Shown here in pieces: positions 1 through 62,092 of a stretch of DNA of 62,092 nt. Where the stretch lies: NCBI GenBank assembly GCA_003696765.1, contig RFFX01000040.1, forward strand, positions 1 through 62,092, read 5' to 3'. Source of the DNA: Zetaproteobacteria bacterium (GTDB lineage Bacteria > Pseudomonadota > Zetaproteobacteria > Mariprofundales > J009). The notes beneath the pieces are model-generated. The model was not told the origin of the DNA and made no database searches. It saw only the letters and a list, made by a program, of their open reading frames with translations. The position numbers were made by a program, and so were the translations under genes. How positions within the stretch are numbered: position 1 is the first letter of the stretch; the number at the start of each line of letters is the position of its first letter.

Positions 1-3
1 CCC

Positions 4-402
4 TCACCCATCGAGCACCACCTCGAAGCGGATGCGCTGCCAGGGGTCGCGGGATTGGCGCAGCTCGACGATGCGGGCCGAGAGCTGTGCCCCGCGGTCC
101 AACATTTGCGCCACCGCCGTGTTCTCCATTCTCGGGACGTAGCCCAGCTTGCGGCCACGCCACTCCACCCGCACGGCACGCGCATCGAACGGATTGTCCG
201 GCTCACGGACCAGCGCCAGCGGCGCGCCGATACGCAGGTGCTCAAAGCAGCGCGCGCCGTCGTGGTATTGGAACCCGGCCAGCGGCGATTGCTGGATGCG
301 CACTCCGCCCGTCGTCTGCGCGGTTTTGATTCCGCCGAGGCTGATCCAAGGCAGGGTGGCCGCACCGCGCAGCAGGAGGGAGAAGAAGGTTCGTCGGTTC
401 AT
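4..402 (-). CDS. HIRAN-like domain protein with twin-arginine (Tat)-like N-terminal signal
   Basis: ORF 4..519. Preferred start is the internal ATG at 402, preceded by GGGAGG. N-terminus MNRRTFFSLLLRGAATL has an RR-x-FF motif. It is followed by GFQYHDG...REPDNPFDARAVRV...LGYVPR, which I recognise as HIRAN-like. High GC3. Confidence 0.55.
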   Translation of the reverse strand: MNRRTFFSLLLRGAATLPWISLGGIKTAQTTGGVRIQQSPLAGFQYHDGARCFEHLRIGAPLALVREPDNPFDARAVRVEWRGRKLGYVPRMENTAVAQMLDRGAQLSARIVELRQSRDPWQRIRFEVVLDG

Positions 403-553
403 GGTGCCTCCCGGGGTGGTGTTTTCTTCGTCACCCGGCGCATGCTGGGGGGTGAAAGGCTCAAAACATGATCCCCGGTTGTATTCGCCACTGAACCGGG
501 CCGCAAGGCGTTCGTTCATGGTCGCGGATGCCGGCTTTTTGCGGGGCTGTCAT

Positions 554-1513
554 TCAATCATACTGCGCGGCGGCGGCGCGCAGCCGCTCGGCGACGGCGC
601 GGCGCAGCGCTTCGGGCGAGACCACCTCCACATCCGGCCCGAGCCGGCAGATGTCGAGGATCAGTTCGGTCGGATCGTGGTAGGGGAGGAGCAATTCGAG
701 CCGGCCATCCTCCAGCCATCGCTGCTCCTGCGCCGGATGCCAGATCTCGTCGGCAACCCAGCGGGCGCGCAGGGCGGTGAAGCGCAGATGGGCAGTCGCC
801 TCGGCCGTGCCTGCGAAGATGCCGTAGGCGGATGCGAAGTGGTGATCCAGCCTTTCGTCGTCGATCTCCACCGGCGGCTGTTTCAGCTTCTCCACCCGGG
901 TGATGCGCTCGATGGCGAAGCTGCGCAATGCGCCGCGCAGGTGGCAGAAGGCGTCGAGGTACCAGTTGTCCCGGTAGTAGACCAGCCGCTGGGGCGAGAC
1001 CTCACGCTGGAGGGTCGCATCGTCGCTGCGGGCGTGGTAGGTGATGCGCAGCCGGGTGCGGGAGAGCACCGCGCCGGCCACGGCCGGGAATCGTGGCAGA
1101 TTGCGGGCGCGCGGCATCATGGTCAGCAGCCGGATCCGTCCGATCTCCCGTTCCGCACCGGGGGCGGCCCGCTGCAGCAGGGTGTCGATGCGCCGGCGGA
1201 TCGGCCGCAGCGGCTCGTCGAGCAGGCCGGGACGCAGTTCGCGCAGCAGCTTCTGGATGGTGAGCAGCGCGGCCAACTCGTCGGCGTTGAACCACATCCC
1301 CGGCAGCTCGAAGCGTTGGGTCGGGTCGTAGCGCCAGCCTCGGCCGCGGACGTTGTAGATCGGGGCGCCGAAGAGGTCGCGCATGGTGCGGATGAGCCGC
1401 TTGACGGTGGCCGGGCTGCACTCCATCTCATCGCACAGCGTCCCCATCGAGACCGGATGGCGCCGGGCGCGGAAGATGTGGTGCAGGTCGTAGATGCGGT
1501 CGAGCTTGTCCAT
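554..1513 (-). CDS. WYL-domain transcriptional regulator (YafY/PafBC-like HTH-WYL architecture)
   Basis: ORF 554..1570. ATG at 1513 lies behind AGGAGG. N-terminal HTH (GTLCDEMECSPATVKRLIRTMRD) and central YRDNWYLDAFCHLRGALRSFAIERI (WYL motif). Confidence 0.8.
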   Translation of the reverse strand: MDKLDRIYDLHHIFRARRHPVSMGTLCDEMECSPATVKRLIRTMRDLFGAPIYNVRGRGWRYDPTQRFELPGMWFNADELAALLTIQKLLRELRPGLLDEPLRPIRRRIDTLLQRAAPGAEREIGRIRLLTMMPRARNLPRFPAVAGAVLSRTRLRITYHARSDDATLQREVSPQRLVYYRDNWYLDAFCHLRGALRSFAIERITRVEKLKQPPVEIDDERLDHHFASAYGIFAGTAEATAHLRFTALRARWVADEIWHPAQEQRWLEDGRLELLLPYHDPTELILDICRLGPDVEVVSPEALRRAVAERLRAAAAQYD

Positions 1514-1551
1514 GGCTCCTCCTGCAACCCCCTGTTGGACGAATGGTAATT

Positions 1552-1631
1552 GTTGCGTGTTGCAGTGCAAATCGGGACGGCCGGGGCGGAGGCGATTGAC
1601 GCGCCGGCCCGTTGCACTATGCTGCGTTGCA
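1552..1631. promoter_or_regulatory. cluster of four GTTGC[AG] hexamers including palindrome TTGCAGTGCAA, a candidate operator
   Basis: GTTGCG 1552, GTTGCA 1559 (part of the TTGCAgTGCAA palindrome, 1560-1570), GTTGCA 1611 and GTTGCA 1626. All sit in the divergent WYL-regulator/ppk spacer. Confidence 0.3.
1596..1623 (+). promoter_or_regulatory. candidate sigma70-type promoter of ppk
   Basis: TTGACG (1596-1601), a 16-nt spacer, then TATGCT (1618-1623). These are rare AT-containing hexamers in GC-rich DNA. They lie about 35 nt upstream of the TTG 1657 start. Confidence 0.35.
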
Positions 1632-1656
1632 ATCGGTTCGACGAAGGAGCAAGCCC

Positions 1657-3741
1657 TTGGCCCGGCACGACGGCGACGATCTGACCAACAGCGCCTACTA
1701 CATCAACCGTGACCTGAGCATGCTGGAGTTCCACCGCCGGGTCTACGAGCTGGCCGCCGATCCCTCCATCCCGCTGCTCGAGCGGCTGCGCTTTCTCTGC
1801 ATCAGCAGCTCCAACCTGGACGAGTTCTTCGAGGTGCGGGTGGCGATCATCAAACACCGCCTCTCCATCGGATCGACCCGCACCGGCGCCGACGGTCTGC
1901 GGGCCACCGAGCTCCTGGCGGCGATCCGCGACAAGGTGGAGCGGCTGGTCGCCGACCAGTACCGCCTGCTCAACGATACGCTGCTGCCGGCGCTGGAGGC
2001 GGAGGGGGTTCGGGTCATCCGGCGCGGAGAGTGGAGCGATGCCCAGCGTGACTGGATCCGCGGCTTCTTCCGGCGGGAGTTGTTGCCGCTGTTGACGCCG
2101 ATCGGCCTGGATCCCGCCCATCCTTTCCCCATGCTGGTGAACAAGGTGCTCAGCTTCATCGTCGAGTTGGACGGTTGCGACGCCTTCGGCCGCCAGACCC
2201 ACTTCGGCGTGGTGCAGGCCCCCCGGGTGTTGCCGCGGCTGATCCGCCTGCCGGCGGAGCTGGTGGAGTGCGCCGACGGCTTCGTGCTGCTCTCCTCGAT
2301 CATCCATGCCCATGTCGGGGAGCTCTTCCCCGGGCTGAAGGTGAAGAGCTGCCATCAGTTCCGGGTGACGCGCAACGCCGAGCTGCTCGTCGACGAGGAC
2401 GAGGTGGAGGATCTGAAGAGTGCGCTCGCCTGTGAGCTGCGCGACCGCCGCTTCAGCCAGGCGGTGCGGCTGGAGGTGTCGACCAAGTGCAAACCGGAGC
2501 TGGCCCGCTTCCTGCTGCGGCAGTTCGAGCTGGAGGAGCAGGATCTCTATTTCGTCGACGGGCTGGTCAACCTCTCCCGGTTGGAGACCATCTACGAGGA
2601 GGTGGACCGTCCCGATCTGAAGTATCCCCGCTTCGAGCAGGGGATGCCCGAGGCGATGCACGGCGGTGAGGTCGACATGTTCGCTCTGCTGCGCAAGGGC
2701 GACCAGCTGCTGCACCACCCCTTCCAGAGCTTCCGGCCGGTGGTCGATTTCCTCCGTCAGGCGGCGACCGACCCCGATGTGCTGGCGATCAAGCAGACCC
2801 TCTACCGGGTGGTGCCGGACAGCCCGATCGTCGAGGCGCTGGTCAAGGCGGCGCTCTCCGGCAAGCAGGTGGTGGCGGTGATCGAGCTGCGCGCCCGCTT
2901 CAACGAGGAGGACAACATCGCGCTGGCCAACCGCCTCTCCAAGGCGGGGGTGCAGGTGGTCTACGGTGTGGTCGGCTACAAGACCCACGGCAAGATGCTG
3001 CTGGTGGTCCGGCGCGAGGGGCGGCAAATCCGGCGTTATGTCCATCTCGGCACCGGCAACTACCACTCGATCACCACCCGCTACTACACCGACATCGGCA
3101 TCCTCAGCGCCAATCCCGACCTGGGCGAGGATGTGCACCACCTCTTCCAGCAGTTGACCGGCATGGGCAAGGCGACGCGCATGAAGCGGCTGCTGCAGGC
3201 CCCCTTCACCCTCCACAGCGGCCTGATCGAGCGGATCAATCTGGAGGCGGCCAACGCCCAGGACGGCGGCAAGGCGCGGATCATCGCCAAGATGAACGGA
3301 CTGGAGGAGCCGGAGATCATCCGTGCCCTCTACCGGGCCTCGCAGGCCGGGGTGGAGATCGATCTGATCGTGCGCGGCATCTGCTGCCTCCGTCCGGGGA
3401 TCAAGGGGGTCTCGGAGAACATCCGCGTCCGCTCGGTGTTGGGGCGCTTCCTCGAACACACCCGCATCTTCTACTTCTACAACGGCGGCAGGCCGGAGCT
3501 GCTCTGCGCCAGCGCCGACTGGATGATCCGCAACCTGCTGCGCCGGGTGGAGAGCTGCTTTCCCATCTACGACCGCAAGATGGCCCGCCAGTTGATCCAC
3601 GACGGCCTGCGCCTCTACCTGCAGGACAACTGCGGCTCCTGGCGGCTGCGTGAGGATGGCAGCTACCACCGGGTGCAGGCACGCAAGAAGCGGCGCAGCG
3701 CCCAGGAGATCCTGATGCGCAAGTTCGGCCGGCTGGGCTAG
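1657..3741 (+). CDS. ppk: polyphosphate kinase 1
   Basis: ORF from 1612. Motifs YYINRDLSMLEFHRRV, GYKTHGKMLLV and FLEHTRIFYF are typical of PPK1. The likely start is TTG 1657, 7 nt after GAAGGAG and downstream of a sigma70-like promoter. Confidence 0.93.
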   Translation: MARHDGDDLTNSAYYINRDLSMLEFHRRVYELAADPSIPLLERLRFLCISSSNLDEFFEVRVAIIKHRLSIGSTRTGADGLRATELLAAIRDKVERLVADQYRLLNDTLLPALEAEGVRVIRRGEWSDAQRDWIRGFFRRELLPLLTPIGLDPAHPFPMLVNKVLSFIVELDGCDAFGRQTHFGVVQAPRVLPRLIRLPAELVECADGFVLLSSIIHAHVGELFPGLKVKSCHQFRVTRNAELLVDEDEVEDLKSALACELRDRRFSQAVRLEVSTKCKPELARFLLRQFELEEQDLYFVDGLVNLSRLETIYEEVDRPDLKYPRFEQGMPEAMHGGEVDMFALLRKGDQLLHHPFQSFRPVVDFLRQAATDPDVLAIKQTLYRVVPDSPIVEALVKAALSGKQVVAVIELRARFNEEDNIALANRLSKAGVQVVYGVVGYKTHGKMLLVVRREGRQIRRYVHLGTGNYHSITTRYYTDIGILSANPDLGEDVHHLFQQLTGMGKATRMKRLLQAPFTLHSGLIERINLEAANAQDGGKARIIAKMNGLEEPEIIRALYRASQAGVEIDLIVRGICCLRPGIKGVSENIRVRSVLGRFLEHTRIFYFYNGGRPELLCASADWMIRNLLRRVESCFPIYDRKMARQLIHDGLRLYLQDNCGSWRLREDGSYHRVQARKKRRSAQEILMRKFGRLG

Positions 3742-3902
3742 GGCGGCGCGCGCCCGCCCCGCTCCGGGGCCGGGCAGCGGCCGGTCGTTTGCACCGCCGC
3801 CGCTGATCGTTTCACAATCGATGCGCCGATCGCTACCATGCACCACCCTGTTGCGGCGGGGGCGCCGGTTCGCCCGATCTCTTACGGAAGGTTTGCATCA
3901 TC

Positions 3903-6457
<2,555 letters not shown>

Positions 6458-6461
<4 letters not shown>

Positions 6462-7747
6462 TCGATCGCGGCGCGCTGCGGGGTGATGCCGCGCGGTTGG
6501 AGCAGGCGTTGGCCCGGCGCGATCCGGCGCTGGTCGCCGAGGGCTCGCCCTGGCGGAGGGCGCTGGCACTCGACGGGGTTCAGCGGGCGCACAAACGGCG
6601 GGCCGAGGCGCTGCAGGCCGAGCGCAACCGGGTCTCCCGGGAGATCGGCCGGAAGAAGCGGGCCGGCATGGAAGCATCCGAGGAGCTGGCCCGGATGGCC
6701 GAGGTGGCCGGGGCGATCAAACAGGCCGAGGCCGAGGCGCGGGCGGCGGAGGCGGAGTTCGCCGCGCTGCTGCTGGAGATCCCCAATCCACTGCACCAGT
6801 CGGTGCCCGACGGGGTCGACGAGTCGGATAACGTGGAGTTGCGCCGCTGGGGGGTGCCGCGCGGCGATGTGGTCCCCCCCCATTGGGAGATCGCACCGGC
6901 GTTGCTCGACTTCGATGCCGCCGCGCGCCTTGCCGGCAGCCGCTTTTCGGTGCTGCGCGGCCCGCTGGCCCGGCTGGAGCGGGCGTTGATCCAGTTCATG
7001 CTCGACCTGCACACCACGCGCCATGGCTACGAGGAGGTCTGGGTGCCGGCGATCGTCAACCGCGAGACGATGACCGGCACCGGCCAGTTGCCCAAGTTCG
7101 AGGAGGATCTCTACCGCCTGGCTGATGAGGGGCTCTACCTGATCCCGACCGCCGAGGTTCCGGTGACCAACCTCTACCGCGATCAGGTGCTCGATGGCGA
7201 ACGGTTGCCGATCCGCCACTGCGCCTGGACGCCATGCTTCCGTCGGGAGGCGGGCTCCGCCGGCAAGGATGTGCGCGGTCTGATCCGCCAGCACCAGTTC
7301 GACAAGGTGGAGTTGGTGCAGCTCATCGAGCCGTCGGAGGCGCTCGACCGGCTGGACGAGCTGACCGGCCACGCCGAGGCGGTACTGCAGGCGCTTGAGC
7401 TGCCGTACCGGGTGGTGGCGCTCTGTGCCGGGGATGTCGGCTTCTCGGCGGAGAAGACCTTCGATCTGGAGGTGTGGTTGCCGGGGCAGCAGGCCTTCCG
7501 CGAGATCTCCTCCTGCTCTTCCTTCGGTCAGTTTCAGGGGCGGCGGGCGCGGATCCGCTACCGCCCCTCCGCCGGCGCTCGGCCGGAGCCGGTGGCGACG
7601 CTCAACGGTTCCGGGTTGGCCGTCGGCCGTACCCTGGTGGCGCTGCTCGAGAACGGCTGGCAGCCGGACGGCTCGGTGCGGCTGCCGGAGGTGCTGCACT
7701 CCTACATGGGCGGCATGGAACGGCTGCCGGCGGAGGTGTTGCGGTGA
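6458..7747 (+). CDS. serS: seryl-tRNA synthetase
   Basis: 429 aa. Class II motifs [25 protein letters not shown] and [20 protein letters not shown] overlap with the gyrA stop. Confidence 0.96.
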
Positions 7748-9282
7748 ACCGCTACTATGTCACGACGCCGATCTACTATGTCAACGACACCCCCCATCTG
7801 GGCCACCTCTACACCACGGTGGCCGCCGACGTGCTCGCCCGCCACATGCGGATGTGTGGTCGCGACACCTTCTTCCTCACCGGGGTCGACGAGCATGGGC
7901 TGAAGGTGCAGCAGGCGGCGGAGGCGCGCGGGGTGGCGCCGATCGCGCTGGCCGACGAGGTGGTGGCGCGCTACCGCGATCTCTGGCCCCGTTTCGCCAT
8001 CTCCAACGACGATTTCATCCGCACCAGCTCCGAACGCCACAAGGCGGCGGTGGCGGCGATGTGGCGTCGGCTGGCCGAACGCGGTGCGCTGTACAAGGGG
8101 ATGTACGAGGACTGGTACTGCGTGCCGTGCGAGACCTACTGGACCGAGACGCAGCTGATGGAGCACGGCGATGACGGCCGCTGTCCCGACTGCAACCGGC
8201 CGGTGGAGCGGGTGCGGGAGGAGTCGTGGTTCTTCCGGCTGAGCGACTACCAGCAACGGCTGCTCGACCACTACGACAGCCATCCCGACTTCATCGCCCC
8301 GGAGGTGCGACGCAACGAGGTGCGCAGCTTCGTCGCCGGCGGGCTGAACGACTTGTCGGTCTCGCGCACCACCTTCGACTGGGGCGTGCCGGTGCCCGAC
8401 GATGCGGGCCATGTGGTCTATGTCTGGATCGATGCGCTGACCAACTACCTCTCGGCGCTGGGCTTCCCCGACGAGCAGAGCGAGCGGATGCGCTTCTGGC
8501 CCGCCTCGGTCCACCTGATCGGCAAGGACATCCTCCGCTTCCACGCCGTCTACTGGCCGGCGATGTTGATGGCCGCCGAGCTGCCGCTGCCCGAGCGGAT
8601 CTTCGCCCACGGCTGGTGGACGGTCGACGGCGAGAAGATGAGCAAGTCCAAGGGCAATGCGCTGGCCCCCGAGAAGATGCTCGATCGTGCCGACGCCGAT
8701 GTGTTGCGCTACTTCCTGTTGCGTGAGGTTCCCTTCGGCCAGGACGGAGACTTCTCGTTCGCGGCGCTTACGCGGCGCTACAACAGCGAGCTGGCCAACG
8801 ATCTGGGCAACATGCTCAACCGTTCGCTCTCCATGCTGCACAAGTACCGCGGCGGCGTGATGCCGGAGGTGCGGCGGGAGGAGGAGGCCGATCGTGCATG
8901 GATCGCCGACATCGAGGGGATGCAGCGCGAGGTGGATGAACTGATGGTGCGACAGGCGTTTCATCTGGCGCTGGAGCGGATCCATCAGGTGGTGCGCCAC
9001 GGCAACCGCTACGTCGAGGAGAATGCGCCGTGGACACTGGCCAGGTCGGGCGACGATGCGCGGCTGGATTGCGTGCTCTACCATCTGATCGAGGGGCTGC
9101 GGCTGGTGGTGTTGCAGCTCTCCCCGTTCATGCCGGGCAAGTGCGCCGAGATGATGCGGCAGATCATGGGGGATGGTGCCCCCCTACCGCCGATGACCCT
9201 GGCGGAACAGGGGGGATGGGGGTTGCTCTCCCCCGGCCACACCTGCGCCAGGCCGAGGCCGGTCTTCCCCCGGATGGAGTAA
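7744..9282 (+). CDS. metG: methionyl-tRNA synthetase
   Basis: The conserved part of ORF 7474..9282 starts at GTG 7744 (GTGA overlap with the serS stop). HLGH and KMSKS motifs, plus the CVPC...CPDC zinc knuckle. Confidence 0.95.
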   Translation: MNRYYVTTPIYYVNDTPHLGHLYTTVAADVLARHMRMCGRDTFFLTGVDEHGLKVQQAAEARGVAPIALADEVVARYRDLWPRFAISNDDFIRTSSERHKAAVAAMWRRLAERGALYKGMYEDWYCVPCETYWTETQLMEHGDDGRCPDCNRPVERVREESWFFRLSDYQQRLLDHYDSHPDFIAPEVRRNEVRSFVAGGLNDLSVSRTTFDWGVPVPDDAGHVVYVWIDALTNYLSALGFPDEQSERMRFWPASVHLIGKDILRFHAVYWPAMLMAAELPLPERIFAHGWWTVDGEKMSKSKGNALAPEKMLDRADADVLRYFLLREVPFGQDGDFSFAALTRRYNSELANDLGNMLNRSLSMLHKYRGGVMPEVRREEEADRAWIADIEGMQREVDELMVRQAFHLALERIHQVVRHGNRYVEENAPWTLARSGDDARLDCVLYHLIEGLRLVVLQLSPFMPGKCAEMMRQIMGDGAPLPPMTLAEQGGWGLLSPGHTCARPRPVFPRME

Positions 9283-9292
9283 CGGGCAGGCC

Positions 9293-9802
9293 TTGACGCC
9301 GAAGAAGCTGCTGGCCCGCTACTTCCCCGACCCCGAGTCGGTGCGGAACCACAAGCATCTGCGCTGCTTCGGCACCCTGCTGGCCAACCCCGGGCTGTGG
9401 CACGTCAACCGCTGTTCGGTGGCACGGGCCTTCGCCGTCGGGGTCTTCTGCGCCTTCATTCCCGTTCCGTTCCAGATGGTCCTGGCCGCCGGCGGGGCGA
9501 TCCTTTTCCACTGCAACATCCCCATCGCCGTGGCGCTGGTCTGGCTGACCAACCCGATCACCATGCCGCCGGTCTTCTACTTCTGCTATCGGGTGGGGGC
9601 GTGGCTGCTCGGCCTGCCGGCATCGGAACTCCCCTTCGAGGCCAATCTCGATTGGCTGGTGCATAGCATGATGCAGGCGTGGCAGCCCTTCCTGCTCGGA
9701 TGCCTGATTTGTGGTATTGTTTTTGCTTTGCTATCCTGGTGTGCCATCCACATCGCCTGGCGGGCGATGGTGGCACACAAGTGGAAGCGAAGGAGAGGTT
9801 GA
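9293..9802 (+). CDS. DUF2062-family membrane protein
   Basis: 169 aa, TTG start. ARAFAVGVFCAFIPVPFQMVLAAGGAILF...WLTNPITMPPVFYFCYRVG resembles DUF2062. Hydrophobic segments. Confidence 0.6.
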   Translation: MTPKKLLARYFPDPESVRNHKHLRCFGTLLANPGLWHVNRCSVARAFAVGVFCAFIPVPFQMVLAAGGAILFHCNIPIAVALVWLTNPITMPPVFYFCYRVGAWLLGLPASELPFEANLDWLVHSMMQAWQPFLLGCLICGIVFALLSWCAIHIAWRAMVAHKWKRRRG

Positions 9803-10710
9803 TGTTCATCACACAAACCCGGCAGCGCAACGTCTGGTCGTTCATCGTCGATGCCATCTCCGAGGCGGTGGGGGAGCCGTTCGTCATCCGGCAGCGGATG
9901 AAGGTGAGCGGCGGGAGCATCTGCTCCACCTTCAAGGTGGACGACGGCACCACCGCCTATCTGGTCAAGCTCCATCGAGCCGAGGCGCTCTGGGCCTTCG
10001 AGGCGGAACGCGCCGGGCTCGACCTGCTGCGGGCGGCGAGCGGCGCGCTGCGGGTGCCCGAGGTGGTCTGCACCGGCAGTGCACAGGATCGCTCCTGGCT
10101 GGTGCTGGAGTTCATCACGCTGCGTCCGGTGACCGATGAGAGCGCCGCCCGGCTGGGGGTGGCGCTGGCCGAGGTGCATCGCAAACTGGGGCCGCACTAC
10201 GGTTGGGATCGGGACAACGCCATCGGCTCCTCACGCCAGGTCAATACCCCCGACGATCGGTGGGCCAGTTTCTTTCGCGAGCAGCGTCTGGCCCGGCAGT
10301 TGAAGATGGCCGAGGAGAACCGCCTCGATATCGCGCTGTTGCGCAAGGGAGAGCTGGTGCTGGAGGCGTGCGACCGGATGCTGGAGGGGCATCAGCCCAA
10401 GCCGTCGCTGCTCCACGGCGATCTCTGGAGCGGCAATCTGGCGGTGGACGGCGAGGGCCGGGCGGTGTTGTTCGATCCGGCGGTCTACTACGGCGATCGC
10501 GAGTGCGATCTGGCCATGACCCGCCTCTTCGGCGGGGTGCCGGACTCCTTCCTGCGCGCCTACCACGACACCTGGCCGATCGACCACGGCTTCGAGCAGC
10601 GGCTCCACCTCTACAACCTCTACCACCTGCTCAACCACGCCAACATGTTCGGCGGCGGCTACGTCCGGCAGGCGGAGAAGGCGATGGACCGTATCCTGAT
10701 GTCGGTCTAG
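9802..10710 (+). CDS. fructosamine/ketosamine kinase family protein
   Basis: ATG 9802 overlaps the upstream TGA by 1 nt. LLHGDLWSGN and FDPAVYYGDRECDLAM are kinase-fold motifs of this family. Confidence 0.8.
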   Translation: MFITQTRQRNVWSFIVDAISEAVGEPFVIRQRMKVSGGSICSTFKVDDGTTAYLVKLHRAEALWAFEAERAGLDLLRAASGALRVPEVVCTGSAQDRSWLVLEFITLRPVTDESAARLGVALAEVHRKLGPHYGWDRDNAIGSSRQVNTPDDRWASFFREQRLARQLKMAEENRLDIALLRKGELVLEACDRMLEGHQPKPSLLHGDLWSGNLAVDGEGRAVLFDPAVYYGDRECDLAMTRLFGGVPDSFLRAYHDTWPIDHGFEQRLHLYNLYHLLNHANMFGGGYVRQAEKAMDRILMSV

Positions 10711-10713
10711 GCG

Positions 10714-11001
10714 GTGCCGACGGTCACCTTCCTCCCCTCCGGACGCAAGATCGAGGTCGCCAAGGGGGCCCGGCTGCTGCAGGCGGCGCTCGATCACGGC
10801 ATCGAGATCCCCCACTCCTGCGGCGGCAACCTGGCCTGTACCACCTGCCATGTGATCGTGCGCAAGGGCAACTGGTGGCTGCCGGGGCCGAGCCCGGACG
10901 AGGAGGAGCTGCTCGATGCGGTGGTCGATGTGCAATCCAACTCCCGCCTCGCCTGCCAGGTGGAGGTGACACGCAACATCACCGTGGAGATCCCCTCCTG
11001 A
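10714..11001 (+). CDS. [2Fe-2S] ferredoxin (adrenodoxin/Fdx type)
   Basis: 95 aa, GTG start. Cysteine pattern CGGNLACTTCH...LACQV. Confidence 0.8.
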   Translation: MPTVTFLPSGRKIEVAKGARLLQAALDHGIEIPHSCGGNLACTTCHVIVRKGNWWLPGPSPDEEELLDAVVDVQSNSRLACQVEVTRNITVEIPS

Positions 11002-11051
11002 CCGGGGTGATGGCGGCGGCGCTGCCGCCGCAAGGGCGCTGAGTCTGGCTC

Positions 11052-12119
11052 TTGCCGATCCTCTTTCGCTGGCAGTTCCTCACGCTCTCGATGCGGCTGT
11101 TGCTGGTCCAGGCGGCGCTGCTCTCCCTCTTCGTGGTGATCGAGGCGTTCGACAAGTCGCGCCTGCTCGGCCACCACGGCATGACCGTTCCGGTGCTGGT
11201 GGAGTATATCCTGCTCAAGGCGCCGATGATGGTGGCGGAGTTCATGCCGCTGACCCTGTTGATCGCCTCGGTGGTCCATCTGCTGCTGATGGCCCGCCAC
11301 CGCGAGCTGGTGGCGCTCCACGCCGGCGGTCTGGGGCTGGCCAAGGTGGCGTTGCCGATGGCGGCGGTGGCGCTGGCCGGCATGGGGGTGATGGTGCTGC
11401 TCGACGAATGGGTGACGCCGGTGACCAACGTGCGGCTCAACTACATCGAGCGGGTCCATGTCCACGGCCGCGAGCCGGAGGAGGGGAGGCGGATGCACTG
11501 GTACCGCGACGGCAACCGCTTCTTCCGGATGGCGCCGCGCGGCGATGGGTCGATGCGCCTGCTGGTGATCGAGACCGACGGCGCCGGACGGTGGCGGCGG
11601 CGGATCGACGCAGGCCGTGCGCGCTACCGGGAGGGTGTGTGGCGGATGCGTGACGTGGTGATCAGCGCGCCTGATGCGCACGATGGTGTGACGGTGACCC
11701 GACTCGACGCCATGGAGCTCCCCGCCGGCAACGGCGGGCCGCAACTGCGCCGGCCGTGGCCCAACGAGATGAACAGCCTGGAGCTGTTCCGCTTCGCCCG
11801 GCGGCTCGATGCACTCGGGCTGGAGAGCGAGGGGTACCGCTACGCGCTCCATCGGCGGATCGCCCACCCCTGCTCCTGCCTGGTGATGGCGGTGGTGGCG
11901 CTCGCCTTCTGCGGCCGGCCACGGAGCGGCCGTGGGGTGGGGGAGTACCGTGCGTCGTTGGGGGCGCTGTGCTTCGGCCTGCTGCTCTACATCAGCGGCA
12001 ACGCCGTCTCCATGCTGGCGGGCGGGGGGCGGCTGCCGCCGGCCTTCGCCGCCTGGTTGCCCGATCTGCTCTTCGGAGGTCTGGCGGTGTTCCTGCTGTT
12101 GCAGCGGATGGAGGATTGA
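11052..12119 (+). CDS. LptF/LptG-family (YjgP/YjgQ) permease
   Basis: 355 aa, TTG start. N- and C-terminal hydrophobic helices flank a large soluble middle region, as in Lpt permeases. Confidence 0.7.
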   Translation: MPILFRWQFLTLSMRLLLVQAALLSLFVVIEAFDKSRLLGHHGMTVPVLVEYILLKAPMMVAEFMPLTLLIASVVHLLLMARHRELVALHAGGLGLAKVALPMAAVALAGMGVMVLLDEWVTPVTNVRLNYIERVHVHGREPEEGRRMHWYRDGNRFFRMAPRGDGSMRLLVIETDGAGRWRRRIDAGRARYREGVWRMRDVVISAPDAHDGVTVTRLDAMELPAGNGGPQLRRPWPNEMNSLELFRFARRLDALGLESEGYRYALHRRIAHPCSCLVMAVVALAFCGRPRSGRGVGEYRASLGALCFGLLLYISGNAVSMLAGGGRLPPAFAAWLPDLLFGGLAVFLLLQRMED

Positions 12120-12125
12120 ATCGGA

Positions 12126-12169
12126 ACACGTCCACGGACGGACGCGGACGGTTTTTTGCGATTCGATCG
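12126..12169 (+). repeat. FDTGH repeat family, partial copy (degenerate H module)
   Basis: ACGTCCACGGACGGACG...TTTTTTGCGATTCGATCG, 3' of the Lpt permease gene. Confidence 0.6.
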
Positions 12170-12333
12170 TGGGGACCGCCTCTGCAAGAGGGGGGATGAG
12201 GGCGCAGCCGGACCCGGTGGCGTACGCCGGCCCCGATGCCGCCGCGAAGAAGGCCCAGCCCGGATCGTGTTCGGGCGGGAATCGGGAGGGGCGGTGCGCT
12301 TCGGGTGCTCCTACGCCCCCCGCGAAGCGGTCG

Positions 12334-12528
12334 TCAGCCCTGGCACTCCTTGCGGAAGAGGCAGGGATCGACGGCGCAGTTCTTGATCCGACCGAAGCAG
12401 TCGTTGTTTCCCTCGGCACGCTGGATGGCGTGGATCAGGTCGGCCTTGCGCATGGCGTGGGCACCCTTGATGCCCAGCGCCTTGGCCATGGTGATGAGGA
12501 AGGCCTTGGTCACTTTCTTGTTGCTCAC
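12334..12528 (-). CDS. small SAP/Rho_N-like protein with 4-Cys C-terminal tail
   Basis: ORF 12334..12603. GTG 12528 lies 7 nt after GGAG. KKVTKAFLITMAKALGIKGAHAMRKADLIHAIQ forms a helix-extended-helix, followed by NDCFGRIKNCAVDPCLFRKEC. Confidence 0.55.
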   Translation of the reverse strand: MSNKKVTKAFLITMAKALGIKGAHAMRKADLIHAIQRAEGNNDCFGRIKNCAVDPCLFRKECQG

Positions 12529-12687
12529 GGTGAGACTCCGTCGGGGAAGGAGAGGAGATTCCCCCAGGAATGGCAGGGGGTCCGGAGAGGGGCGCCGAAC
12601 CATAGCGGCCGGGGGGAGAAGTGCAAGTCGGCAGGCTGGATGTTCCGTATCGGCGGCCGGTTCTGCGTTGCCGTTCCCGTTCCCCCG

Positions 12688-13344
12688 TTATGCAGCGGTG
12701 CGGCGGGCATTGATCCGGTTGACCAGTGCGAGGATCAACCCCAGCGCGATGAAGGCGCCCGGCGGCAGGATGAACATGATGACCCCGGGGTAGTCGGCGC
12801 CGAGCAGGTTGATGCCGAAGAGGCTCCCTTTGCCGAGCAGCTCCCTGAGCGCGCCCAGGGTGACCAGCGCCCCCGTAAAGCCCAGCCCCATTCCCAAGGC
12901 GTCGATTACCGCGTCGGAGAGGCGGTTCTTGCTGGCGAAGGCCTCGGCGCGGCCGAGGATGGTGCAGTTGACCACGATCAGCGGGATGAAGAGCCCCAGC
13001 ACCAGGTAGGTGTCGTGCATCCAGGCGTTCATCGCCATGCCGGAGACGGTGACGAAGGAGGCGATGATGGTGATGTAGGTCGGGATGCGCACCTCACGCG
13101 GCACGAAGCCGCGGATGAGCGAGACCGCGCTGTTCGATGCGAGCAGCACCGCCAGCGTGATCACCCCCATCCAGAAGCCGTTGGCGGCGGTGGTGGTGAC
13201 GCCGAGCAGCGGGCACATGCCGAGCAGTTGGGCGAAGACGGCGTTGTTGTGCCACAGCCCGTCGAACAGGATCGCCCGCCTGCCTCCGGCGGTGGGCAGG
13301 GGTGTTGCGCTGGCGGCGCCGCCGTGGTGGCCGGGGGAGGGCAT
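12688..13344 (-). CDS. rnfE: Rnf electron-transport complex subunit E (RnfE/NqrD family)
   Basis: C-terminal 218 aa of ORF 12688..14043, starting at ATG 13344. GLWHNNAVFAQLLGMCPLLGVTTT, FIPLIVVNCTILGRAEAFA and PPGAFIALGL. Confidence 0.85.
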   Translation of the reverse strand: MPSPGHHGGAASATPLPTAGGRRAILFDGLWHNNAVFAQLLGMCPLLGVTTTAANGFWMGVITLAVLLASNSAVSLIRGFVPREVRIPTYITIIASFVTVSGMAMNAWMHDTYLVLGLFIPLIVVNCTILGRAEAFASKNRLSDAVIDALGMGLGFTGALVTLGALRELLGKGSLFGINLLGADYPGVIMFILPPGAFIALGLILALVNRINARRTAA

Positions 13345-13349
13345 CGCCG

Positions 13350-13877
13350 CTACAGCGCGTTCAGGTTCTGCCGTGCCACCTGGTAGTCGGGATCGATGCG
13401 CAGCGCCTGCTCCAGTTCGGCACGGGCGCGGTCGCGGTCGTAGGGGCGGTTGCGTTGGTAGTAGGCGACGCCGAGGTCGTTGTGGTAGAGGGCGCTGCCG
13501 GTACAGAGGCGGACGCTGTTCTGCAGCAGGTAGACCTTCCGTTCGATATCGCGTGTCTTGAGCGCGGCGTTGTATTGCCGTTCGGCGGCGGCGCAATCGT
13601 CGAAGCTGCGCGGCGCGGCCTGCGCCGGCGGCCGGGCGTTGCCCTTGCCGATCTGCTTGCCCAGCAGGTAACCGCCCAGGGCGCCGATGATCGCGCCCTG
13701 ACCTGCGCCGCCGCGGCGGTTGACCTGATGGCCGATGACCGCACCGGCACCGGCGCCGATCAGGGCGCCGAGCACGCCGCTGTCGGCCGCCGTCGCCGGC
13801 GCGGGCAGGGAGGGCAGGGCGAAGAGCGCCAGCACGGCGGCGGCGATGCGTGGGAGGATGGGGACAGAATCCGTCAT
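13350..13877 (-). CDS. secreted glycine-zipper plus TPR-like protein
   Basis: 175 aa. Signal-like AAAVLALFALPSLPAPATA, glycine zipper GALIGAGAGAVIG...GAIIGALGGYLLG, and a TPR-like tail (YHNDLGVAYYQRN...ALRIDPDY). Confidence 0.6.
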   Translation of the reverse strand: MTDSVPILPRIAAAVLALFALPSLPAPATAADSGVLGALIGAGAGAVIGHQVNRRGGAGQGAIIGALGGYLLGKQIGKGNARPPAQAAPRSFDDCAAAERQYNAALKTRDIERKVYLLQNSVRLCTGSALYHNDLGVAYYQRNRPYDRDRARAELEQALRIDPDYQVARQNLNAL

Positions 13878-13908
13878 GATCGAGTCGCAAAACGTCCGTC
13901 CATGGAGC
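13878..13908 (-). repeat. FDTGH repeat family, partial copy (half H module)
   Basis: The minus strand reads CTCCATGGACGGACGTTTTGCGACTCGATC, directly followed by the ATG of the glycine-zipper gene. Confidence 0.6.
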
Positions 13909-14133
13909 CTGCAGCATCACGGTGGATCGAGGCGTCTGCTCGACCCCTTCGGATCTGGCGGCCGCGGCTGCGGCCGCAGGCCCGGCACGCTGTACCGCAG
14001 CCTCCTTGCAGCGGCGTGGCCGGACGCAGGGGAATGGTCCCACGGGTCCGTGCCGCTGTCAACCGGATGCCGCCCCTCCGACCGGGGGCGGCGCGCCATT
14101 CTCAGGTCCCTTCGGCCCGGCTAGCATTGGGCG

Positions 14134-15072
14134 GTGGTGATCGACCCCGAAGAGACGGCGCATCTTCCGCCGCCGGGTGTTCCCGGCTGGTGGGCCGCCC
14201 GCAGTTGGCGGCAGCGGCTCAACGTGATGCTGTTCGATTTCACCTGCCGTATCGGGCGGATCGTCAACTACACCATCGGAGTCTTCATCCTCTCGGCGGT
14301 GCTGATCTCGATGACCGACTCGGTGCCCTACTACCACGACCACTACGCCCGGCCGTTGGGGCTGTTCGAGGATCTGGTCACCTTCGTCTTCGCCGTGGAG
14401 TATCTCCTGCGGGTCTACTCCGCCCGGCGCCCCTTCACCTACATCTTCAGCTTCAACGGCATCGTCGATCTCACCGCCGTCCTGCCGCTGCTGATCGGCG
14501 AGGACTCGACGCTGGTGATCCGGCTGCTGCGTGTGGTCCGCCTGATCAAGCTGACCAGCTATCTGCCGGCGCTGACCGCCCTCTTCCGCTCGCTCACCGA
14601 CGTGGTGCATCTGATGCTGGCGGTGCTCTCGGTCATCATCCTGATGTCGCTCTTCGCCGGCAACCTGATCTACATCGTCGAGCCGGAGACCTTCCATACC
14701 GCCTTCGAGGGGGCGTGGTGGAGCCTCGTGACCATGAGCACGGTGGGGTATGGCGATCTCTACCCCACCACGGCGGCGGGGCGTCTGATCGCGGTGGCGG
14801 TGATCCTCTCGGGCATCACCATGTTCGCCATGGCCACGGCGGTGGTCTCCGTCCGGGTCGGGCGCCACCTCTACGAGCAGATCCACTGCCCCGCCTGCAA
14901 CCACAGCGTGGCCGAGGATCACATCTACTGCCCGCATTGCGGCATCAGGCTGGAGATCGGTGATCCGGTCGATGAGAAGCCCGATTTCCATCGACGGGAC
15001 AGAGGGGTTGAGGCGGCCGCCGGTCGGGCGGAGGCTCCGCGGGGGGAGGCAACGCAATCGGATCGGAAATGA
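14134..15072 (+). CDS. voltage-gated-type (6TM) potassium channel with C-terminal zinc ribbon
   Basis: S4-like RLLRVVRLIKLTSY, selectivity filter TVGYGDLYP, and C-terminal CPACN...CPHCG. GTG start. The TGA lies inside repeat module F. Confidence 0.85.
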   Translation: MVIDPEETAHLPPPGVPGWWAARSWRQRLNVMLFDFTCRIGRIVNYTIGVFILSAVLISMTDSVPYYHDHYARPLGLFEDLVTFVFAVEYLLRVYSARRPFTYIFSFNGIVDLTAVLPLLIGEDSTLVIRLLRVVRLIKLTSYLPALTALFRSLTDVVHLMLAVLSVIILMSLFAGNLIYIVEPETFHTAFEGAWWSLVTMSTVGYGDLYPTTAAGRLIAVAVILSGITMFAMATAVVSVRVGRHLYEQIHCPACNHSVAEDHIYCPHCGIRLEIGDPVDEKPDFHRRDRGVEAAAGRAEAPRGEATQSDRK

Positions 15073-15228
15073 CGACTTCGCAAGAAGTCGGCATCCGCGA
15101 CCAGGATGGTCGCGCAAATCCGGAGGTTGCGCATGCAAGCGACGGATTTGTAAGGCGATCGAAGAGCGCGCTCTTCGATCGCCGTCAAGCAAAAAGTCCA
15201 CGGACGGACTTTTTGCGATTCGATCAGG
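15069..15228 (+). repeat. FDTGH repeat family, full copy (reference copy)
   Basis: Modules in order: ATGACGACTTCGCAAGAAGTCGGCAT / CGCGACCAGGATGGTCGCG / CAAATCCGGAGGTTGCGCATGCAAGCGACGGATTTG / GGCGATCGAAGAGCGCGCTCTTCGATCGCC / CAAGCAAAAAGTCCACGGACGGACTTTTTGCGATTCGATC. Confidence 0.9.
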
Positions 15229-15390
15229 AGTGATGGTTTCGCAAGAAAGCATCATCGCGGCCAGGACGGCCGCGCAAATCCGAAGCTTGCGCATGCAAGC
15301 GACGGATTTGTAAGGGGATCGAAGACCGCGCTCTTCGATCCCCGTCAAGCAAAAAGTCCACGGATGGACTTTTTGCGGTTCCATTAGGAG
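15229..15390 (+). repeat. FDTGH repeat family, full copy (head-to-tail with previous)
   Basis: All five modules are present. The copy ends TTAGGAG, 12 nt before the guaB ATG. Confidence 0.9.
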
Positions 15391-15393
15391 TAA

Positions 15394-16875
<1,482 letters not shown>

Positions 16876-16879
16876 CCCG

Positions 16880-18418
<1,539 letters not shown>

Positions 18419-18420
18419 CA

Positions 18421-19797
18421 ATGGTGCGGAGGAGGGGGCTGGCGGCGCTTTTTGGAGCGGTGGTGGCGGGTCTGTCCGCCCCCCCCGCGGACGCCGAACG
18501 GCTCGACGCGCTGGCGGCGGTGGTCGGCACCGGCGCGATCACCTGCTATGAGTTCGAACAGGCGGTCGACACCATGATCCGCCAGTTGAAGATGGCAGGT
18601 TCGCCGGTGCCGCCGCGGCCGCAGGTGGAGCGGCGGGTATTGCGGGCGAAGATCGACGAACAGCTCCAGTTGCAGCGGGCGCGCCAGTTGAAGCTGAAGG
18701 TGGACGATGACGAGATCGAGCAGGCGATGGCCGAGGTCGAGCAGCGCAACAACATCCCCGCCGGCTCACTGCCCGACGTGCTCAGAATGCAGGGGGTCGA
18801 TTTCGCCGACTATCGGGAGCAGTTGCGCAGGCAGTTGCTGATCAACAAGGTGGTCGATGTCGATCTGCGCAGCAAGATCCAGGTGAGCGAAGAGTCGATG
18901 CGTGAGTACTACCGCAAGTACCTGGCCAATCCCGAGCCGATGCGGGAGGTCCGTCTGGCGCGCATCCTGCTGGCGCTGCCCTCCGAGCCGACACCGGAGC
19001 GGGTGGAGCGCGCCCGTCGCCGGCTGGAGCGGATCAGGCGGAGGATCATCGGGGGGGAGAAGATCTCCGCGCTGGCGCCGCTGCTCTCCGACGGGCCGCG
19101 CGCCTCCAGCGGCGGCGATCTCGGCTGGCACTTCCCCGGTGCGATGCCGAAGCCGTTGCGCAAGTTCCTCGAGGGGCCGGTGGGGTCGGTCAGTGCTCCG
19201 ATCCGTCTTGCCGACGGCATGAACCTGATCCAGATCACCGATGAGCGGTGGCACAAGCCGAAGGTGGGCAAGCCCTACGACGAGGTGCACGCCCGCCATA
19301 TCCTGCTGCGGATCCCGGAGGGGGCCGACGAGGCGACGCGGGCGCGGATCCGCTACCGTGCCGAGCAGATCGCGCAGGAGATGAAGAAGGCGAGCGACGA
19401 GGAGTTCGCCACCCGGGCGAAGGAGATCTCCCAGGGGCCGAGCAGCGAACGCGGAGGCGATCTCGGCTGGTTCCGCCGAGGCGAGATGGCCAAGCCCTTC
19501 GAGCAGGCCGCCTTCTCGCTGCCGGTGGGGGGGACCAGCGGTGTGGTCGAGACCTCCTTCGGGCTGCACATCATCCGCGTGGTGGGACGGCGCCATGTCG
19601 ATCCCAATGCCTTCGAGGTGCACAAGCCGAAGATCGAGCAGCAGCTGCGTGCACTGGAGTTGCGCGATCAGATGCCGCGTTGGCTGGCCTCGTTGCGGCA
19701 GAATACCGTGGTCGAGCGCAGGAGCTGCGGTGTGGCTCCGGACCACACCCCGCATCACGCATCCGGCGGGAGGAGCGCCGCCCCGGCCGACGGCTGA
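18421..19797 (+). CDS. SurA-like periplasmic peptidyl-prolyl isomerase (two parvulin domains)
   Basis: ATG 18421 lies after GGGAG. Signal peptide [25 protein letters not shown]. Two parvulin-type regions ([11 protein letters not shown].. and [13 protein letters not shown]...FGLHII). Confidence 0.8.
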
Positions 19798-20690
19798 ACC
19801 GGCCGTTCCTCCTGCTCCACCCGTCGCCAGACGCCGCCGCGCAGCAGGCCGGCGAGGTCGAAGATCCGCTCATCGAGCCGCAAGGAGGCATCGGGCGAAG
19901 GCTTTGGCAGGCCGCATGCGCCGGTCTCGACGATCAGCCAGCCGCCGGGGCGCAGCCAGCGCGGCGCCTCATGCAGCAGCCGCCGGAGGATGGAGGCGCC
20001 ATCCTTCTCGTCGGTCAATGCCATGCGCGGCTCATAGGCCAGCTCCGGCGCCAGCGCCGCCAGCTCGTCGCGCGCCACGTAGGGGGGGTTGCACAGGATG
20101 GCGTCGAAGGGCGGGGTCGCCGGCGGCAGGGCGGCGAAGAGATCGCCGTGGTGCAGGCTGACGCGCGCCTGCAGGTCGTACGCGGTGATGTTCTCCCCGG
20201 CCAGCTCCAGTGCCTCCTTGGACAGGTCGCAGCCGTGGACGGTGGCGTGGGGATACTCCATCGCCATCGCCACCGCCAGGCAGCCGCTGCCGGTGGCCAT
20301 GTCGCACAGGTGAAGCGGGGCTTGGCGCTCGGGCAGCCGGGCGAGCAGCGCCTCGATCAGCAGCTCCGTCTCCGGCCGGGGGATCAACGCGCGCCGGTCG
20401 CAGCGGATGCGCTGCTTCCAGAAGTGGCGGTAGCCGAGGATGTAGGCGATCGGCTCGCGCCGGGCGCGGCGGGCGACCATCGCCTCCAGCCGGTCGGCGG
20501 CCGTCGGGGGAAGCGGCTCTTCCATCCGCATGATCAGCGCCTCGTGGCCGAGGCCGCAGGCGGCCTGCAGCAGCAGGCGGGCGTCGAGCGCGGCGGTCTC
20601 GCAGCCGGCCTCGATCAGCCGCTCGGTCGCGGCGGCGAGCGCCCGGCGCAGGGTCGGCTGCGGGCGGTCGCTATCCGGCCTTGGAGCCAC
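19755..20690 (-). CDS. prmC: release-factor glutamine methyltransferase
   Basis: 311 aa. SAM motif [14 protein letters not shown] and NPPY. The GTG start overlaps the prfA end by 20 nt. Confidence 0.9.
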
Positions 20691-21753
20691 CGGCCATCTG
20701 CGCCGCCTGGTGGTGGGCGAGCAGCGCTTCGACCAGTTCGTCCAGCTCGCCGTCGAGGATCTGCTCCAGCTTGTAGAGGGTGAGGTTGATCCGGTGGTCG
20801 GTCACCCGCCCCTGGGGGAAGTTGTAGGTGCGGATCCGCTCGGAGCGGTCGCCGCTGCCGACCATCCCCTTGCGCTCCTCGGCCCTGGCGTCGCGCGCCT
20901 CCCGTTGCAGCTTGTCGAGCAGCCTGGCCTGCAGCACCTTCATCGCCTTGGCGCGGTTCTTGTGCTGGCTCTTCTCGTCCTGGCAGGTGACCACGATGCC
21001 ACTGGGCAGGTGGGTGATGCGCACCGCCGAGTCGGTGGTGTTGACACACTGCCCGCCCGGGCCGGAGGCGCGGTAGACGTCGATGCGCAGCTCCTCGGGC
21101 CGGATCTCCACCTCCACCTCGTCGGCTTCGGGCAGCACCGCCACCGTGCAGGCGGAGGTGTGGATCCGACCCTGGGTCTCGGTGGCCGGCACCCGCTGCA
21201 CGCGGTGGACCCCCGATTCGAACTTGAAGGCGGCGTAGGCGCCGGCGCCGGAGAACTGGGCGACGATCTCTTTGTAGCCGCCGATGCCGGTCTCGTTGGC
21301 CGAGAGGATCTCACGGCGGAAGCCGCGCCGTTCGGCGAAGCGGCTGTACATGCGGAAGAGGTCGGCGGCGAACAGCGCCGCCTCCTCCCCGCCGGTACCG
21401 GCGCGTACCTCGAGGATGACGTTGCGTTCGTCGTTGGGATCCTTGGGCAGCAAGAGCAGCGTCAGCGACCGCCGCTGCTCCTCCAGCGCCCCCTTGAGCC
21501 GCTCGATCTCGTCGGTGGCCAGCGCCCGGAGCTCGCCGTCGCACTCGGGGTCGTCGAGCAGAGCGCGATTCTCGGCCAGCTCCCGCTCCAGCGCGCGCAG
21601 CCGTTCGATCGCCGCCACCACCGGCTCGAGCTGTGCATACTCCCGGGAGAGCTCGGTGTATCGCTTGGGGTCGGCGGTGATCTCCGGATCGGCGAGGTCG
21701 CTCGTCAGCGCACGATGGCGGCGGAGCAGCTCATCGAGGTGTTGCGCGTTCAT
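20671..21753 (-). CDS. prfA: peptide chain release factor 1
   Basis: ATG 21753 lies behind GGGAGG. PAT tripeptide ([10 protein letters not shown]) and GGQ ([11 protein letters not shown]). Confidence 0.96.
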
Positions 21754-23101
21754 CCCCCTCCCGTGGGTGTGCAGGGGCGATTCGTCCCCCGGCGGCGGCT
21801 CTGGTTCGCCCGTCTCCACCCTGCGACTCCTCCCGGACGGGGTGAAGGTCGAAGAGGGTGCGGGCCGCCCCCATCAGCATGTCCCCCTCGATGTCCTCGG
21901 GCAGGTGCTTGAGCGCGCTCAGCGTGGGGTGGAGCAGCCGCTTGGTCAGCGCGATGCTGAAGCGCTCCACCGCCTGCATCTGCGCCTCGTCGAGCCCTTT
22001 CAGGTGGCGGGCGGCCTTGGCCAGCTCCTCGCGGCGCGCGGCGTCGCTCTGCTGCTGGATGGCGCGGATCAGCGGCACCGACTCCAGCGACTTCAGCCAG
22101 TTGAAGAAGCGAGCCGCCTCCTCGTCCAGCAGATGGGCGGCCTGCAGCGACTCCCGTTCGCGCTGTGACCGGTTGCCGTCGGCCACCTGCTGCAGGTCGT
22201 CGACGTCGAAGAGGTAGACGTCGTCGATCTCGTCGATGCGCGGATCGATGTCGCGCGGCACGGCGATGTCGAGCAGCAGCATCGGCCGGCCGTGCCGCTT
22301 GTCGAGGGCGGCCTCGATCATGTGGGGCATCAGCACGTAGGTGGAGGCGCTGGTGCTGGAGATGACGATGTCGGCGGCGTCGAGGAAATCCCCCAGCTGA
22401 TCGAGCGTCAAGGCGTGGCCGGCGAACCCGGCGGCGAGCGCCTCGGCGCGGGCCAGCGTCCGGTTGGCGACGAGGATGTGCTTGCAGCCGTGGCTGTAGA
22501 GGTGGCGGGCGGCCAGCTCGGCCATCTCGCCGGCGCCGAGCAGCATCACCGTCTTGTTCTCCAGGTCGCCGAAGATCTGCCGGGCCAGCTCGACGGCGCA
22601 GGCGGCGACGTTGACCGACTGACGCCCGATCGCCGTTTCGCTGCGCGCCCGTTTGGCGGCGGCGAAGGTGGATTGGTAGAGGCGGTGGAGGATGTGGCCG
22701 GCGGTTTTGGCGTTGAGCGCCTGGTCGTAGGCCGCCTTCACCTGCCCCAGGATCTGCGGCTCGCCCAGCACCAGCGAATCGAGCCCGGCGGCGACGCGGA
22801 AGATATGGCGCACCGCCTGCTCGGTGGTGTAGGAGTAGAGGTGGGGCTGGATGGCGGCCAGGGAGACTCCGGCCCGGTCGGCGAACCAGCGGTGGGCGAT
22901 GGCGATGGCCGCCTCGGGATTGTGGGTGACCAGGGTCATCTCCACCCGGTTGCAGGTGGAGAGCAGCAGCGCCTCGCGCACCGCCTCGTGGTCGACCAGC
23001 CGGCGCAGCACCTCCGGAATCTCGGCCTCCGGCGTGGCCAGCCGTTCGCGCAGGGTGATCGGGGTGGTTTTGTGGTTGAGGCCGATGTGGCAGATGCGCA
23101 T
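21731..23101 (-). CDS. hemA: glutamyl-tRNA reductase
   Basis: 456 aa. LSTCNRVE active-site motif and NADPH-binding GAGEMAEL. Confidence 0.93.
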
Positions 23102-23105
23102 CGGA

Positions 23106-23480
23106 TCAGCCCTGCTCGACCAGGGTGAGGGGCACCGGCCTCAGCCCGGCGGAGGGGTGGTCGCAACAGGCGGCGGTCAAGTCGAGCCTTCCCTTGGTCG
23201 CGACATCGAGCAGAAGCAGAAGCTGGCCGTCCTGTTCGTGTTGCACCTCGCGGTAGAGCGCTTCGGACGGATGGGCGCGGTGGCAGAGCCAGATGCCTTC
23301 ATCCGGTCTTCGGGCCTCCTCCTCCGGCGGCCGGATCCGATCGATGCAGCGGTCGGCGCTGATGTGGAACCGCCCCCGCAGGATCGCCCGGTCGTTCATG
23401 CCGGTCAGGCCGTAGTGCATCAGCCGCTGGGCGGCGGTGCGGGTGATGGTCAACGGTGCTCCGGCGTCGCAATGGGCCAT
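23106..23480 (-). CDS. hypothetical protein (124 aa, C-terminal CC motif)
   Basis: ATG 23480. Strong GC3 bias. The stop is 4 nt before the hemA start. No family recognised. Confidence 0.5.
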   Translation of the reverse strand: MAHCDAGAPLTITRTAAQRLMHYGLTGMNDRAILRGRFHISADRCIDRIRPPEEEARRPDEGIWLCHRAHPSEALYREVQHEQDGQLLLLLDVATKGRLDLTAACCDHPSAGLRPVPLTLVEQG

Positions 23481-23551
23481 TGGCGAATCTTCCCCTCTTC
23501 CCCCGCCCCGGTCAACGCGCCGGCGCGGCGTTGCGCCCTCCTTACTGGGGG

Positions 23552-24517
23552 CTACTGGGGGGCGCGCTCCAGCAGCCGCCGGATGCCGGTGGGAAGGGCG
23601 ACCTCGTCCGGGTGGACCCACCGCCCCGGGGGATCGGGCGGAGCATCGGTGCAGAGGAGATAGAGGTGGAGCCGGCGGTGGGTGAGGCGGTGGAGCAGGT
23701 CGGGGCGGCGATCCGCCGTCGGTGTGATCGGCTCGATCGGCGGTGTCCACATGCCGCCCCAGATCGCATCCGCCGGGCGCCGCACCATCCAGATGCCGCG
23801 CTCGGGATGGCGGTGGATGGAAACGCGCCAGTGCAGATCGCGCACGGCCGCTCCAGCCCGCGCCGGCGCGGGCTGGAGCGGCCGGTCGGCGCCGGCGCAA
23901 ACGGGCCGCAGCGGGCAGGCGCCGCAGGCGGCGGTGCGCGCCCGGCAGAGGGTGGCGCCGAGCTCCATCATCGCCTGGTTCCACTCGGCGGGGTCGGGCG
24001 CGCGCCCGATGGCATGTGAGGCCAGCCGCCACAACGTGCTGTCTGCGGCCGTTGCGGCATCATGCCAGCGGGTCAGCACCCGGCGTACGTTGGCGTCGAG
24101 CACCGGCCGGCGTTGTCCGAAGCAGATCGAGGCGATGGCGCCGGCGGTGGAGCGACCGATGCCGGGCAGGGCGAGGATCTCGGCGAACGCTTCGGGGAAG
24201 CGCCCGTGATGGCGCTGCATGATCTGCCCGGCCGCGGCGTGGAGCAGCCGCGCCCGCCGGTAGTAGCCCAGCCCCTGCCACGCCTTGAGCACCTCCGCCT
24301 CGTCGGCGGCGGCCAGCGTCGGTAGGTCGGGAAACCGCGCCAGCCAGGTATCGAAGCGGGGCAGCACGGTGGCCACCTGGGTCTGCTGCAGCATGACCTC
24401 GGAGATCCAGATGCGGTAGGGGTCGCGGGTGCGGCGCCACGGCAGGTCGCGTCGGTGGCGGCGGTACCACGCCGGCAGCGCCGTCTCCGGATCGGTGTCG
24501 TATTGATCAGAGTGCAA
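23552..24517 (-). CDS. mutY: A/G-specific adenine DNA glycosylase
   Basis: HhH-GPD (LPGIGRSTAGAI) and Fe-S cluster cysteines (CRARTAACGACPLRPVC). The start is ambiguous: either TTG 24517 (5 nt after GGAGG, inside an H repeat module) or GTG 24556 (GTGA overlap with the upstream stop). Confidence 0.88.
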   Translation of the reverse strand: MHSDQYDTDPETALPAWYRRHRRDLPWRRTRDPYRIWISEVMLQQTQVATVLPRFDTWLARFPDLPTLAAADEAEVLKAWQGLGYYRRARLLHAAAGQIMQRHHGRFPEAFAEILALPGIGRSTAGAIASICFGQRRPVLDANVRRVLTRWHDAATAADSTLWRLASHAIGRAPDPAEWNQAMMELGATLCRARTAACGACPLRPVCAGADRPLQPAPARAGAAVRDLHWRVSIHRHPERGIWMVRRPADAIWGGMWTPPIEPITPTADRRPDLLHRLTHRRLHLYLLCTDAPPDPPGRWVHPDEVALPTGIRRLLERAPQ

Positions 24518-24549
24518 AACGTCCCTCCATGGACGTGTTGCGATTCGAA
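24514..24549 (+). repeat. FDTGH repeat family, solo H module (antisense to flanking genes)
   Basis: GCAAAACGTCCCTCCATGGACGTGTTGCGATTCGAA. Confidence 0.75.
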
Positions 24550-24552
24550 GCG

Positions 24553-25506
24553 TCACATGCCACGGAAGACGAAGCCTCCGGCCACCACCTCGAAGGTGAG
24601 GAAGAAGCTGGCCCGATCCAACCCCCAGGCCGAGGGGAGCGGGCGGAAGGGGGCTGCGTCGTGGATCGCCCGGATCGCGCTGTCGTTGAGCGCCGCGATC
24701 GGGCTGGGGCGGAGGATCTCCACCGCGGCGAGCGAGCCGTCGCGGTCGATGCTCAGCTTGAGCAGCACGCGGCGATCCTGCTCCGGGTGGTCGGCGTAGT
24801 CGGCCTGTCCGGGGCGCCACTGCTCCTCGAGCGCATCGACCAGCGCGTGGGCGTAGGAAGCGTACTTCTCCTCGCGGGTGTTGATCGGGATGTTGGCCTC
24901 GCGCCGGGGGAGGTGGCGCGCGCGGGTGCGATCCCGTTGCGGGGAGCGTCGGGCGAAGGGGAGTGCCGATGGCATCAGTTGCGCCAGCGGGATCGGCCGC
25001 AGCATCGGCTTGGGTTTGGGCGCCGGCTTCGGCGGCGGCAGGGGCTCGGCCTTTTTGTGTCGGTGCAGTCGCGGTTGCCTCTGCTCCGCCTTCGGTGCCG
25101 GCTTGTTGCGCCGTCTCGGGGTCGGCAGCGGCGGGACGCGCGGTGCGGGCAGCGGTCGGGGCGGGGACGGCGGTTGCGGGCGTGGGGTGACCTGTGGGGC
25201 GCGGGCGATGCGGTCGATGGTATCGTGCAGCTTGGGTGCGGCCCCCTTCACCGTCTGGTTGGCGATGATCCGCGCCTGGTCGTTGCGCAACCTCTTCTGC
25301 CTTTTCGGCTGTTGGAACAGCACCACATCCATGATCCGGGGCTCGCGCCGCACCTCTTTGGGGGGGTGGCCGTGGCGCAGGCCGATGATGGCGATCAGCA
25401 GCAGGTGGAGCAGGATGGAGGCGATCAGGGCGCGCAGCAGCAGCGGATCACGGCGGCGCCACCGGGGGAAGGAGGGGGGCAGGGCGGTCGCGTTCACAAG
25501 GCGCAA
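24553..25506 (-). CDS. TonB C-terminal-domain (TonB/TolA-like) protein
   Basis: N-terminal TM segment, Pro/Lys-rich spacer, and C-terminal LKLSIDRDGSLAAVEILRPSPIAALNDSAIRAIHDAAPFRPLP. Confidence 0.7.
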   Translation of the reverse strand: MRLVNATALPPSFPRWRRRDPLLLRALIASILLHLLLIAIIGLRHGHPPKEVRREPRIMDVVLFQQPKRQKRLRNDQARIIANQTVKGAAPKLHDTIDRIARAPQVTPRPQPPSPPRPLPAPRVPPLPTPRRRNKPAPKAEQRQPRLHRHKKAEPLPPPKPAPKPKPMLRPIPLAQLMPSALPFARRSPQRDRTRARHLPRREANIPINTREEKYASYAHALVDALEEQWRPGQADYADHPEQDRRVLLKLSIDRDGSLAAVEILRPSPIAALNDSAIRAIHDAAPFRPLPSAWGLDRASFFLTFEVVAGGFVFRGM

Positions 25507-25546
25507 TGCTAGGGCGAAAGGTGGCGATCCGCCCGAAACGGTCGTC

Positions 25547-26077
25547 TCACCTCACGGCCGCCAGTCGGGCGTCGATGTAGCCGGCGATCACCCCGTTGAT
25601 CCAGCCGGTGGCGGTGGAGAGCAACAGCAGCGGCGGCAGCAGGTAGAAGAGGGCGCGCTGTTGCACGATCAACGTCTCGACCACCGCCACCTGGGTCGCC
25701 ATGTGGGCGACGGCGCCGGCGAGGCTGATGCCGACCGGCGAGAGGCCGCAGCGCAGCCGCCACAGCGCAGCCATCACCGCCGCCGCGACCAGTGCCGCGA
25801 CGAGGCTGACCAGGAAGGTGGGGGTGAGCAGCGTGCCGAGGAATAGTGCGCCGAGCACCACCCGGGCGAGGGCGAGCGAGAAGGCGGCGCGGGCGCCGAG
25901 CATGGCCAGGGCGAGCAGGGTGCCGATGTTGGCCAGCCCCGGCTTGAACCACGGCCCGAGCGAGGGAAGCAGCGACTCGAACAGCTGCAGTGCTGCGGCG
26001 AGCACCAGCAGTGCCAGCCAGCGGTAGCGCCGCCGGAGCAGATCGAGCCGCTCCGCACCACTACTGGCCGAGGGCAT
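25547..26077 (-). CDS. Gx-transporter family (Hpre_diP_synt_I-like) membrane protein
   Basis: Polytopic. LFESLLPSLGPWFKPGLANIGTLLAL...GAVAHMATQV resembles this family. ATG 26077 overlaps the upstream stop by 17 nt. Confidence 0.6.
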   Translation of the reverse strand: MPSASSGAERLDLLRRRYRWLALLVLAAALQLFESLLPSLGPWFKPGLANIGTLLALAMLGARAAFSLALARVVLGALFLGTLLTPTFLVSLVAALVAAAVMAALWRLRCGLSPVGISLAGAVAHMATQVAVVETLIVQQRALFYLLPPLLLLSTATGWINGVIAGYIDARLAAVR

Positions 26078-26491
26078 CGAAGGGTGGTTGGCGGTCGGCG
26101 CGACCAATGATCAGCACCGAGATGCGGTTGGGCAGGCAGACGATCATGTCGCCGCTCTGACGATGCACGCCGCTGGCCACGCACTGCTGGCTGCCGCACG
26201 GGGCATGGATCATGCGCACCCCCTCCGGCGCGATGGAGATGCGGGCCGAGCCGAGATCGCCGGTCACCTCCACGATGCGCGCCGGTGTGCCCGGTTGCGG
26301 ATATGGGTAGCGGGCGATCAGTCGGTTGCCGTGGTAGATGCGCACGCTCTGCGGTAGCGCGGCGGCCTGTTGCGCGGCCAGTCGGAATCCGGCGGCGATG
26401 GCCAGCAGCACCAGCAGCAGCAGGATGCGGTCGGCACGGTTGCCCAGGGGTGAGAAGGAGGGGGAGGCGTGGCCGCGGCGCGGCCCCAGGC

Positions 26492-26495
<4 letters not shown>
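26061..26495 (-). CDS. NusG domain II-containing (DUF1312) protein
   Basis: VRIYHGNRLIARYPYP...IAPEGVRMIHAPCGSQQCVASG...DMIVCLPNRISVLI. The GTG start overlaps the hppA stop (GTGA). Confidence 0.62.
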
Positions 26496-28495
<2,000 letters not shown>

Positions 28496-28504
28496 CTGCT
28501 ACCT

Positions 28505-28590
28505 GATCGCAACAAGTCCGTCCATGGACTTTCCGGCCGCACGGGAATCGAAGAGCGCGGCCTTCACTGTTGAGCGAAGCCCCGATCAGC
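28505..28590 (-). repeat. FDTGH repeat family, degenerate partial copy (H, G, possibly F remnants)
   Basis: GATCGCAACAAGTCCGTCCATGGACTTTCC...GGGAATCGAAGAGCGCGGCCTTC...GAGCGAAGCC. Confidence 0.55.
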
Positions 28591-28639
28591 CAGACCGAAC
28601 TGCGCCATCGCAGCGGCTACCGTCCGCCCTTCGGCGGCG

Positions 28640-29893
<1,254 letters not shown>

Positions 29894-29921
29894 CGGTCGG
29901 GTTTCCTTTCCTCGGAGTGTT

Positions 29922-30079
29922 GATGGAATCGCAAAAAGTCCGTCCGTGGACTCTTTGGCTGTACGGCGATCGAAGAGCACGCTCTTCGATCCTCTTACAA
30001 ATCAATCACTTGCTTACGCAGGCTCTTGATTTGCGCGGCCGTCCATGGTCGCGATGATGGCTTCTTGCGAAGCCGTCAT
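29922..30079 (-). repeat. FDTGH repeat family, full copy
   Basis: Reverse complement of all five modules. The T outer stem reads CAAATCAA/TTGATTTG. The F end contains the stop of the lipoprotein gene. Confidence 0.88.
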
Positions 30080-30384
30080 TGTTGTTGCATGCGGGTGGCG
30101 CGACGTTGTTGCATGCGGATGGCGCGACGGGCCAGGTTGCGGGCGACACGGGCCTTGGCACGGGCCTCGTCGAAGCGGTGGCCTGCGAGCAGCAGGCTCG
30201 CCTGATGCAGAGCGGCGTCGGCCTTCTTCACCATCCCGGCCGCGGCGCTCTCCGCGGGGGGGTGGAGCCGGTGGGCCGCCTGCAGCGCCGCCCGCGCCTC
30301 GGCCATCATCTGTACCGGCGGCTGGTGTTTGACACAGCCGGCGGCGATCAGCAGGGCGGCGATCAGCAGGGGGTATCGGGCCAT
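30076..30384 (-). CDS. DUF4398-like lipoprotein
   Basis: Lipobox LLIAAGC followed by helical Ala-rich repeats. A C-terminal in-frame 24-nt duplication is present. The stop lies in repeat module F. Confidence 0.6.
   Translation of the reverse strand: MARYPLLIAALLIAAGCVKHQPPVQMMAEARAALQAAHRLHPPAESAAAGMVKKADAALHQASLLLAGHRFDEARAKARVARNLARRAIRMQQRRATRMQQQ
30081..30128. repeat. 24-nt direct tandem duplication (2 units, 1 mismatch) inside the lipoprotein CDS
   Basis: GTTGTTGCATGCGGGTGGCGCGAC / GTTGTTGCATGCGGATGGCGCGAC. It encodes the duplicated ...RMQQRRAT/RMQQ... C-terminus. Confidence 0.9.
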
Positions 30385-30400
30385 CGGCCGACCGTCCCGC

Positions 30401-32239
<1,839 letters not shown>

Positions 32240-32267
32240 CGGGTACCCCCCGTCGGTCTGCGGTCGT

Positions 32268-32795
32268 TCAACCGGCCTGCTTCGCCGCCTCGGGATGGGC
32301 CAGGGCGTAGAGCGGGCTCTCCCGGTACATCTTGTCGATCTGCTCCGGCGTCAGCCGGGCGCGCTCCTCGAGCGTCCCTTCGGCGGCGGAGAGGCTCTTG
32401 TAGAGGGCGTCCATCTCCTGGATCTTCTCCCGAGTCATCTTGCGCCGCACGGCGAAGTAGCCGGTGATCCGCCCCTCGGCGTCGCGCTGCGGGGTCATGG
32501 TGACGTCGACCCAGTAGGTGTCGCCGTTCTTGCAGCGGTTCTTCACCTGGCCGCGCCACTCCTTGCCCTGCGCGAGGGTGTCCCAACACCAGGCGAAGGC
32601 GATGCAGGGCATGTCGGGGTGGCGGACGATGCTGTGGGGCGCGCCGACCAGCTCGTCGGCGGAGTAGCCGGAGATGCGGCAGAAGACGTCGTTGGCGTAG
32701 GTGATGACCCCCTTGAGGTCGGTCTTGGAGCAGATCCACTCGTCGTCACGCATCGAGTCGTTGACCTTGTTGGTGACGGGAAGATTCACGCGCAT
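32268..32795 (-). CDS. PAS-domain sensor protein (stand-alone)
   Basis: ATG 32795 lies behind [45 protein letters not shown]...NGDTYWVDV. Confidence 0.8.
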
Positions 32796-32966
32796 GGACG
32801 ACCCTCCTTGGGTTGATCGGGCTGCAACCATACGTGAAGGCGGCGCAACTTCAACACCCCGAACGGCCGGGGGAAATGGAGCCCGGCCGCCGTCTTGGCC
32901 GCCGACGACAGGGGCTCCTCCGCATCCATGCGGCGGCGGGCGGAGCCCATTGTTGCGCATGGGATG

Positions 32967-36399
<3,433 letters not shown>

Positions 36400-36457
36400 G
36401 ATGGCATCCCCTCTTCGTGTCGGTTGGGCGCAACCCTTGGCCTTTCCGGGTGAAGCG

Positions 36458-36916
36458 TCAATGAAGCGGGGGGCTCTCGTGCCCTTTGCCCCCGGAAGGC
36501 GGCCCGCAGCGCGCCACCATGCGGATGGCGCCGGTCGGATGGATGGCGCGGGCGGCCCGCCAGGCGGCGGCGACCCCCGCGCCGGCGCCAAGCAGAAAGG
36601 CGGGGTTGGCCGGCAGATCGAGTGCGCCGGCCGTCCAGACGGCCAGCCCGCCACCGAGAAAAAGCGCGGTCAGTGGCAGTCCGTAGAGCAGCAACGCGGC
36701 GATCAGCAGCGTGCGGTCGGGCAGCTCCACCTCGACCAGATCACCCGGCACCGCCCCGAGGGTGTTGGTGGTGCGCAGCCTGAGCGTCCGCGTGCTCCAC
36801 GCGCCCAGCGTCGAACAGGAGGACTCCCCGGCACAACCGCCGCAGGCCGACTGACGCACCCCCTGCAGCAGCGCCGTCGTGCCCTTGACGGCGATCACCC
36901 GCAGCCTGCTGCGCAC
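36458..36916 (-). CDS. RseC/MucC-family (SoxR-reducing system) protein
   Basis: AVKGTTALLQGVRQSACGGCAGESSC is followed by two hydrophobic helices. The start is uncertain (GTG 36916). Confidence 0.55.
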   Translation of the reverse strand: MRSRLRVIAVKGTTALLQGVRQSACGGCAGESSCSTLGAWSTRTLRLRTTNTLGAVPGDLVEVELPDRTLLIAALLLYGLPLTALFLGGGLAVWTAGALDLPANPAFLLGAGAGVAAAWRAARAIHPTGAIRMVARCGPPSGGKGHESPPLH

Positions 36917-36918
36917 AG

Positions 36919-37608
36919 CTACATCCAACCCGATTCGCGCAGCGAGACGACCATCTTCCCGGCGACGATGAAGTGGTCGAGCAGCTGCAGCTCGAGCGGT
37001 TCGGCCGCCTGGGCGATGCGGCGGGTGATCGCGCGGTCGGCCTCGCTCGGCTGCGGAGTTCCCGCCGGGTGGTTGTGGAACAGCAGCATGCCGCGGGCGT
37101 CGAGCTCCAGCGCCCGCTTGAGCAGGTTGCGCGGGTAGACGGCGGCGCGATCGACGGTCCCCTCGAAGAGGATCTCGCTGGCGATCGGGTGGTGGCGCTG
37201 GTCGGTGAAGATGGCGCCGAAGCACTCCATGGTGCGCCCCTGCAGCAGCAGGCGCAGGTGGTCGCGCACCCGCTCCGGCCGGTCGAACACCGGCCGCTCG
37301 GGGAGCCCGGATGCGAGATAGCGGCACGCCGCCTGCCGGATCAGGCGCAGAAAGGAGGCGGCCTGCAGCCCCATCCCCTCCTCCTGGCGCAGCTCGTCGA
37401 GGCCGGCGTCGAACACCCCGGCCAGTGTGCCGAAGCGGGCCAGCAGTCGCTTGGCGATCGGCTTGACGTCGCGCCGCGGGATGGCGTAGGTGAGCAGCAG
37501 CTCGATCACCTCGTAGTCGTGGAATCCAGCCAGCCCGTGCTCCAGCCAGCGCGCCCGCAGCCGTCGGCGGTGGCCGTGGACGCTGGTGTCGGCGGCACTA
37601 TTCGGCAT
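36919..37608 (-). CDS. radC: RadC-family JAB-domain protein
   Basis: ATG 37608 lies behind GGAGGG. JAB motif [14 protein letters not shown]. Confidence 0.85.
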
Positions 37609-38593
37609 TTTCCCTCCAGCGTCGGGCGAGGTAGCGACGAAGGCCGGGGGTCTGGTGGATCTGGCCGTGGCCATCGACCACCATCCCCTCCATGCCCAGC
37701 CGCTCGATCAGCGGCAGGCCGGCCGGGCCGAGAACGAACAACGCCGTGCTCCAGCCGTCGGCGCGGGTGGCATCGTCGGCGATCACCGTGGCGCTCATCG
37801 CCCGTCGCGCCGGCCGGCCGCTGGTCGGGTCGAGGATGTGGTGGTAGCGCCTGCCGTGGACGATGACGAACCGTTCATAGTCGCCGGAGGTTACCACGCT
37901 GCGATCTCCTTCCAACTCGAGGGCGGCGACCACCGCGCCGGGCCGACGCGGATGGCGGATGCCGATGCGCCATTTGCGCGCGCCGTGGCGGCCGAGGATG
38001 CGCATGTCGCCGCCGGCGTTGATGATGGCGTTGGCGATGTGGTGTGCCTTGAGCACGGCGATGCCGCGGTCGATGGCGTAGCCCTTGGCGATGCCGCCGA
38101 AATCGAGCCGGCAGCGGGGATCGCGCCGCCGCCAGCGGTCGCCCTGCCGGTCGAAGCAGCGGCGCGGCGGGCGCTGTGCGGCGATCTGCCGGGCGGTGGG
38201 CAGCGGCCGGTTGCGCGGACGGTCGGAGGAGAAGCCCCACAGCGCGTTGAGTCCGCCGAGGCCGGGGTGGAAGGCGCCGCCGCTTTGGCGCTGGATCTCG
38301 ATGCTGATGGCCAGCAGCCGGCCCACCTCGTCCGGCAGCGGGGCTTCGTCCCGGTTGAAGCGGCGCACCGGGCTGTCGTGGGCGGTGGTGAAGCGCGCCT
38401 CCACCCGGCCCATCTCGCGCGCGGCGGCGGCGATGGCCCGCTCGGCCGCATTGCGCGGCGCGCCGAAGATGGTGAACTCGACCAGCGTGCCCATCATGTA
38501 GCGTGTCTGGTGGACCGGCGGCGGCGCATCGGCGCTGCAGCCGCCGAAAAGCAGCGCGGGGGAGAGGGTGAGCAGGAGTATGAACGAACGCAT
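37598..38593 (-). CDS. apbE: FAD:protein FMN transferase (ApbE)
   Basis: ATG 38593. Lipobox [22 protein letters not shown] and SGDYERF. Confidence 0.9.
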
Positions 38594-38620
38594 CACGGCG
38601 CCACTCTCACCGCCTGCGGC

Positions 38621-38649
38621 TTGCCGCGCCACTCCGGCGGGGGTAGGAT
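38621..38649 (+). promoter_or_regulatory. candidate sigma70-type promoter of erpA
   Basis: TTGCCG (38621-38626), a 17-nt spacer, then TAGGAT (38644-38649), in the divergent apbE/erpA spacer. Confidence 0.3.
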
Positions 38650-38761
38650 GAGCTTCGGGTCGGATCGCCAACGGTTCGACCTGCGGGGCGTTCCGCCCGA
38701 GGGAAGGGACAGGCACGGTCGCCGCCTTTCCCTGACAAATCAACTCCACGGAGGCATCCGC

Positions 38762-39115
38762 ATGCCGATCACCATCACCCCGGCCGCCGCCGAGAAGATC
38801 GCCGCGCTCAAACAGCAGGGCTATCAGGATATGCATCTGCGCATCTTCGTCAGCGGCGGCGGTTGCTCCGGCTTCCAGTACGGCTTCACCTTCGATGAGG
38901 CGATCAACGAGAACGACACCATCGCCGAGTCGGGCGGCGTCAAGCTGCTGATCGACGCCATGAGCCTGGAGCTGCTGCGCGGCGCCGAGGTCGATTACCG
39001 TTCGGATGTCAACGGCGAGTCGTTCGTCATCCGCAACCCCAACGCCGCCTCGACCTGCGGCTGCGGCAAGTCGTTCACCCCATCCGAGCGCGGAGGTTGC
39101 GCCCACGCGGGATAG
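38762..39115 (+). CDS. erpA: iron-sulfur cluster insertion protein (A-type carrier)
   Basis: Last 117 aa of ORF 37586..39115. ATG 38762 follows [13 protein letters not shown]...CGCGKSF, plus a 12-aa Cys/His tail. Confidence 0.9.
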
Positions 39116-39157
39116 CCCGGCGAATGGTGCAAGCCGGGTGCCGGGTGGTTACCGCGG

Positions 39158-40078
<921 letters not shown>

Positions 40079-40186
40079 GCCGCCGCGCTTGTCGATGGCG
40101 GCTGATCCCCTGCTTGCCTTTCGCCCCCGCTCTCCTAACCTGTGGTGCCGGTCCGGTTCCGGATGGGGATGCCCCTCCTCCGGAAG

Positions 40187-40260
40187 CGATCCTGCCGCCT
40201 GTGCTCTTCGATCTCCGTCGAGCAAAAAGTCCACGGACGGACTTTTTGCGATTCGATCAG
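40187..40260 (+). repeat. FDTGH repeat family, partial copy (degenerate G plus H)
   Basis: CGATCC...GCTCTTCGATCT...GAGCAAAAAGTCCACGGACGGACTTTTTGCGATTCGATC. Confidence 0.75.
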
Positions 40261-40262
40261 CA

Positions 40263-40422
40263 ATGACGGCTTCGCAAGAAGCCGGCAGCAGCGGCCAGGA
40301 CGGCCGCGCAAATCCGGAGGTTGCGCATGCAAGCGACGGATTATGTAAGGCGATCGAAAACCGCGTTTTTCGATCGCCTTCAAGCAAAAAGTCCACGGAC
40401 GGACTTTTTGCGATCCCATCAG
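40263..40422 (+). repeat. FDTGH repeat family, full copy
   Basis: All five modules. The G arms read CGATCGAAAACCG/CGTTTTTCGATCG. Confidence 0.9.
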
Positions 40423-40423
40423 C

Positions 40424-40460
40424 AATACGGTCCATGGAGGGACGGTTTGCGATTCGATCG
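40424..40460 (+). repeat. FDTGH repeat family, solo H-like module
   Basis: ATACGGTCCATGGAGGGACGGTTTGCGATTCGATCG, ending 4 nt before the leuD ATG. Confidence 0.65.
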
Positions 40461-40463
40461 AAC

Positions 40464-41111
40464 ATGCAGCCGTTCACCGTTCATGAGGGGTTGGTGGCGC
40501 CGATGGATCGGGCCAATGTCGATACCGACGCCATCATCCCCAAGCAGTTCCTCAAATCGATCCGCCGCAGCGGATACGGCGCCTATCTGTTCGACGAGTG
40601 GCGCTATCTCGATCAGGGCGAGCCGGGGATGGATTGCAGCAAACGGCCGAAGAATCCCGACTTTGTGCTCAATCAGCCGCGCTATCGGGGGGCGACGATC
40701 CTGTTGGCGCGGGAGAACTTCGGCTGCGGTTCGTCGCGCGAGCATGCGCCGTGGGCGCTGCTCGACTACGGCTTCCGCTGCATCATCGCTCCCTCCTTCG
40801 CCGATATCTTCTACGACAACTGCTGCAAGAACGGCATCCTGCCGCTGACCCAGCCGGCGGAGGTGGTCGACCGCCTCTTTGCCGAGTGCGCAGCGCAGGA
40901 GGGCTACCGGCTGCGGGTCGATCTGCCGGCCCAGCGGTTGACCCTCCCCGATGGAACGACCTTTGCCTTCGGGATCGATCCCTTCCGCAAGCGGCGGCTG
41001 GTCGAGGGGCTGGACGACATCGCTCTGACGCTGGAGCACGCCGATGAGATCCGTGCCTTCGAGCGGCGCCACTTCGCTGCCCATCCGTGGCTGGTGGAAG
41101 CCGCCGCTTGA
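40464..41111 (+). CDS. leuD: 3-isopropylmalate dehydratase small subunit
   Basis: ATG 40464. [14 protein letters not shown] and [17 protein letters not shown]. Confidence 0.93.
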
Positions 41112-41872
41112 GGTGGGCGGCGCGGGCGCTGCTGGCCCCGTTGTCGTTTGCTCTGTCGTCGCTCTGCGGCGCCGGCGTTGCCGAGGCGTTGGAGGCGGGC
41201 GCCGGCTTGCTCTGGTGGCAGTATGAGGAGATTGCCTCCGATACCCGCTACACGGGGGCCCCATTCCATTCGCGTGCGGAGCAGGTTGCGCTTCGACTGT
41301 GTGTCCAGGAGGGGGCCGTCGGCGACGATGGGTGGGGCTGGTCCAGCACCCTCTCCTCCATCGTGCCGCTATTGCGGGCGACCGAGCACTGGCCCCGTGC
41401 CGATTTTCTGCAGACCAACGATTTGCGCATCGGTCAACTGGACGGGCGGTTGACGTTGCGCCGGACGTTGCAGCAGGGGGAGGTCGGGCTGTTTGCCGCG
41501 GCGCGCTGGCAGCAGCAGGCGCGGGAACGGTTCCGGAAGAATGGTGCCCCGCTGCCCGATCCGTTGATCACCGAGACCATCCGCAGCCTCTGGGCCGGCC
41601 TGCTCTTCGCCTCCCGCCGGCTGGAGATCCGCGCGGCACTCCCCCTGTGGGTGCGGACCAGAAACTCGTCGATCCCCAATACGTTCCGCAACCGCCGCGG
41701 CTATCGGGCCGGCGCCTCGCTGCATCTCCCGCTGGCGCAGTGGCTGGCCATGCCGTTGCATCTGCGCGCCGCCTACCGGATTCAGCAGTTCGCCGGAGAG
41801 GCACAGACCACCGCCCTCTGGCCGAAGAACCGCTTCCAGACCCTCTCGCTCGCCGTGGAGGGGCGCTGGTGA
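41087..41872 (+). CDS. hypothetical protein, possible outer-membrane beta-barrel
   Basis: The start is GTG 41087 or TTG 41108, the latter overlapping the leuD stop. Signal-like [22 protein letters not shown]-terminal ...LSLAVEGRW has an aromatic terminus. Confidence 0.45.
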
Positions 41873-44094
41873 GCGGGGAGTCCGGGCGGTTGCGGGAGGG
41901 GATGCGGTTTCGCCGCCATCTGCTGCTGCTCTCCCTCTTCGTGCTGCTGCTGGTCGGTGTGGTGGTGGTGGTGGACCGCTTCGACGGCGACGAGGAGGCG
42001 CGCACCAGCGCCCTGATCGACGCCACGGCCCGGGTGGATGCGGGGATCGCGCGGGAGATGATGGTGCAGCTCTTTAGCGGCGTGCGGGACGAGGCGGCGC
42101 TTCGTCGGCGCGTCCGCCGGCTCCGCGCCATGGTGGCGCGGCTGGAGCGGGGGCTGCGCGAGGATCTCGAGGAGGCCAGCGAGGGGATCTTCGCCGACGA
42201 GGAGATCGCCAGTGCCATCCGTCGCAGCCTGGCCGGGCTCGATACAGCGTTGGCCGGGCAGGAGCGGAGGGTCCGCCGTTTTCTCGCCATCCCGCTCGAG
42301 GAGGAGAAGCGGGCGCGTGCGGTGGTGATCGAGGAGGCGGCCGACGACCGGATCCCGGCAGCCCTCTCCCGCCTGCGCCGCGCCTACGAGCGCCATTACG
42401 CCGACGAGGCGCGGGTGCACGAGATCAGCAAGCGGGTGTTGATCGCCATGGTGGTGGCGCTGCTGATCTACCTGGTGGTGCTGCTCGTCGCCGCCGCCCG
42501 GCGCAACCGCTTCCTGCAGGGGGTGCTCGACGAGCGCAGCGCGCTGCAGGAGGGCAAGCGCCTGCTGCTGGCGGCGATGGGCTCCGCCCCCGACGGCATC
42601 CTGGTCTGCGATCGCGACGGCCGGGTGCGATACGCCAACGACGCACTGGCCGCGATGCACGGGGTGGCGGATCCGGAGGAGCTGGTCGGCCGTAGCGCCG
42701 CCGAGCTGCGCGGCGGCACCCCCGGCGACCCCCTCTATCGGGAGATGAGGGCGACGGTGGCGCAGGGGCGGGAGTGGCAGGGGGATTACCGTCTGGTCTC
42801 GGCCGACGGGGAGGAGCGGGTGATCGCCCGCACCATGTCGTGCGTCTCGCTCGACGGCCACGACTACCTGGTGGGGATCGATCGCGACGTCACCGAGGAG
42901 CGGGCGCGGGCCGAGCGGCTGGCGGCGACCCAGCGGCTGGAGAGCCTCGGCGTGCTGGCCGGAGGGATCGCGCACGACTTCAACAACATCCTGGCGGCGA
43001 TCCAGGGGAATCTGGCGTTGGCCCTGCGCCACGCCGACGAGGATGGTGCAGGCTACATCCGCCGGGCGGTGCAGGGGGCCGAGCGGGCGGCCGACCTCTG
43101 CCGCCAGATGCTCGCCTACGCCGGCAAGGGGCGGTTCGTGGTCGAGCCGGTCGATCTGAGTGCGCTGGTGGGCGGGTTGAGCGAGCTGCTGGCGGTCTCG
43201 ATCGACAAGCGGATCGACTTCGTCCAGTCCCTGGCCGACGATCTCCCTGCGATCGAGGGGGATCGGGCGCAACTGCAGCAGGTGGTGCTCAACCTGATCA
43301 CCAACGCCAGCGAGGCGATCACCGGCGGTGCGCAGCCCCGCGAGGAGGGACGCATCACCATCGCCACCCGAGTGGAGGAGGTGGATGCGGAGCGGTTGTC
43401 TCAGGCGGTCACCGGGTCGGATCTGCCGCCGGGTCGCTATGTGGTGCTGGAGGTGGCCGACAACGGCTGTGGTATGGACGAGGAGACGCGGAAGCGGATC
43501 TTCGAGCCCTTCTTCACCACCAAGTTCACCGGCCGCGGTCTGGGGATGAGCGCCATCCGCGGCATCGTCCAGGGGCACCATGGAGCGCTGCTGCTGGAGA
43601 GCGCACCGGGGGAGGGGAGTACCTTCACCATCCTCTTCCCGCCGAGCGAGAGGGAGGCTGTGCCGGAGGAGCCGGTCGGGGATGAGGTGCAGCCGGAGGA
43701 GGCCGCCGGCGGGACGGTGCTGATCATCGATGACGAGGAGGTGGTGCGCGAGGTGGCCGCCGAGCTGCTCGGCGAGTGCGGCATCACCACCATCTGTGCG
43801 GCCGACGGTGTCGAAGGGGTGGCCTCGTTCCGCGCGCATGGCGACCGGATCGACGCCGTCTTGCTCGACATGACCATGCCCAACATGGACGGCAGCGAGT
43901 GTTTCCGGCAGCTGCGTGCCATCCGCGACGACGTTCCGGTGGTGGTGACCAGCGGCTACTCCGAGGAGGAGGTGCTGCGCAGCTTCGAGGAGGGTGCGTT
44001 GGCCGATTTCGTCCACAAGCCGTTCGATCCCGAGCGGTTGCAGCAGGTGATGCGCCGTGTCGCCGCCGCCCGCCGGCGGGTTGGAGAGGGGTAG
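41869..44094 (+). CDS. hybrid sensor histidine kinase / response regulator
   Basis: GTG 41869 (GTGA overlap) or ATG 41902. TM segments, PAS (DGILVCDRDGRVRYANDA), H-box IAHDFNNILAAIQGN, N/G boxes, and C-terminal receiver (VLIIDDEE...LLDMTMPNMDG). Confidence 0.9.
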   Translation: MSGESGRLREGMRFRRHLLLLSLFVLLLVGVVVVVDRFDGDEEARTSALIDATARVDAGIAREMMVQLFSGVRDEAALRRRVRRLRAMVARLERGLREDLEEASEGIFADEEIASAIRRSLAGLDTALAGQERRVRRFLAIPLEEEKRARAVVIEEAADDRIPAALSRLRRAYERHYADEARVHEISKRVLIAMVVALLIYLVVLLVAAARRNRFLQGVLDERSALQEGKRLLLAAMGSAPDGILVCDRDGRVRYANDALAAMHGVADPEELVGRSAAELRGGTPGDPLYREMRATVAQGREWQGDYRLVSADGEERVIARTMSCVSLDGHDYLVGIDRDVTEERARAERLAATQRLESLGVLAGGIAHDFNNILAAIQGNLALALRHADEDGAGYIRRAVQGAERAADLCRQMLAYAGKGRFVVEPVDLSALVGGLSELLAVSIDKRIDFVQSLADDLPAIEGDRAQLQQVVLNLITNASEAITGGAQPREEGRITIATRVEEVDAERLSQAVTGSDLPPGRYVVLEVADNGCGMDEETRKRIFEPFFTTKFTGRGLGMSAIRGIVQGHHGALLLESAPGEGSTFTILFPPSEREAVPEEPVGDEVQPEEAAGGTVLIIDDEEVVREVAAELLGECGITTICAADGVEGVASFRAHGDRIDAVLLDMTMPNMDGSECFRQLRAIRDDVPVVVTSGYSEEEVLRSFEEGALADFVHKPFDPERLQQVMRRVAAARRRVGEG

Positions 44095-44097
44095 GCG

Positions 44098-45382
<1,285 letters not shown>

Positions 45383-45390
<8 letters not shown>

Positions 45391-46033
45391 TTCCACACCC
45401 ATCCGCATCGCGCTGCCCAAGGGGCGGCTGCTGGGGCAGGTGGTGCCGTTGCTCGAAGCGGCGGGGCTGGCCCCCGACGGAGAGGGGATCCGCAGCCGCA
45501 GGTTGATCCTCCCCGGGCCGGAGGGGTACTGCTTCCTCATCATCCGGGCGGCCGACGTCTGCACCTTCGTCGCCCGCGGAGCCGCCGATCTGGGCATCGT
45601 CGGCCGTGACCTGCTGCTCGAGAGCGACCCCGATCTCCATCAGCCGCTCGATCTGGGGATCGGCCGCTGCCGGCTCTGCGTGGCGGTGCCCGAGCATGGC
45701 GGGGATCCGCTGGCCCGGCCTCCTGGCAGCGTGGTACGTGTGGCGACCAAGTACGACCGGCTGGCAGCCGGCTTCTTCATGCAGCGCGGCCTGCAGGCGG
45801 AGATCATCCACCTCTACGGCTCGATGGAGCTGGCGCCGCTGGTCGGGATGGCCGACTGCATCGTCGATCTGGTCGAGACCGGCTCCACGCTGCGGGCCAA
45901 CGGCCTGGTCGAGCGGGCGACGCTGTTCGAGATCTCCAGCCGGCTGGTGGTCAATCCGGTCAGTGCGGTGCTGCGGCGGGCGGAGATCGAGCCGGTTATC
46001 GACCGTCTGCGCCGATGCGTGGAGCAATGGTGA
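45383..46033 (+). CDS. hisG: ATP phosphoribosyltransferase (short form)
   Basis: 216 aa. IALPKGRL and LVETGSTLRANGL. The TTG start overlaps the murA end. The TGA lies in repeat module F. Confidence 0.93.
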
Positions 46034-46185
46034 CGGCTTCGCAGGAAGCCGTCAGCGCGGCCATGGGTGGTCGCGAAATCCGGAGGCTGCAGAGGCAAGC
46101 GACGGATTTAGTAGGGGGATCGAAGAGCGCGCACTTCGATCCCCGTCAAGCAAAAGTCCACGGGCGGACTCTTTGCGATTCGATC
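46030..46185 (+). repeat. FDTGH repeat family, full copy
   Basis: All five modules. F starts GTGACGG and contains the hisG TGA. Confidence 0.88.
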
Positions 46186-46219
46186 AACGCTGACGGGCAA
46201 CTTTCGTAAGGATAGGCGT

Positions 46220-47551
46220 GTGGCGATGCAGACGAGCTGGAAGATGCGACGACTGGCATGGGGAGAGGCCGACTTCGACGAGCGGCTGCAGGCGTTGCTG
46301 GCCCGTGGGGGCGATAGCGACAGCGGGGCGGAGGTGGAGCGGCAGGTCGGCGACATCATCGCACAGGTGCGGCGAGAGGGCGACGCCGCCCTCTGCCGGC
46401 TGACCGAGCGTTTCGACCGCTGGCCCTGCACGCCCGAGGCGATGGTGATCGATCGCGCGCGGATGGAGCAGGCGTGGAGGCGGATCTCCGGGGAGGATCG
46501 GCAGGCGCTCTCCATGGCCGCCGAGCGGCTGCGTGCCTTCCATGAGCAGCAGGCCGCGCGCGAGCGGTCGTGGAGCTACCGCGACGCGGCGGGCATGGAG
46601 CTGGGCCAGCGGGTGACGCCGCTCGACCGGGTGGGGCTCTATGTGCCGGGGGGGACGGCGGCCTATCCCAGCTCGGTGCTGATGAACGCCATCCCGGCGA
46701 GGGTCGCCGGGGTGGGGGATCTGGTCATGGTGGTGCCTACTCCCGACGGTGTGGTCAACGAGCTGGTGTTGGCCGCCGCCTTCATCGGCGGGGTGGGGCG
46801 CGGTTTCGCCGTCGGCGGGGCGCAGGCGGTGGCTGCGCTCGCCTTCGGTACCGAGTCGGTGCCGGCGGTGGACAAGATCGTCGGCCCGGGCAACCGGTTC
46901 GTCGCCGCCGCCAAGCGGCAGGTCTTCGGCGTCTGTGGTATCGACATGATCGCCGGGCCGTCCGAGATCGTGGTGGTGGCCGATGGCGGTGATCCGTGCT
47001 GGCTGGCGGCCGATCTGCTCTCCCAGGCCGAGCACGACGCCGCAGCGCAGGCCGTTCTGATCAGCGACGACGCCGACCTGCTCGATCGGGTCGAGGCGGA
47101 GATCGCTCGCCAGCTGGCCGCGCTCCCTCGGGCGGAGATCGCCCGCGCCTCGCTGGAGGCGCACGGCGCGCTGATCGCGCTGGAGGATCTGTCGCAGGCG
47201 GCGGAGGTGGTCAACCGCATCGCGCCGGAACACCTGGAACTGGTGCTGGCGCAGCCCGATGCGCTGCTGGCGCGTATCCGCCACGCCGGCGCCGTCTTCA
47301 TCGGACACCATGTGCCCGAGGCGCTGGGGGATTATGTCGCCGGCCCCAACCATGTGCTGCCGACCAACCGTACCGCGCGTTTCTCCTCGCCGCTCGGGGT
47401 GTATGATTTCCAGAAGCGCAGCAGCATCATTCGCGGGAGCGCCGATGCGCTGGCCGCGATCGGGCCGGCGGCGGCCCACATTGCCCACCGTGAGGGGCTG
47501 GATGCCCATGCGCGGACGATCGAACTGCGGCTGGAGCGTCGTGTCCAATGA
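46220..47551 (+). CDS. hisD: histidinol dehydrogenase
   Basis: SQAEHD and GPNHVLPT motifs. GTG 46220 lies 7 nt after AAGGA; ATG 46226 is the alternative start. Confidence 0.95.
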   Translation: MAMQTSWKMRRLAWGEADFDERLQALLARGGDSDSGAEVERQVGDIIAQVRREGDAALCRLTERFDRWPCTPEAMVIDRARMEQAWRRISGEDRQALSMAAERLRAFHEQQAARERSWSYRDAAGMELGQRVTPLDRVGLYVPGGTAAYPSSVLMNAIPARVAGVGDLVMVVPTPDGVVNELVLAAAFIGGVGRGFAVGGAQAVAALAFGTESVPAVDKIVGPGNRFVAAAKRQVFGVCGIDMIAGPSEIVVVADGGDPCWLAADLLSQAEHDAAAQAVLISDDADLLDRVEAEIARQLAALPRAEIARASLEAHGALIALEDLSQAAEVVNRIAPEHLELVLAQPDALLARIRHAGAVFIGHHVPEALGDYVAGPNHVLPTNRTARFSSPLGVYDFQKRSSIIRGSADALAAIGPAAAHIAHREGLDAHARTIELRLERRVQ

Positions 47552-48579
47552 TTCGTAAAGATATCCGGATGCTGGAGCCCTATCGCGTCGAGGATGCCAC
47601 CGGGCTGATCAAGCTCGATGCGATGGAGAATCCCTATCCCATGCCGCGGGCGCTGCACGAGGGGTGGCAGCAGCTGCTCGCCCGCACCGAGGTGCACCGC
47701 TATCCCGACGCCGACATGGCGGGCCTGCGCGCGCAGATCGCCGAGCTCGACGGCGTGGATCCGGCGCAGATCCTGCTCGGCAACGGCTCCGACGAGCTGA
47801 TCCAGATGATCCTGATGGCCGCCGATCCCGGTGCCTGCGCCATTCCCTCCCCCACCTTCTCCATGTACGAGCTGATCTCCCGTTGGCTTCGGCGGCCGGT
47901 GGTCACCGTCGCGCTCGATGCCCATTTCGAGCTGAGCGCGCAGAAGCTGCTGCGCACCAGCGGTCGGGAGAAGGCGGCGGTGATCTTTCTCGCCTGTCCC
48001 AACAACCCCACCGGCAACCTCTGGCCGATGGAGGAGGTGGAGGCGGTGGCGCGCGGCTTCAACGGGCTGGTGGTGATCGACGAGGCCTACCGCCCCTTCA
48101 CCGACCGCACCCATCTGTCGCTGATCGCGCCCAATGTGGTCATCCTGCGCACCTTCTCCAAGATGGGGTGGGCCGGATTGCGGCTGGGCTACGCCATCGG
48201 CGATCCCGACACCATCGCCCAGCTCAACAAGGTGCGGCTGCCCTACAACATCAACGCGCTCACCCAGGCGTCGGCCTCCTTCCTGCTGCGCCACGGCGAG
48301 CTCTTCGCCGCGCAATGCCGGCGCATCGTCGAGGAGCGCGAGCGGGTGGCTGGGATCCTCGAGGGGATCAACGGCATCACCCTCTTCCCCTCGCAGACCA
48401 ACTTCCTGCTCATTCGCGTGGCCGACGCCGAGCGCACCTTCTCCTTCCTCAAGTCGAGCGGGATTCTGGTCCGGAATCTGCACCAGCCCAACGGGCCGCT
48501 CGCCGGTTGCCTGCGGCTGACCATCGGCACGCCGGAAGAGAACGACGCGCTGATCCGGGCGCTGATGCAGGCGGTCTGA
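47548..48579 (+). CDS. hisC: histidinol-phosphate aminotransferase
   Basis: ATGA overlap with hisD. PLP-Lys context [13 protein letters not shown]. Confidence 0.93.
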
Positions 48580-48591
48580 CCGGACGGGGGT

Positions 48592-48750
48592 GTGATGGTT
48601 TCGCGAGAACCCATCATCGCGGCGTCGGCGTGCCGCGTAAAACCGAAGCTTGCGAATGCAAGCGACGGCTTTGGAAGGGAATCAAAGAGCGCGCTCTTCG
48701 ATTCTCGTCAAGCAAAAGGTCCATGGACGGACGTTTTGCGATTCGATCCG
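48592..48750 (+). repeat. FDTGH repeat family, full copy (diverged)
   Basis: All five modules. The F loop is GCGA. The copy ends 4 nt before the hisB ATG. Confidence 0.85.
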
Positions 48751-48752
48751 AG

Positions 48753-49349
48753 ATGATTCGACAATCACGCAGCGCCACGATCGAACGCGCCACCAAAGAG
48801 ACCCGCATCACGCTGTCGCTCGATCTCGATGGCACGGGCAGCAGCAGCATCGACAGCTCGATCCCATTCCTCGACCACATGCTGGAGCAGATCAGCCGCC
48901 ACGGGTTGATCGACCTGACCCTGCAGGCGCGCGGGGATCGTGAGATCGACGACCACCACACGGTCGAGGATATCGGCATCTGCCTCGGCGAGGCGTTGCA
49001 CGATGCGCTGGGCGACAAGACGGGGATCGTTCGTTACGGCCACGCTTTCGTACCGCTGGACGAGGCCCTCTCCCGGGTGGTGCTCGATCTCTCCGGTCGG
49101 CCGGGGCTGCACTACCAGGTGGTGTTTCCCCGTCCCAAGGTGGGGGATTTCGACACCGAGCTGTTCCGCGAGTTCTTCCAGGCGGTGGTCAACCACGGCC
49201 GGTTGACCCTCCATATCGATGCCCTGCGCGGGGAGAACAACCACCACATCATCGAGACCGTCTTCAAGGCCTTCGGCCGGGCGTTGCGCATGGCGGTGGC
49301 ACCCGATCCGCGGCAGCAGGGGATCCCGTCGACCAAGGGGGCGCTGTGA
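48753..49349 (+). CDS. hisB: imidazoleglycerol-phosphate dehydratase
   Basis: ATG 48753. [17 protein letters not shown] and [17 protein letters not shown]. Confidence 0.95.
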
Positions 49350-49390
49350 CCGTGGCGGCGTTCAAGTACACTGGCGAAACGAACGGAGGT

Positions 49391-49551
49391 ATGATGGTTT
49401 CGCAAGCAGCCATCATACGCGACCAGGACGGTCGCGCAAATCCGGAGGTTGCTCTTGCAACCGATGGATTTGTAAGGCAATCGAAGACCGCGCTCTTCGA
49501 TTGCCGCCGAGCAAAAAGTCCATGGACGGACTTTTTGCGGTGTGATCAGGA
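49391..49551 (+). repeat. FDTGH repeat family, full copy
   Basis: All five modules. The G arms read CAATCG/CGATTG. The 3' tail GATCAGGAG supplies an SD-like sequence for the next ORF. Confidence 0.9.
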
Positions 49552-49557
49552 GTGGCG

Positions 49558-49884
49558 ATGAAGGTCAACAATGCGAACCTTGCAGCGCTGAGCAACATCA
49601 CGGTCCAGCAGGAGGTTTCGGCCAACAATGTCGCCAACCTGCTGACCCGGGGCTATCGGGCTGCGCGGGCGCTGCAGCAGGGGGACCGGGTGACGGTCAG
49701 CCCGGAGATGCGCGCCGCGATCCAGCGCAACGAAGCGGCCAGCAGCGCCGCTCCGTCGCCCAGCGATGCCGCGACCGAGCAGGTCCGTATGCGGCGCAAT
49801 GAGGCGGCTTATACCGCCAACCTCAATGCCATCAAGACCCGCGATGCCCTCTACAAGGCGCTGGATGATTTGAACAAGGGGTGA
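49558..49884 (+). CDS. small flagellar basal-body rod-like protein (FlgB/FlgC-type termini)
   Basis: 108 aa. ATG 49558 lies 5 nt after GGAG. N-terminal SANNVANLLTRGY fits the rod signature N-[LIVM]-[SA]-N-x2-T-x-G-[FY] with one mismatch. C-terminal EQVRMRRNEAAYTANLNAIKTRDALYKALDDL resembles the rod C-terminal motif. Confidence 0.55.
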   Translation: MKVNNANLAALSNITVQQEVSANNVANLLTRGYRAARALQQGDRVTVSPEMRAAIQRNEAASSAAPSPSDAATEQVRMRRNEAAYTANLNAIKTRDALYKALDDLNKG

Positions 49885-49892
49885 ACTGAAAG

Positions 49893-51263
49893 CTACTTCC
49901 GCTGCCAGCGGGTGCCGTCGGGCGTGTCCTTCAGCACGATGCCCATCGCTGTGAGCTGGTCGCGCAGCCGGTCGGCGGTGGCGAAGTCCCGTGCCGAACG
50001 CGCCCGGTCGCGCGCCGCGATCAACCGCTCGATCTCCGCCGTCTCCTCCGCATCGCCCCGCTGGAACCAGGAGGTCGGATCCTGTTGCACCAGCCCGAGC
50101 AGGCCGGCCATTGCGACGAAGGCGCCGCCGTCGGCCGAGGCATCCTCCCCCCGGTCGAGGGCGCGGTTGATGCGGTGGGCGGCCTCGAACAGCACGGCCA
50201 GCGCCTCCGGGGTGTTGAAGTCGTCATTCATCGCAGCGCGGAAGGGCTCGGGCAGCGCCCCGGGCGGGCAGTCGCCCAGGCGGGCGCGGGTTTCGTAGAG
50301 CCGGTCGAGCCAGGATTCGGTCTGCTCCAACGCCCGATCGGAGAAGTCGAGCGGCGAGCGGTAGTGGCTGGCGACGATGAAGGCGCGGACCACCTCGGGA
50401 TGGAAGCGCCCGGTCACCTCACGGATGGTGAAGAAGTTGCCCAGCGATTTGGACATCTTCTCGCTGTTGATGTTGACGAAGCCGTTGTGCAGCCAGTAGC
50501 GGGCGAATCCGCCGCCGGTGGCGGCGCATGCCTGGGCGATCTCGTTCTCGTGGTGGGGGAAGCGCAGATCCATGCCGCCGCCGTGGATGTCGAAGGTATC
50601 GCCCAGATGGGCGCAGCTCATCGCCGAGCACTCGATGTGCCACCCCGGCCGCCCCTCGCCCCACGGTGAGGGCCAGGAGGGCTCCCCCGGCTTGGCCATC
50701 TTCCACAACACGAAGTCGAGCGGGTCGCGTTTGTTCGTGTCCACCTCCACCCGGCTGCCCGCCTCCAGCTCGTCGATCCGCTTGCCGGAGAGCGCGCCGT
50801 AGTCGGGGAAGCTGCGCACCGAGTAGAGCACATCGCCCGAGTCGGCGACATAGGCGTGGCCGCGCGCAAACAGCGCCTCGATCATGGCGATGATCTCCGC
50901 CATGTGGGCGGTGGCGCGCGGCTCACGGGACGGGCGCAGGCAGCCGAGCGCGTCGATGTCCTGATGGAAGGCATCGATCATGCGGCGGGTGAGTTGGGCC
51001 ATCGGCTCCCCCGAGGCGTTGGCCCGGGCGATGATCTTGTCGTCGATGTCGGTGAAGTTGCGCACGAAATCGACCTGGTAGCCGAGCGCGCGCAGCCAGC
51101 GGACGATCAGGTCGAAGGCGACCATCACCCGGGCGTGGCCGATGTGGCAGTAGTCGTAGACGGTGACGCCGCACAGATAGAGGCCGACGCGGCCGGGGTG
51201 AAGCGGCACGAAGCGCTCCTTGCGCCGGCTGCGCGTGTTGTAGAGCAGGAGGGAATCGGCCAT
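49893..51263 (-). CDS. cysS: cysteinyl-tRNA synthetase
   Basis: Last 456 aa of the 1529-aa ORF. ATG 51263. CHIGHARV (HIGH) and KMSKS. Confidence 0.96.
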
Positions 51264-51356
51264 GGCGCCGATGCTAGGGAGGGGGTGGGAGGATGAACAC
51301 CGCCCCCGGCAGGGGCGCGTTTGGACGGCGCCCGGCGATGGCGCTATCCTGAGCGG

Positions 51357-54125
51357 ATGGAGATCGACGAGGAGGTTGCCGCCACCCGCTACTGGCGGGA
51401 GCTGGCCCGGCGCGCCGGGCTCGATCGTTCGGCGATGGCCGGCAGGCAGGAGGAGTCGCCGCTGGTCGCCGGTATGGCACCGCCCGCGCCGGCGCCGGCC
51501 GACTCCGTGGCCGAGGCGCAGCGCCATCTGCGGCGCCATTTCGCCTGGGCCATGTGCCACATCATCTGGTGGGAGCTGGCCCTGCACGGGGAGATCGCGC
51601 GCTCCTGGCGGGCGATCAGCGATCTCGCCGATGCGTTGCTGACAGCGGCGCTGACCGCGGCCGAGGCGCTGCTCGCCCCCCGCTTCGGCCGGCCGGAGCA
51701 GGGTCGCTTCGCGCTGATCGCGCTGGGCAAGCTCGGCGGCCGCGAGCTCAACCTCGCCTCCGATATCGATCTGATGATGGTCTGGGACGGCGAGGGAGAG
51801 ACCCGGGGTGGGCGGCGCGTATGCGCCCTGGCCGACTACTACGCGCAGCTGGCACGCATGGTCATCCGGCTGATCGATGAGCAGACCGAGGACGGCGCCA
51901 TCTGGCCGGTGGACATGCGGCTGCGGCCGGGCGGGGCGGCGGCGCCGATCGTGCTCTCGCTCACGGCCACCCTCGACCACTACCACAACTACGGCCAGAC
52001 ATGGGAGCGGGCCATGCTCTCCAAGGCGCGCTTCGTCGCCGGCGACCGGGCGCTGGGCGAGGAGCTGTGCGCAGGCCTTGTTCCATTCATCTATCTGCGC
52101 CATCTCGACTATACGCTGGTCCATGCGCTGGCGGCGATGAAGCGGCGCATCGACCGTCAGGCCGGTGTGGGGGCGCCGGGGCCGGGCTTCGATGTCAAGC
52201 GCGGTCGGGGCGGGATCCGCGAGATCGAGTTCATGGTCCAGTCGCGGCAGCTGCTCTTCGGCGGTCGCCGGCCGGAGATCCGTGCGCGCGGCACGATCGA
52301 GGCGCTGGCCGCGCTCGATCGGGCGGGGCTGATCGCTGCCGGGGAGGCGGAAGGGCTGGCCTGCGCCTACCGCTTCTGGCGCCGGGTGGAGCACGCCGTG
52401 CAGGCGCGTCGCGGCGAGCAGACCCAGCGGCTGCCCGACGACTACCGCCGCTGGCTGGCTCGGGCGCTGGCCATCGACGATCCGCACGACACCGCCTGCC
52501 GCCATGCATCGTGGGTTCACGCCCTCTTCGTCCGTCACATGGAGCAGATGGACGACGATGCGCAGGGGGTCGACTGGCTGGAGCAGCGCCCGCCGCCGCT
52601 GCCCGAAGGGCTCGATGCGGAGGCGGGCGTGCGCATCACCCGGGCGCTCGATGCGATCGCCGGTCAGTTGCGGCGCGGCCTGTTGCCCGAGCGCAGCACC
52701 GACCAGGTGCGCCGTATCCTGCAGCGGGCCATGCCCGCCTGGCTCGACGACGCCAACGGGGTGACGGCGCTCGAATCGTTTGCCGAGCTGCTGCGCGCCA
52801 TCGCAGGCAGAGCCACCTGGATCGACCTGCTCGCCACCCACGAGGGGACGCGCGACTGGCTGATCGGGGTGCTGGCTGCAAGCCGCTACATCGCCGGCGC
52901 GATCGTGCGCAATCCGTCGTGGCTGGAGTGGCCGCTGGCCTGCGAGCAGGGCGACGGCGACATCGACCGGATCCGCCACGCGCTGGCCGCGATCACCCCG
53001 GAGCAGGGCGAGGCGGCGCTGGCCGAGCTTGGGCGGCAGGTCGACCGCGCCCGGCTGCACTGCGCGCTGGCCGTGGATGCCCACAGCGCGGATGCCGATC
53101 GGATCGGCCGCTGGCTGTCCGGTGTCGCCGACGAGGCGGCGCGGGCGGCACTGCGGCTGGCCTGCGCCCGGATGGGGCTGCCCGACGACTTTCCGCTGGT
53201 GCTGCTGGCCATGGGCAAGCACGGCAGCCGGGAGATGGGGCTGGGCTCCGACCTCGACATGGTCTTCGTGCTGGTGGCAGACGGCGAGGAGCGGATGGGG
53301 ATGCTGGAGCAGGCGCAGCGGCTCGGGCGGCGGGTGATCGGCATCCTCACCGCCGCGCCCCCCTTCGGCGCCGGCTACGCCTTCGACGCCCGGCTGCGCC
53401 CCTCCGGCGGCAGCGGTGTGCTGGTCACTACGCTGGCGGGATTCGCCGACTACCAGCGCCACCACGCCGCGGTCTGGGAGCACCAGGCCCTCTGCCGCGC
53501 CCGGGCTCTGGCCCCCAACGGGGAGGCGGCGGCGCGGGTGATGCAGGTGGTGGAGGAGGTGCTGGCCCTGCCGCGCGACCGGCGCCGGCTGGCGGACGAG
53601 GTGGTGGCGATGCGGGCGAAGATGGTGCGCCACCTGGCCAGCCGCGACGATCGGGTGGTCAACCTCAAGCAGGATCCCGGCGGCATGGTCGATATCGAGT
53701 TCCTCGCCCAGTATGCGCGCCTGGCTTTCGGCACCGGCGGCTGTTCGGTCGCCGCAATGCTGGAGGGGGATTCGGCGCGGTTGCCCGATCCGTGGCGGCG
53801 CGAGGCGGCGATGCTGACCGCCGCCCACCGGCGCTACCGGACGGCCGATCTGCTGCTGCGGGTGGAACTCTCCTGTGCGATCACCACACTTGCGTGGGAT
53901 CCGGCGCGGCCCGAGTGGGAGACGCTGCGCCGCCACGGGGTGTTCGACGGGCCGGAGGAGCTGCGGCGGACGATGACGGCGGTGCGGCGGGCGTTCGAGC
54001 TGCTGTTGTCGGAGGCGGGCGGCTCCTCCGGCCGGGAGGAGGGTACCGTGGGTGGATCGCCCGCTGCTGCGCACGAGGCCATGGAGGGTCTCGTCGCGCC
54101 GGAACACCATGCTGCAGACCGCTGA
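51357..54125 (+). CDS. glnE: bifunctional glutamine synthetase adenylyltransferase/adenylyl-removing enzyme
   Basis: Two nucleotidyltransferase halves (GKLGGRELNLASDIDLMMV and GKHGSREMGLGSDLDMVFV). The start is ATG 51357, or TTG 51321. Confidence 0.93.
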   Translation: MEIDEEVAATRYWRELARRAGLDRSAMAGRQEESPLVAGMAPPAPAPADSVAEAQRHLRRHFAWAMCHIIWWELALHGEIARSWRAISDLADALLTAALTAAEALLAPRFGRPEQGRFALIALGKLGGRELNLASDIDLMMVWDGEGETRGGRRVCALADYYAQLARMVIRLIDEQTEDGAIWPVDMRLRPGGAAAPIVLSLTATLDHYHNYGQTWERAMLSKARFVAGDRALGEELCAGLVPFIYLRHLDYTLVHALAAMKRRIDRQAGVGAPGPGFDVKRGRGGIREIEFMVQSRQLLFGGRRPEIRARGTIEALAALDRAGLIAAGEAEGLACAYRFWRRVEHAVQARRGEQTQRLPDDYRRWLARALAIDDPHDTACRHASWVHALFVRHMEQMDDDAQGVDWLEQRPPPLPEGLDAEAGVRITRALDAIAGQLRRGLLPERSTDQVRRILQRAMPAWLDDANGVTALESFAELLRAIAGRATWIDLLATHEGTRDWLIGVLAASRYIAGAIVRNPSWLEWPLACEQGDGDIDRIRHALAAITPEQGEAALAELGRQVDRARLHCALAVDAHSADADRIGRWLSGVADEAARAALRLACARMGLPDDFPLVLLAMGKHGSREMGLGSDLDMVFVLVADGEERMGMLEQAQRLGRRVIGILTAAPPFGAGYAFDARLRPSGGSGVLVTTLAGFADYQRHHAAVWEHQALCRARALAPNGEAAARVMQVVEEVLALPRDRRRLADEVVAMRAKMVRHLASRDDRVVNLKQDPGGMVDIEFLAQYARLAFGTGGCSVAAMLEGDSARLPDPWRREAAMLTAAHRRYRTADLLLRVELSCAITTLAWDPARPEWETLRRHGVFDGPEELRRTMTAVRRAFELLLSEAGGSSGREEGTVGGSPAAAHEAMEGLVAPEHHAADR

Positions 54126-54858
54126 AGGAACCATCGGAGGGAAGCACTTCCGGCCGCTCGACCACGATTTGGCCAGGCTGCGCGACCTGATCCTGGTGAT
54201 GGGCGGCTGGGTGGAGCGGGCGATCCGCGACGCCATCCGCGCCCTGATCGAGTGCGACGAGGAGCTTGCCCGGCTGACCATCGAGCGCGACGGCGAGATC
54301 AACCGCATGGAGATCGAGACCGACACCTTCGCCCGCACCACCATCATCCGCCGCCAGCCGGTGGGCAGCGATCTGCGGGCCATCACCGGGGCGCTCAAGA
54401 TCGTCACCGACCTGGAGCGGATCGGCGACCGCGCGGCGGAGATCTGTCGCCAGAGCCTCGAGATGGAGGTGCGCACGCGCAAGTTCGAGAACTACCTCGA
54501 GGTGATGGCCGACCATGTGCGACGGCAGGTGACCCAGGCGCTCGACGCCTACTCCAGCCGCGACCACCGCCGCGCGCTGACCGTGATCGACCTCGACAAG
54601 CATGTCGATACCCTCTGCCGCAACTACGAGCGCAACATGCTCACCGTGATCATGGAGGATCAGCGGCTGATCACGCCGGCGTTGGCGCTGATGAATGTGG
54701 CGCAGGCGCTGGAGCGCATCTCCGACCACGCCACCAACATCTGCGAGATGGTGATCTACATCCATCTCGGCCACGACATCCGCCATGTCAGCCAGGAGGA
54801 GGCGTTGAAGATGCTCGATCTGAAGGAGGGGGAGTGGAGCCCGCCGACCAGCTGGTAG
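54109..54858 (+). CDS. phoU: phosphate signalling complex protein PhoU
   Basis: ATG 54109 overlaps the glnE end by 17 nt. Two PhoU repeats (DLERIGDRAAEI and ALERISDHATNICE). Confidence 0.85.
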   Translation: MLQTAEGTIGGKHFRPLDHDLARLRDLILVMGGWVERAIRDAIRALIECDEELARLTIERDGEINRMEIETDTFARTTIIRRQPVGSDLRAITGALKIVTDLERIGDRAAEICRQSLEMEVRTRKFENYLEVMADHVRRQVTQALDAYSSRDHRRALTVIDLDKHVDTLCRNYERNMLTVIMEDQRLITPALALMNVAQALERISDHATNICEMVIYIHLGHDIRHVSQEEALKMLDLKEGEWSPPTSW

Positions 54859-54918
54859 GAGGGGTCGGGGGCTGACCGGGCCGGCCGCGGCGGCCCGAGA
54901 TGGGTTCGGTCCGGATGG

Positions 54919-54957
54919 GAGTCGGCCGGAAGGAGAGTCGGCCGGAAGGAGAGAGTC
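54919..54957. repeat. 16-nt tandem repeat (2 perfect units plus a partial unit) between phoU and hemJ
   Basis: GAGTCGGCCGGAAGGA occurs twice, then GAGAGTC, running into the hemJ stop. Confidence 0.85.
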
Positions 54958-55381
54958 AGAAGGGGCGCACCACCACCAACACCACCGCCAGGATCAGCCC
55001 GAGCGTCGGCAGTTCGTTGTAGATGCGGAAGAAGCGCTCGCTGTGGGGCGGTGCGCCCCGGGCGAAGCCGGTCGTCATCCGACCGCAGTGCAGATGGAAG
55101 ACGATCAGCCCCAGCACCACCGCCATCTTGGCGTGGAACCAGCCCGCATCCACCAGCCACGCCCAGTTCATCGACGCCATGGTGGCGCCGCAGATCAGGG
55201 TGATCACCATCGCAGGCCACATGATGAAGCGGTGGAGCCTGCGTTCCATGATGCAGAACTGCTCGTGCAACACCCCTTCGGGGTGGCGGCTGTGGTAGAC
55301 GAAGAGGCGCGGCAGATAGAAGAGGCCGGCGAACCAGGCCACCAGCGCGATGATGTGCAGCGCCTTGATCCAGAGATACAT
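54956..55381 (-). CDS. hemJ: protoporphyrinogen IX oxidase HemJ (UPF0093 family)
   Basis: 141 aa, 4 TM segments. LHIIALVAWFAGLFYLPRLFVYH...FHAKM. Confidence 0.8.
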   Translation of the reverse strand: MYLWIKALHIIALVAWFAGLFYLPRLFVYHSRHPEGVLHEQFCIMERRLHRFIMWPAMVITLICGATMASMNWAWLVDAGWFHAKMAVVLGLIVFHLHCGRMTTGFARGAPPHSERFFRIYNELPTLGLILAVVLVVVRPF

Positions 55382-55384
55382 ATT

Positions 55385-55540
55385 GTTCGACCGCAAAACG
55401 TCCGTCCGTGGACGTTTTGCTTGACGGGGATCGAAGAGCGCGGTCTTCGATCCCCTTACAAATCCGTCGGTTGCATCTGCCACCTCCGGATTTGCGCGGC
55501 CGTCCATGGCCGCGATGCTGGTTTCTTGCGAAGCCAGCAT
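55385..55540 (-). repeat. FDTGH repeat family, full copy
   Basis: Reverse complement of all five modules. H reads AAAACGTCC/GGACGTTTT. Confidence 0.9.
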
Positions 55541-55698
55541 CGATTCGACCGCAAAACGTCCGTCCGTGGACGTTTTGGCTTCACGGGGATCGAAGAGCGC
55601 GGTCTTAGATCCCCTTACAAATCCGTCGGTTGCGTCTGCAACCTCCGGATTCGCGCGGCCGTCCTGGTCGCGATGTCGGCTCCGCAGGCGGCCGTCAT
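55541..55698 (-). repeat. FDTGH repeat family, full copy (head-to-tail with previous)
   Basis: Reverse complement of all five modules, with F degenerate. The F end contains the stop of the CcsA-family gene. Confidence 0.85.
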
Positions 55699-56519
55699 GG
55701 ATGCAGTTCGGCCATGATGAAGCGCGAGCCGAAGTAGGCGAGCAGCATGGTGAGGTAGGTGCCGATCACCAGGTAGCTCGAGGTCTTGTTGCGCCACGAT
55801 CCCCGGCGGTGCGCCAACGCGATGATCAGCAACAGGATCCATGCGAGGAAGGAGAGCAGTACCTTGTGGCTGAGCAGGGCGAAGTGCCCCCATGCCACCC
55901 ACTGCCAGCTCAGGCCGGTGAGGATGCCCGCCCCCAGCAGCCACAGCGCACCGCGTACCTGGGCGAACATGTGCCGTTCGATGTCGGTCAACGGCGGCAT
56001 GGCACGGATGAGCGGATGGATCCGTTTCGCTTTCAGCGCCCGGTCGAGCAGTAGATGCATCACCGCATGGAGCGCCGACAGGGTCGCCACCGCATAGGCG
56101 CTCATCGACAGCGCCAGGTGGCTGGCCTCCAGCCAGGAGTCGGTCTCCAGCCAGCTTCCCCGGTGGCCGGTGGGGAGCAGCGGCGTCAGGATCAGGGCGA
56201 GGCCGGTCACCGGCAGCAGGATCATGCCCAGCCCGTGGATGCCATGGCGCAGCAGCCCGATCAGGTAGATCAACTGCACCAGGAATGAGGCGCTGGCCGC
56301 GGCATCGATCAGGGTGAAACGAATGCCGAGCGGGCTGCTCGGTGCGGCTCCGATCGCCCCGATCAGGGTGAAGAAGAGCGAGATCGAAACACAGGTGGCG
56401 ATCAGCGGCTGCGGCTCTTTGGTCGGCAAGGGACGATCGAGCGCGCGGGCCCAGAGCAGCCATGCGGCGACCAGCGAGACGGCGCCGGCCAGCGGGAAGA
56501 GGATCAGGGTGGCGGACAT
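55695..56519 (-). CDS. cytochrome c assembly (CcsA/YpjD-family) membrane protein
   Basis: 274 aa, polytopic, with a Trp/His-rich C-terminal half (LSWQWVAWGHFALLSHK). The stop lies in repeat module F. Confidence 0.7.
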   Translation of the reverse strand: MSATLILFPLAGAVSLVAAWLLWARALDRPLPTKEPQPLIATCVSISLFFTLIGAIGAAPSSPLGIRFTLIDAAASASFLVQLIYLIGLLRHGIHGLGMILLPVTGLALILTPLLPTGHRGSWLETDSWLEASHLALSMSAYAVATLSALHAVMHLLLDRALKAKRIHPLIRAMPPLTDIERHMFAQVRGALWLLGAGILTGLSWQWVAWGHFALLSHKVLLSFLAWILLLIIALAHRRGSWRNKTSSYLVIGTYLTMLLAYFGSRFIMAELHP

Positions 56520-56557
56520 CGGTCGCGATGATCGCGGATCGCGCAACCGGCATCAAG

Positions 56558-56716
56558 GATGACGGCTTCGCAAGAAGGTGGCATCCGCGGCGTTGGCGTG
56601 CCGCGCAAATCAAGAGCTTGCGAAGCAAGCGATCGATTTGTAGGGCAATCGAAGAGCGCGCTCTTCGATTGCCTTCAAGCAAAACGTCCATGGACGGACG
56701 TTTTGCGATTCGATTG
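56558..56716 (+). repeat. FDTGH repeat family, full copy (antisense to flanking genes)
   Basis: All five modules on the plus strand, between two minus-strand genes. Confidence 0.88.
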
Positions 56717-56762
56717 AGAATACTCCCCTCACAAAAAGAGCATCAGGGATCGTATGGCCGGT

Positions 56763-57695
56763 TCAACGTCCTGCCGACAGCCGGCGCAGTTCGACCACCG
56801 CGCCGAAGAGGGCGAGATCGGCGCGCAGCGTCTGCCGTTCCGCCCGGCGGGGCAGCTCGGCCAGCCGGCGGCAGCCGTCGAGCAGCGCTTCGCCGCGTGC
56901 GAAATCGAGCCTGGAAATCCGCCGGCAGGCGGCCTCGACCGCCAGCTCGACCACCAGTTGCAGTGCCGCCGCGTTCCACTTCCCTCCGCTCAGGCGGCGC
57001 GCCTCGGCGAGGTCACAGCGGGGGAGGTCTTCGAGCAGCCGCTCCCACTGCTGCAACGACCGGCACCACCCCTCATCCCGCAGCAGCGCCACCCGTCCCG
57101 GTCTGCCGCGGGCCAGCCGCAGGGCCAGCGGCAGGGCTGCCTCCGCGATCCCCATGCGCTGCAGCACCTGCCGACACTCCTCTTCGCCGAGGGCGTGGCA
57201 CGGCTGCAGCAGACAGCGGGAACGGATGGTGGCCGGCAACCGGTTCGGTTCGCCACAGACCAGGAGGATCGCCGCCCCCTCCTGCGGCTCTTCCAGCCCC
57301 TTGAGCAGGGCGTTGGCCGCCGACCGGTTCATCGTTTCGGCATCATCGATGATCAGCACCCGTCGGCTGCTCTCATGACCGGTGAGGCTGAGGAAGGCGA
57401 GCGCTTCCCGTACCGCCTCCACCGGAAGGTCGCGCTTGCCCTCCGGGCGCTGCAACAGCCGGAGGTCAGGATGGGTTCCGGCGTGCACCAGTCGACAGCT
57501 GTGGCACGCGCCGCATGGGGGGGCGGCGCCGCGGCAGAGGAAGGCGGAGGCCGCCTCTCGGGCGAGCAACGCCTTGCCGATGCCCGAGGGGCCGTAGAGG
57601 AGCCAGGCGTGGTGGCCTCCTTCCCGCGCACCCAGCCCGTTGCACAGCGTGTCGCGCACCGCCGTGTGGCCGACGATCTCCCACGCTGTCGGCAA
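56763..57695 (-). CDS. holB: DNA polymerase III subunit delta prime
   Basis: LLYGPSGIGK, Zn-module CGACHSCRLVHAGTHPDL, and IIDDAETMN. Confidence 0.85.
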   Translation of the reverse strand: MPTAWEIVGHTAVRDTLCNGLGAREGGHHAWLLYGPSGIGKALLAREAASAFLCRGAAPPCGACHSCRLVHAGTHPDLRLLQRPEGKRDLPVEAVREALAFLSLTGHESSRRVLIIDDAETMNRSAANALLKGLEEPQEGAAILLVCGEPNRLPATIRSRCLLQPCHALGEEECRQVLQRMGIAEAALPLALRLARGRPGRVALLRDEGWCRSLQQWERLLEDLPRCDLAEARRLSGGKWNAAALQLVVELAVEAACRRISRLDFARGEALLDGCRRLAELPRRAERQTLRADLALFGAVVELRRLSAGR

Positions 57696-57698
57696 GGG

Positions 57699-58448
57699 CT
57701 AGTCTCCTGCGATCAGCGGCCGGAGCAGCCGCTCCACCCGTGCCGCCACTTCGTCGATGGTGCCCCCGGCATCGACGCGGCGGATCCGTTCGGGATGGCG
57801 TCGGTGCAGCTCGGCGAACGCACGATGGACCGCCCGGTGGAAGGCGAGCGCCTCCCGGTCGATCCTCCCCTCCCGGTCGATCCTCCCTTCTCCGGCGGCG
57901 CCGCGAGCGGCGATGCGCGCCATCGCCTCTTCCGGCGCCAGGTCGAACCAGAGCGTGCAGCCGGGGGAGATCCCCTGCTCGGCATAGCGCACCAGTGCGG
58001 CGGCCTCCTCGATCCGGCCCAGGCGCCGGGCGGCCAGCTGGTAGGCGAGGGTGGAGTCGCTGTAGCGGTCGCACAGCACCCAGGCGCCCCGCTCGAGCGC
58101 CGGCGCGATGACGGTGGCGACATGCTCGGCCCGGTCGGCGAGGAAGAGCAGCAGCTCACAGGGGGGGGTGGGGTGGAAGGCGTCGTCCAGCAGCAGCCGG
58201 CGGATCTCCCGCCCGACGGGGGATCCGCCCGGTTCGCGGGTGGTGCATACCGGAAGGTCATGGGCGCGCAGCAGCGCCGCCGCCCGGGCCATCTGGGTGC
58301 TCTTGCCGCATCCGTCGCCCCCCTCGAATGTGATGAAGCGGGGATGGCCGCCGCTCAGCAGGATGGCTCCGTGGGCGGGGGGGCGGCTGCCGTCACAGCA
58401 GCTCCAGCAGGCATTCGTCCGGGTTGACGTTGTCGCCCACGGCGACAT
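57699..58448 (-). CDS. tmk: dTMP (thymidylate) kinase
   Basis: P-loop FEGGDGCGKST and CDRYSDST. The start is uncertain: either ATG 58448 (56-nt overlap with pycB) or CTG 58361 (5 nt after GGAG). Confidence 0.85.
   Translation of the reverse strand: MSPWATTSTRTNACWSCCDGSRPPAHGAILLSGGHPRFITFEGGDGCGKSTQMARAAALLRAHDLPVCTTREPGGSPVGREIRRLLLDDAFHPTPPCELLLFLADRAEHVATVIAPALERGAWVLCDRYSDSTLAYQLAARRLGRIEEAAALVRYAEQGISPGCTLWFDLAPEEAMARIAARGAAGEGRIDREGRIDREALAFHRAVHRAFAELHRRHPERIRRVDAGGTIDEVAARVERLLRPLIAGD
57853..57888. repeat. 18-nt in-frame tandem duplication inside tmk
   Basis: TCCCGGTCGATCCTCCCC / TCCCGGTCGATCCTCCCT. It encodes GRIDRE twice. Confidence 0.85.
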
Positions 58449-60249
58449 GGATGGCGCCCACCGTGCCGGCGACCGGGGCATGGACCGGGTTCTCCATCTT
58501 CATCGCCTCCACCACCAAGACCACATCGCCGGCGGCGACCGTGTCGCCCTCGGAGACGTGGATGGCGGTGATGCGGCCGGGCATCGGCGAGGTGACGTGG
58601 TTGTCGGAGGTCGCCTTGGGCCGCCTCGACCCCTTGCCGGCGTGGGCGGTGTCGAGATGGCCGTCGCGCATCGGTACCACCTCGGTCAGCGTCTCGACCA
58701 TCACCTCTTCCAGCATGTTGTCCACCCGGACGTAGAAGGGGCGCACCGTTCCGCCGGCGTGGCCGGTGCCTTCGATCTTGATGTGGTACTCCTCGCCATG
58801 GATGGTGATGTTGAACTCGGTCGGCGCCAGCCGTTCGCCGCCCGGAACCGGAGCGGCGGGCTCCTCCTGCGGTGCGTCGAGGGGTTCCGGCTGCAGGGTG
58901 CCGGCGGCCCGCGCCTCGAAGAACTCGAGGGCGACGGCGGGGAAGAGGGCGTAGGTCAGGGTGTCCTCGATCGAGGTGGCCTTGTCGCCGATCTCGCGGG
59001 TCAGGGTGTCGAGCTCCGGCTGGAGCAGATCGGCCGGGCGCACGTTGATCGGCTCCTCGTCGCCCAGCGCCAGCCGCCGTACACGCTCGTCGATCTCACC
59101 GGGGGCGCGGCCGTACATCCCCTTGAGGTAGGCCTTGGTCTCGTTGGTGATGATCGAGTACTGCTTGCCGGAGAGGACGTTGAGCACCGCCTGGGTGCCG
59201 ACGATCTGGCTGGTGGGGGTGACCAGGGGGGGATAGCCGAAGTCCTTGCGTACGCGGGGGACCTCGTCGAGCACCGCGTCCATCTTGTCGAGCGCGTCCT
59301 GCTCGCGCAGCTGATTGGCCAGGTTGGAGATCATGCCTCCGGGTATCTGGTTGATGAAGACCCGGGTGTCGACCCCGGTGAAGTCCGATTCGAATCGTGC
59401 GTATTTCTTGCGCACCTCACGGAAGTAGGCGGCGATCGACTGCAGCCGCTCCAGATCGAGGCCGGTGTCGTATTCGCCGCCGGCGAAGGCGGCGACCATC
59501 GCCTCGGTCGGTGGATGGGAGGTCCCTCCGGCCAGCGGCGAGATGGCGGTGTCGATGATGTCGCAGCCGGCGTGGACCGCCTCCCACTGCACCATCTCGG
59601 CGAGGCCGGCGGTTGCGTGGACGTGAAGGTGGAGCGGCACCGAGACCGCCTGTTTGAGGGCGCGGATCAGGCGGCGGGCGGCCTCCGGGGTGAGCAGCCC
59701 GGCCATGTCCTTGATGGCGATGGTGTCGCAGCCGAGCTCCTCCAGTCGCCGTCCCATCTCGACGAACCGCTCCAGCGTGTGGACCGGGCTGGTGGTGTAG
59801 CAGATCGCCCCTTCGGCATGCTTGCCGTTGGCCTTCACCTGCTCGATCGCCACCCGCACGTTGCGCAGGTCGTTCATGGCGTCGAAGATGCGGAAGACGT
59901 CGACCCCGTTGGCCGCCGACATGTCGACGAACTTGCGCACCACGTCGTCGGCGTAGTGGCGGTAGCCGAGCAGGTTCTGACCGCGCAGCAGCATCTGCAG
60001 CGGGGTGTTGGGCATCGCCTTCTTCAGTTCGCGCAGCCGAACCCACGGCCCCTCCTTGAGGTAGCGCAGGCAGGTGTCGAAGGTGGCGCCGCCCCACGCC
60101 TCGATCGACCAGTAGCCGACCGCGTCGAGTTCGGCGCAGATCGGCAGCATGTCTTCCAGCCGCATGCGGGTGGCGAGCAGCGACTGGTGGCCGTCGCGCA
60201 GGGCCAGTTCGGTGATGGCGAGTCGTCTGGTCGTGGTGGGCATGAGCAC
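58393..60249 (-). CDS. pycB: pyruvate carboxylase subunit B / oxaloacetate decarboxylase alpha-type carboxyltransferase with biotinyl domain
   Basis: 618 aa. LRDGHQSL TIM-barrel start and C-terminal EAMKMEN biotin site. Confidence 0.9.
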   Translation of the reverse strand: MLMPTTTRRLAITELALRDGHQSLLATRMRLEDMLPICAELDAVGYWSIEAWGGATFDTCLRYLKEGPWVRLRELKKAMPNTPLQMLLRGQNLLGYRHYADDVVRKFVDMSAANGVDVFRIFDAMNDLRNVRVAIEQVKANGKHAEGAICYTTSPVHTLERFVEMGRRLEELGCDTIAIKDMAGLLTPEAARRLIRALKQAVSVPLHLHVHATAGLAEMVQWEAVHAGCDIIDTAISPLAGGTSHPPTEAMVAAFAGGEYDTGLDLERLQSIAAYFREVRKKYARFESDFTGVDTRVFINQIPGGMISNLANQLREQDALDKMDAVLDEVPRVRKDFGYPPLVTPTSQIVGTQAVLNVLSGKQYSIITNETKAYLKGMYGRAPGEIDERVRRLALGDEEPINVRPADLLQPELDTLTREIGDKATSIEDTLTYALFPAVALEFFEARAAGTLQPEPLDAPQEEPAAPVPGGERLAPTEFNITIHGEEYHIKIEGTGHAGGTVRPFYVRVDNMLEEVMVETLTEVVPMRDGHLDTAHAGKGSRRPKATSDNHVTSPMPGRITAIHVSEGDTVAAGDVVLVVEAMKMENPVHAPVAGTVGAIHVAVGDNVNPDECLLELL

Positions 60250-60271
60250 TCCTCCGGCCGTGTGGCTGGGG

Positions 60272-61690
60272 TTACAGTCCGAGATGGGTGGCGACGGCCA
60301 CGGCGACGGCGGCGGCGATGTCCTCGCGGCGTTCGTAGGGCTGATAGTCGAGCAGCTCGGGGTGCTGCTCCATGAAGCCTGTGTCGAAGTCTCCGGCGGC
60401 GAAGGCGTCGGAGGCGACGATGTTGCGGTAGAGCGGCAGGGTGGTCTTCAACCCGCGGATGTCGTACTCCTCCAGTGCACGGAGCGCCCGCCGGACCGTC
60501 TGCCGCCAGTCCCGCCCCCAGACGGTGAGCTTGGCGCACATCGAGTCGTAGTGGGGCGGGATGGTGTAGCCGGCGTAGACACAGCCGTCGACCCGCACTC
60601 CGGGGCCGCCGGCCGAGTGGTAGCGGGTGATCAGCCCGGGATCGGGGAAGAAGTCGTTCTTCGGATCCTCGGCGTTGATGCGGAACTCGATGGCACAGCC
60701 GCGGTAGTCGATCTCCTCCTGGCTGTAGCCCAGCGGTTCGCCGCTGGCGATGCGGATCTGCTCGGAGACGATGTCGATGCCGGTGATCGCCTCGGTGATG
60801 GTGTGCTCCACCTGCAGGCGGGTGTTCATCTCCATGAAGTAGAAGTTGTGGTCACCATCGACCAGAAACTCGACGGTGCCGGCGTTGACGTAGTCGACCG
60901 CCCGGGCGGCGCGCACCGCCACCGCACCCATGGCCGCGCGCTGCTCGTCGCTGAGGAAGTTGGATGGGGCCAGCTCGATCAGCTTCTGGTTGCGTCGCTG
61001 GATGGAGCAGTCGCGGTCGAAGAGGTGGACCACGTTGCCATGGCTGTCGGCGAGCACCTGGAACTCGATGTGGCGCGGGGCGACGATGCACTTCTCCATG
61101 AACAGCTCGTCGCTGCCGAAGGCCGCCTTGGCTTCGCGGCCGGTGATGGCGAAGTTCTCGCGCAGTTGCTCCTCATCGTCGCAGCGGCGGATGCCGCGCC
61201 CGCCACCCCCGGCGGCCGCCTTGAGCATCACCGGGTAGCCCATGGCATCGGCCAGCGCCAGCGCGTGGTCGAGGTCGCGCAGGGCTCCGTCCGATCCGGG
61301 AATGACCGGAATGCCGGCGGCGATCATGGTGGCGCGCGCCCGGGTCTTGTTGCCCATATTGGCGATCGCCTCCGGGCCGGGTCCGATGTAGGTCAGCCCC
61401 GCTTCCTCTACCCGGCGGGCGAACTCGGCGTTCTCCGACAGGAAGCCGTAGCCGGGGTGGACGGCATCGCACCCGGTCTTGACGGCGATGTCGATGATTC
61501 GATGGATGTTGAGGTAGCTCTTGACCGGGTCGGGGCCGATGAGCACCGCCTGGTCGGCCTTCTTGACATGCAGGGCGTGGGTGTCGGCCTCGGAGAAGAT
61601 GGCCACGGTCTCGATGCCCAGCTCCCGGCATGAGCGCTGGATGCGGACGGCGCATTCGCCTCGGTTGGCGATCAGGATGCGGTGGAACAA
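60272..61690 (-). CDS. pycA: pyruvate carboxylase subunit A (biotin carboxylase)
   Basis: TTG 61690 follows GGGAGGAGGA. ILIANRGECAVRI, GYPVMLKAAAGGGGRGI and EMNTRLQVEHTITE. Confidence 0.92.
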   Translation of the reverse strand: MFHRILIANRGECAVRIQRSCRELGIETVAIFSEADTHALHVKKADQAVLIGPDPVKSYLNIHRIIDIAVKTGCDAVHPGYGFLSENAEFARRVEEAGLTYIGPGPEAIANMGNKTRARATMIAAGIPVIPGSDGALRDLDHALALADAMGYPVMLKAAAGGGGRGIRRCDDEEQLRENFAITGREAKAAFGSDELFMEKCIVAPRHIEFQVLADSHGNVVHLFDRDCSIQRRNQKLIELAPSNFLSDEQRAAMGAVAVRAARAVDYVNAGTVEFLVDGDHNFYFMEMNTRLQVEHTITEAITGIDIVSEQIRIASGEPLGYSQEEIDYRGCAIEFRINAEDPKNDFFPDPGLITRYHSAGGPGVRVDGCVYAGYTIPPHYDSMCAKLTVWGRDWRQTVRRALRALEEYDIRGLKTTLPLYRNIVASDAFAAGDFDTGFMEQHPELLDYQPYERREDIAAAVAVAVATHLGL

Positions 61691-61800
61691 TCCTCCTCCC
61701 GGGGTGGAGATTCCTGCCACGGTGGGACGGGCGGTTCGGTGGAGCACCCACGAGGACAGGGTGGGGCATGATACCATGCCCCCGCGCGCCGCTCAATGGT

Positions 61801-61912
61801 GATCAAACCGCAAAACGTCCGTCCGTGGACTTTTTGCTTGACGGCGATCGAAGAACGCGCTCTTCGACCCCCTTACGAATGCACCGATTGCATGCGCAAT
61901 CCCCTGTTTTGT
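61801..61912 (-). repeat. FDTGH repeat family, partial copy (H, G, degenerate T)
   Basis: GATCAAACCGCAAAACGTCCGTCCGTGGACTTTTTGCTTGACGG / CGATCGAAGAACGCGCTCTTCGACC / CCTTACGAATGCACCGATTGCATGCGCAAT. Confidence 0.75.
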
Positions 61913-61997
61913 ACAACCGGACGGGATGGCACGTATTGGGAGTACGGGGCGGACCGGTGCAGCATGGTGGGTCCCCTTCGCGGTTGGGGGTGCGCTT

Positions 61998-62092
61998 CTA
62001 ATGCACCCGGCGCCACAGGATGCGCTCGAAGCCGACCGAGACCACGGCGAAGCTGCACAGCTTCATCGCCGCGCCGTATTTGGCCTGCAGGC
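61998..62092 (-). CDS. 3' end of an unidentified gene (partial, runs off the window)
   Basis: The minus-strand frame ends ...AKYGAAMKLCSFAVVSVGFERILWRRVH-TAG. Of its 30 codons, 28 end in G or C, matching the coding bias of the window. Confidence 0.45.
   Translation of the reverse strand, partial: LQAKYGAAMKLCSFAVVSVGFERILWRRVH

Follow-up and report, generated by a model that had tools for sequence, protein, structure and literature searches.

A hairpin-rich family of probable non-autonomous transposons (MITEs) at gene boundaries in Zetaproteobacteria and Desulfobacterota

Repeat copies in the window

The window analyzed here is a stretch of 62,092 nucleotides from a high-GC Zetaproteobacterium. 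About 55 ORFs searched with Pfam or NCBIfam were housekeeping genes or unmatched, and no transposase, integrase or RAYT gene is present, as a preliminary description of the sequence had stated. The same description reported ten full and seven partial copies of a modular intergenic repeat, and an nhmmer profile, built from the ten claimed full copies and run over the window, recovered all 17 of them (E = 1e-47 to 1e-55 for the ten full copies). The full element is about 165 nt long (units of 155–170 nt) and consists of five hairpins, F-D-T-G-H, whose order was identical in every copy of the alignment, just as had been claimed. The copies lie in 13 intergenic spacers and amount to about 2 kb, both figures agreeing with the earlier count; this is about 3–4% of the 62 kb. 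The nhmmer matches are listed below, with sense and antisense referring to the neighboring genes.

12125..12170, + strand: degenerate H-only remnant, just after lptG (11052-12119, +)
13874..13931, - strand: degenerate H-type remnant, upstream of a glycine-zipper/OmpA-like gene (13350-13877, -)
15064..15231, + strand: full copy 1 of a tandem pair (E = 3e-55; element proper 15072-15224), between a K+ channel gene (14134-15072, +) and guaB (15403-16875, +)
15224..15392, + strand: full copy 2 of the tandem pair, before guaB
24502..24542, strand ambiguous because the unit is palindromic: H-only mini element (TIR, ATGGAG loop, TIR), between the mutY start and the tonB end
28499..28565, - strand: partial copy (part of G, and H), between icd and a membrane pyrophosphatase gene (26492-28495, -)
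29916..30084, - strand: full copy, sense, between a 102-aa ORF (30076-30384, -) and icd (28640-29980, -)
40201..40264, + strand: partial copy (3' half of G, and H; E = 1.3e-18, model positions 108-171), first in a three-element cluster after an ABC ATPase gene (39158-40078, +)
40257..40426, + strand: full copy, flanked by CAGCAATG and CAGCAATA (target duplication, 7/8 identical)
40422..40466, + strand: H-only mini element, directly upstream of leuD (identified by its Aconitase_C domain; start near 40464)
46024..46193, + strand: full copy in the his operon, between hisG (45383-46033) and hisD (46220-47551), flanked by CAATGGTG and CAACGCTG
48589..48756, + strand: full copy, between hisC (47548-48579) and hisB (about 48752-49349)
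49386..49554, + strand: full copy, between hisB and a 110-aa ORF (49552-49884, +)
55378..55544, - strand: full copy, sense, downstream member of a tandem pair, upstream of a UPF0093/CopD-like gene (54956-55375, -)
55538..55704, - strand: full copy, upstream member of the tandem pair, next to a ccsA-like gene (55695-56546, -)
56553..56722, + strand: full copy, the sole antisense one, between the ccsA-like gene (-) and holB (56763-57695, -)
61794..61924, - strand: 5'-truncated copy (D-T-G-H; E = 2e-33, model positions 42-172), sense, upstream of a biotin carboxylase gene (60272-61777, -)

Insertion often rebuilds the TGA stop codon of the upstream gene or duplicates the ribosome-binding site of the downstream one. 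The TGA of the K+ channel gene (15070-15072) is composed of a target-derived TG and the first A of copy 1, and the TGA stops of the 102-aa ORF, hisG and the ccsA-like gene likewise span the junction between target and element. On the downstream side, the flanks of copy 2, CAGGAGTG (15225-15232) and TAGGAGTA (15385-15392), represent the duplicated Shine-Dalgarno region of guaB. The start ATG of hisB lies in the downstream flank of copy 48589..48756, directly after the element tail, and the tail of copy 49386..49554 together with its flank forms CAGGAGTG, just upstream of the start of the 110-aa ORF. All three full copies inside the his operon are sense, and sense orientation holds in seven of the eight regions of the window. 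The earlier account of copy 56553..56722 needed correction, since this copy is antisense to its neighbors. Only copy 1 has a frame that stays open throughout, running from ATG to TGA, but indels shift the frame between copies, and the possibility that the element is a conserved ORF was rejected.

Ends, target duplications and hairpins

Each unit is bounded by imperfect terminal inverted repeats (TIRs) of about 19 bp, whose core, TCGCAARAAGTC(C), occurs at either end in inverted orientation. On the left the sequence is A[T/C]GA[C/G]NTCGCAAGAAGTC; on the right stands the complement of this, GGACTTTTTGCGA, and then about 6 nt more. The two repeats match at 19 of 19 positions in mini elements (L070) and at 12–15 of 18 positions in full copies (about 15 of 18 in those of Desulfurivibrio). 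The two ends do not simply mirror one another; F forms a palindrome by itself, and in some copies has its loop flipped.

Target-site duplications of 8 bp were recognized at a fixed offset: the flanks are identical at 7 or more of the 8 positions in 31 of 63 copies (17 of them perfect), as compared with 0.9 expected, and a maximum of 6 in 1000 trials, when the pairing of flanks was shuffled. The flanking repeats are degenerate in half of the copies. An independently ascertained metagenome set gave 8 duplications in 51 copies, against 2.25 expected (maximum 7 in 1000). The consensus of the targets, CA(T)NN(A)TG, is nearly palindromic, and the 8-bp target can also be written CATNNATG. The TG with which the preliminary description opened module F is usually derived from the target and belongs to the duplicated sequence. 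Short relatives with the same ends were also found, including a form of 44–46 nt that consists of a TIR, a 6-nt loop and a TIR; hairpin H alone is the minimal mobile unit. Other variants have the ends in common and differ in their cargo.

Covariation over 63 copies from several genomes demonstrated that the five hairpins are genuine: base pairing is kept in 96% of cells, 25 of the 47 pairs show compensatory changes, and all five hairpins are backed by such changes. None of 500 shuffled controls was as high, and controls slid along the alignment paired at about 40%. One copy folded at -87.8 kcal/mol (z = -9.3). In the 165-nt form, three internal "cargo" hairpins (D, T and G) are kept folded by compensatory mutation, and transposition alone leaves the long-term conservation of these internal hairpins unexplained. 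An asymmetry between G-U and A-C pairs was considered as a sign of selection at the RNA level (about 149 to 39 by cells, about 29 to 20 by positions), but was not relied on because it is dominated by inherited subfamily states.

Relatives, empty sites and origin

Full-length relatives were found in genomes of Mariprofundaceae, Desulfurivibrio and Desulfobacteraceae and in more than 120 metagenome contigs, and Desulfatiglandaceae genomes carry the element as well. The proposal of a dispersed, modular repeat family is thereby borne out, and restriction to this one region, which would have spoken against it, is not what the genomes and metagenomes revealed. The family is located at gene boundaries in iron-oxidizing Zetaproteobacteria and sulfur-cycling Desulfobacterota. 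Consensus sequences of different hosts are 74–81% identical, and copies within one genome reach 99%; the near-identity within a genome points to recent bursts. Blastn searches of plasmids gave chance-level matches only, and viral contigs gave a single weak H-only match. Scans of the whole window and 13 related loci against Rfam, a check that had been proposed at the outset, detected at gathering level only a tRNA and no match to the element, and no description of it was found in the literature, including by searches with the literal TIR strings.

Orthologous sites differ between close relatives in both directions. The guaB spacer is 330 nt long with its two copies in the window, and is empty in L091 (80 nt) and L092 (27 nt); the ccsA-holB spacer, filled in the window, is empty in L026 (34 nt). 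Conversely, L091 has a full + copy in the spacer in which the window has only the remnant 13874..13931, and in the syntenic L046 lptG is followed by an F+D fragment, where the window has an H-only remnant. Sites filled in L046 and L091 thus correspond to empty or remnant-only ones in the window.

From the terminal inverted repeats, the 8-bp target-site duplications and the empty orthologous sites, it follows that the repeat is very probably a family of non-autonomous, non-coding DNA transposons (MITEs). Its size (well within the limit of about 300 bp), its lack of coding capacity, and its dispersion, with 17 copies in 62 kb and presence/absence variation at orthologous sites, are those of MITEs. 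So, although the preliminary description could not assign the repeat to a known family, and indeed no catalogued family in Rfam or the literature matches it, its class can be assigned: the family is undescribed, but MITEs are a familiar class and not a new kind of element.

An autonomous partner, namely an element that has these ends and encodes a transposase, was not found in the window, in 93 genome and 120 metagenome loci (213 loci, about 1.5 Mb), or in plasmids. A screen for paired TIR cores 1–3 kb apart gave one candidate parent, of 1.36 kb in L006, which turned out to be two variant copies flanking a RadC-like gene. The ORFs beside solo ends in L046 encode fructosamine kinase and LptG, and the 400-aa ORFs beside copies in both phyla proved to encode class I/II aminotransferases. 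The repeated ORFs detected by all-against-all BLASTP among the same 93 genome and 120 metagenome loci are housekeeping genes only. Because no partner was found, we infer the transposase family and the mode of cutting from the TIR and duplication signature alone. IS families that make duplications of 8 bp include IS256, ISL3, IS66, IS6, IS1595 and IS1. A putative DDE-type transposase, encoded elsewhere, would bind the repeats and cut with an 8-bp stagger. A preference for ATG/CAT-rich targets, combined with loss of intragenic insertions, would leave surviving copies at gene boundaries. Since the element starts with A, insertion after ...TG would rebuild a TGA stop, and the downstream copy of the target would retain the Shine-Dalgarno sequence or start codon of the next gene.

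Metagenome copies between co-directional genes are sense in 25 cases versus antisense in seven (p = 0.002), and relative to the downstream gene 40 are sense versus 14 antisense. In Mariprofundaceae MAGs, for which gene calls are crude, orientation is about 50:50, and therefore the sense bias is not universal. Sense copies are probably transcribed through in operon mRNAs, as a compact hairpin array without a strong terminator. Antisense copies would set the strong F hairpin against the start of the next gene, so that selection would remove them more often, giving a sense bias of roughly 3:1. For the host, the element is presumably for the most part a tolerated selfish insertion, and, as described for other bacterial MITEs, mRNA stability or translation may be affected as a side effect.

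Alternative readings and known systems

The sense bias, together with the position of copies 10–30 nt before Shine-Dalgarno sequences and start codons, would also fit a functional RNA module, in which the sense hairpins serve as a CsrA/RsmA-type platform or sponge, or in translational control, and transposition only spreads them; we consider this improbable. In the Zetaproteobacteria/Desulfurivibrio subfamily, D and H both have C-A-N-G-G-A-N-G hexaloops (CANGGANG), which we take to be the CsrA/RsmE hairpin consensus, in direct rather than inverted orientation, and T and G are joined by a UAAGGA linker. The Rfam model RsmW, the sole match in scans by E-value, aligns end to end over D-T-G-H, but at 31.9 bits (E = 5e-4 in a small search space), well below its gathering score of 52. 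In 73 full copies of the metagenome subfamily, which was ascertained by F rather than H, the D loop is ATTGAG, ATTGGG or CGGGTG and the H loop AYGRAT, and none of the scored copies of this set has the H form GTCC, 6-nt loop, GGAC with a GGA loop. The loop GGA is thus kept only in the H-ascertained subfamily and is not conserved family-wide, as membership in the Rsm/Csr clan (CL00106) would require. Even in the window the D-loop GGA is lost in two of ten copies (48589..48756 being one without it), the H loop is simply the spacer between two TIRs, and a quarter or more of the copies are antisense. As for the protein, csrA is present in at least some Zetaproteobacteria (PMC8250860), but has been reported to be specific to stalk-forming ones (PMC8250860). 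A tblastn search for csrA in the sequence examined gave no match, which is uninformative either way. Because the resemblance in the GGA loops is limited to one subfamily, a CsrA/Rsm-type role is unlikely as the general function of the element. There is a similarly slim chance that the sense-strand hairpins of this subfamily, with their two hexaloops and an AAGGA linker placed closely ahead of start codons in housekeeping operons, act as a regulatory RNA cassette spread by transposition, which could wire his, guaB, leuD and icd into a CsrA-type post-transcriptional regulon or titrate a CsrA-type protein; if this were true, the element would be a mobile source of regulatory sites, not just junk DNA.

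The modular mosaic with its solo hairpins and tandem arrays, the very stable hairpins with compensatory changes across phyla, the copies inside operons and the lack of a transposase near them recall a domesticated REP/BIME-like host element (an mRNA stabilizer, or a processing or nucleoid-protein site) spread by recombination or a RAYT-type enzyme. Such an origin has little probability in view of the TIRs and the 8-bp duplications at a fixed offset, the absence of a RAYT-like gene from the window, the two-way differences at orthologous sites and the recent bursts with identities of up to 99%. That the copies are transcription signals (intrinsic terminators, attenuators or promoters), recurring because they are needed between genes, is hardly credible. 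Their intergenic position, a U run in the H stem, and weak terminator-like matches on the antisense strands of T and H would fit, but the copies were scanned and found to have no enrichment of either kind of site: promoter-like sites were absent, terminator-like ones numbered 9 versus 5.1 ± 2.6 expected, and no copy has a strong terminator on the sense strand. Furthermore, the his operon is interrupted by three sense copies, yet is not split into units, and the same 165 nt, with target duplications, occur in different phyla.

As a MITE family, the element adds an apparently widespread group to the genetically little-studied marine iron oxidizers and sulfur-cycling Desulfobacterota, and its conservation across phyla marks horizontal exchange between Zetaproteobacteria and Desulfobacterota. 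Gene calling will be affected, because the element contains or adjoins start and stop codons; metagenome assemblies will be fragmented by it, and operon expression may be influenced. With its common ends, interchangeable hairpin cargo, 44-nt minimal form and stop-codon-restoring insertion, it offers a model for the diversification and tolerance of MITEs, and the partner transposase, once found, would provide a handle for genetics in these organisms.

Several known systems resemble the element in part. The Rsm/Csr sponge RNA RsmW (RF02809) is likewise a row of four hairpins whose loops read A(N)GGA, and one subfamily aligns to it; the element, however, is mobile DNA and not a stand-alone gene with promoter and terminator. 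PATEs derived from IS200/IS605 are also small and non-coding with different hairpins at the left and right ends, but their insertion, on the 3' side of a fixed tetra- or pentanucleotide, is not known to duplicate the target, whereas the element has 8-bp duplications that vary in sequence. BIMEs (REP mosaics) and pneumococcal BOX elements resemble it in being mosaics of a few hairpin modules whose order is fixed, in having partial as well as tandem forms, and in lying within operons. They have no sequence similarity to the element, which has both TIRs and target duplications, a signature that REP/BIME and BOX to our knowledge do not possess. REPs are palindromes of 20–40 nt linked to RAYT (Y1 transposase) enzymes; here target duplications are present, and no RAYT-like ORF exists in the window.

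Further counterparts are bacterial MITEs in general, such as Correia/CREE of Neisseria, RUP of Streptococcus pneumoniae, Nezha of cyanobacteria and ERIC/IRU of enterobacteria. All are non-coding and 100–200 nt long, and have in common with the element TIRs, target-site duplication, many intergenic copies per genome, co-transcription with neighbors, strong secondary structure and insertion polymorphism between strains. Correia and RUP duplicate TA, and the Correia TIR is 26 bp; the element differs from Correia in its TIR sequence and its 8-bp duplication. In contrast to all of these MITEs, with which it shares no sequence similarity, the element duplicates 8 bp at CA(T)NNATG, its ends are separate hairpins, F and H, with three further internal hairpins that covary, its TIR-only form of 44–46 nt also moves, and its distribution crosses phyla, taking in both Zetaproteobacteria and Desulfobacterota.

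Copies in the window and hairpin anatomy

Repeat scanning and profile searching recovered, in place, all of the 10 full and seven partial copies claimed in the preliminary description of the element, as well as the 13 intergenic spacers said to be occupied. Full copies measure about 165 nt, and the order of the five successive hairpins, F-D-T-G-H, is invariant across the window copies. The G+C content of the window is 68.6%, and its GuaB protein is closest to those of Mariprofundales MAGs (87–88% identity), which identifies the source as a high-GC Zetaproteobacterium. The five hairpins are strongly supported: in an alignment that combined window copies with copies in other taxa (63 full copies in all), standard pairing was conserved in 96% of the pair cells and both-sided changes were found at 25 of the 47 hairpin pairs, values that were reached by none of 500 shuffles, and pairing fell to about 40% when the hairpin partners were slid as a control. 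Helix H is near-invariant, but because H served as search bait, its low variation is uninformative. Folding of one copy gave -87.8 kcal/mol (z = -9.3).

A CC-AYGGAY-GG loop is shared by D and H, in direct orientation, in two phyla (window 15064-15232 and the multi-genome alignment), and a sister subfamily has another sequence in its place. At three metagenome loci (L105 134-296, L151 380-539 and L186 11528-11685), the F loop is flipped (TTGC for GCAA) with the stem unaltered, which looks like inversion of a palindrome's loop.

Ends, duplications and orthologous sites

The first bases of the element are A[C/T]GAC and its tail reaches 7 nt past ...TTTTTGCG; the 8 nt preceding the element match the 8 nt after its tail. 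These flanking 8-mers are identical at seven or more positions in 31 of the 63 copies (17 of them perfectly), versus 0.9 expected, and at most 6 in 1000 trials, when the flanks of different copies were paired. Where the first two bases of the F stem are GG or AG in place of TG, the downstream repeat is changed likewise (loci L048, L010, L050 and L068), and thus the opening bases of F are derived from the target. The target consensus, C-A-(T)-N-N-A-T-G, is a near-palindrome, as is typical for stagger-cutting transposases. A second set, found with the F pattern among the metagenome matches listed, repeated the result more weakly (eight duplications in 51 copies, versus 2.25 expected and a maximum of 7 in 1000). 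The left end is ATGAC-TTCGCAAGAAGTC and the right end, as reverse complement, is ATGAAGTCGCAAAAAGTC; these terminal inverted repeats (TIRs) match end to end at about 15 of 18 positions in Desulfurivibrio and 12 of 18 in the window consensus.

The K-channel, guaB, guaA order is conserved in the related loci L091 and L092, where the spacer before guaB measures 80 nt and 27 nt, respectively; in the window it is 330 nt long and contains two copies. When the window junctions (CAGGAGTG and TAGGAGTA) are compared with the empty site of L092 (...TTTTAGGAGTTCCCTTGTAATG), the guaB ribosome-binding region is seen to be duplicated. The ccsA-holB spacer is without the element in the syntenic locus L026, and full copies exist in L046 and L091 at places that are vacant in the window or hold no more than a remnant there. 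This insertion polymorphism at orthologous sites, together with the flanking duplications and the inverted ends, establishes the element as mobile DNA.

Modular variants share the same ends. Solo hairpin H is a 44–46-nt element in which a 6-nt loop separates a 19-bp repeat from its inverted counterpart, and bears its own 8-bp duplication (L070, TIR 19/19; also L005, L023, L009, L082 and L026). F+D+H relatives of about 95 nt keep the ends with different contents, other relatives have other internal hairpins (L006, L048, L020 and L053), and several unrelated cargoes of about 165 nt lie between the same ends among the metagenome matches listed. At least three other types of about 165 nt join the F left end to a '...GGACTTTTT[AG]CGA....TCA' right end over unrelated internal sequence (L099, L149, L178, L116 and L164; L107, L142, L156 and L168; L153, L194 and L204), and so the pair of ends defines a wider superfamily.

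Distribution and gene context

A search of related genomes, as suggested in the preliminary description, found the element in other genomes and metagenomes, and also empty sites. The H pattern matched 90 stretches in species-representative genomes, most of them at full length (E = 1e-25 to 1e-53); the hosts are four Mariprofundaceae/Zetaproteobacteria MAGs, the isolate Desulfurivibrio dismutans AMeS2 (about 18 sites), two further Desulfurivibrio, Desulfobacteraceae and Desulfatiglandaceae MAGs, and one MAG labelled Gammaproteobacteria. The F pattern matched at least 120 metagenome stretches, at least 73 of them full-length. Host-specific consensuses are 74–81% identical across phyla, and mean within-genome copy identity rises from 79% for the window through 88% for MAG S009_29 to 92% for D. 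dismutans, with single pairs reaching 99%. These identities are consistent with horizontal spread and later bursts inside each host. The window copies are the oldest in the sample.

In RFJX01000213.1 (L071, labelled Gammaproteobacteria bacterium J113), a tandem pair shares 92% identity with the window consensus and is nearer to it than any Mariprofundaceae MAG, and the locus has a G+C content of only 56%; the taxonomic label is questionable, or else the element has an unusual history at this locus. One viral contig (IMGVR_UViG_3300048583_000219; L093 5558-5599) gave a weak, H-only match (E = 7e-5), which is insufficient for calling phage carriage.

All annotated neighbours of the window copies are housekeeping genes, and the reported lack of transposase, integrase or RAYT-like genes holds among the genes of the window.

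Features beside copies, and one unrelated regulator
Window 40201-40466: element cluster adjoining the leuD start
Window 56553-56722: sole antisense full copy, between two minus-strand genes
Window 49552-49884 (+): flanking ORF, 110 aa
Window 30076-30384 (-): flanking ORF, 102 aa
Window 554-1570 (-): WYL/WCX/HTH regulator at the left edge, beside ppk1 and gyrA, unrelated to the repeats
Window 47548-48579: hisC, aminotransferase gene
L003 3877-5118, L056 5395-6624, L004 3727-4926, L080 4918-6141: class I/II aminotransferase genes

Full copies are sense to the flanking genes in seven of the eight full-copy spacers, and placement within operons is seen in the his operon, which holds three sense copies (hisG|hisD, hisC|hisB and after hisB). 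In four spacers, the upstream TGA stop consists of the target TG and the first A of the element (15070-72, 46031-33, 30078-76 and 55697-95), and the hisB start codon lies in the downstream flank, immediately past the element tail. Among the metagenome matches listed, copies with co-directional neighbours are sense in 25 cases versus 7 antisense (p = 0.002), and the downstream gene is on the strand of the element in 40 versus 14; Desulfurivibrio is similar (about 12 of 14 sense). In Mariprofundaceae MAGs including S009_29 (WFMN01... loci), where gene calls are crude, orientation is about 50:50, and the S009_29 copies (up to 99% identical) may be too recent for selection on orientation. A scan found no enrichment of promoter- or terminator-like sites.

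Aminotransferase genes adjoin copies in both Desulfurivibrio and Mariprofundaceae, and the flanking proteins of L003 and L056 are 49% identical. These ORFs were rejected as transposases, being ordinary class I/II aminotransferases that probably adjoin copies by chance. The 110-aa and 102-aa ORFs have good GC3 and no Pfam or NCBIfam match. In locus L187, a probable membrane-protein ORF that starts at about 1234 (+) has F-hairpin sequence (ATGACGACTTCGCAAGAAGTC) coding for its first residues, MTTSQEV; an element remnant may serve there as the gene start.

Mobilization and relation to known families

A DDE-type transposase encoded elsewhere would mobilize the family. A CATNNATG-like target preference and the loss of intragenic insertions would concentrate survivors at gene boundaries, where the element's first A, together with the target duplication, would mend stop codons and preserve ribosome-binding sites, so that insertions are tolerated; antisense copies, setting the 10–11-bp F stem right against the next start region, would be lost more often. 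An autonomous parent was not found in the window, the 93 genome and 120 metagenome loci listed, or plasmids.

No Rfam family reached threshold in the window and 13 related loci, where the claimed lack of a known match thus stands. The only suggestive match was RsmW, which scored 31.9 bits where 52 are required; its model aligns over the full length of D-T-G-H, the loops of D and H carrying GGA. The CsrA/RsmE hairpin consensus is CANGGANG, and both loops fit it in the window as well as in its closest relatives. The csrA gene is present in some Zetaproteobacteria (PMC8250860). A general CsrA role is nevertheless unlikely, judging from the sequences, because the F-ascertained copies have a D loop without GGA, none of their scored H hairpins matches the GGA-loop form of the window subfamily, and the H loop is a mere spacer separating the two end repeats.

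A literature search found no description of the element family, which has a bearing on how genomes of its host lineages are annotated and assembled, and on their operon biology. Because of its end sequences and 8-bp duplications, the family cannot be a REP/BIME, Correia or IS200/605-derived one. In short, the element represents a real, widespread family of miniature inverted-repeat transposable elements, apparently undescribed so far, and is not a novel type of system.

Follow-up and report, generated by a model that had tools for sequence, protein, structure and literature searches.

Repeat units in the window

The window (the whole 62-kb stretch of DNA analysed here, 62,092 nucleotides) has a GC content of about 69% and a GC skew that keeps one sign throughout. 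It contains a repeat unit of about 160 nt with five hairpins, designated F, D, T, G and H. The segment 15095-15225, flagged in an earlier sequence-only reading, covers the body of the leading unit in a head-to-tail pair that lies between an ORF ending at 15072 and guaB (ATG at 15403). The guaB product is 73-78% identical to the GuaB proteins of Mariprofundus and other Zetaproteobacteria, which marks the host as a high-GC zetaproteobacterium. A search with a covariance model of 55 base pairs detects 11 full copies in the window (seven + strand, four - strand) and at least four degenerate ones, a density of about one copy per 4 kb (Table 1); a second tandem pair, on the - strand, occupies 55380-55698. 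The repeat is a non-autonomous transposable element (MITE) of a previously undescribed family: no description of it was found in the literature on Zetaproteobacteria or Mariprofundus repeats or on MITEs with CsrA.

Folded as RNA, copy 1 has an MFE of -87.8 kcal/mol (z = -9.3 relative to dinucleotide shuffles). The 5' arm and loop of its hairpin F constitute the left terminal inverted repeat (TIR), and the 3' arm of hairpin H together with 15217-15225 the right one. The F loop of the family is GCAA, GUAA or GAAA; the D loop is A(C/U)GGA(C/U) in most copies, as against AGGAU in copy 1; and the G stem, of 12-13 bp, covaries most strongly of the five. An additional H-like hairpin follows the 40263 copy, at about 40425-40466. 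A small protein-coding ORF was considered and rejected: copy 1 is open for 53 codons, but copy 2 and others stop early, and no ORF is conserved among the copies because indels shift the frame from one to another.

Table 1. Positions of MITE copies, copy 1 hairpins, target-site duplications (TSDs) and the empty site in the window
Feature	Position	Strand	Remarks
Empty site	9790..9810	+	orthologous position filled in related genome locus L184
Degenerate copy, 3' end abuts ATG of ORF 13350-13877	13874..14020	-	
MITE copy 1, first of tandem pair, 155 bp	15071..15225	+	covariance-model match 15069-15229, 168.7 bits; boundaries by TIR/TSD
Hairpin F, copy 1: 11-bp stem, GCAA loop	15069..15094	+	
Hairpin D, copy 1: 7-bp stem CGCGACC/GGTCGCG, loop AGGAU	15096..15114	+	
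Hairpin T, copy 1: 8+6 bp around tandem G.A/G.A	15115..15150	+	
Hairpin G, copy 1: 13-bp stem, variable loop	15154..15183	+	
Hairpin H, copy 1: 11-bp stem, loop ACGGAC	15189..15216	+	
AGGAGT, left TSD of copy 2, junction with copy 1	15226..15231	+	
MITE copy 2, second of tandem pair, 154 bp	15232..15385	+	covariance-model match 15230-15389, 180.9 bits
AGGAGT, right TSD of copy 2	15386..15391	+	
Weak degenerate copy	24501..24624	-	22 bits
Degenerate copy (G/H part), directly upstream of ORF 26492-28495 ATG	28496..28613	-	
Full copy	29918..30079	-	TSD AACAAT/AACACT, 5/6 positions match
Degenerate copy, just before 40263 copy	40080-40262		
Full copy	40263..40424	+	perfect TSD AGCAAT
Full copy	46030..46189	+	junction holds TGA stop of ORF 45383-46033
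Full copy, then directly ATG (ATGATTCGACAATCACGC...)	48592..48752	+	
Full copy, abuts start of ORF 49552-49884	49391..49551	+	
Full copy, second of - strand tandem pair	55380..55540	-	
Full copy, first of - strand tandem pair	55541..55698	-	
Full copy	56559..56719	+	
Copy with degenerate 5' part (F/D hairpins replaced)	61797..61946	-	86.7 bits

Ends, target site and mobility

When copies are anchored on conserved columns, the element proper occupies unit positions 3-156 (154 +/- 1 bp, GA(C/T)GAC...(G/C)ATC) and ends in imperfect TIRs of 19 bp, with positions 3-21 about 80% complementary to positions 156-138 over 146 copies. It is flanked by a 6-bp TSD whose left and right repeats are identical in 60 of 135 copies and differ at no more than one position in 79 of 135; other TSD lengths fit at most 10 copies each. 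A word of at least 7 nt is common to a copy's own two junctions in 51% of copies, compared with 5.5% of mismatched controls. The same anchoring ruled out the ATGA at the start of the unit as part of the element, and a TSD of 7-9 bp, in place of which it gave exactly 6 bp. The AGGAG in the "tail" of the window copies had been another candidate for element sequence; it is host-derived, and the right TSD of copy 2 is in fact the Shine-Dalgarno sequence of guaB itself.

Reconstruction of empty sites gives a palindromic target, tC|AWNNAT|Ga, with ATG on one strand and CAT on the other, which accounts for copies lying at start codons and at ATGA stop/start overlaps. An upstream TGA is completed by the first bases of the MITE at 15070-15072 (where the initial GA of copy 1 finishes the stop codon of ORF 14134-15072), 30076-30078, 46031-46033 and 55695-55697 (the stop codon of ORF 55695-56546, at the 5' junction of the 55541 copy); together, the TSD and the terminal GA/TC of the MITE restore the stop and start codons of its neighbours. 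Since the junctions recreate the target, tandem arrays can arise, with a period of 154 + 6 = 160.

Comparison of presence and absence at orthologous sites provides one clean case. In locus L184 of a related MAG, a copy at the start codon of a gene is flanked on both sides by CAATAATG; the orthologous position in the window, at about 9800, has no insertion, and synteny extends over 5 kb at 73-80% identity. Shorter derivatives with the same ends also recur, among them a 46-bp form with H only, forms of about 80 bp (F+H) and about 125 bp, and a 130-bp form without G; since D, T or G is missing from these, the three hairpins are probably dispensable for transposition.

An autonomous IS with matching ends was found neither in the approximately 1.5 Mb of loci examined nor in the plasmid collection or viral contigs searched; candidates with paired inverted ends 0.6-3.5 kb apart proved to be independent MITEs flanking ordinary genes. 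REP/BIME elements, which are RAYT-mobilised, and IS200/IS605-derived palindromic elements are single short palindromes with neither TIRs nor a TSD; assignment of the repeat to either type is ruled out by its TIRs, its 6-bp TSD and its five hairpins. The sequence-only reading had not recognised the repeat as a transposable element.

Compensatory changes in the hairpin stems

The sequence-only reading had proposed that stems differing between window copies usually change in both arms together, in all five hairpins, and this is borne out. In G, GGCGATC..GATCGCC (copies 15069 and 40263) is replaced by GGGGATC..GATCCCC (15229, 46030, and 55380 and 55541 on the - strand), with a further paired variant, GGCAATCG..CGATTGCC, in copies 49391 and 56559. 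In H, AAAAAGTCC..GGACTTTTT alternates with AAAACGTCC..GGACGTTTT (55380, 55541, 56559), and one-sided intermediates are present in two copies (48592 with G.G, 61797 with A.G). The T stem CAAATCCG..CGGATTTG becomes CAAATCAA..TTGATTTG in the 29918 copy, and the D stem CGCGACC..GGTCGCG becomes CGCGGCC..GGCCGCG, here too with intermediates, having A.C, in two copies (29918 and 55541). The F stems vary as had been described, except that the "G-U wobble" ascribed to the 55380 copy is a C.A mismatch: it had been read on the + strand of the window and not on the element's own strand.

In the 11 window copies, 93.5% of the cells at paired positions can pair, compared with 88.2% in shuffles, and both sides change in 17 of the 55 pairs, compared with 8.4 in shuffles (neither value reached in any of 500) and 1-5 for slid partners. 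An NJ tree of the copies gives 23.6 same-branch co-changes, where permuted partners give 3.4 (maximum 9.2); the summed APC-corrected G is 86, against 3 +/- 11 (maximum 30) under a tree-based null, by which a single pair is individually significant at E<=0.05. The covariation within the window is weaker than the multi-genome signal but runs in the same direction and is still clear in aggregate.

The multi-genome sample comprises 146 copies outside the window, from more than 30 genomes, obtained by pattern scans anchored either on H (61 model-aligned copies) or on the D/T/linker region (85 copies); both alignments were fitted to the covariance model and are hence biased toward the modelled structure. 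In the H-ascertained set, 96.2% of cells are paired, and double changes affect 24 pairs (shuffles, 17.0) and 206 cells (shuffles, 56). In the other set, they affect 33 of the 55 pairs (shuffles, 13.4; slid partners, 13-18) and 174 cells (shuffles, 47.5), and eight of the 11 H pairs covary. None of 500 shuffles reached the observed values in either set.

Because shuffles ignore relatedness, three phylogeny-aware checks were added. In 13 of 28 variable pairs of the one set and 9 of 38 of the other, the structural partner is the mutual best-correlated column among all 160, where chance would give fewer than one. On NJ trees, same-branch co-changes number 62.5 and 48.3, whereas permuting the partners leaves 11.4 and 6.1; pairing is preserved in about 48 and 38 of these double changes. 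A tree-based null in the style of R-scape, in which the substitutions of each branch are re-placed on random columns, yields a summed APC-corrected G over the 55 pairs of 3 +/- 42 and 9 +/- 50, against observed values of 649 and 641 (z roughly 12-15). Taken singly, six and eight pairs reach E<=0.05 in the two-set test; when all 12,720 column pairs form the background, 0-2 pass, so that power per pair is modest.

The pairing of the five hairpins is therefore kept by about 40-50 independent compensatory double changes. Two outcomes had been named beforehand as fatal to a role for secondary structure, namely that covariation would vanish once copies were aligned, or that it would reflect only a few recently copied subfamilies. 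Instead, covariation stands above background in many copies from many genomes, and with dozens of independent events behind it a few subfamilies do not account for it; selection on secondary structure is accordingly supported. The G stem is almost wholly different in sequence between lineages while its pairing is retained. The tandem G.A in T, characteristic of the window family, is replaced elsewhere by UG/CA, UA/UA, GC/GC, AU/AU or UG/UG, so that T is a single uninterrupted helix to which two further covarying pairs are added. Substitution is 2-3 times slower in paired columns than in unpaired ones.

One part of the original claim has to be qualified, namely that selection acts on structure rather than on primary sequence: the structural half stands, but primary sequence is also constrained, since the AYGGAY loops, the linkers and the TIRs are conserved. 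In addition, the co-variation between F and H (CGCAA vs CGTAA) is in part that of two transposon ends changing together. For the same reason the C/U in the F loop, which covaries with the outer H pair because both lie in the two ends, was not counted as independent evidence for a GNRA tetraloop.

Strand, transcription and gene context

On the model strand, GU and UG pairs outnumber AC and CA by about 3:1 in both copy sets (117:41 and 206:70), and in 112 of 123 copies this strand gives a more stable RNA than its complement (mean difference 8.5 kcal/mol, p = 3.5e-20). A cruciform does not fit this pattern, since it needs both strands to fold and the tolerance of wobble pairs is one-sided. The excess of G.U over A.C falls from 4:1 and 2:1 on internal branches to 1.8:1 and 1.1:1 on terminal branches, which is also compatible with a role in mobility, through selection on the "master" copies that propagate.

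Simple consensus scans of both strands found neither a sigma-70-like promoter nor an intrinsic terminator in the MITE, so any MITE RNA would come from read-through. Ten of the 11 full window copies are in sense with their flanking genes (that at 29918 with both of its - strand neighbours), the 56559 copy being the sole antisense one, and at least eight full or degenerate copies in the window end 0-30 nt before a start codon. A general sense-orientation bias was considered and dropped: by crude gene calls, sense and antisense copies number 28:8 among the first 61 copies and 16:26 in the second set, for a combined 44:35 between co-directional genes, and 12:23 in lower-GC hosts. The likeliest selected form is the RNA made when host transcripts read through the MITE.

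AYGGAY loops and CsrA

Of 85 copies, 69 have a D loop and 67 an H loop of the form A[CT]GGA[CT], both hexaloops being closed by C-G; each unit thus carries two GGA loops, as C-ANGGAN-G. In the form C-[A(C/U)GGA(C/U)]-G, these loops match the CsrA/RsmE binding consensus, CANGGANG. No Rfam family matches the window at its gathering score. The only near-matches both belong to the CsrB clan. The best window match is RsmW (31.9 bits, E = 0.0011, gathering 52); TwoAYGGAY scores 19.2 and 19.1 bits (E about 1.2, gathering 43), its hairpins 1 and 2 aligning with D and H respectively. csrA is absent from the window, and homologues of it are present in two zetaproteobacterial loci.

TwoAYGGAY (Weinberg 2010, PMC2864571) is an orphan motif whose defining feature is a pair of AYGGAY loops; it has been predicted to bind CsrA, and its tandem G.A pairs have been noted (PMC4333381). 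Judged by its loops and folds, the MITE may be a portable, compactly folded CsrA-binding module in 5' leaders and intercistronic regions, a suggestion that is tentative and on present evidence more doubtful than probable. Still more speculative, and in our estimate rather unlikely, is the extension that start-codon insertions, which would put two candidate high-affinity CsrA hexaloop hairpins 0-40 nt upstream of a gene, rewire or collectively titrate the CsrA regulon. TwoAYGGAY may itself be the same kind of mobile CsrA-binding module in other phyla.

Distribution among bacteria

The family is abundant in the iron-oxidising Zetaproteobacteria and reaches a few other phyla: pattern scans find copies in many zetaproteobacterial genomes, including that of the isolate Mariprofundus erugo P3. 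It is also present in Desulfurivibrio dismutans and genomes related to it, in MAGs of Desulfobacterales and in a few gammaproteobacterial ones; from this spread we infer that it has moved horizontally.

Comparison with known systems

The closest precedent is bcr1 of the Bacillus cereus group, the likeness being one of function and architecture. Studies of the bcr1 repeat were reportedly made by Okstad (2004) and Klevan (2007). It is a dispersed, non-coding repeat of about 155 bp with 5-bp direct repeats and a distribution that is not conserved, and it is transcribed, with compensatory changes that keep a multi-stem RNA structure (reviewed in Delihas 2011, PMC3184786). Size, dispersal, flanking direct repeats and a compensated RNA structure are thus alike; on the other hand, bcr1 belongs to a different phylum, has another duplication and target, folds into two stems in a "cruciform-like" manner instead of five hairpins, and has no reported AYGGAY loops.

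With TwoAYGGAY (RF01731) the MITE shares two AYGGAY terminal loops, a tandem G.A in a stem and occurrence in multiple copies in some genomes (Psychromonas, in the case of TwoAYGGAY). The architectures differ: the TwoAYGGAY hairpins are adjacent and enclosed by a P1 closing stem, whereas D and H are separated by about 100 nt that hold T and G, with F in front, and the ends of the MITE, which has no P1, fold locally into F and H. The host taxa differ as well. The Csr/Rsm sponges (CsrB, RsmX/Y/Z, RsmW; clan CL00106) likewise present GGA in C-G-closed hairpin loops, but the MITE has only two such loops per unit, many dispersed copies and transposon ends, and no promoter or terminator of its own was found by the consensus scans. 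Because it falls short of the Rfam thresholds and of the TwoAYGGAY and Rsm architectures, it is not filed with either; it may nevertheless work like these RNAs.

Among other small repeats, Correia/NEMIS (Neisseria) and ERIC (Enterobacteria) are, like this one, MITEs of 100-160 bp with inverted-repeat ends and TSDs that are co-transcribed and fold as RNA; these form mainly one long hairpin from their ends and duplicate TA, in contrast to five local hairpins and 6 bp here. MIRU resemble the MITE in lying between operon genes, often in tandem, with ends that overlap the stop and start codons of their neighbours. They are, however, minisatellite units of 46-101 bp with small ORFs and without inverted-repeat ends or TSD, while the MITE has no conserved frame. 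The present family is new, and the structured MITE is an already known kind of element.

Possible explanations for the conserved fold

The explanation we favour, and consider probable with some reserve, is that of a mobile MITE whose hairpins are selected as RNA and may bind CsrA. The element inserts with a 6-bp duplication at an ATG-containing palindrome, leaving the codons of its neighbours restored; host transcription would then read through it, and the RNA would fold into five local hairpins; the D and H hexaloops might bind CsrA, placing neighbouring genes under CsrA control or titrating the protein. Another possibility is that transposition itself requires the hairpins at the DNA level, as folded single-stranded DNA or a cruciform at or near the ends recognised by the transposase or a host factor, in which case the covariation would reflect selection on "master" copies with intact stems and not a host function. 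In its favour, F and H each consist of a TIR and its internal complement; internal branches exceed terminal ones both in G.U excess and in the kept-to-broken ratio of doubles, the family as a whole shows no sense bias, and G.T is the best-tolerated mismatch in DNA hairpins too. Yet TIRs and a fixed 6-bp TSD suggest a DDE-type enzyme that works on double-stranded ends by cut-and-paste or copy-paste, derivatives without D, T or G keep their ends even though these three hairpins covary most strongly, and the one-sided wobble tolerance noted above is at odds with the cruciform version. On balance we regard a DNA-level requirement as unlikely, though it deserves some weight.

Two further readings dispense with selection on the fold or with transposition. 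If the pairing came from a mutational process acting on quasi-palindromes (template switching) or from gene conversion among copies, double changes would be expected on single branches, as is seen, with 29 kept and 6 broken on terminal branches; the mosaic combination of H, G and T variants in the window copies fits conversion. Template switching should, however, erase mismatches, and specific mismatches persist in many copies, among them the tandem G.A of T and, in 47 of 85 copies, a G.A in H. Such a process also predicts no strand asymmetry, but G.U exceeds A.C by 3:1 in either orientation to host genes, and it explains neither the conserved asymmetric AYGGAY loops nor the slower change of paired columns, by a factor of 2-3 relative to unpaired ones. 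A purely mutational correction of palindromes is thus unlikely, and we would assign this whole class of explanation a low probability. The units might, finally, be ordinary chromosomal sRNA genes of the Csr/Rsm or TwoAYGGAY type, amplified by duplication and not transposable. The sub-threshold RsmW and TwoAYGGAY matches and the two GGA loops per unit are in keeping with such genes, and Rsm genes are sometimes in tandem; but the copies have copy-specific 6-bp TSDs and inverted-repeat ends, there is a filled versus an empty orthologous site, every Rfam score is below gathering, the scans found no promoter or terminator, and the copies lie in both orientations and inside operons at about one per 4 kb of the window. 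This origin is accordingly very improbable.

Implications

A very dense intergenic repeat of Zetaproteobacteria is a transposable element with a constrained internal fold, and several of its copies stand directly before housekeeping genes such as guaB. Its hairpins should not be annotated as terminators, attenuators or sRNA genes. An ATG-containing palindromic target combined with codon-restoring ends amounts to a harmless route of insertion between tightly packed genes, and the family offers a testable case of a mobile element that would bring ready-made candidate RNA hairpins for protein binding into operons. For the orphan TwoAYGGAY motif it provides a clue to function. In the assemblies, many MAG contigs end inside a copy of the MITE.

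Apparently modular variants of the element

The ends of the element appear to be common to several internal "cargo" modules. A second repeat family, at L034:4255-4385 in one of the loci from other genomes, with similar sequence in L048 around 3780-3930, has the element's terminal sequences, namely an F-like start and an H-like end with an ACGGAC loop, around internal hairpins unlike those of the element (GGGGAAAGGATTCCCC and CGCGGTTTCCAACCGCG). Element copies of 220-235 nt contain a nested GC-rich insert of ~60-75 nt, composed of two or three small hairpins (e.g., TCCAATCCGGCTTCCTGCCGGATTG). Since this insert occurs either inside the loop of hairpin G or directly 3' of hairpin T, and in both orientations, it probably represents another mobile element of very small size, distinct from the first.

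Shortened derivatives were also found repeatedly, in a 46-bp form and an F+H form of ~80 bp. The former is a palindrome in which two right-end sequences flank the H hairpin, and resembles a REP-type palindrome in appearance.

Mobility may extend to the Rfam family TwoAYGGAY (RF01731), to which hairpins D and H give a sub-threshold match. The alignment in the supplement of PMC2864571 includes several TwoAYGGAY copies from Psychromonas ingrahamii (NC_008709), set among other repeated sequences, and P1 is described there as "very large", up to 24 bp: this P1 could represent terminal inverted repeats, in which case TwoAYGGAY may itself be MITE-borne.

Coordinates of element variants and associated features (L, loci from other genomes)
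Feature	Position	Remarks
Long copies with nested insert	L046:866-1101, L058:171-402, L028:3320-3554, L008:2558-2791, L165:3836-4069, L205:3743-3977, L216:6300-6534, L219, L222	
Miniature derivatives, first group	L016:1394-1439, L050:558-603, L062:1008-1053, L065:2968-3013, L029:2781-2826	
Miniature derivatives, second group	L006:2678-2757, L023:758-837, L054:2228-2311	
Insertion at start codon	L184:3050-3222	Element antisense to gene
csrA homologue and element copy	L193:540-725 and 758-887	Copy antisense
Extra H-like hairpin, ACGGTCCATGGAGGGACGGTTTGCGATTCGATCGAACA	Window 40425-40466	Directly after full copy 40263-40424
Contig ends inside element	L008, L025, L032, L043, L060, L153, L171, L181, L202, L204, L230	

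Genomic settings

At L184, a related-MAG locus, the insertion has parted a gene from its own Shine-Dalgarno sequence, and a 54-codon frame runs from the upstream duplicated ATG through the element to a TAA overlapping the true ATG (TAATG), an overlap that would allow translational coupling. Window copy 1 has a comparable arrangement (ATG...TGATG); such frames are not general among copies.

The csrA homologue at L193 (52% identity to E. coli CsrA) lies 33 nt upstream of a 130-nt element copy without hairpin G; CsrA is the putative binder of the D and H loops. At L191, another csrA locus, an element copy lies at a distance of 2 kb. Finding csrA twice in the little DNA sampled around elements is more than would be expected by chance, although the sample is tiny.

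Hairpin H retains a G.A mismatch two pairs below its AYGGAY loop (GGCC...GGAC) in 47 of the 85 model-aligned copies from other genomes (alignment A5; low-GC zetaproteobacterial copies). This is the commonest state at that position, where U-A, G-C and C-G variants also occur.

In the window, the extra H-like hairpin is the last member of a three-part array that begins with a degenerate copy (40080-40262). Many MAG contigs start or terminate within the element, so assemblies of zetaproteobacterial metagenome bins often break at it.

Follow-up and report, generated by a model that had tools for sequence, protein, structure and literature searches.

A sense-biased MITE at stop/start junctions in the genome of a Zetaproteobacteria bacterium

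The locus and the anatomy of the element

The window analysed in this study is the whole stretch of 62,092 nucleotides taken from contig RFFX01000040.1 (hereafter contig C36) of a Zetaproteobacteria bacterium (assembly GCA_003696765.1). Positions 49391–49551 of the window hold one full copy of a repeat of ~160 nt, which forms five consecutive hairpins designated F, D, T, G, and H. The core of this copy (GATGG...GATC, 155 nt) lies on the + strand at 49393–49547, where it was matched by nhmmer over HMM positions 1–157 with 165.7 bits. It is sense both to hisB upstream and to a rod-protein-like gene downstream, whose ATG (49558–49560, +; ORF 49552/49558–49884) is located 10 nt past the element core. 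On the + strand, the fold and the loop census place hairpin F at 49389–49418 (tetraloop GCAA at 49402–49405) and hairpin D at 49419–49435 (loop AGGAC), followed by hairpin T at 49436–49473, hairpin G at 49476–49505, and hairpin H at 49511–49538 (loop AUGGAC), after which ~10 unpaired bases lead to the element end. The predicted folding energy of the copy is -88.3 kcal/mol for the + strand and -78.1 kcal/mol for the - strand, with a z-score of about -7.7 relative to shuffled sequences on both strands. The left terminal inverted repeat (TIR), TGA-N5-TCGCAA-RAAG, occupies 49392–49409 (+) and includes the F loop, as delimited by the consensus, the per-column variability, and the TIRs of other lineages. 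The right TIR lies at 49531–49548 (-), and its reverse complement reads TGATCACACCGCAAAAAG. In the 6-bp register described below, the copy is bounded by the target-site duplications AGGTAT (49387–49392, +) and AGGAGT (49548–49553, +), which have decayed to identity at 4 of 6 bases.

The repeat is a non-autonomous, non-coding transposable element (MITE) of ~155 bp. Its target-site duplication is 6 bp long and has the form A-NNNN-T, with the consensus A-NNN-A-T and often with flanking TC...GA. The five variable nucleotides of the duplication are identical at all five positions in 34 of 96 solitary full copies, compared to 1% in shuffled pairs. The 6-bp register was derived from a position-by-position identity profile, and the same register was found in four other genomes. 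The element proper starts with GA and ends with TC, and the GA start is kept even where the flank does not continue with GA. An 8-bp duplication ending in ATGA was also considered and rejected, because antisense copies and other genomes assign the GA to the element and leave 6 bp for the duplication. The TIRs are ~18 bp long and imperfect, and in seven genomes both ends carry the motif TGA-N5-TCGCAA-RAAG; the two ends agree at 13 of 18 positions in the consensus of the host genome and at up to 18 of 20 in another lineage. Moreover, four orthologous junctions are occupied in a sister genome and empty in the host genome, and in head-to-tail arrays the period of 160 nt corresponds to one element plus one shared duplication. 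A previous reading of the window based on its sequence alone (the sequence-only reading) had argued against a purely DNA-level palindrome. The TIRs, the 6-bp duplications, and the empty orthologous sites speak against this argument and assign the palindromes to a mobile DNA element.

A search of the host genome for an autonomous partner revealed no pair of F and H ends enclosing a transposase; the only gene-enclosing pair, a 2.4-kb candidate, surrounds secE-nusG-rplK-rplA. Repeats of the REP/BIME/REPIN type, which are palindromes of 20–40 bp without duplication, were ruled out by the 155-bp unit with five hairpins, 6-bp duplications, and TIRs. A single-strand element of the IS200/IS605 type was ruled out as well, because the strand of the repeat flips with gene blocks and duplications are present. 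In the window, no Rfam family was matched at the gathering score, the sole hit at E < 1 being a chance miRNA match of 16.6 bits, and no sigma-70-like promoter site was found within the element in 18 kb of the window holding seven full copies. Two ideas about the strand or the ends of the element were also discarded. An asymmetry in intrinsic termination is not indicated, since H and T are near-palindromic with A/U runs both ways and a consensus scan flags the strands alike. The idea that the terminal GAUC pairs with the tail of the 16S rRNA was dropped because both element ends finish in similar bases.

Copies of the element in the window

In total, 17 copies were identified in the window by nhmmer, 10 of which are full. 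Their surroundings were assigned by gene calls and, for several genes, by Pfam. The leftmost copy is a weak solo-H fragment (12125–12168, +; E = 0.0024) behind a + gene in a convergent spacer. It is followed by a partial copy comprising G and H (13877–13938, -); the - gene 13350–13877 starts directly at the H end of this copy. Two full sense copies (15070–15226 and 15231–15384, both +) are arranged head to tail with the 160-nt period, and the TGA of the first one serves as the stop codon of gene 14224–15072. A solo H of ambiguous orientation (24504–24542, - by HMM) lies between mutY-like and tonB-like genes, both on the - strand; its loop and GATCA tail also indicate the - strand, which would be sense. 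Further sense copies are a partial one at 28504–28565 (-) and a full one at 29921–30078 (-). They are succeeded by an array (40199–40459, +) composed of a partial copy, a full copy (40264–40421), and a solo H, all of which are sense; the array stops 4 nt short of the start codon at 40464. Upstream of the focal copy, the full sense copy at 46031–46186 (+) provides with its own TGA the stop of gene 45383–46033, and the full sense copy at 48593–48748 (+) ends 4 nt before the start of hisB (48753). Downstream, two full sense copies were found on the - strand, at 55389–55539, with the H end abutting the start of gene 54956–55381, and at 55542–55696. The full copy at 56560–56714 (+), between holB and ccsA (both -), is the sole clear antisense copy and, at 41 nt from the start of ccsA, is not an abutting one. 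Finally, a 5'-truncated sense copy (HMM positions 32–157) is present at 61800–61925 (-).

Thus, 15 of the 17 copies have the same direction as the gene or genes next to them (sense), one is antisense (56560), and one is ambiguous (24504). The sequence-only reading had reported the same 15 sense copies with two exceptions, of which the copy at 56560 stands; the solo H at 24504 is not antisense but ambiguous, and the HMM favors sense. As for the F loops of the 10 full copies, GCAA occurs in seven, GCGA in the copy at 48593, and GCAG in the copy at 46031, all as previously read. The second GCAG reported earlier was mis-stranded: on its own sense strand, the copy at 55542 carries CUGC, the flipped form of GCAG.

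Genome-wide census and orientation

The host genome consists of 1.81 Mb in 94 contigs, with a G+C content of 68.6% and a completeness of 98.3%. Iterated nhmmer searches produced 639 hits, which were collapsed into 425 non-overlapping copies. Of these, 191 are essentially full length, and the whole set covers 48.8 kb (2.7% of the genome). Because the genome is unannotated and G+C-rich, we used our own crude gene caller with a self-trained codon log-odds model, which yielded 1656 genes covering 90% of the genome. Pfam was applied to the contested ORFs of the window and confirmed those encoding TonB, a MutY-like protein, CcsA, HolB, Tmk, HisB, and a HisC-like aminotransferase.

In co-directional spacers across the genome, 251 copies are sense and 57 are antisense. 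When each spacer is counted once, 203 are sense, 42 antisense, and 7 mixed (binomial p = 1.7e-26). A sense-orientation bias relative to neighboring genes, amounting to about five in six copies, is therefore confirmed; the genome-wide ratio is not near 50:50, so that the bias first noticed in the window is real. While 86% of adjacent gene pairs are co-directional, both strands of the element were found on single contigs, each matching the local gene block (C36, C46, C28, and C73). The strand counts are 8+/5- in C36, 11+/13- in C46, and 6+/7- in C28, and the strand switches with gene blocks of 10–20 kb. Since the element strand follows gene blocks inside contigs, the bias tracks transcription and not the direction of replication.

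Insertion at stop/start junctions and dependence of the bias on the start codon

Copies of the element are lodged between stop and start codons. In 58 of 131 sense copies, the upstream TGA stop is completed by the first bases of the element. Because the element ends read GA...TC, this stop is rebuilt on insertion from the T of the duplication and the GA of the element, and the downstream ATG is retained through the duplicated target. Of 255 H ends, 156 have an in-frame, open start codon at a distance of no more than 11 nt, mainly at offsets 4 and 0. These offsets correspond to both placements of a 6-bp A....T target that spare stop and start at a 4-nt ATGA overlap, an arrangement found in 245 of 1053 empty co-directional junctions. 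As the element inserts, it pushes the native ribosome-binding site away, and a Shine-Dalgarno-like motif (-20 to -4) is present in 11% of the element-abutting genes compared to 47% of ordinary genes. Owing to the loss of the usual Shine-Dalgarno motif, the element-abutting genes should depend more on an open start region. Approximately 156 genes (roughly 9% of the genome) begin within 11 nt of an H end. It is conceivable, but in our view rather unlikely, that the H end is a portable translation-initiation region with no need for a Shine-Dalgarno motif, or that it restores coupling across the folded element. Such an activity would allow the element to colonize stop/start overlaps of essential operons in one orientation only.

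Further examination of the co-directional spacers revealed that the bias depends on the distance between the element (or array) and the downstream start (Fisher p = 7e-7). Sense outnumbers antisense by 112 to 4 (28:1) where the start is within 12 nt, by 34 to 15 at 13–40 nt, and by 57 to 23 beyond 40 nt. Hence, the bias has two components, one of ~2.4:1 away from starts and one of 28:1 abutting them. In contrast to the H end, only 4 of 53 F ends have a start codon within 11 nt (p = 9e-14). Abutment to stop codons is much less asymmetric (65/150 vs. 18/63), and it amounts to 4 vs. 3 in convergent spacers, which lack a downstream start. The median residual spacer gap is 89 nt for antisense copies and 44 nt for sense copies (p = 8e-5). 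We also counted permissive target placements in empty junctions: the ANNNAT core alone gives 334 sense and 316 antisense placements, and the core with TC or GA gives 70 and 65 overall and 22 and 22 in tight junctions. Target availability does not explain the strong, start-abutting component of the bias. With respect to copy age, the sense to antisense ratios are 40:8, 39:9, and 38:11; growth of the bias with age, which would have pointed to slow purging, was not seen. As there is no increase with age, the bias appears to be set at insertion or immediately after it, and the flat profile fits an immediate removal of bad insertions.

Distribution of the family and orientation in a sister genus

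The family was found in Zetaproteobacteria (several Mariprofundaceae MAGs), in a MAG labelled Gammaproteobacteria J113, and in Desulfurivibrio. High copy numbers were observed only in the host genome and in one sister-genus MAG, Mariprofundaceae S009_29, which contains ~68 H hairpins; the other hosts have 1 to 6 copies. We analyzed 56 loci of S009_29, with gene strands assigned by homology to the proteins of the host genome. Its spacers comprise 15–18 sense and 11–12 antisense cases, for which parity is not rejected (p = 0.36–0.56), and this orientation differs from that of the host genome (Fisher p = 0.006–0.007). It is compatible with the baseline component of the bias. Predicted starts within 15 nt are similarly frequent at the H end (7/24) and the F end (3/11). 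Sense orientation is thus not a universal property of this element with its 6-bp target, which argues against a conserved sense-strand RNA function. A weaker F hairpin was considered as the reason why antisense copies are tolerated in the sister genus and was rejected, since the energies overlap (-12.7 to -16.5 in the host and -13 to -14.4 in the sister).

Origin of the orientation bias

We give an even chance to the inference that the sense bias is mostly survivorship under host translational constraint, with no dedicated RNA function; the strand asymmetry most probably takes effect via the transcript or its translation. According to this proposal, the element would have spread to 425 copies in a compact genome largely by landing on stop/start junctions, and it would be read through within the operon transcript, read-through being assumed. 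Start-abutting copies would be tolerated only with the H end toward the AUG, and insertions with the F end against a start codon would be quickly removed. The H end is predicted to leave ~13 unpaired bases ahead of the AUG. With the element reversed, the start codon would instead face the 10-bp F hairpin (about -16 kcal/mol), which would extend to the last base of the element and partly pair with the duplicated start region. When the core was flipped in silico, the unpaired probability of positions -12 to +2 dropped from 0.47 to 0.33 (p = 8e-8), a modest effect given that ordinary genes have an interquartile range of 0.29–0.50 (mean 0.395), which includes the flipped value, and no difference in accessibility was observed over -18 to +5.

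The ~2.4:1 bias that lasts beyond 40 nt from starts is not explained by the start-codon mechanism. The sister genome, with its similar frequencies of starts at the two element ends and at least one antisense copy directly at a start codon (locus L016), counts against this mechanism. The ~2.4:1 baseline may stem from an asymmetric flank preference or equally from weaker transcript-level effects. Enrichment of A(-1), T(0), and G(+1) extends to the offset-0 class, in which these bases belong to codons 2–3 and are not demanded by the start codon; this suggests that the target itself may be asymmetric.

The main alternative to survivorship is an asymmetric integration target, which we regard as somewhat unlikely to be the explanation. 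Here, the transposase would have a preference for 5'-A-NNN-AT|GA-3', as read along the element, a motif that coincides with the ATGA stop/start overlaps, which are very common in the genome and exist in the gene-sense direction only, so that orientation would be fixed at integration and no RNA effect would be needed. The abundance of 4-nt ATGA overlaps among empty junctions agrees with such a preference, as do the permissive placements of core plus GA (58 sense vs. 16 antisense) and of ATGA alone (379 vs. 123), whose ratios of ~3–3.6:1 are close to the baseline bias. The lack of an age trend, the enrichment of the three bases in the offset-0 class, and the presence of A at -1 in 60% of antisense copies as well point in the same direction. 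However, an availability of 3.6:1 cannot yield the 28:1 seen at start codons. In antisense copies, moreover, TC precedes the left duplication in 73–82% of cases and GA follows the right one in only 45%. Antisense copies thus use the mirror half-site, which implies that both half-sites work and that the symmetric count of 70 vs. 65 applies. The 4 vs. 3 stop abutments of convergent spacers also disagree with an asymmetric target, and so does the sister genome, in which the same target (6-bp A....T with TC/GA flanks) is accompanied by an orientation of about 15:11. A bias in replication strand, in which single-stranded DNA transposition of the IS200/IS605 or REP-RAYT type would align the element with genes only via the preference of genes for the leading strand, appears extremely improbable. 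The hairpins are stable as single strands of either polarity and most adjacent genes are co-directional, as this explanation expects, but the 6-bp duplications and TIRs are foreign to IS200/IS605 and REP elements, and the explanation is rejected by the switching of the element strand with local 10–20 kb gene blocks within contigs.

The sequence-only reading had combined the orientation bias with the GNRA tetraloop of hairpin F into an argument for function at the RNA level. In the form examined here, the element would have a sense-strand RNA function of its own in operon transcripts or 3' UTRs, as a stabilizer, a processing site, or a protein-binding cassette, with the GNRA loop of F and the GGA loops of D and H acting as strand-specific signals and selection keeping the sense orientation; we consider this improbable. 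The sense bias is indeed real, and the sense strand of the focal copy folds ~10 kcal/mol better. Of 186 copies, 174 keep GGA in the H loop and ~146 keep it in the D loop, with variable neighboring loop bases, and these GGA loops are present on the sense strand only. The F loop is GNRA across lineages (GCAA, GTAA, and GAAA), and a G.T pair at the foot of hairpin T is conserved in all lineages. There are also precedents, in that the mRNA effects of ERIC depend on orientation (PMC2229807, PMC3049150) and bcr1-type repeats are transcribed in operons (PMC3446304). On the other hand, although GCAA forms the F loop in 124 and a GNRA sequence in 137 of the 186 full copies scored, GCAA represents positions 11–14 of the left TIR within the conserved TCGCAA box, which recurs inverted at the right end as the foot of hairpin H, where there is no loop. 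In two related copies (G030 and one G011 copy), the box is TCGTAA at both ends, and such matched variants are what a shared protein-binding site would give. Single-base private loop variants break GNRA in 18 cases and keep it in 11, which is about the neutral-decay expectation. In addition, eleven copies have the whole F loop flipped to UUGC, and a C.A mismatch closes the F loop in some lineages. According to the energy model, having GCAA instead of UUGC stabilizes a hairpin of about -17 kcal/mol by only 0.9 kcal/mol.

The stems show a similar picture. A raw excess of G.U pairs (481 vs. 250) was rejected as RNA evidence, because without common, subfamily-level states it falls to 231 sense-strand G.U vs. 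205 A.C among private stem mismatches (p = 0.23); one inherited G.T column supplies 153 of the 481 raw pairs. Private changes are mostly uncompensated, with 397 non-wobble mismatches, as expected of young decaying copies. Compensatory differences between subfamilies mean that source elements must keep their hairpins, a requirement that agrees with a role at the DNA level just as it does with one at the RNA level. The near-parity of orientation in the sister genus, the lack of an Rfam match in the window, and the nature of the copies as recent insertions at non-orthologous sites also weigh against an RNA function of the element itself. The GCAA loop is best explained as a by-product of the inverted-repeat sequence, and the tetraloop can no longer serve as an argument for RNA function. 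What survives of the RNA-level reading is that the bias follows gene direction and is strongest at start codons, i.e., an effect on the transcript or its translation; the specific argument for a dedicated RNA function is not supported.

Comparison with known systems and implications

A literature search for a described Zetaproteobacteria MITE found none. In its behavior, the element resembles MITEs of other bacteria that are transcribed together with their neighbors. The textbook high-copy case is that of the Correia elements. These Neisseria MITEs (NEMIS/CREE) occur in hundreds of copies, are co-transcribed, and are reported to affect the expression of neighboring genes (PMC3184786). The present element resembles them in being a gene-adjacent MITE of ~100–160 bp with TIRs and target duplications and with hundreds of copies in a small genome. 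Correia elements have a TA duplication, one long hairpin, an IHF site, and promoter parts, whereas the present element has the 6-bp A-NNNN-T duplication, five separate hairpins, no promoter-like site (in 18 kb of the window with seven full copies), and no sequence similarity to them. ERIC (IRU) sequences of Enterobacteria and Yersinia are likewise MITEs inside operons, and the orientation of a copy decides its effect on the operon mRNA (De Gregorio 2005, as related in PMC2229807 and PMC3049150). ERIC uses a TA target, and its orientation effect consists in RNase E cleavage of upstream mRNA; the asymmetry of the present element is instead linked to the start codon of the downstream gene (156 vs. 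4). The bcr1 repeats of the Bacillus cereus group are similar in length (~155 bp), in their flanks of short direct repeats, and in having multiple hairpins; they are transcribed in UTRs and operons, and their multi-hairpin structures are maintained by compensatory changes (PMC3184786, PMC3446304). In contrast, bcr1 duplicates 5 bp, folds into two stem-loops, and resides in a Gram-positive host, and no sequence similarity to the present element was seen. Strand-specific RNA evidence of the kind claimed for bcr1 was not obtained for the present element (231 vs. 205). Neisseria REP2 and the upstream inverted-repeat sequences of Borrelia share the position immediately 5' of genes (PMC3184786). Those repeats supply their own promoter, ribosome-binding site, and ATG, and the present element supplies none of these: in its case, the ATG is derived from the duplicated target, and the insertion moves the usual Shine-Dalgarno motif out of place. 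Taken together, the 6-bp A....T duplication, the five hairpins, the rebuilding of stop codons, and a near-absolute orientation rule at start codons set this element apart from Correia, ERIC, and bcr1, with none of which it has sequence in common.

The element offers a countable example of how mobile DNA can saturate a compact genome without breaking its operons: the stop is rebuilt by the first two bases of the element, the start is kept by the duplication, and nearly all persisting copies have the orientation that the downstream gene tolerates. It also illustrates that an orientation bias and a stable loop motif on one strand, both of them common arguments for an RNA function, can come from transposon anatomy and purifying host selection. 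If it is true that about 1 in 10 genes of this organism initiates at the edge of a MITE without a Shine-Dalgarno motif, the genome would be a natural test bed for Shine-Dalgarno-independent initiation.

Conserved loop motifs and the base of hairpin T

Besides the F loop, the sense strand carries the motif A(N)GGA in the loops of both hairpin D and hairpin H (49425-49429 and 49522-49527 in the focal copy). The loop census showed that the GGA of these two loops is nearly invariant and that the adjacent loop bases are variable. A G.T pair was also observed at the base of hairpin T (alignment columns 45 and 82, at about 49436/49473 in the focal copy). It was retained in 153 of 191 copies in the genome to which the window belongs (G000), as well as in all other lineages examined, and is the only strand-specific wobble conserved in the element. 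Columns 45 and 82 may form no pair at all.

Loop-inverted, fragmentary and rearranged copies

In the genome-wide loop census, 11 full copies were found to have an inverted F loop, with TCTTGCGA replacing TCGCAAGA. The F loop of the window copy at 55542-55696 (- strand) is CUGC. It seems that the loop flips inside an unchanged stem, an outcome expected of template switching or of recombination across the palindrome.

Incomplete copies were also detected around the highly expressed secE-nusG-rplK-rplA operon. On contig C32 of G000 (54890-57396, locus L108), a left part of the element (positions 2-104) and a solo H, both on the + strand, bracket this operon, which lies on the - strand, and both of its edges thus carry antisense element fragments.

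In G001, the sister-genus MAG that is the other high-copy host, four loci (L032, L034, L048, and L056) share one rearranged form, in which HMM positions 75-156 are followed by approximately 65 nt of other sequence and then by positions 1-84. This form resembles a derivative, permuted or composite, that has spread in its own right. A few copies (150-165 bits) were also found in RFJX01, a MAG labelled Gammaproteobacteria J113 (loci L096 and L100), and these are nearly as close to the G000 consensus as G000's own copies. Either RFJX01 comes from a close relative and is wrongly labelled, or a recent transfer of the element took place.

Start codons and gene order

About 156 genes of G000 (~9% of the total) have a start codon within 11 nt of the H end of an element. 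A Shine-Dalgarno-like motif at -20 to -4 was present in 11% of element-abutting genes, compared to 47% of ordinary genes. The proportion of co-directional adjacent gene pairs in this genome is unusually high (1340/1562), and 4-nt ATGA overlaps account for 245 of the 1053 co-directional junctions that contain no element. Co-directional gene order with ATGA overlaps is the niche that the element exploits.
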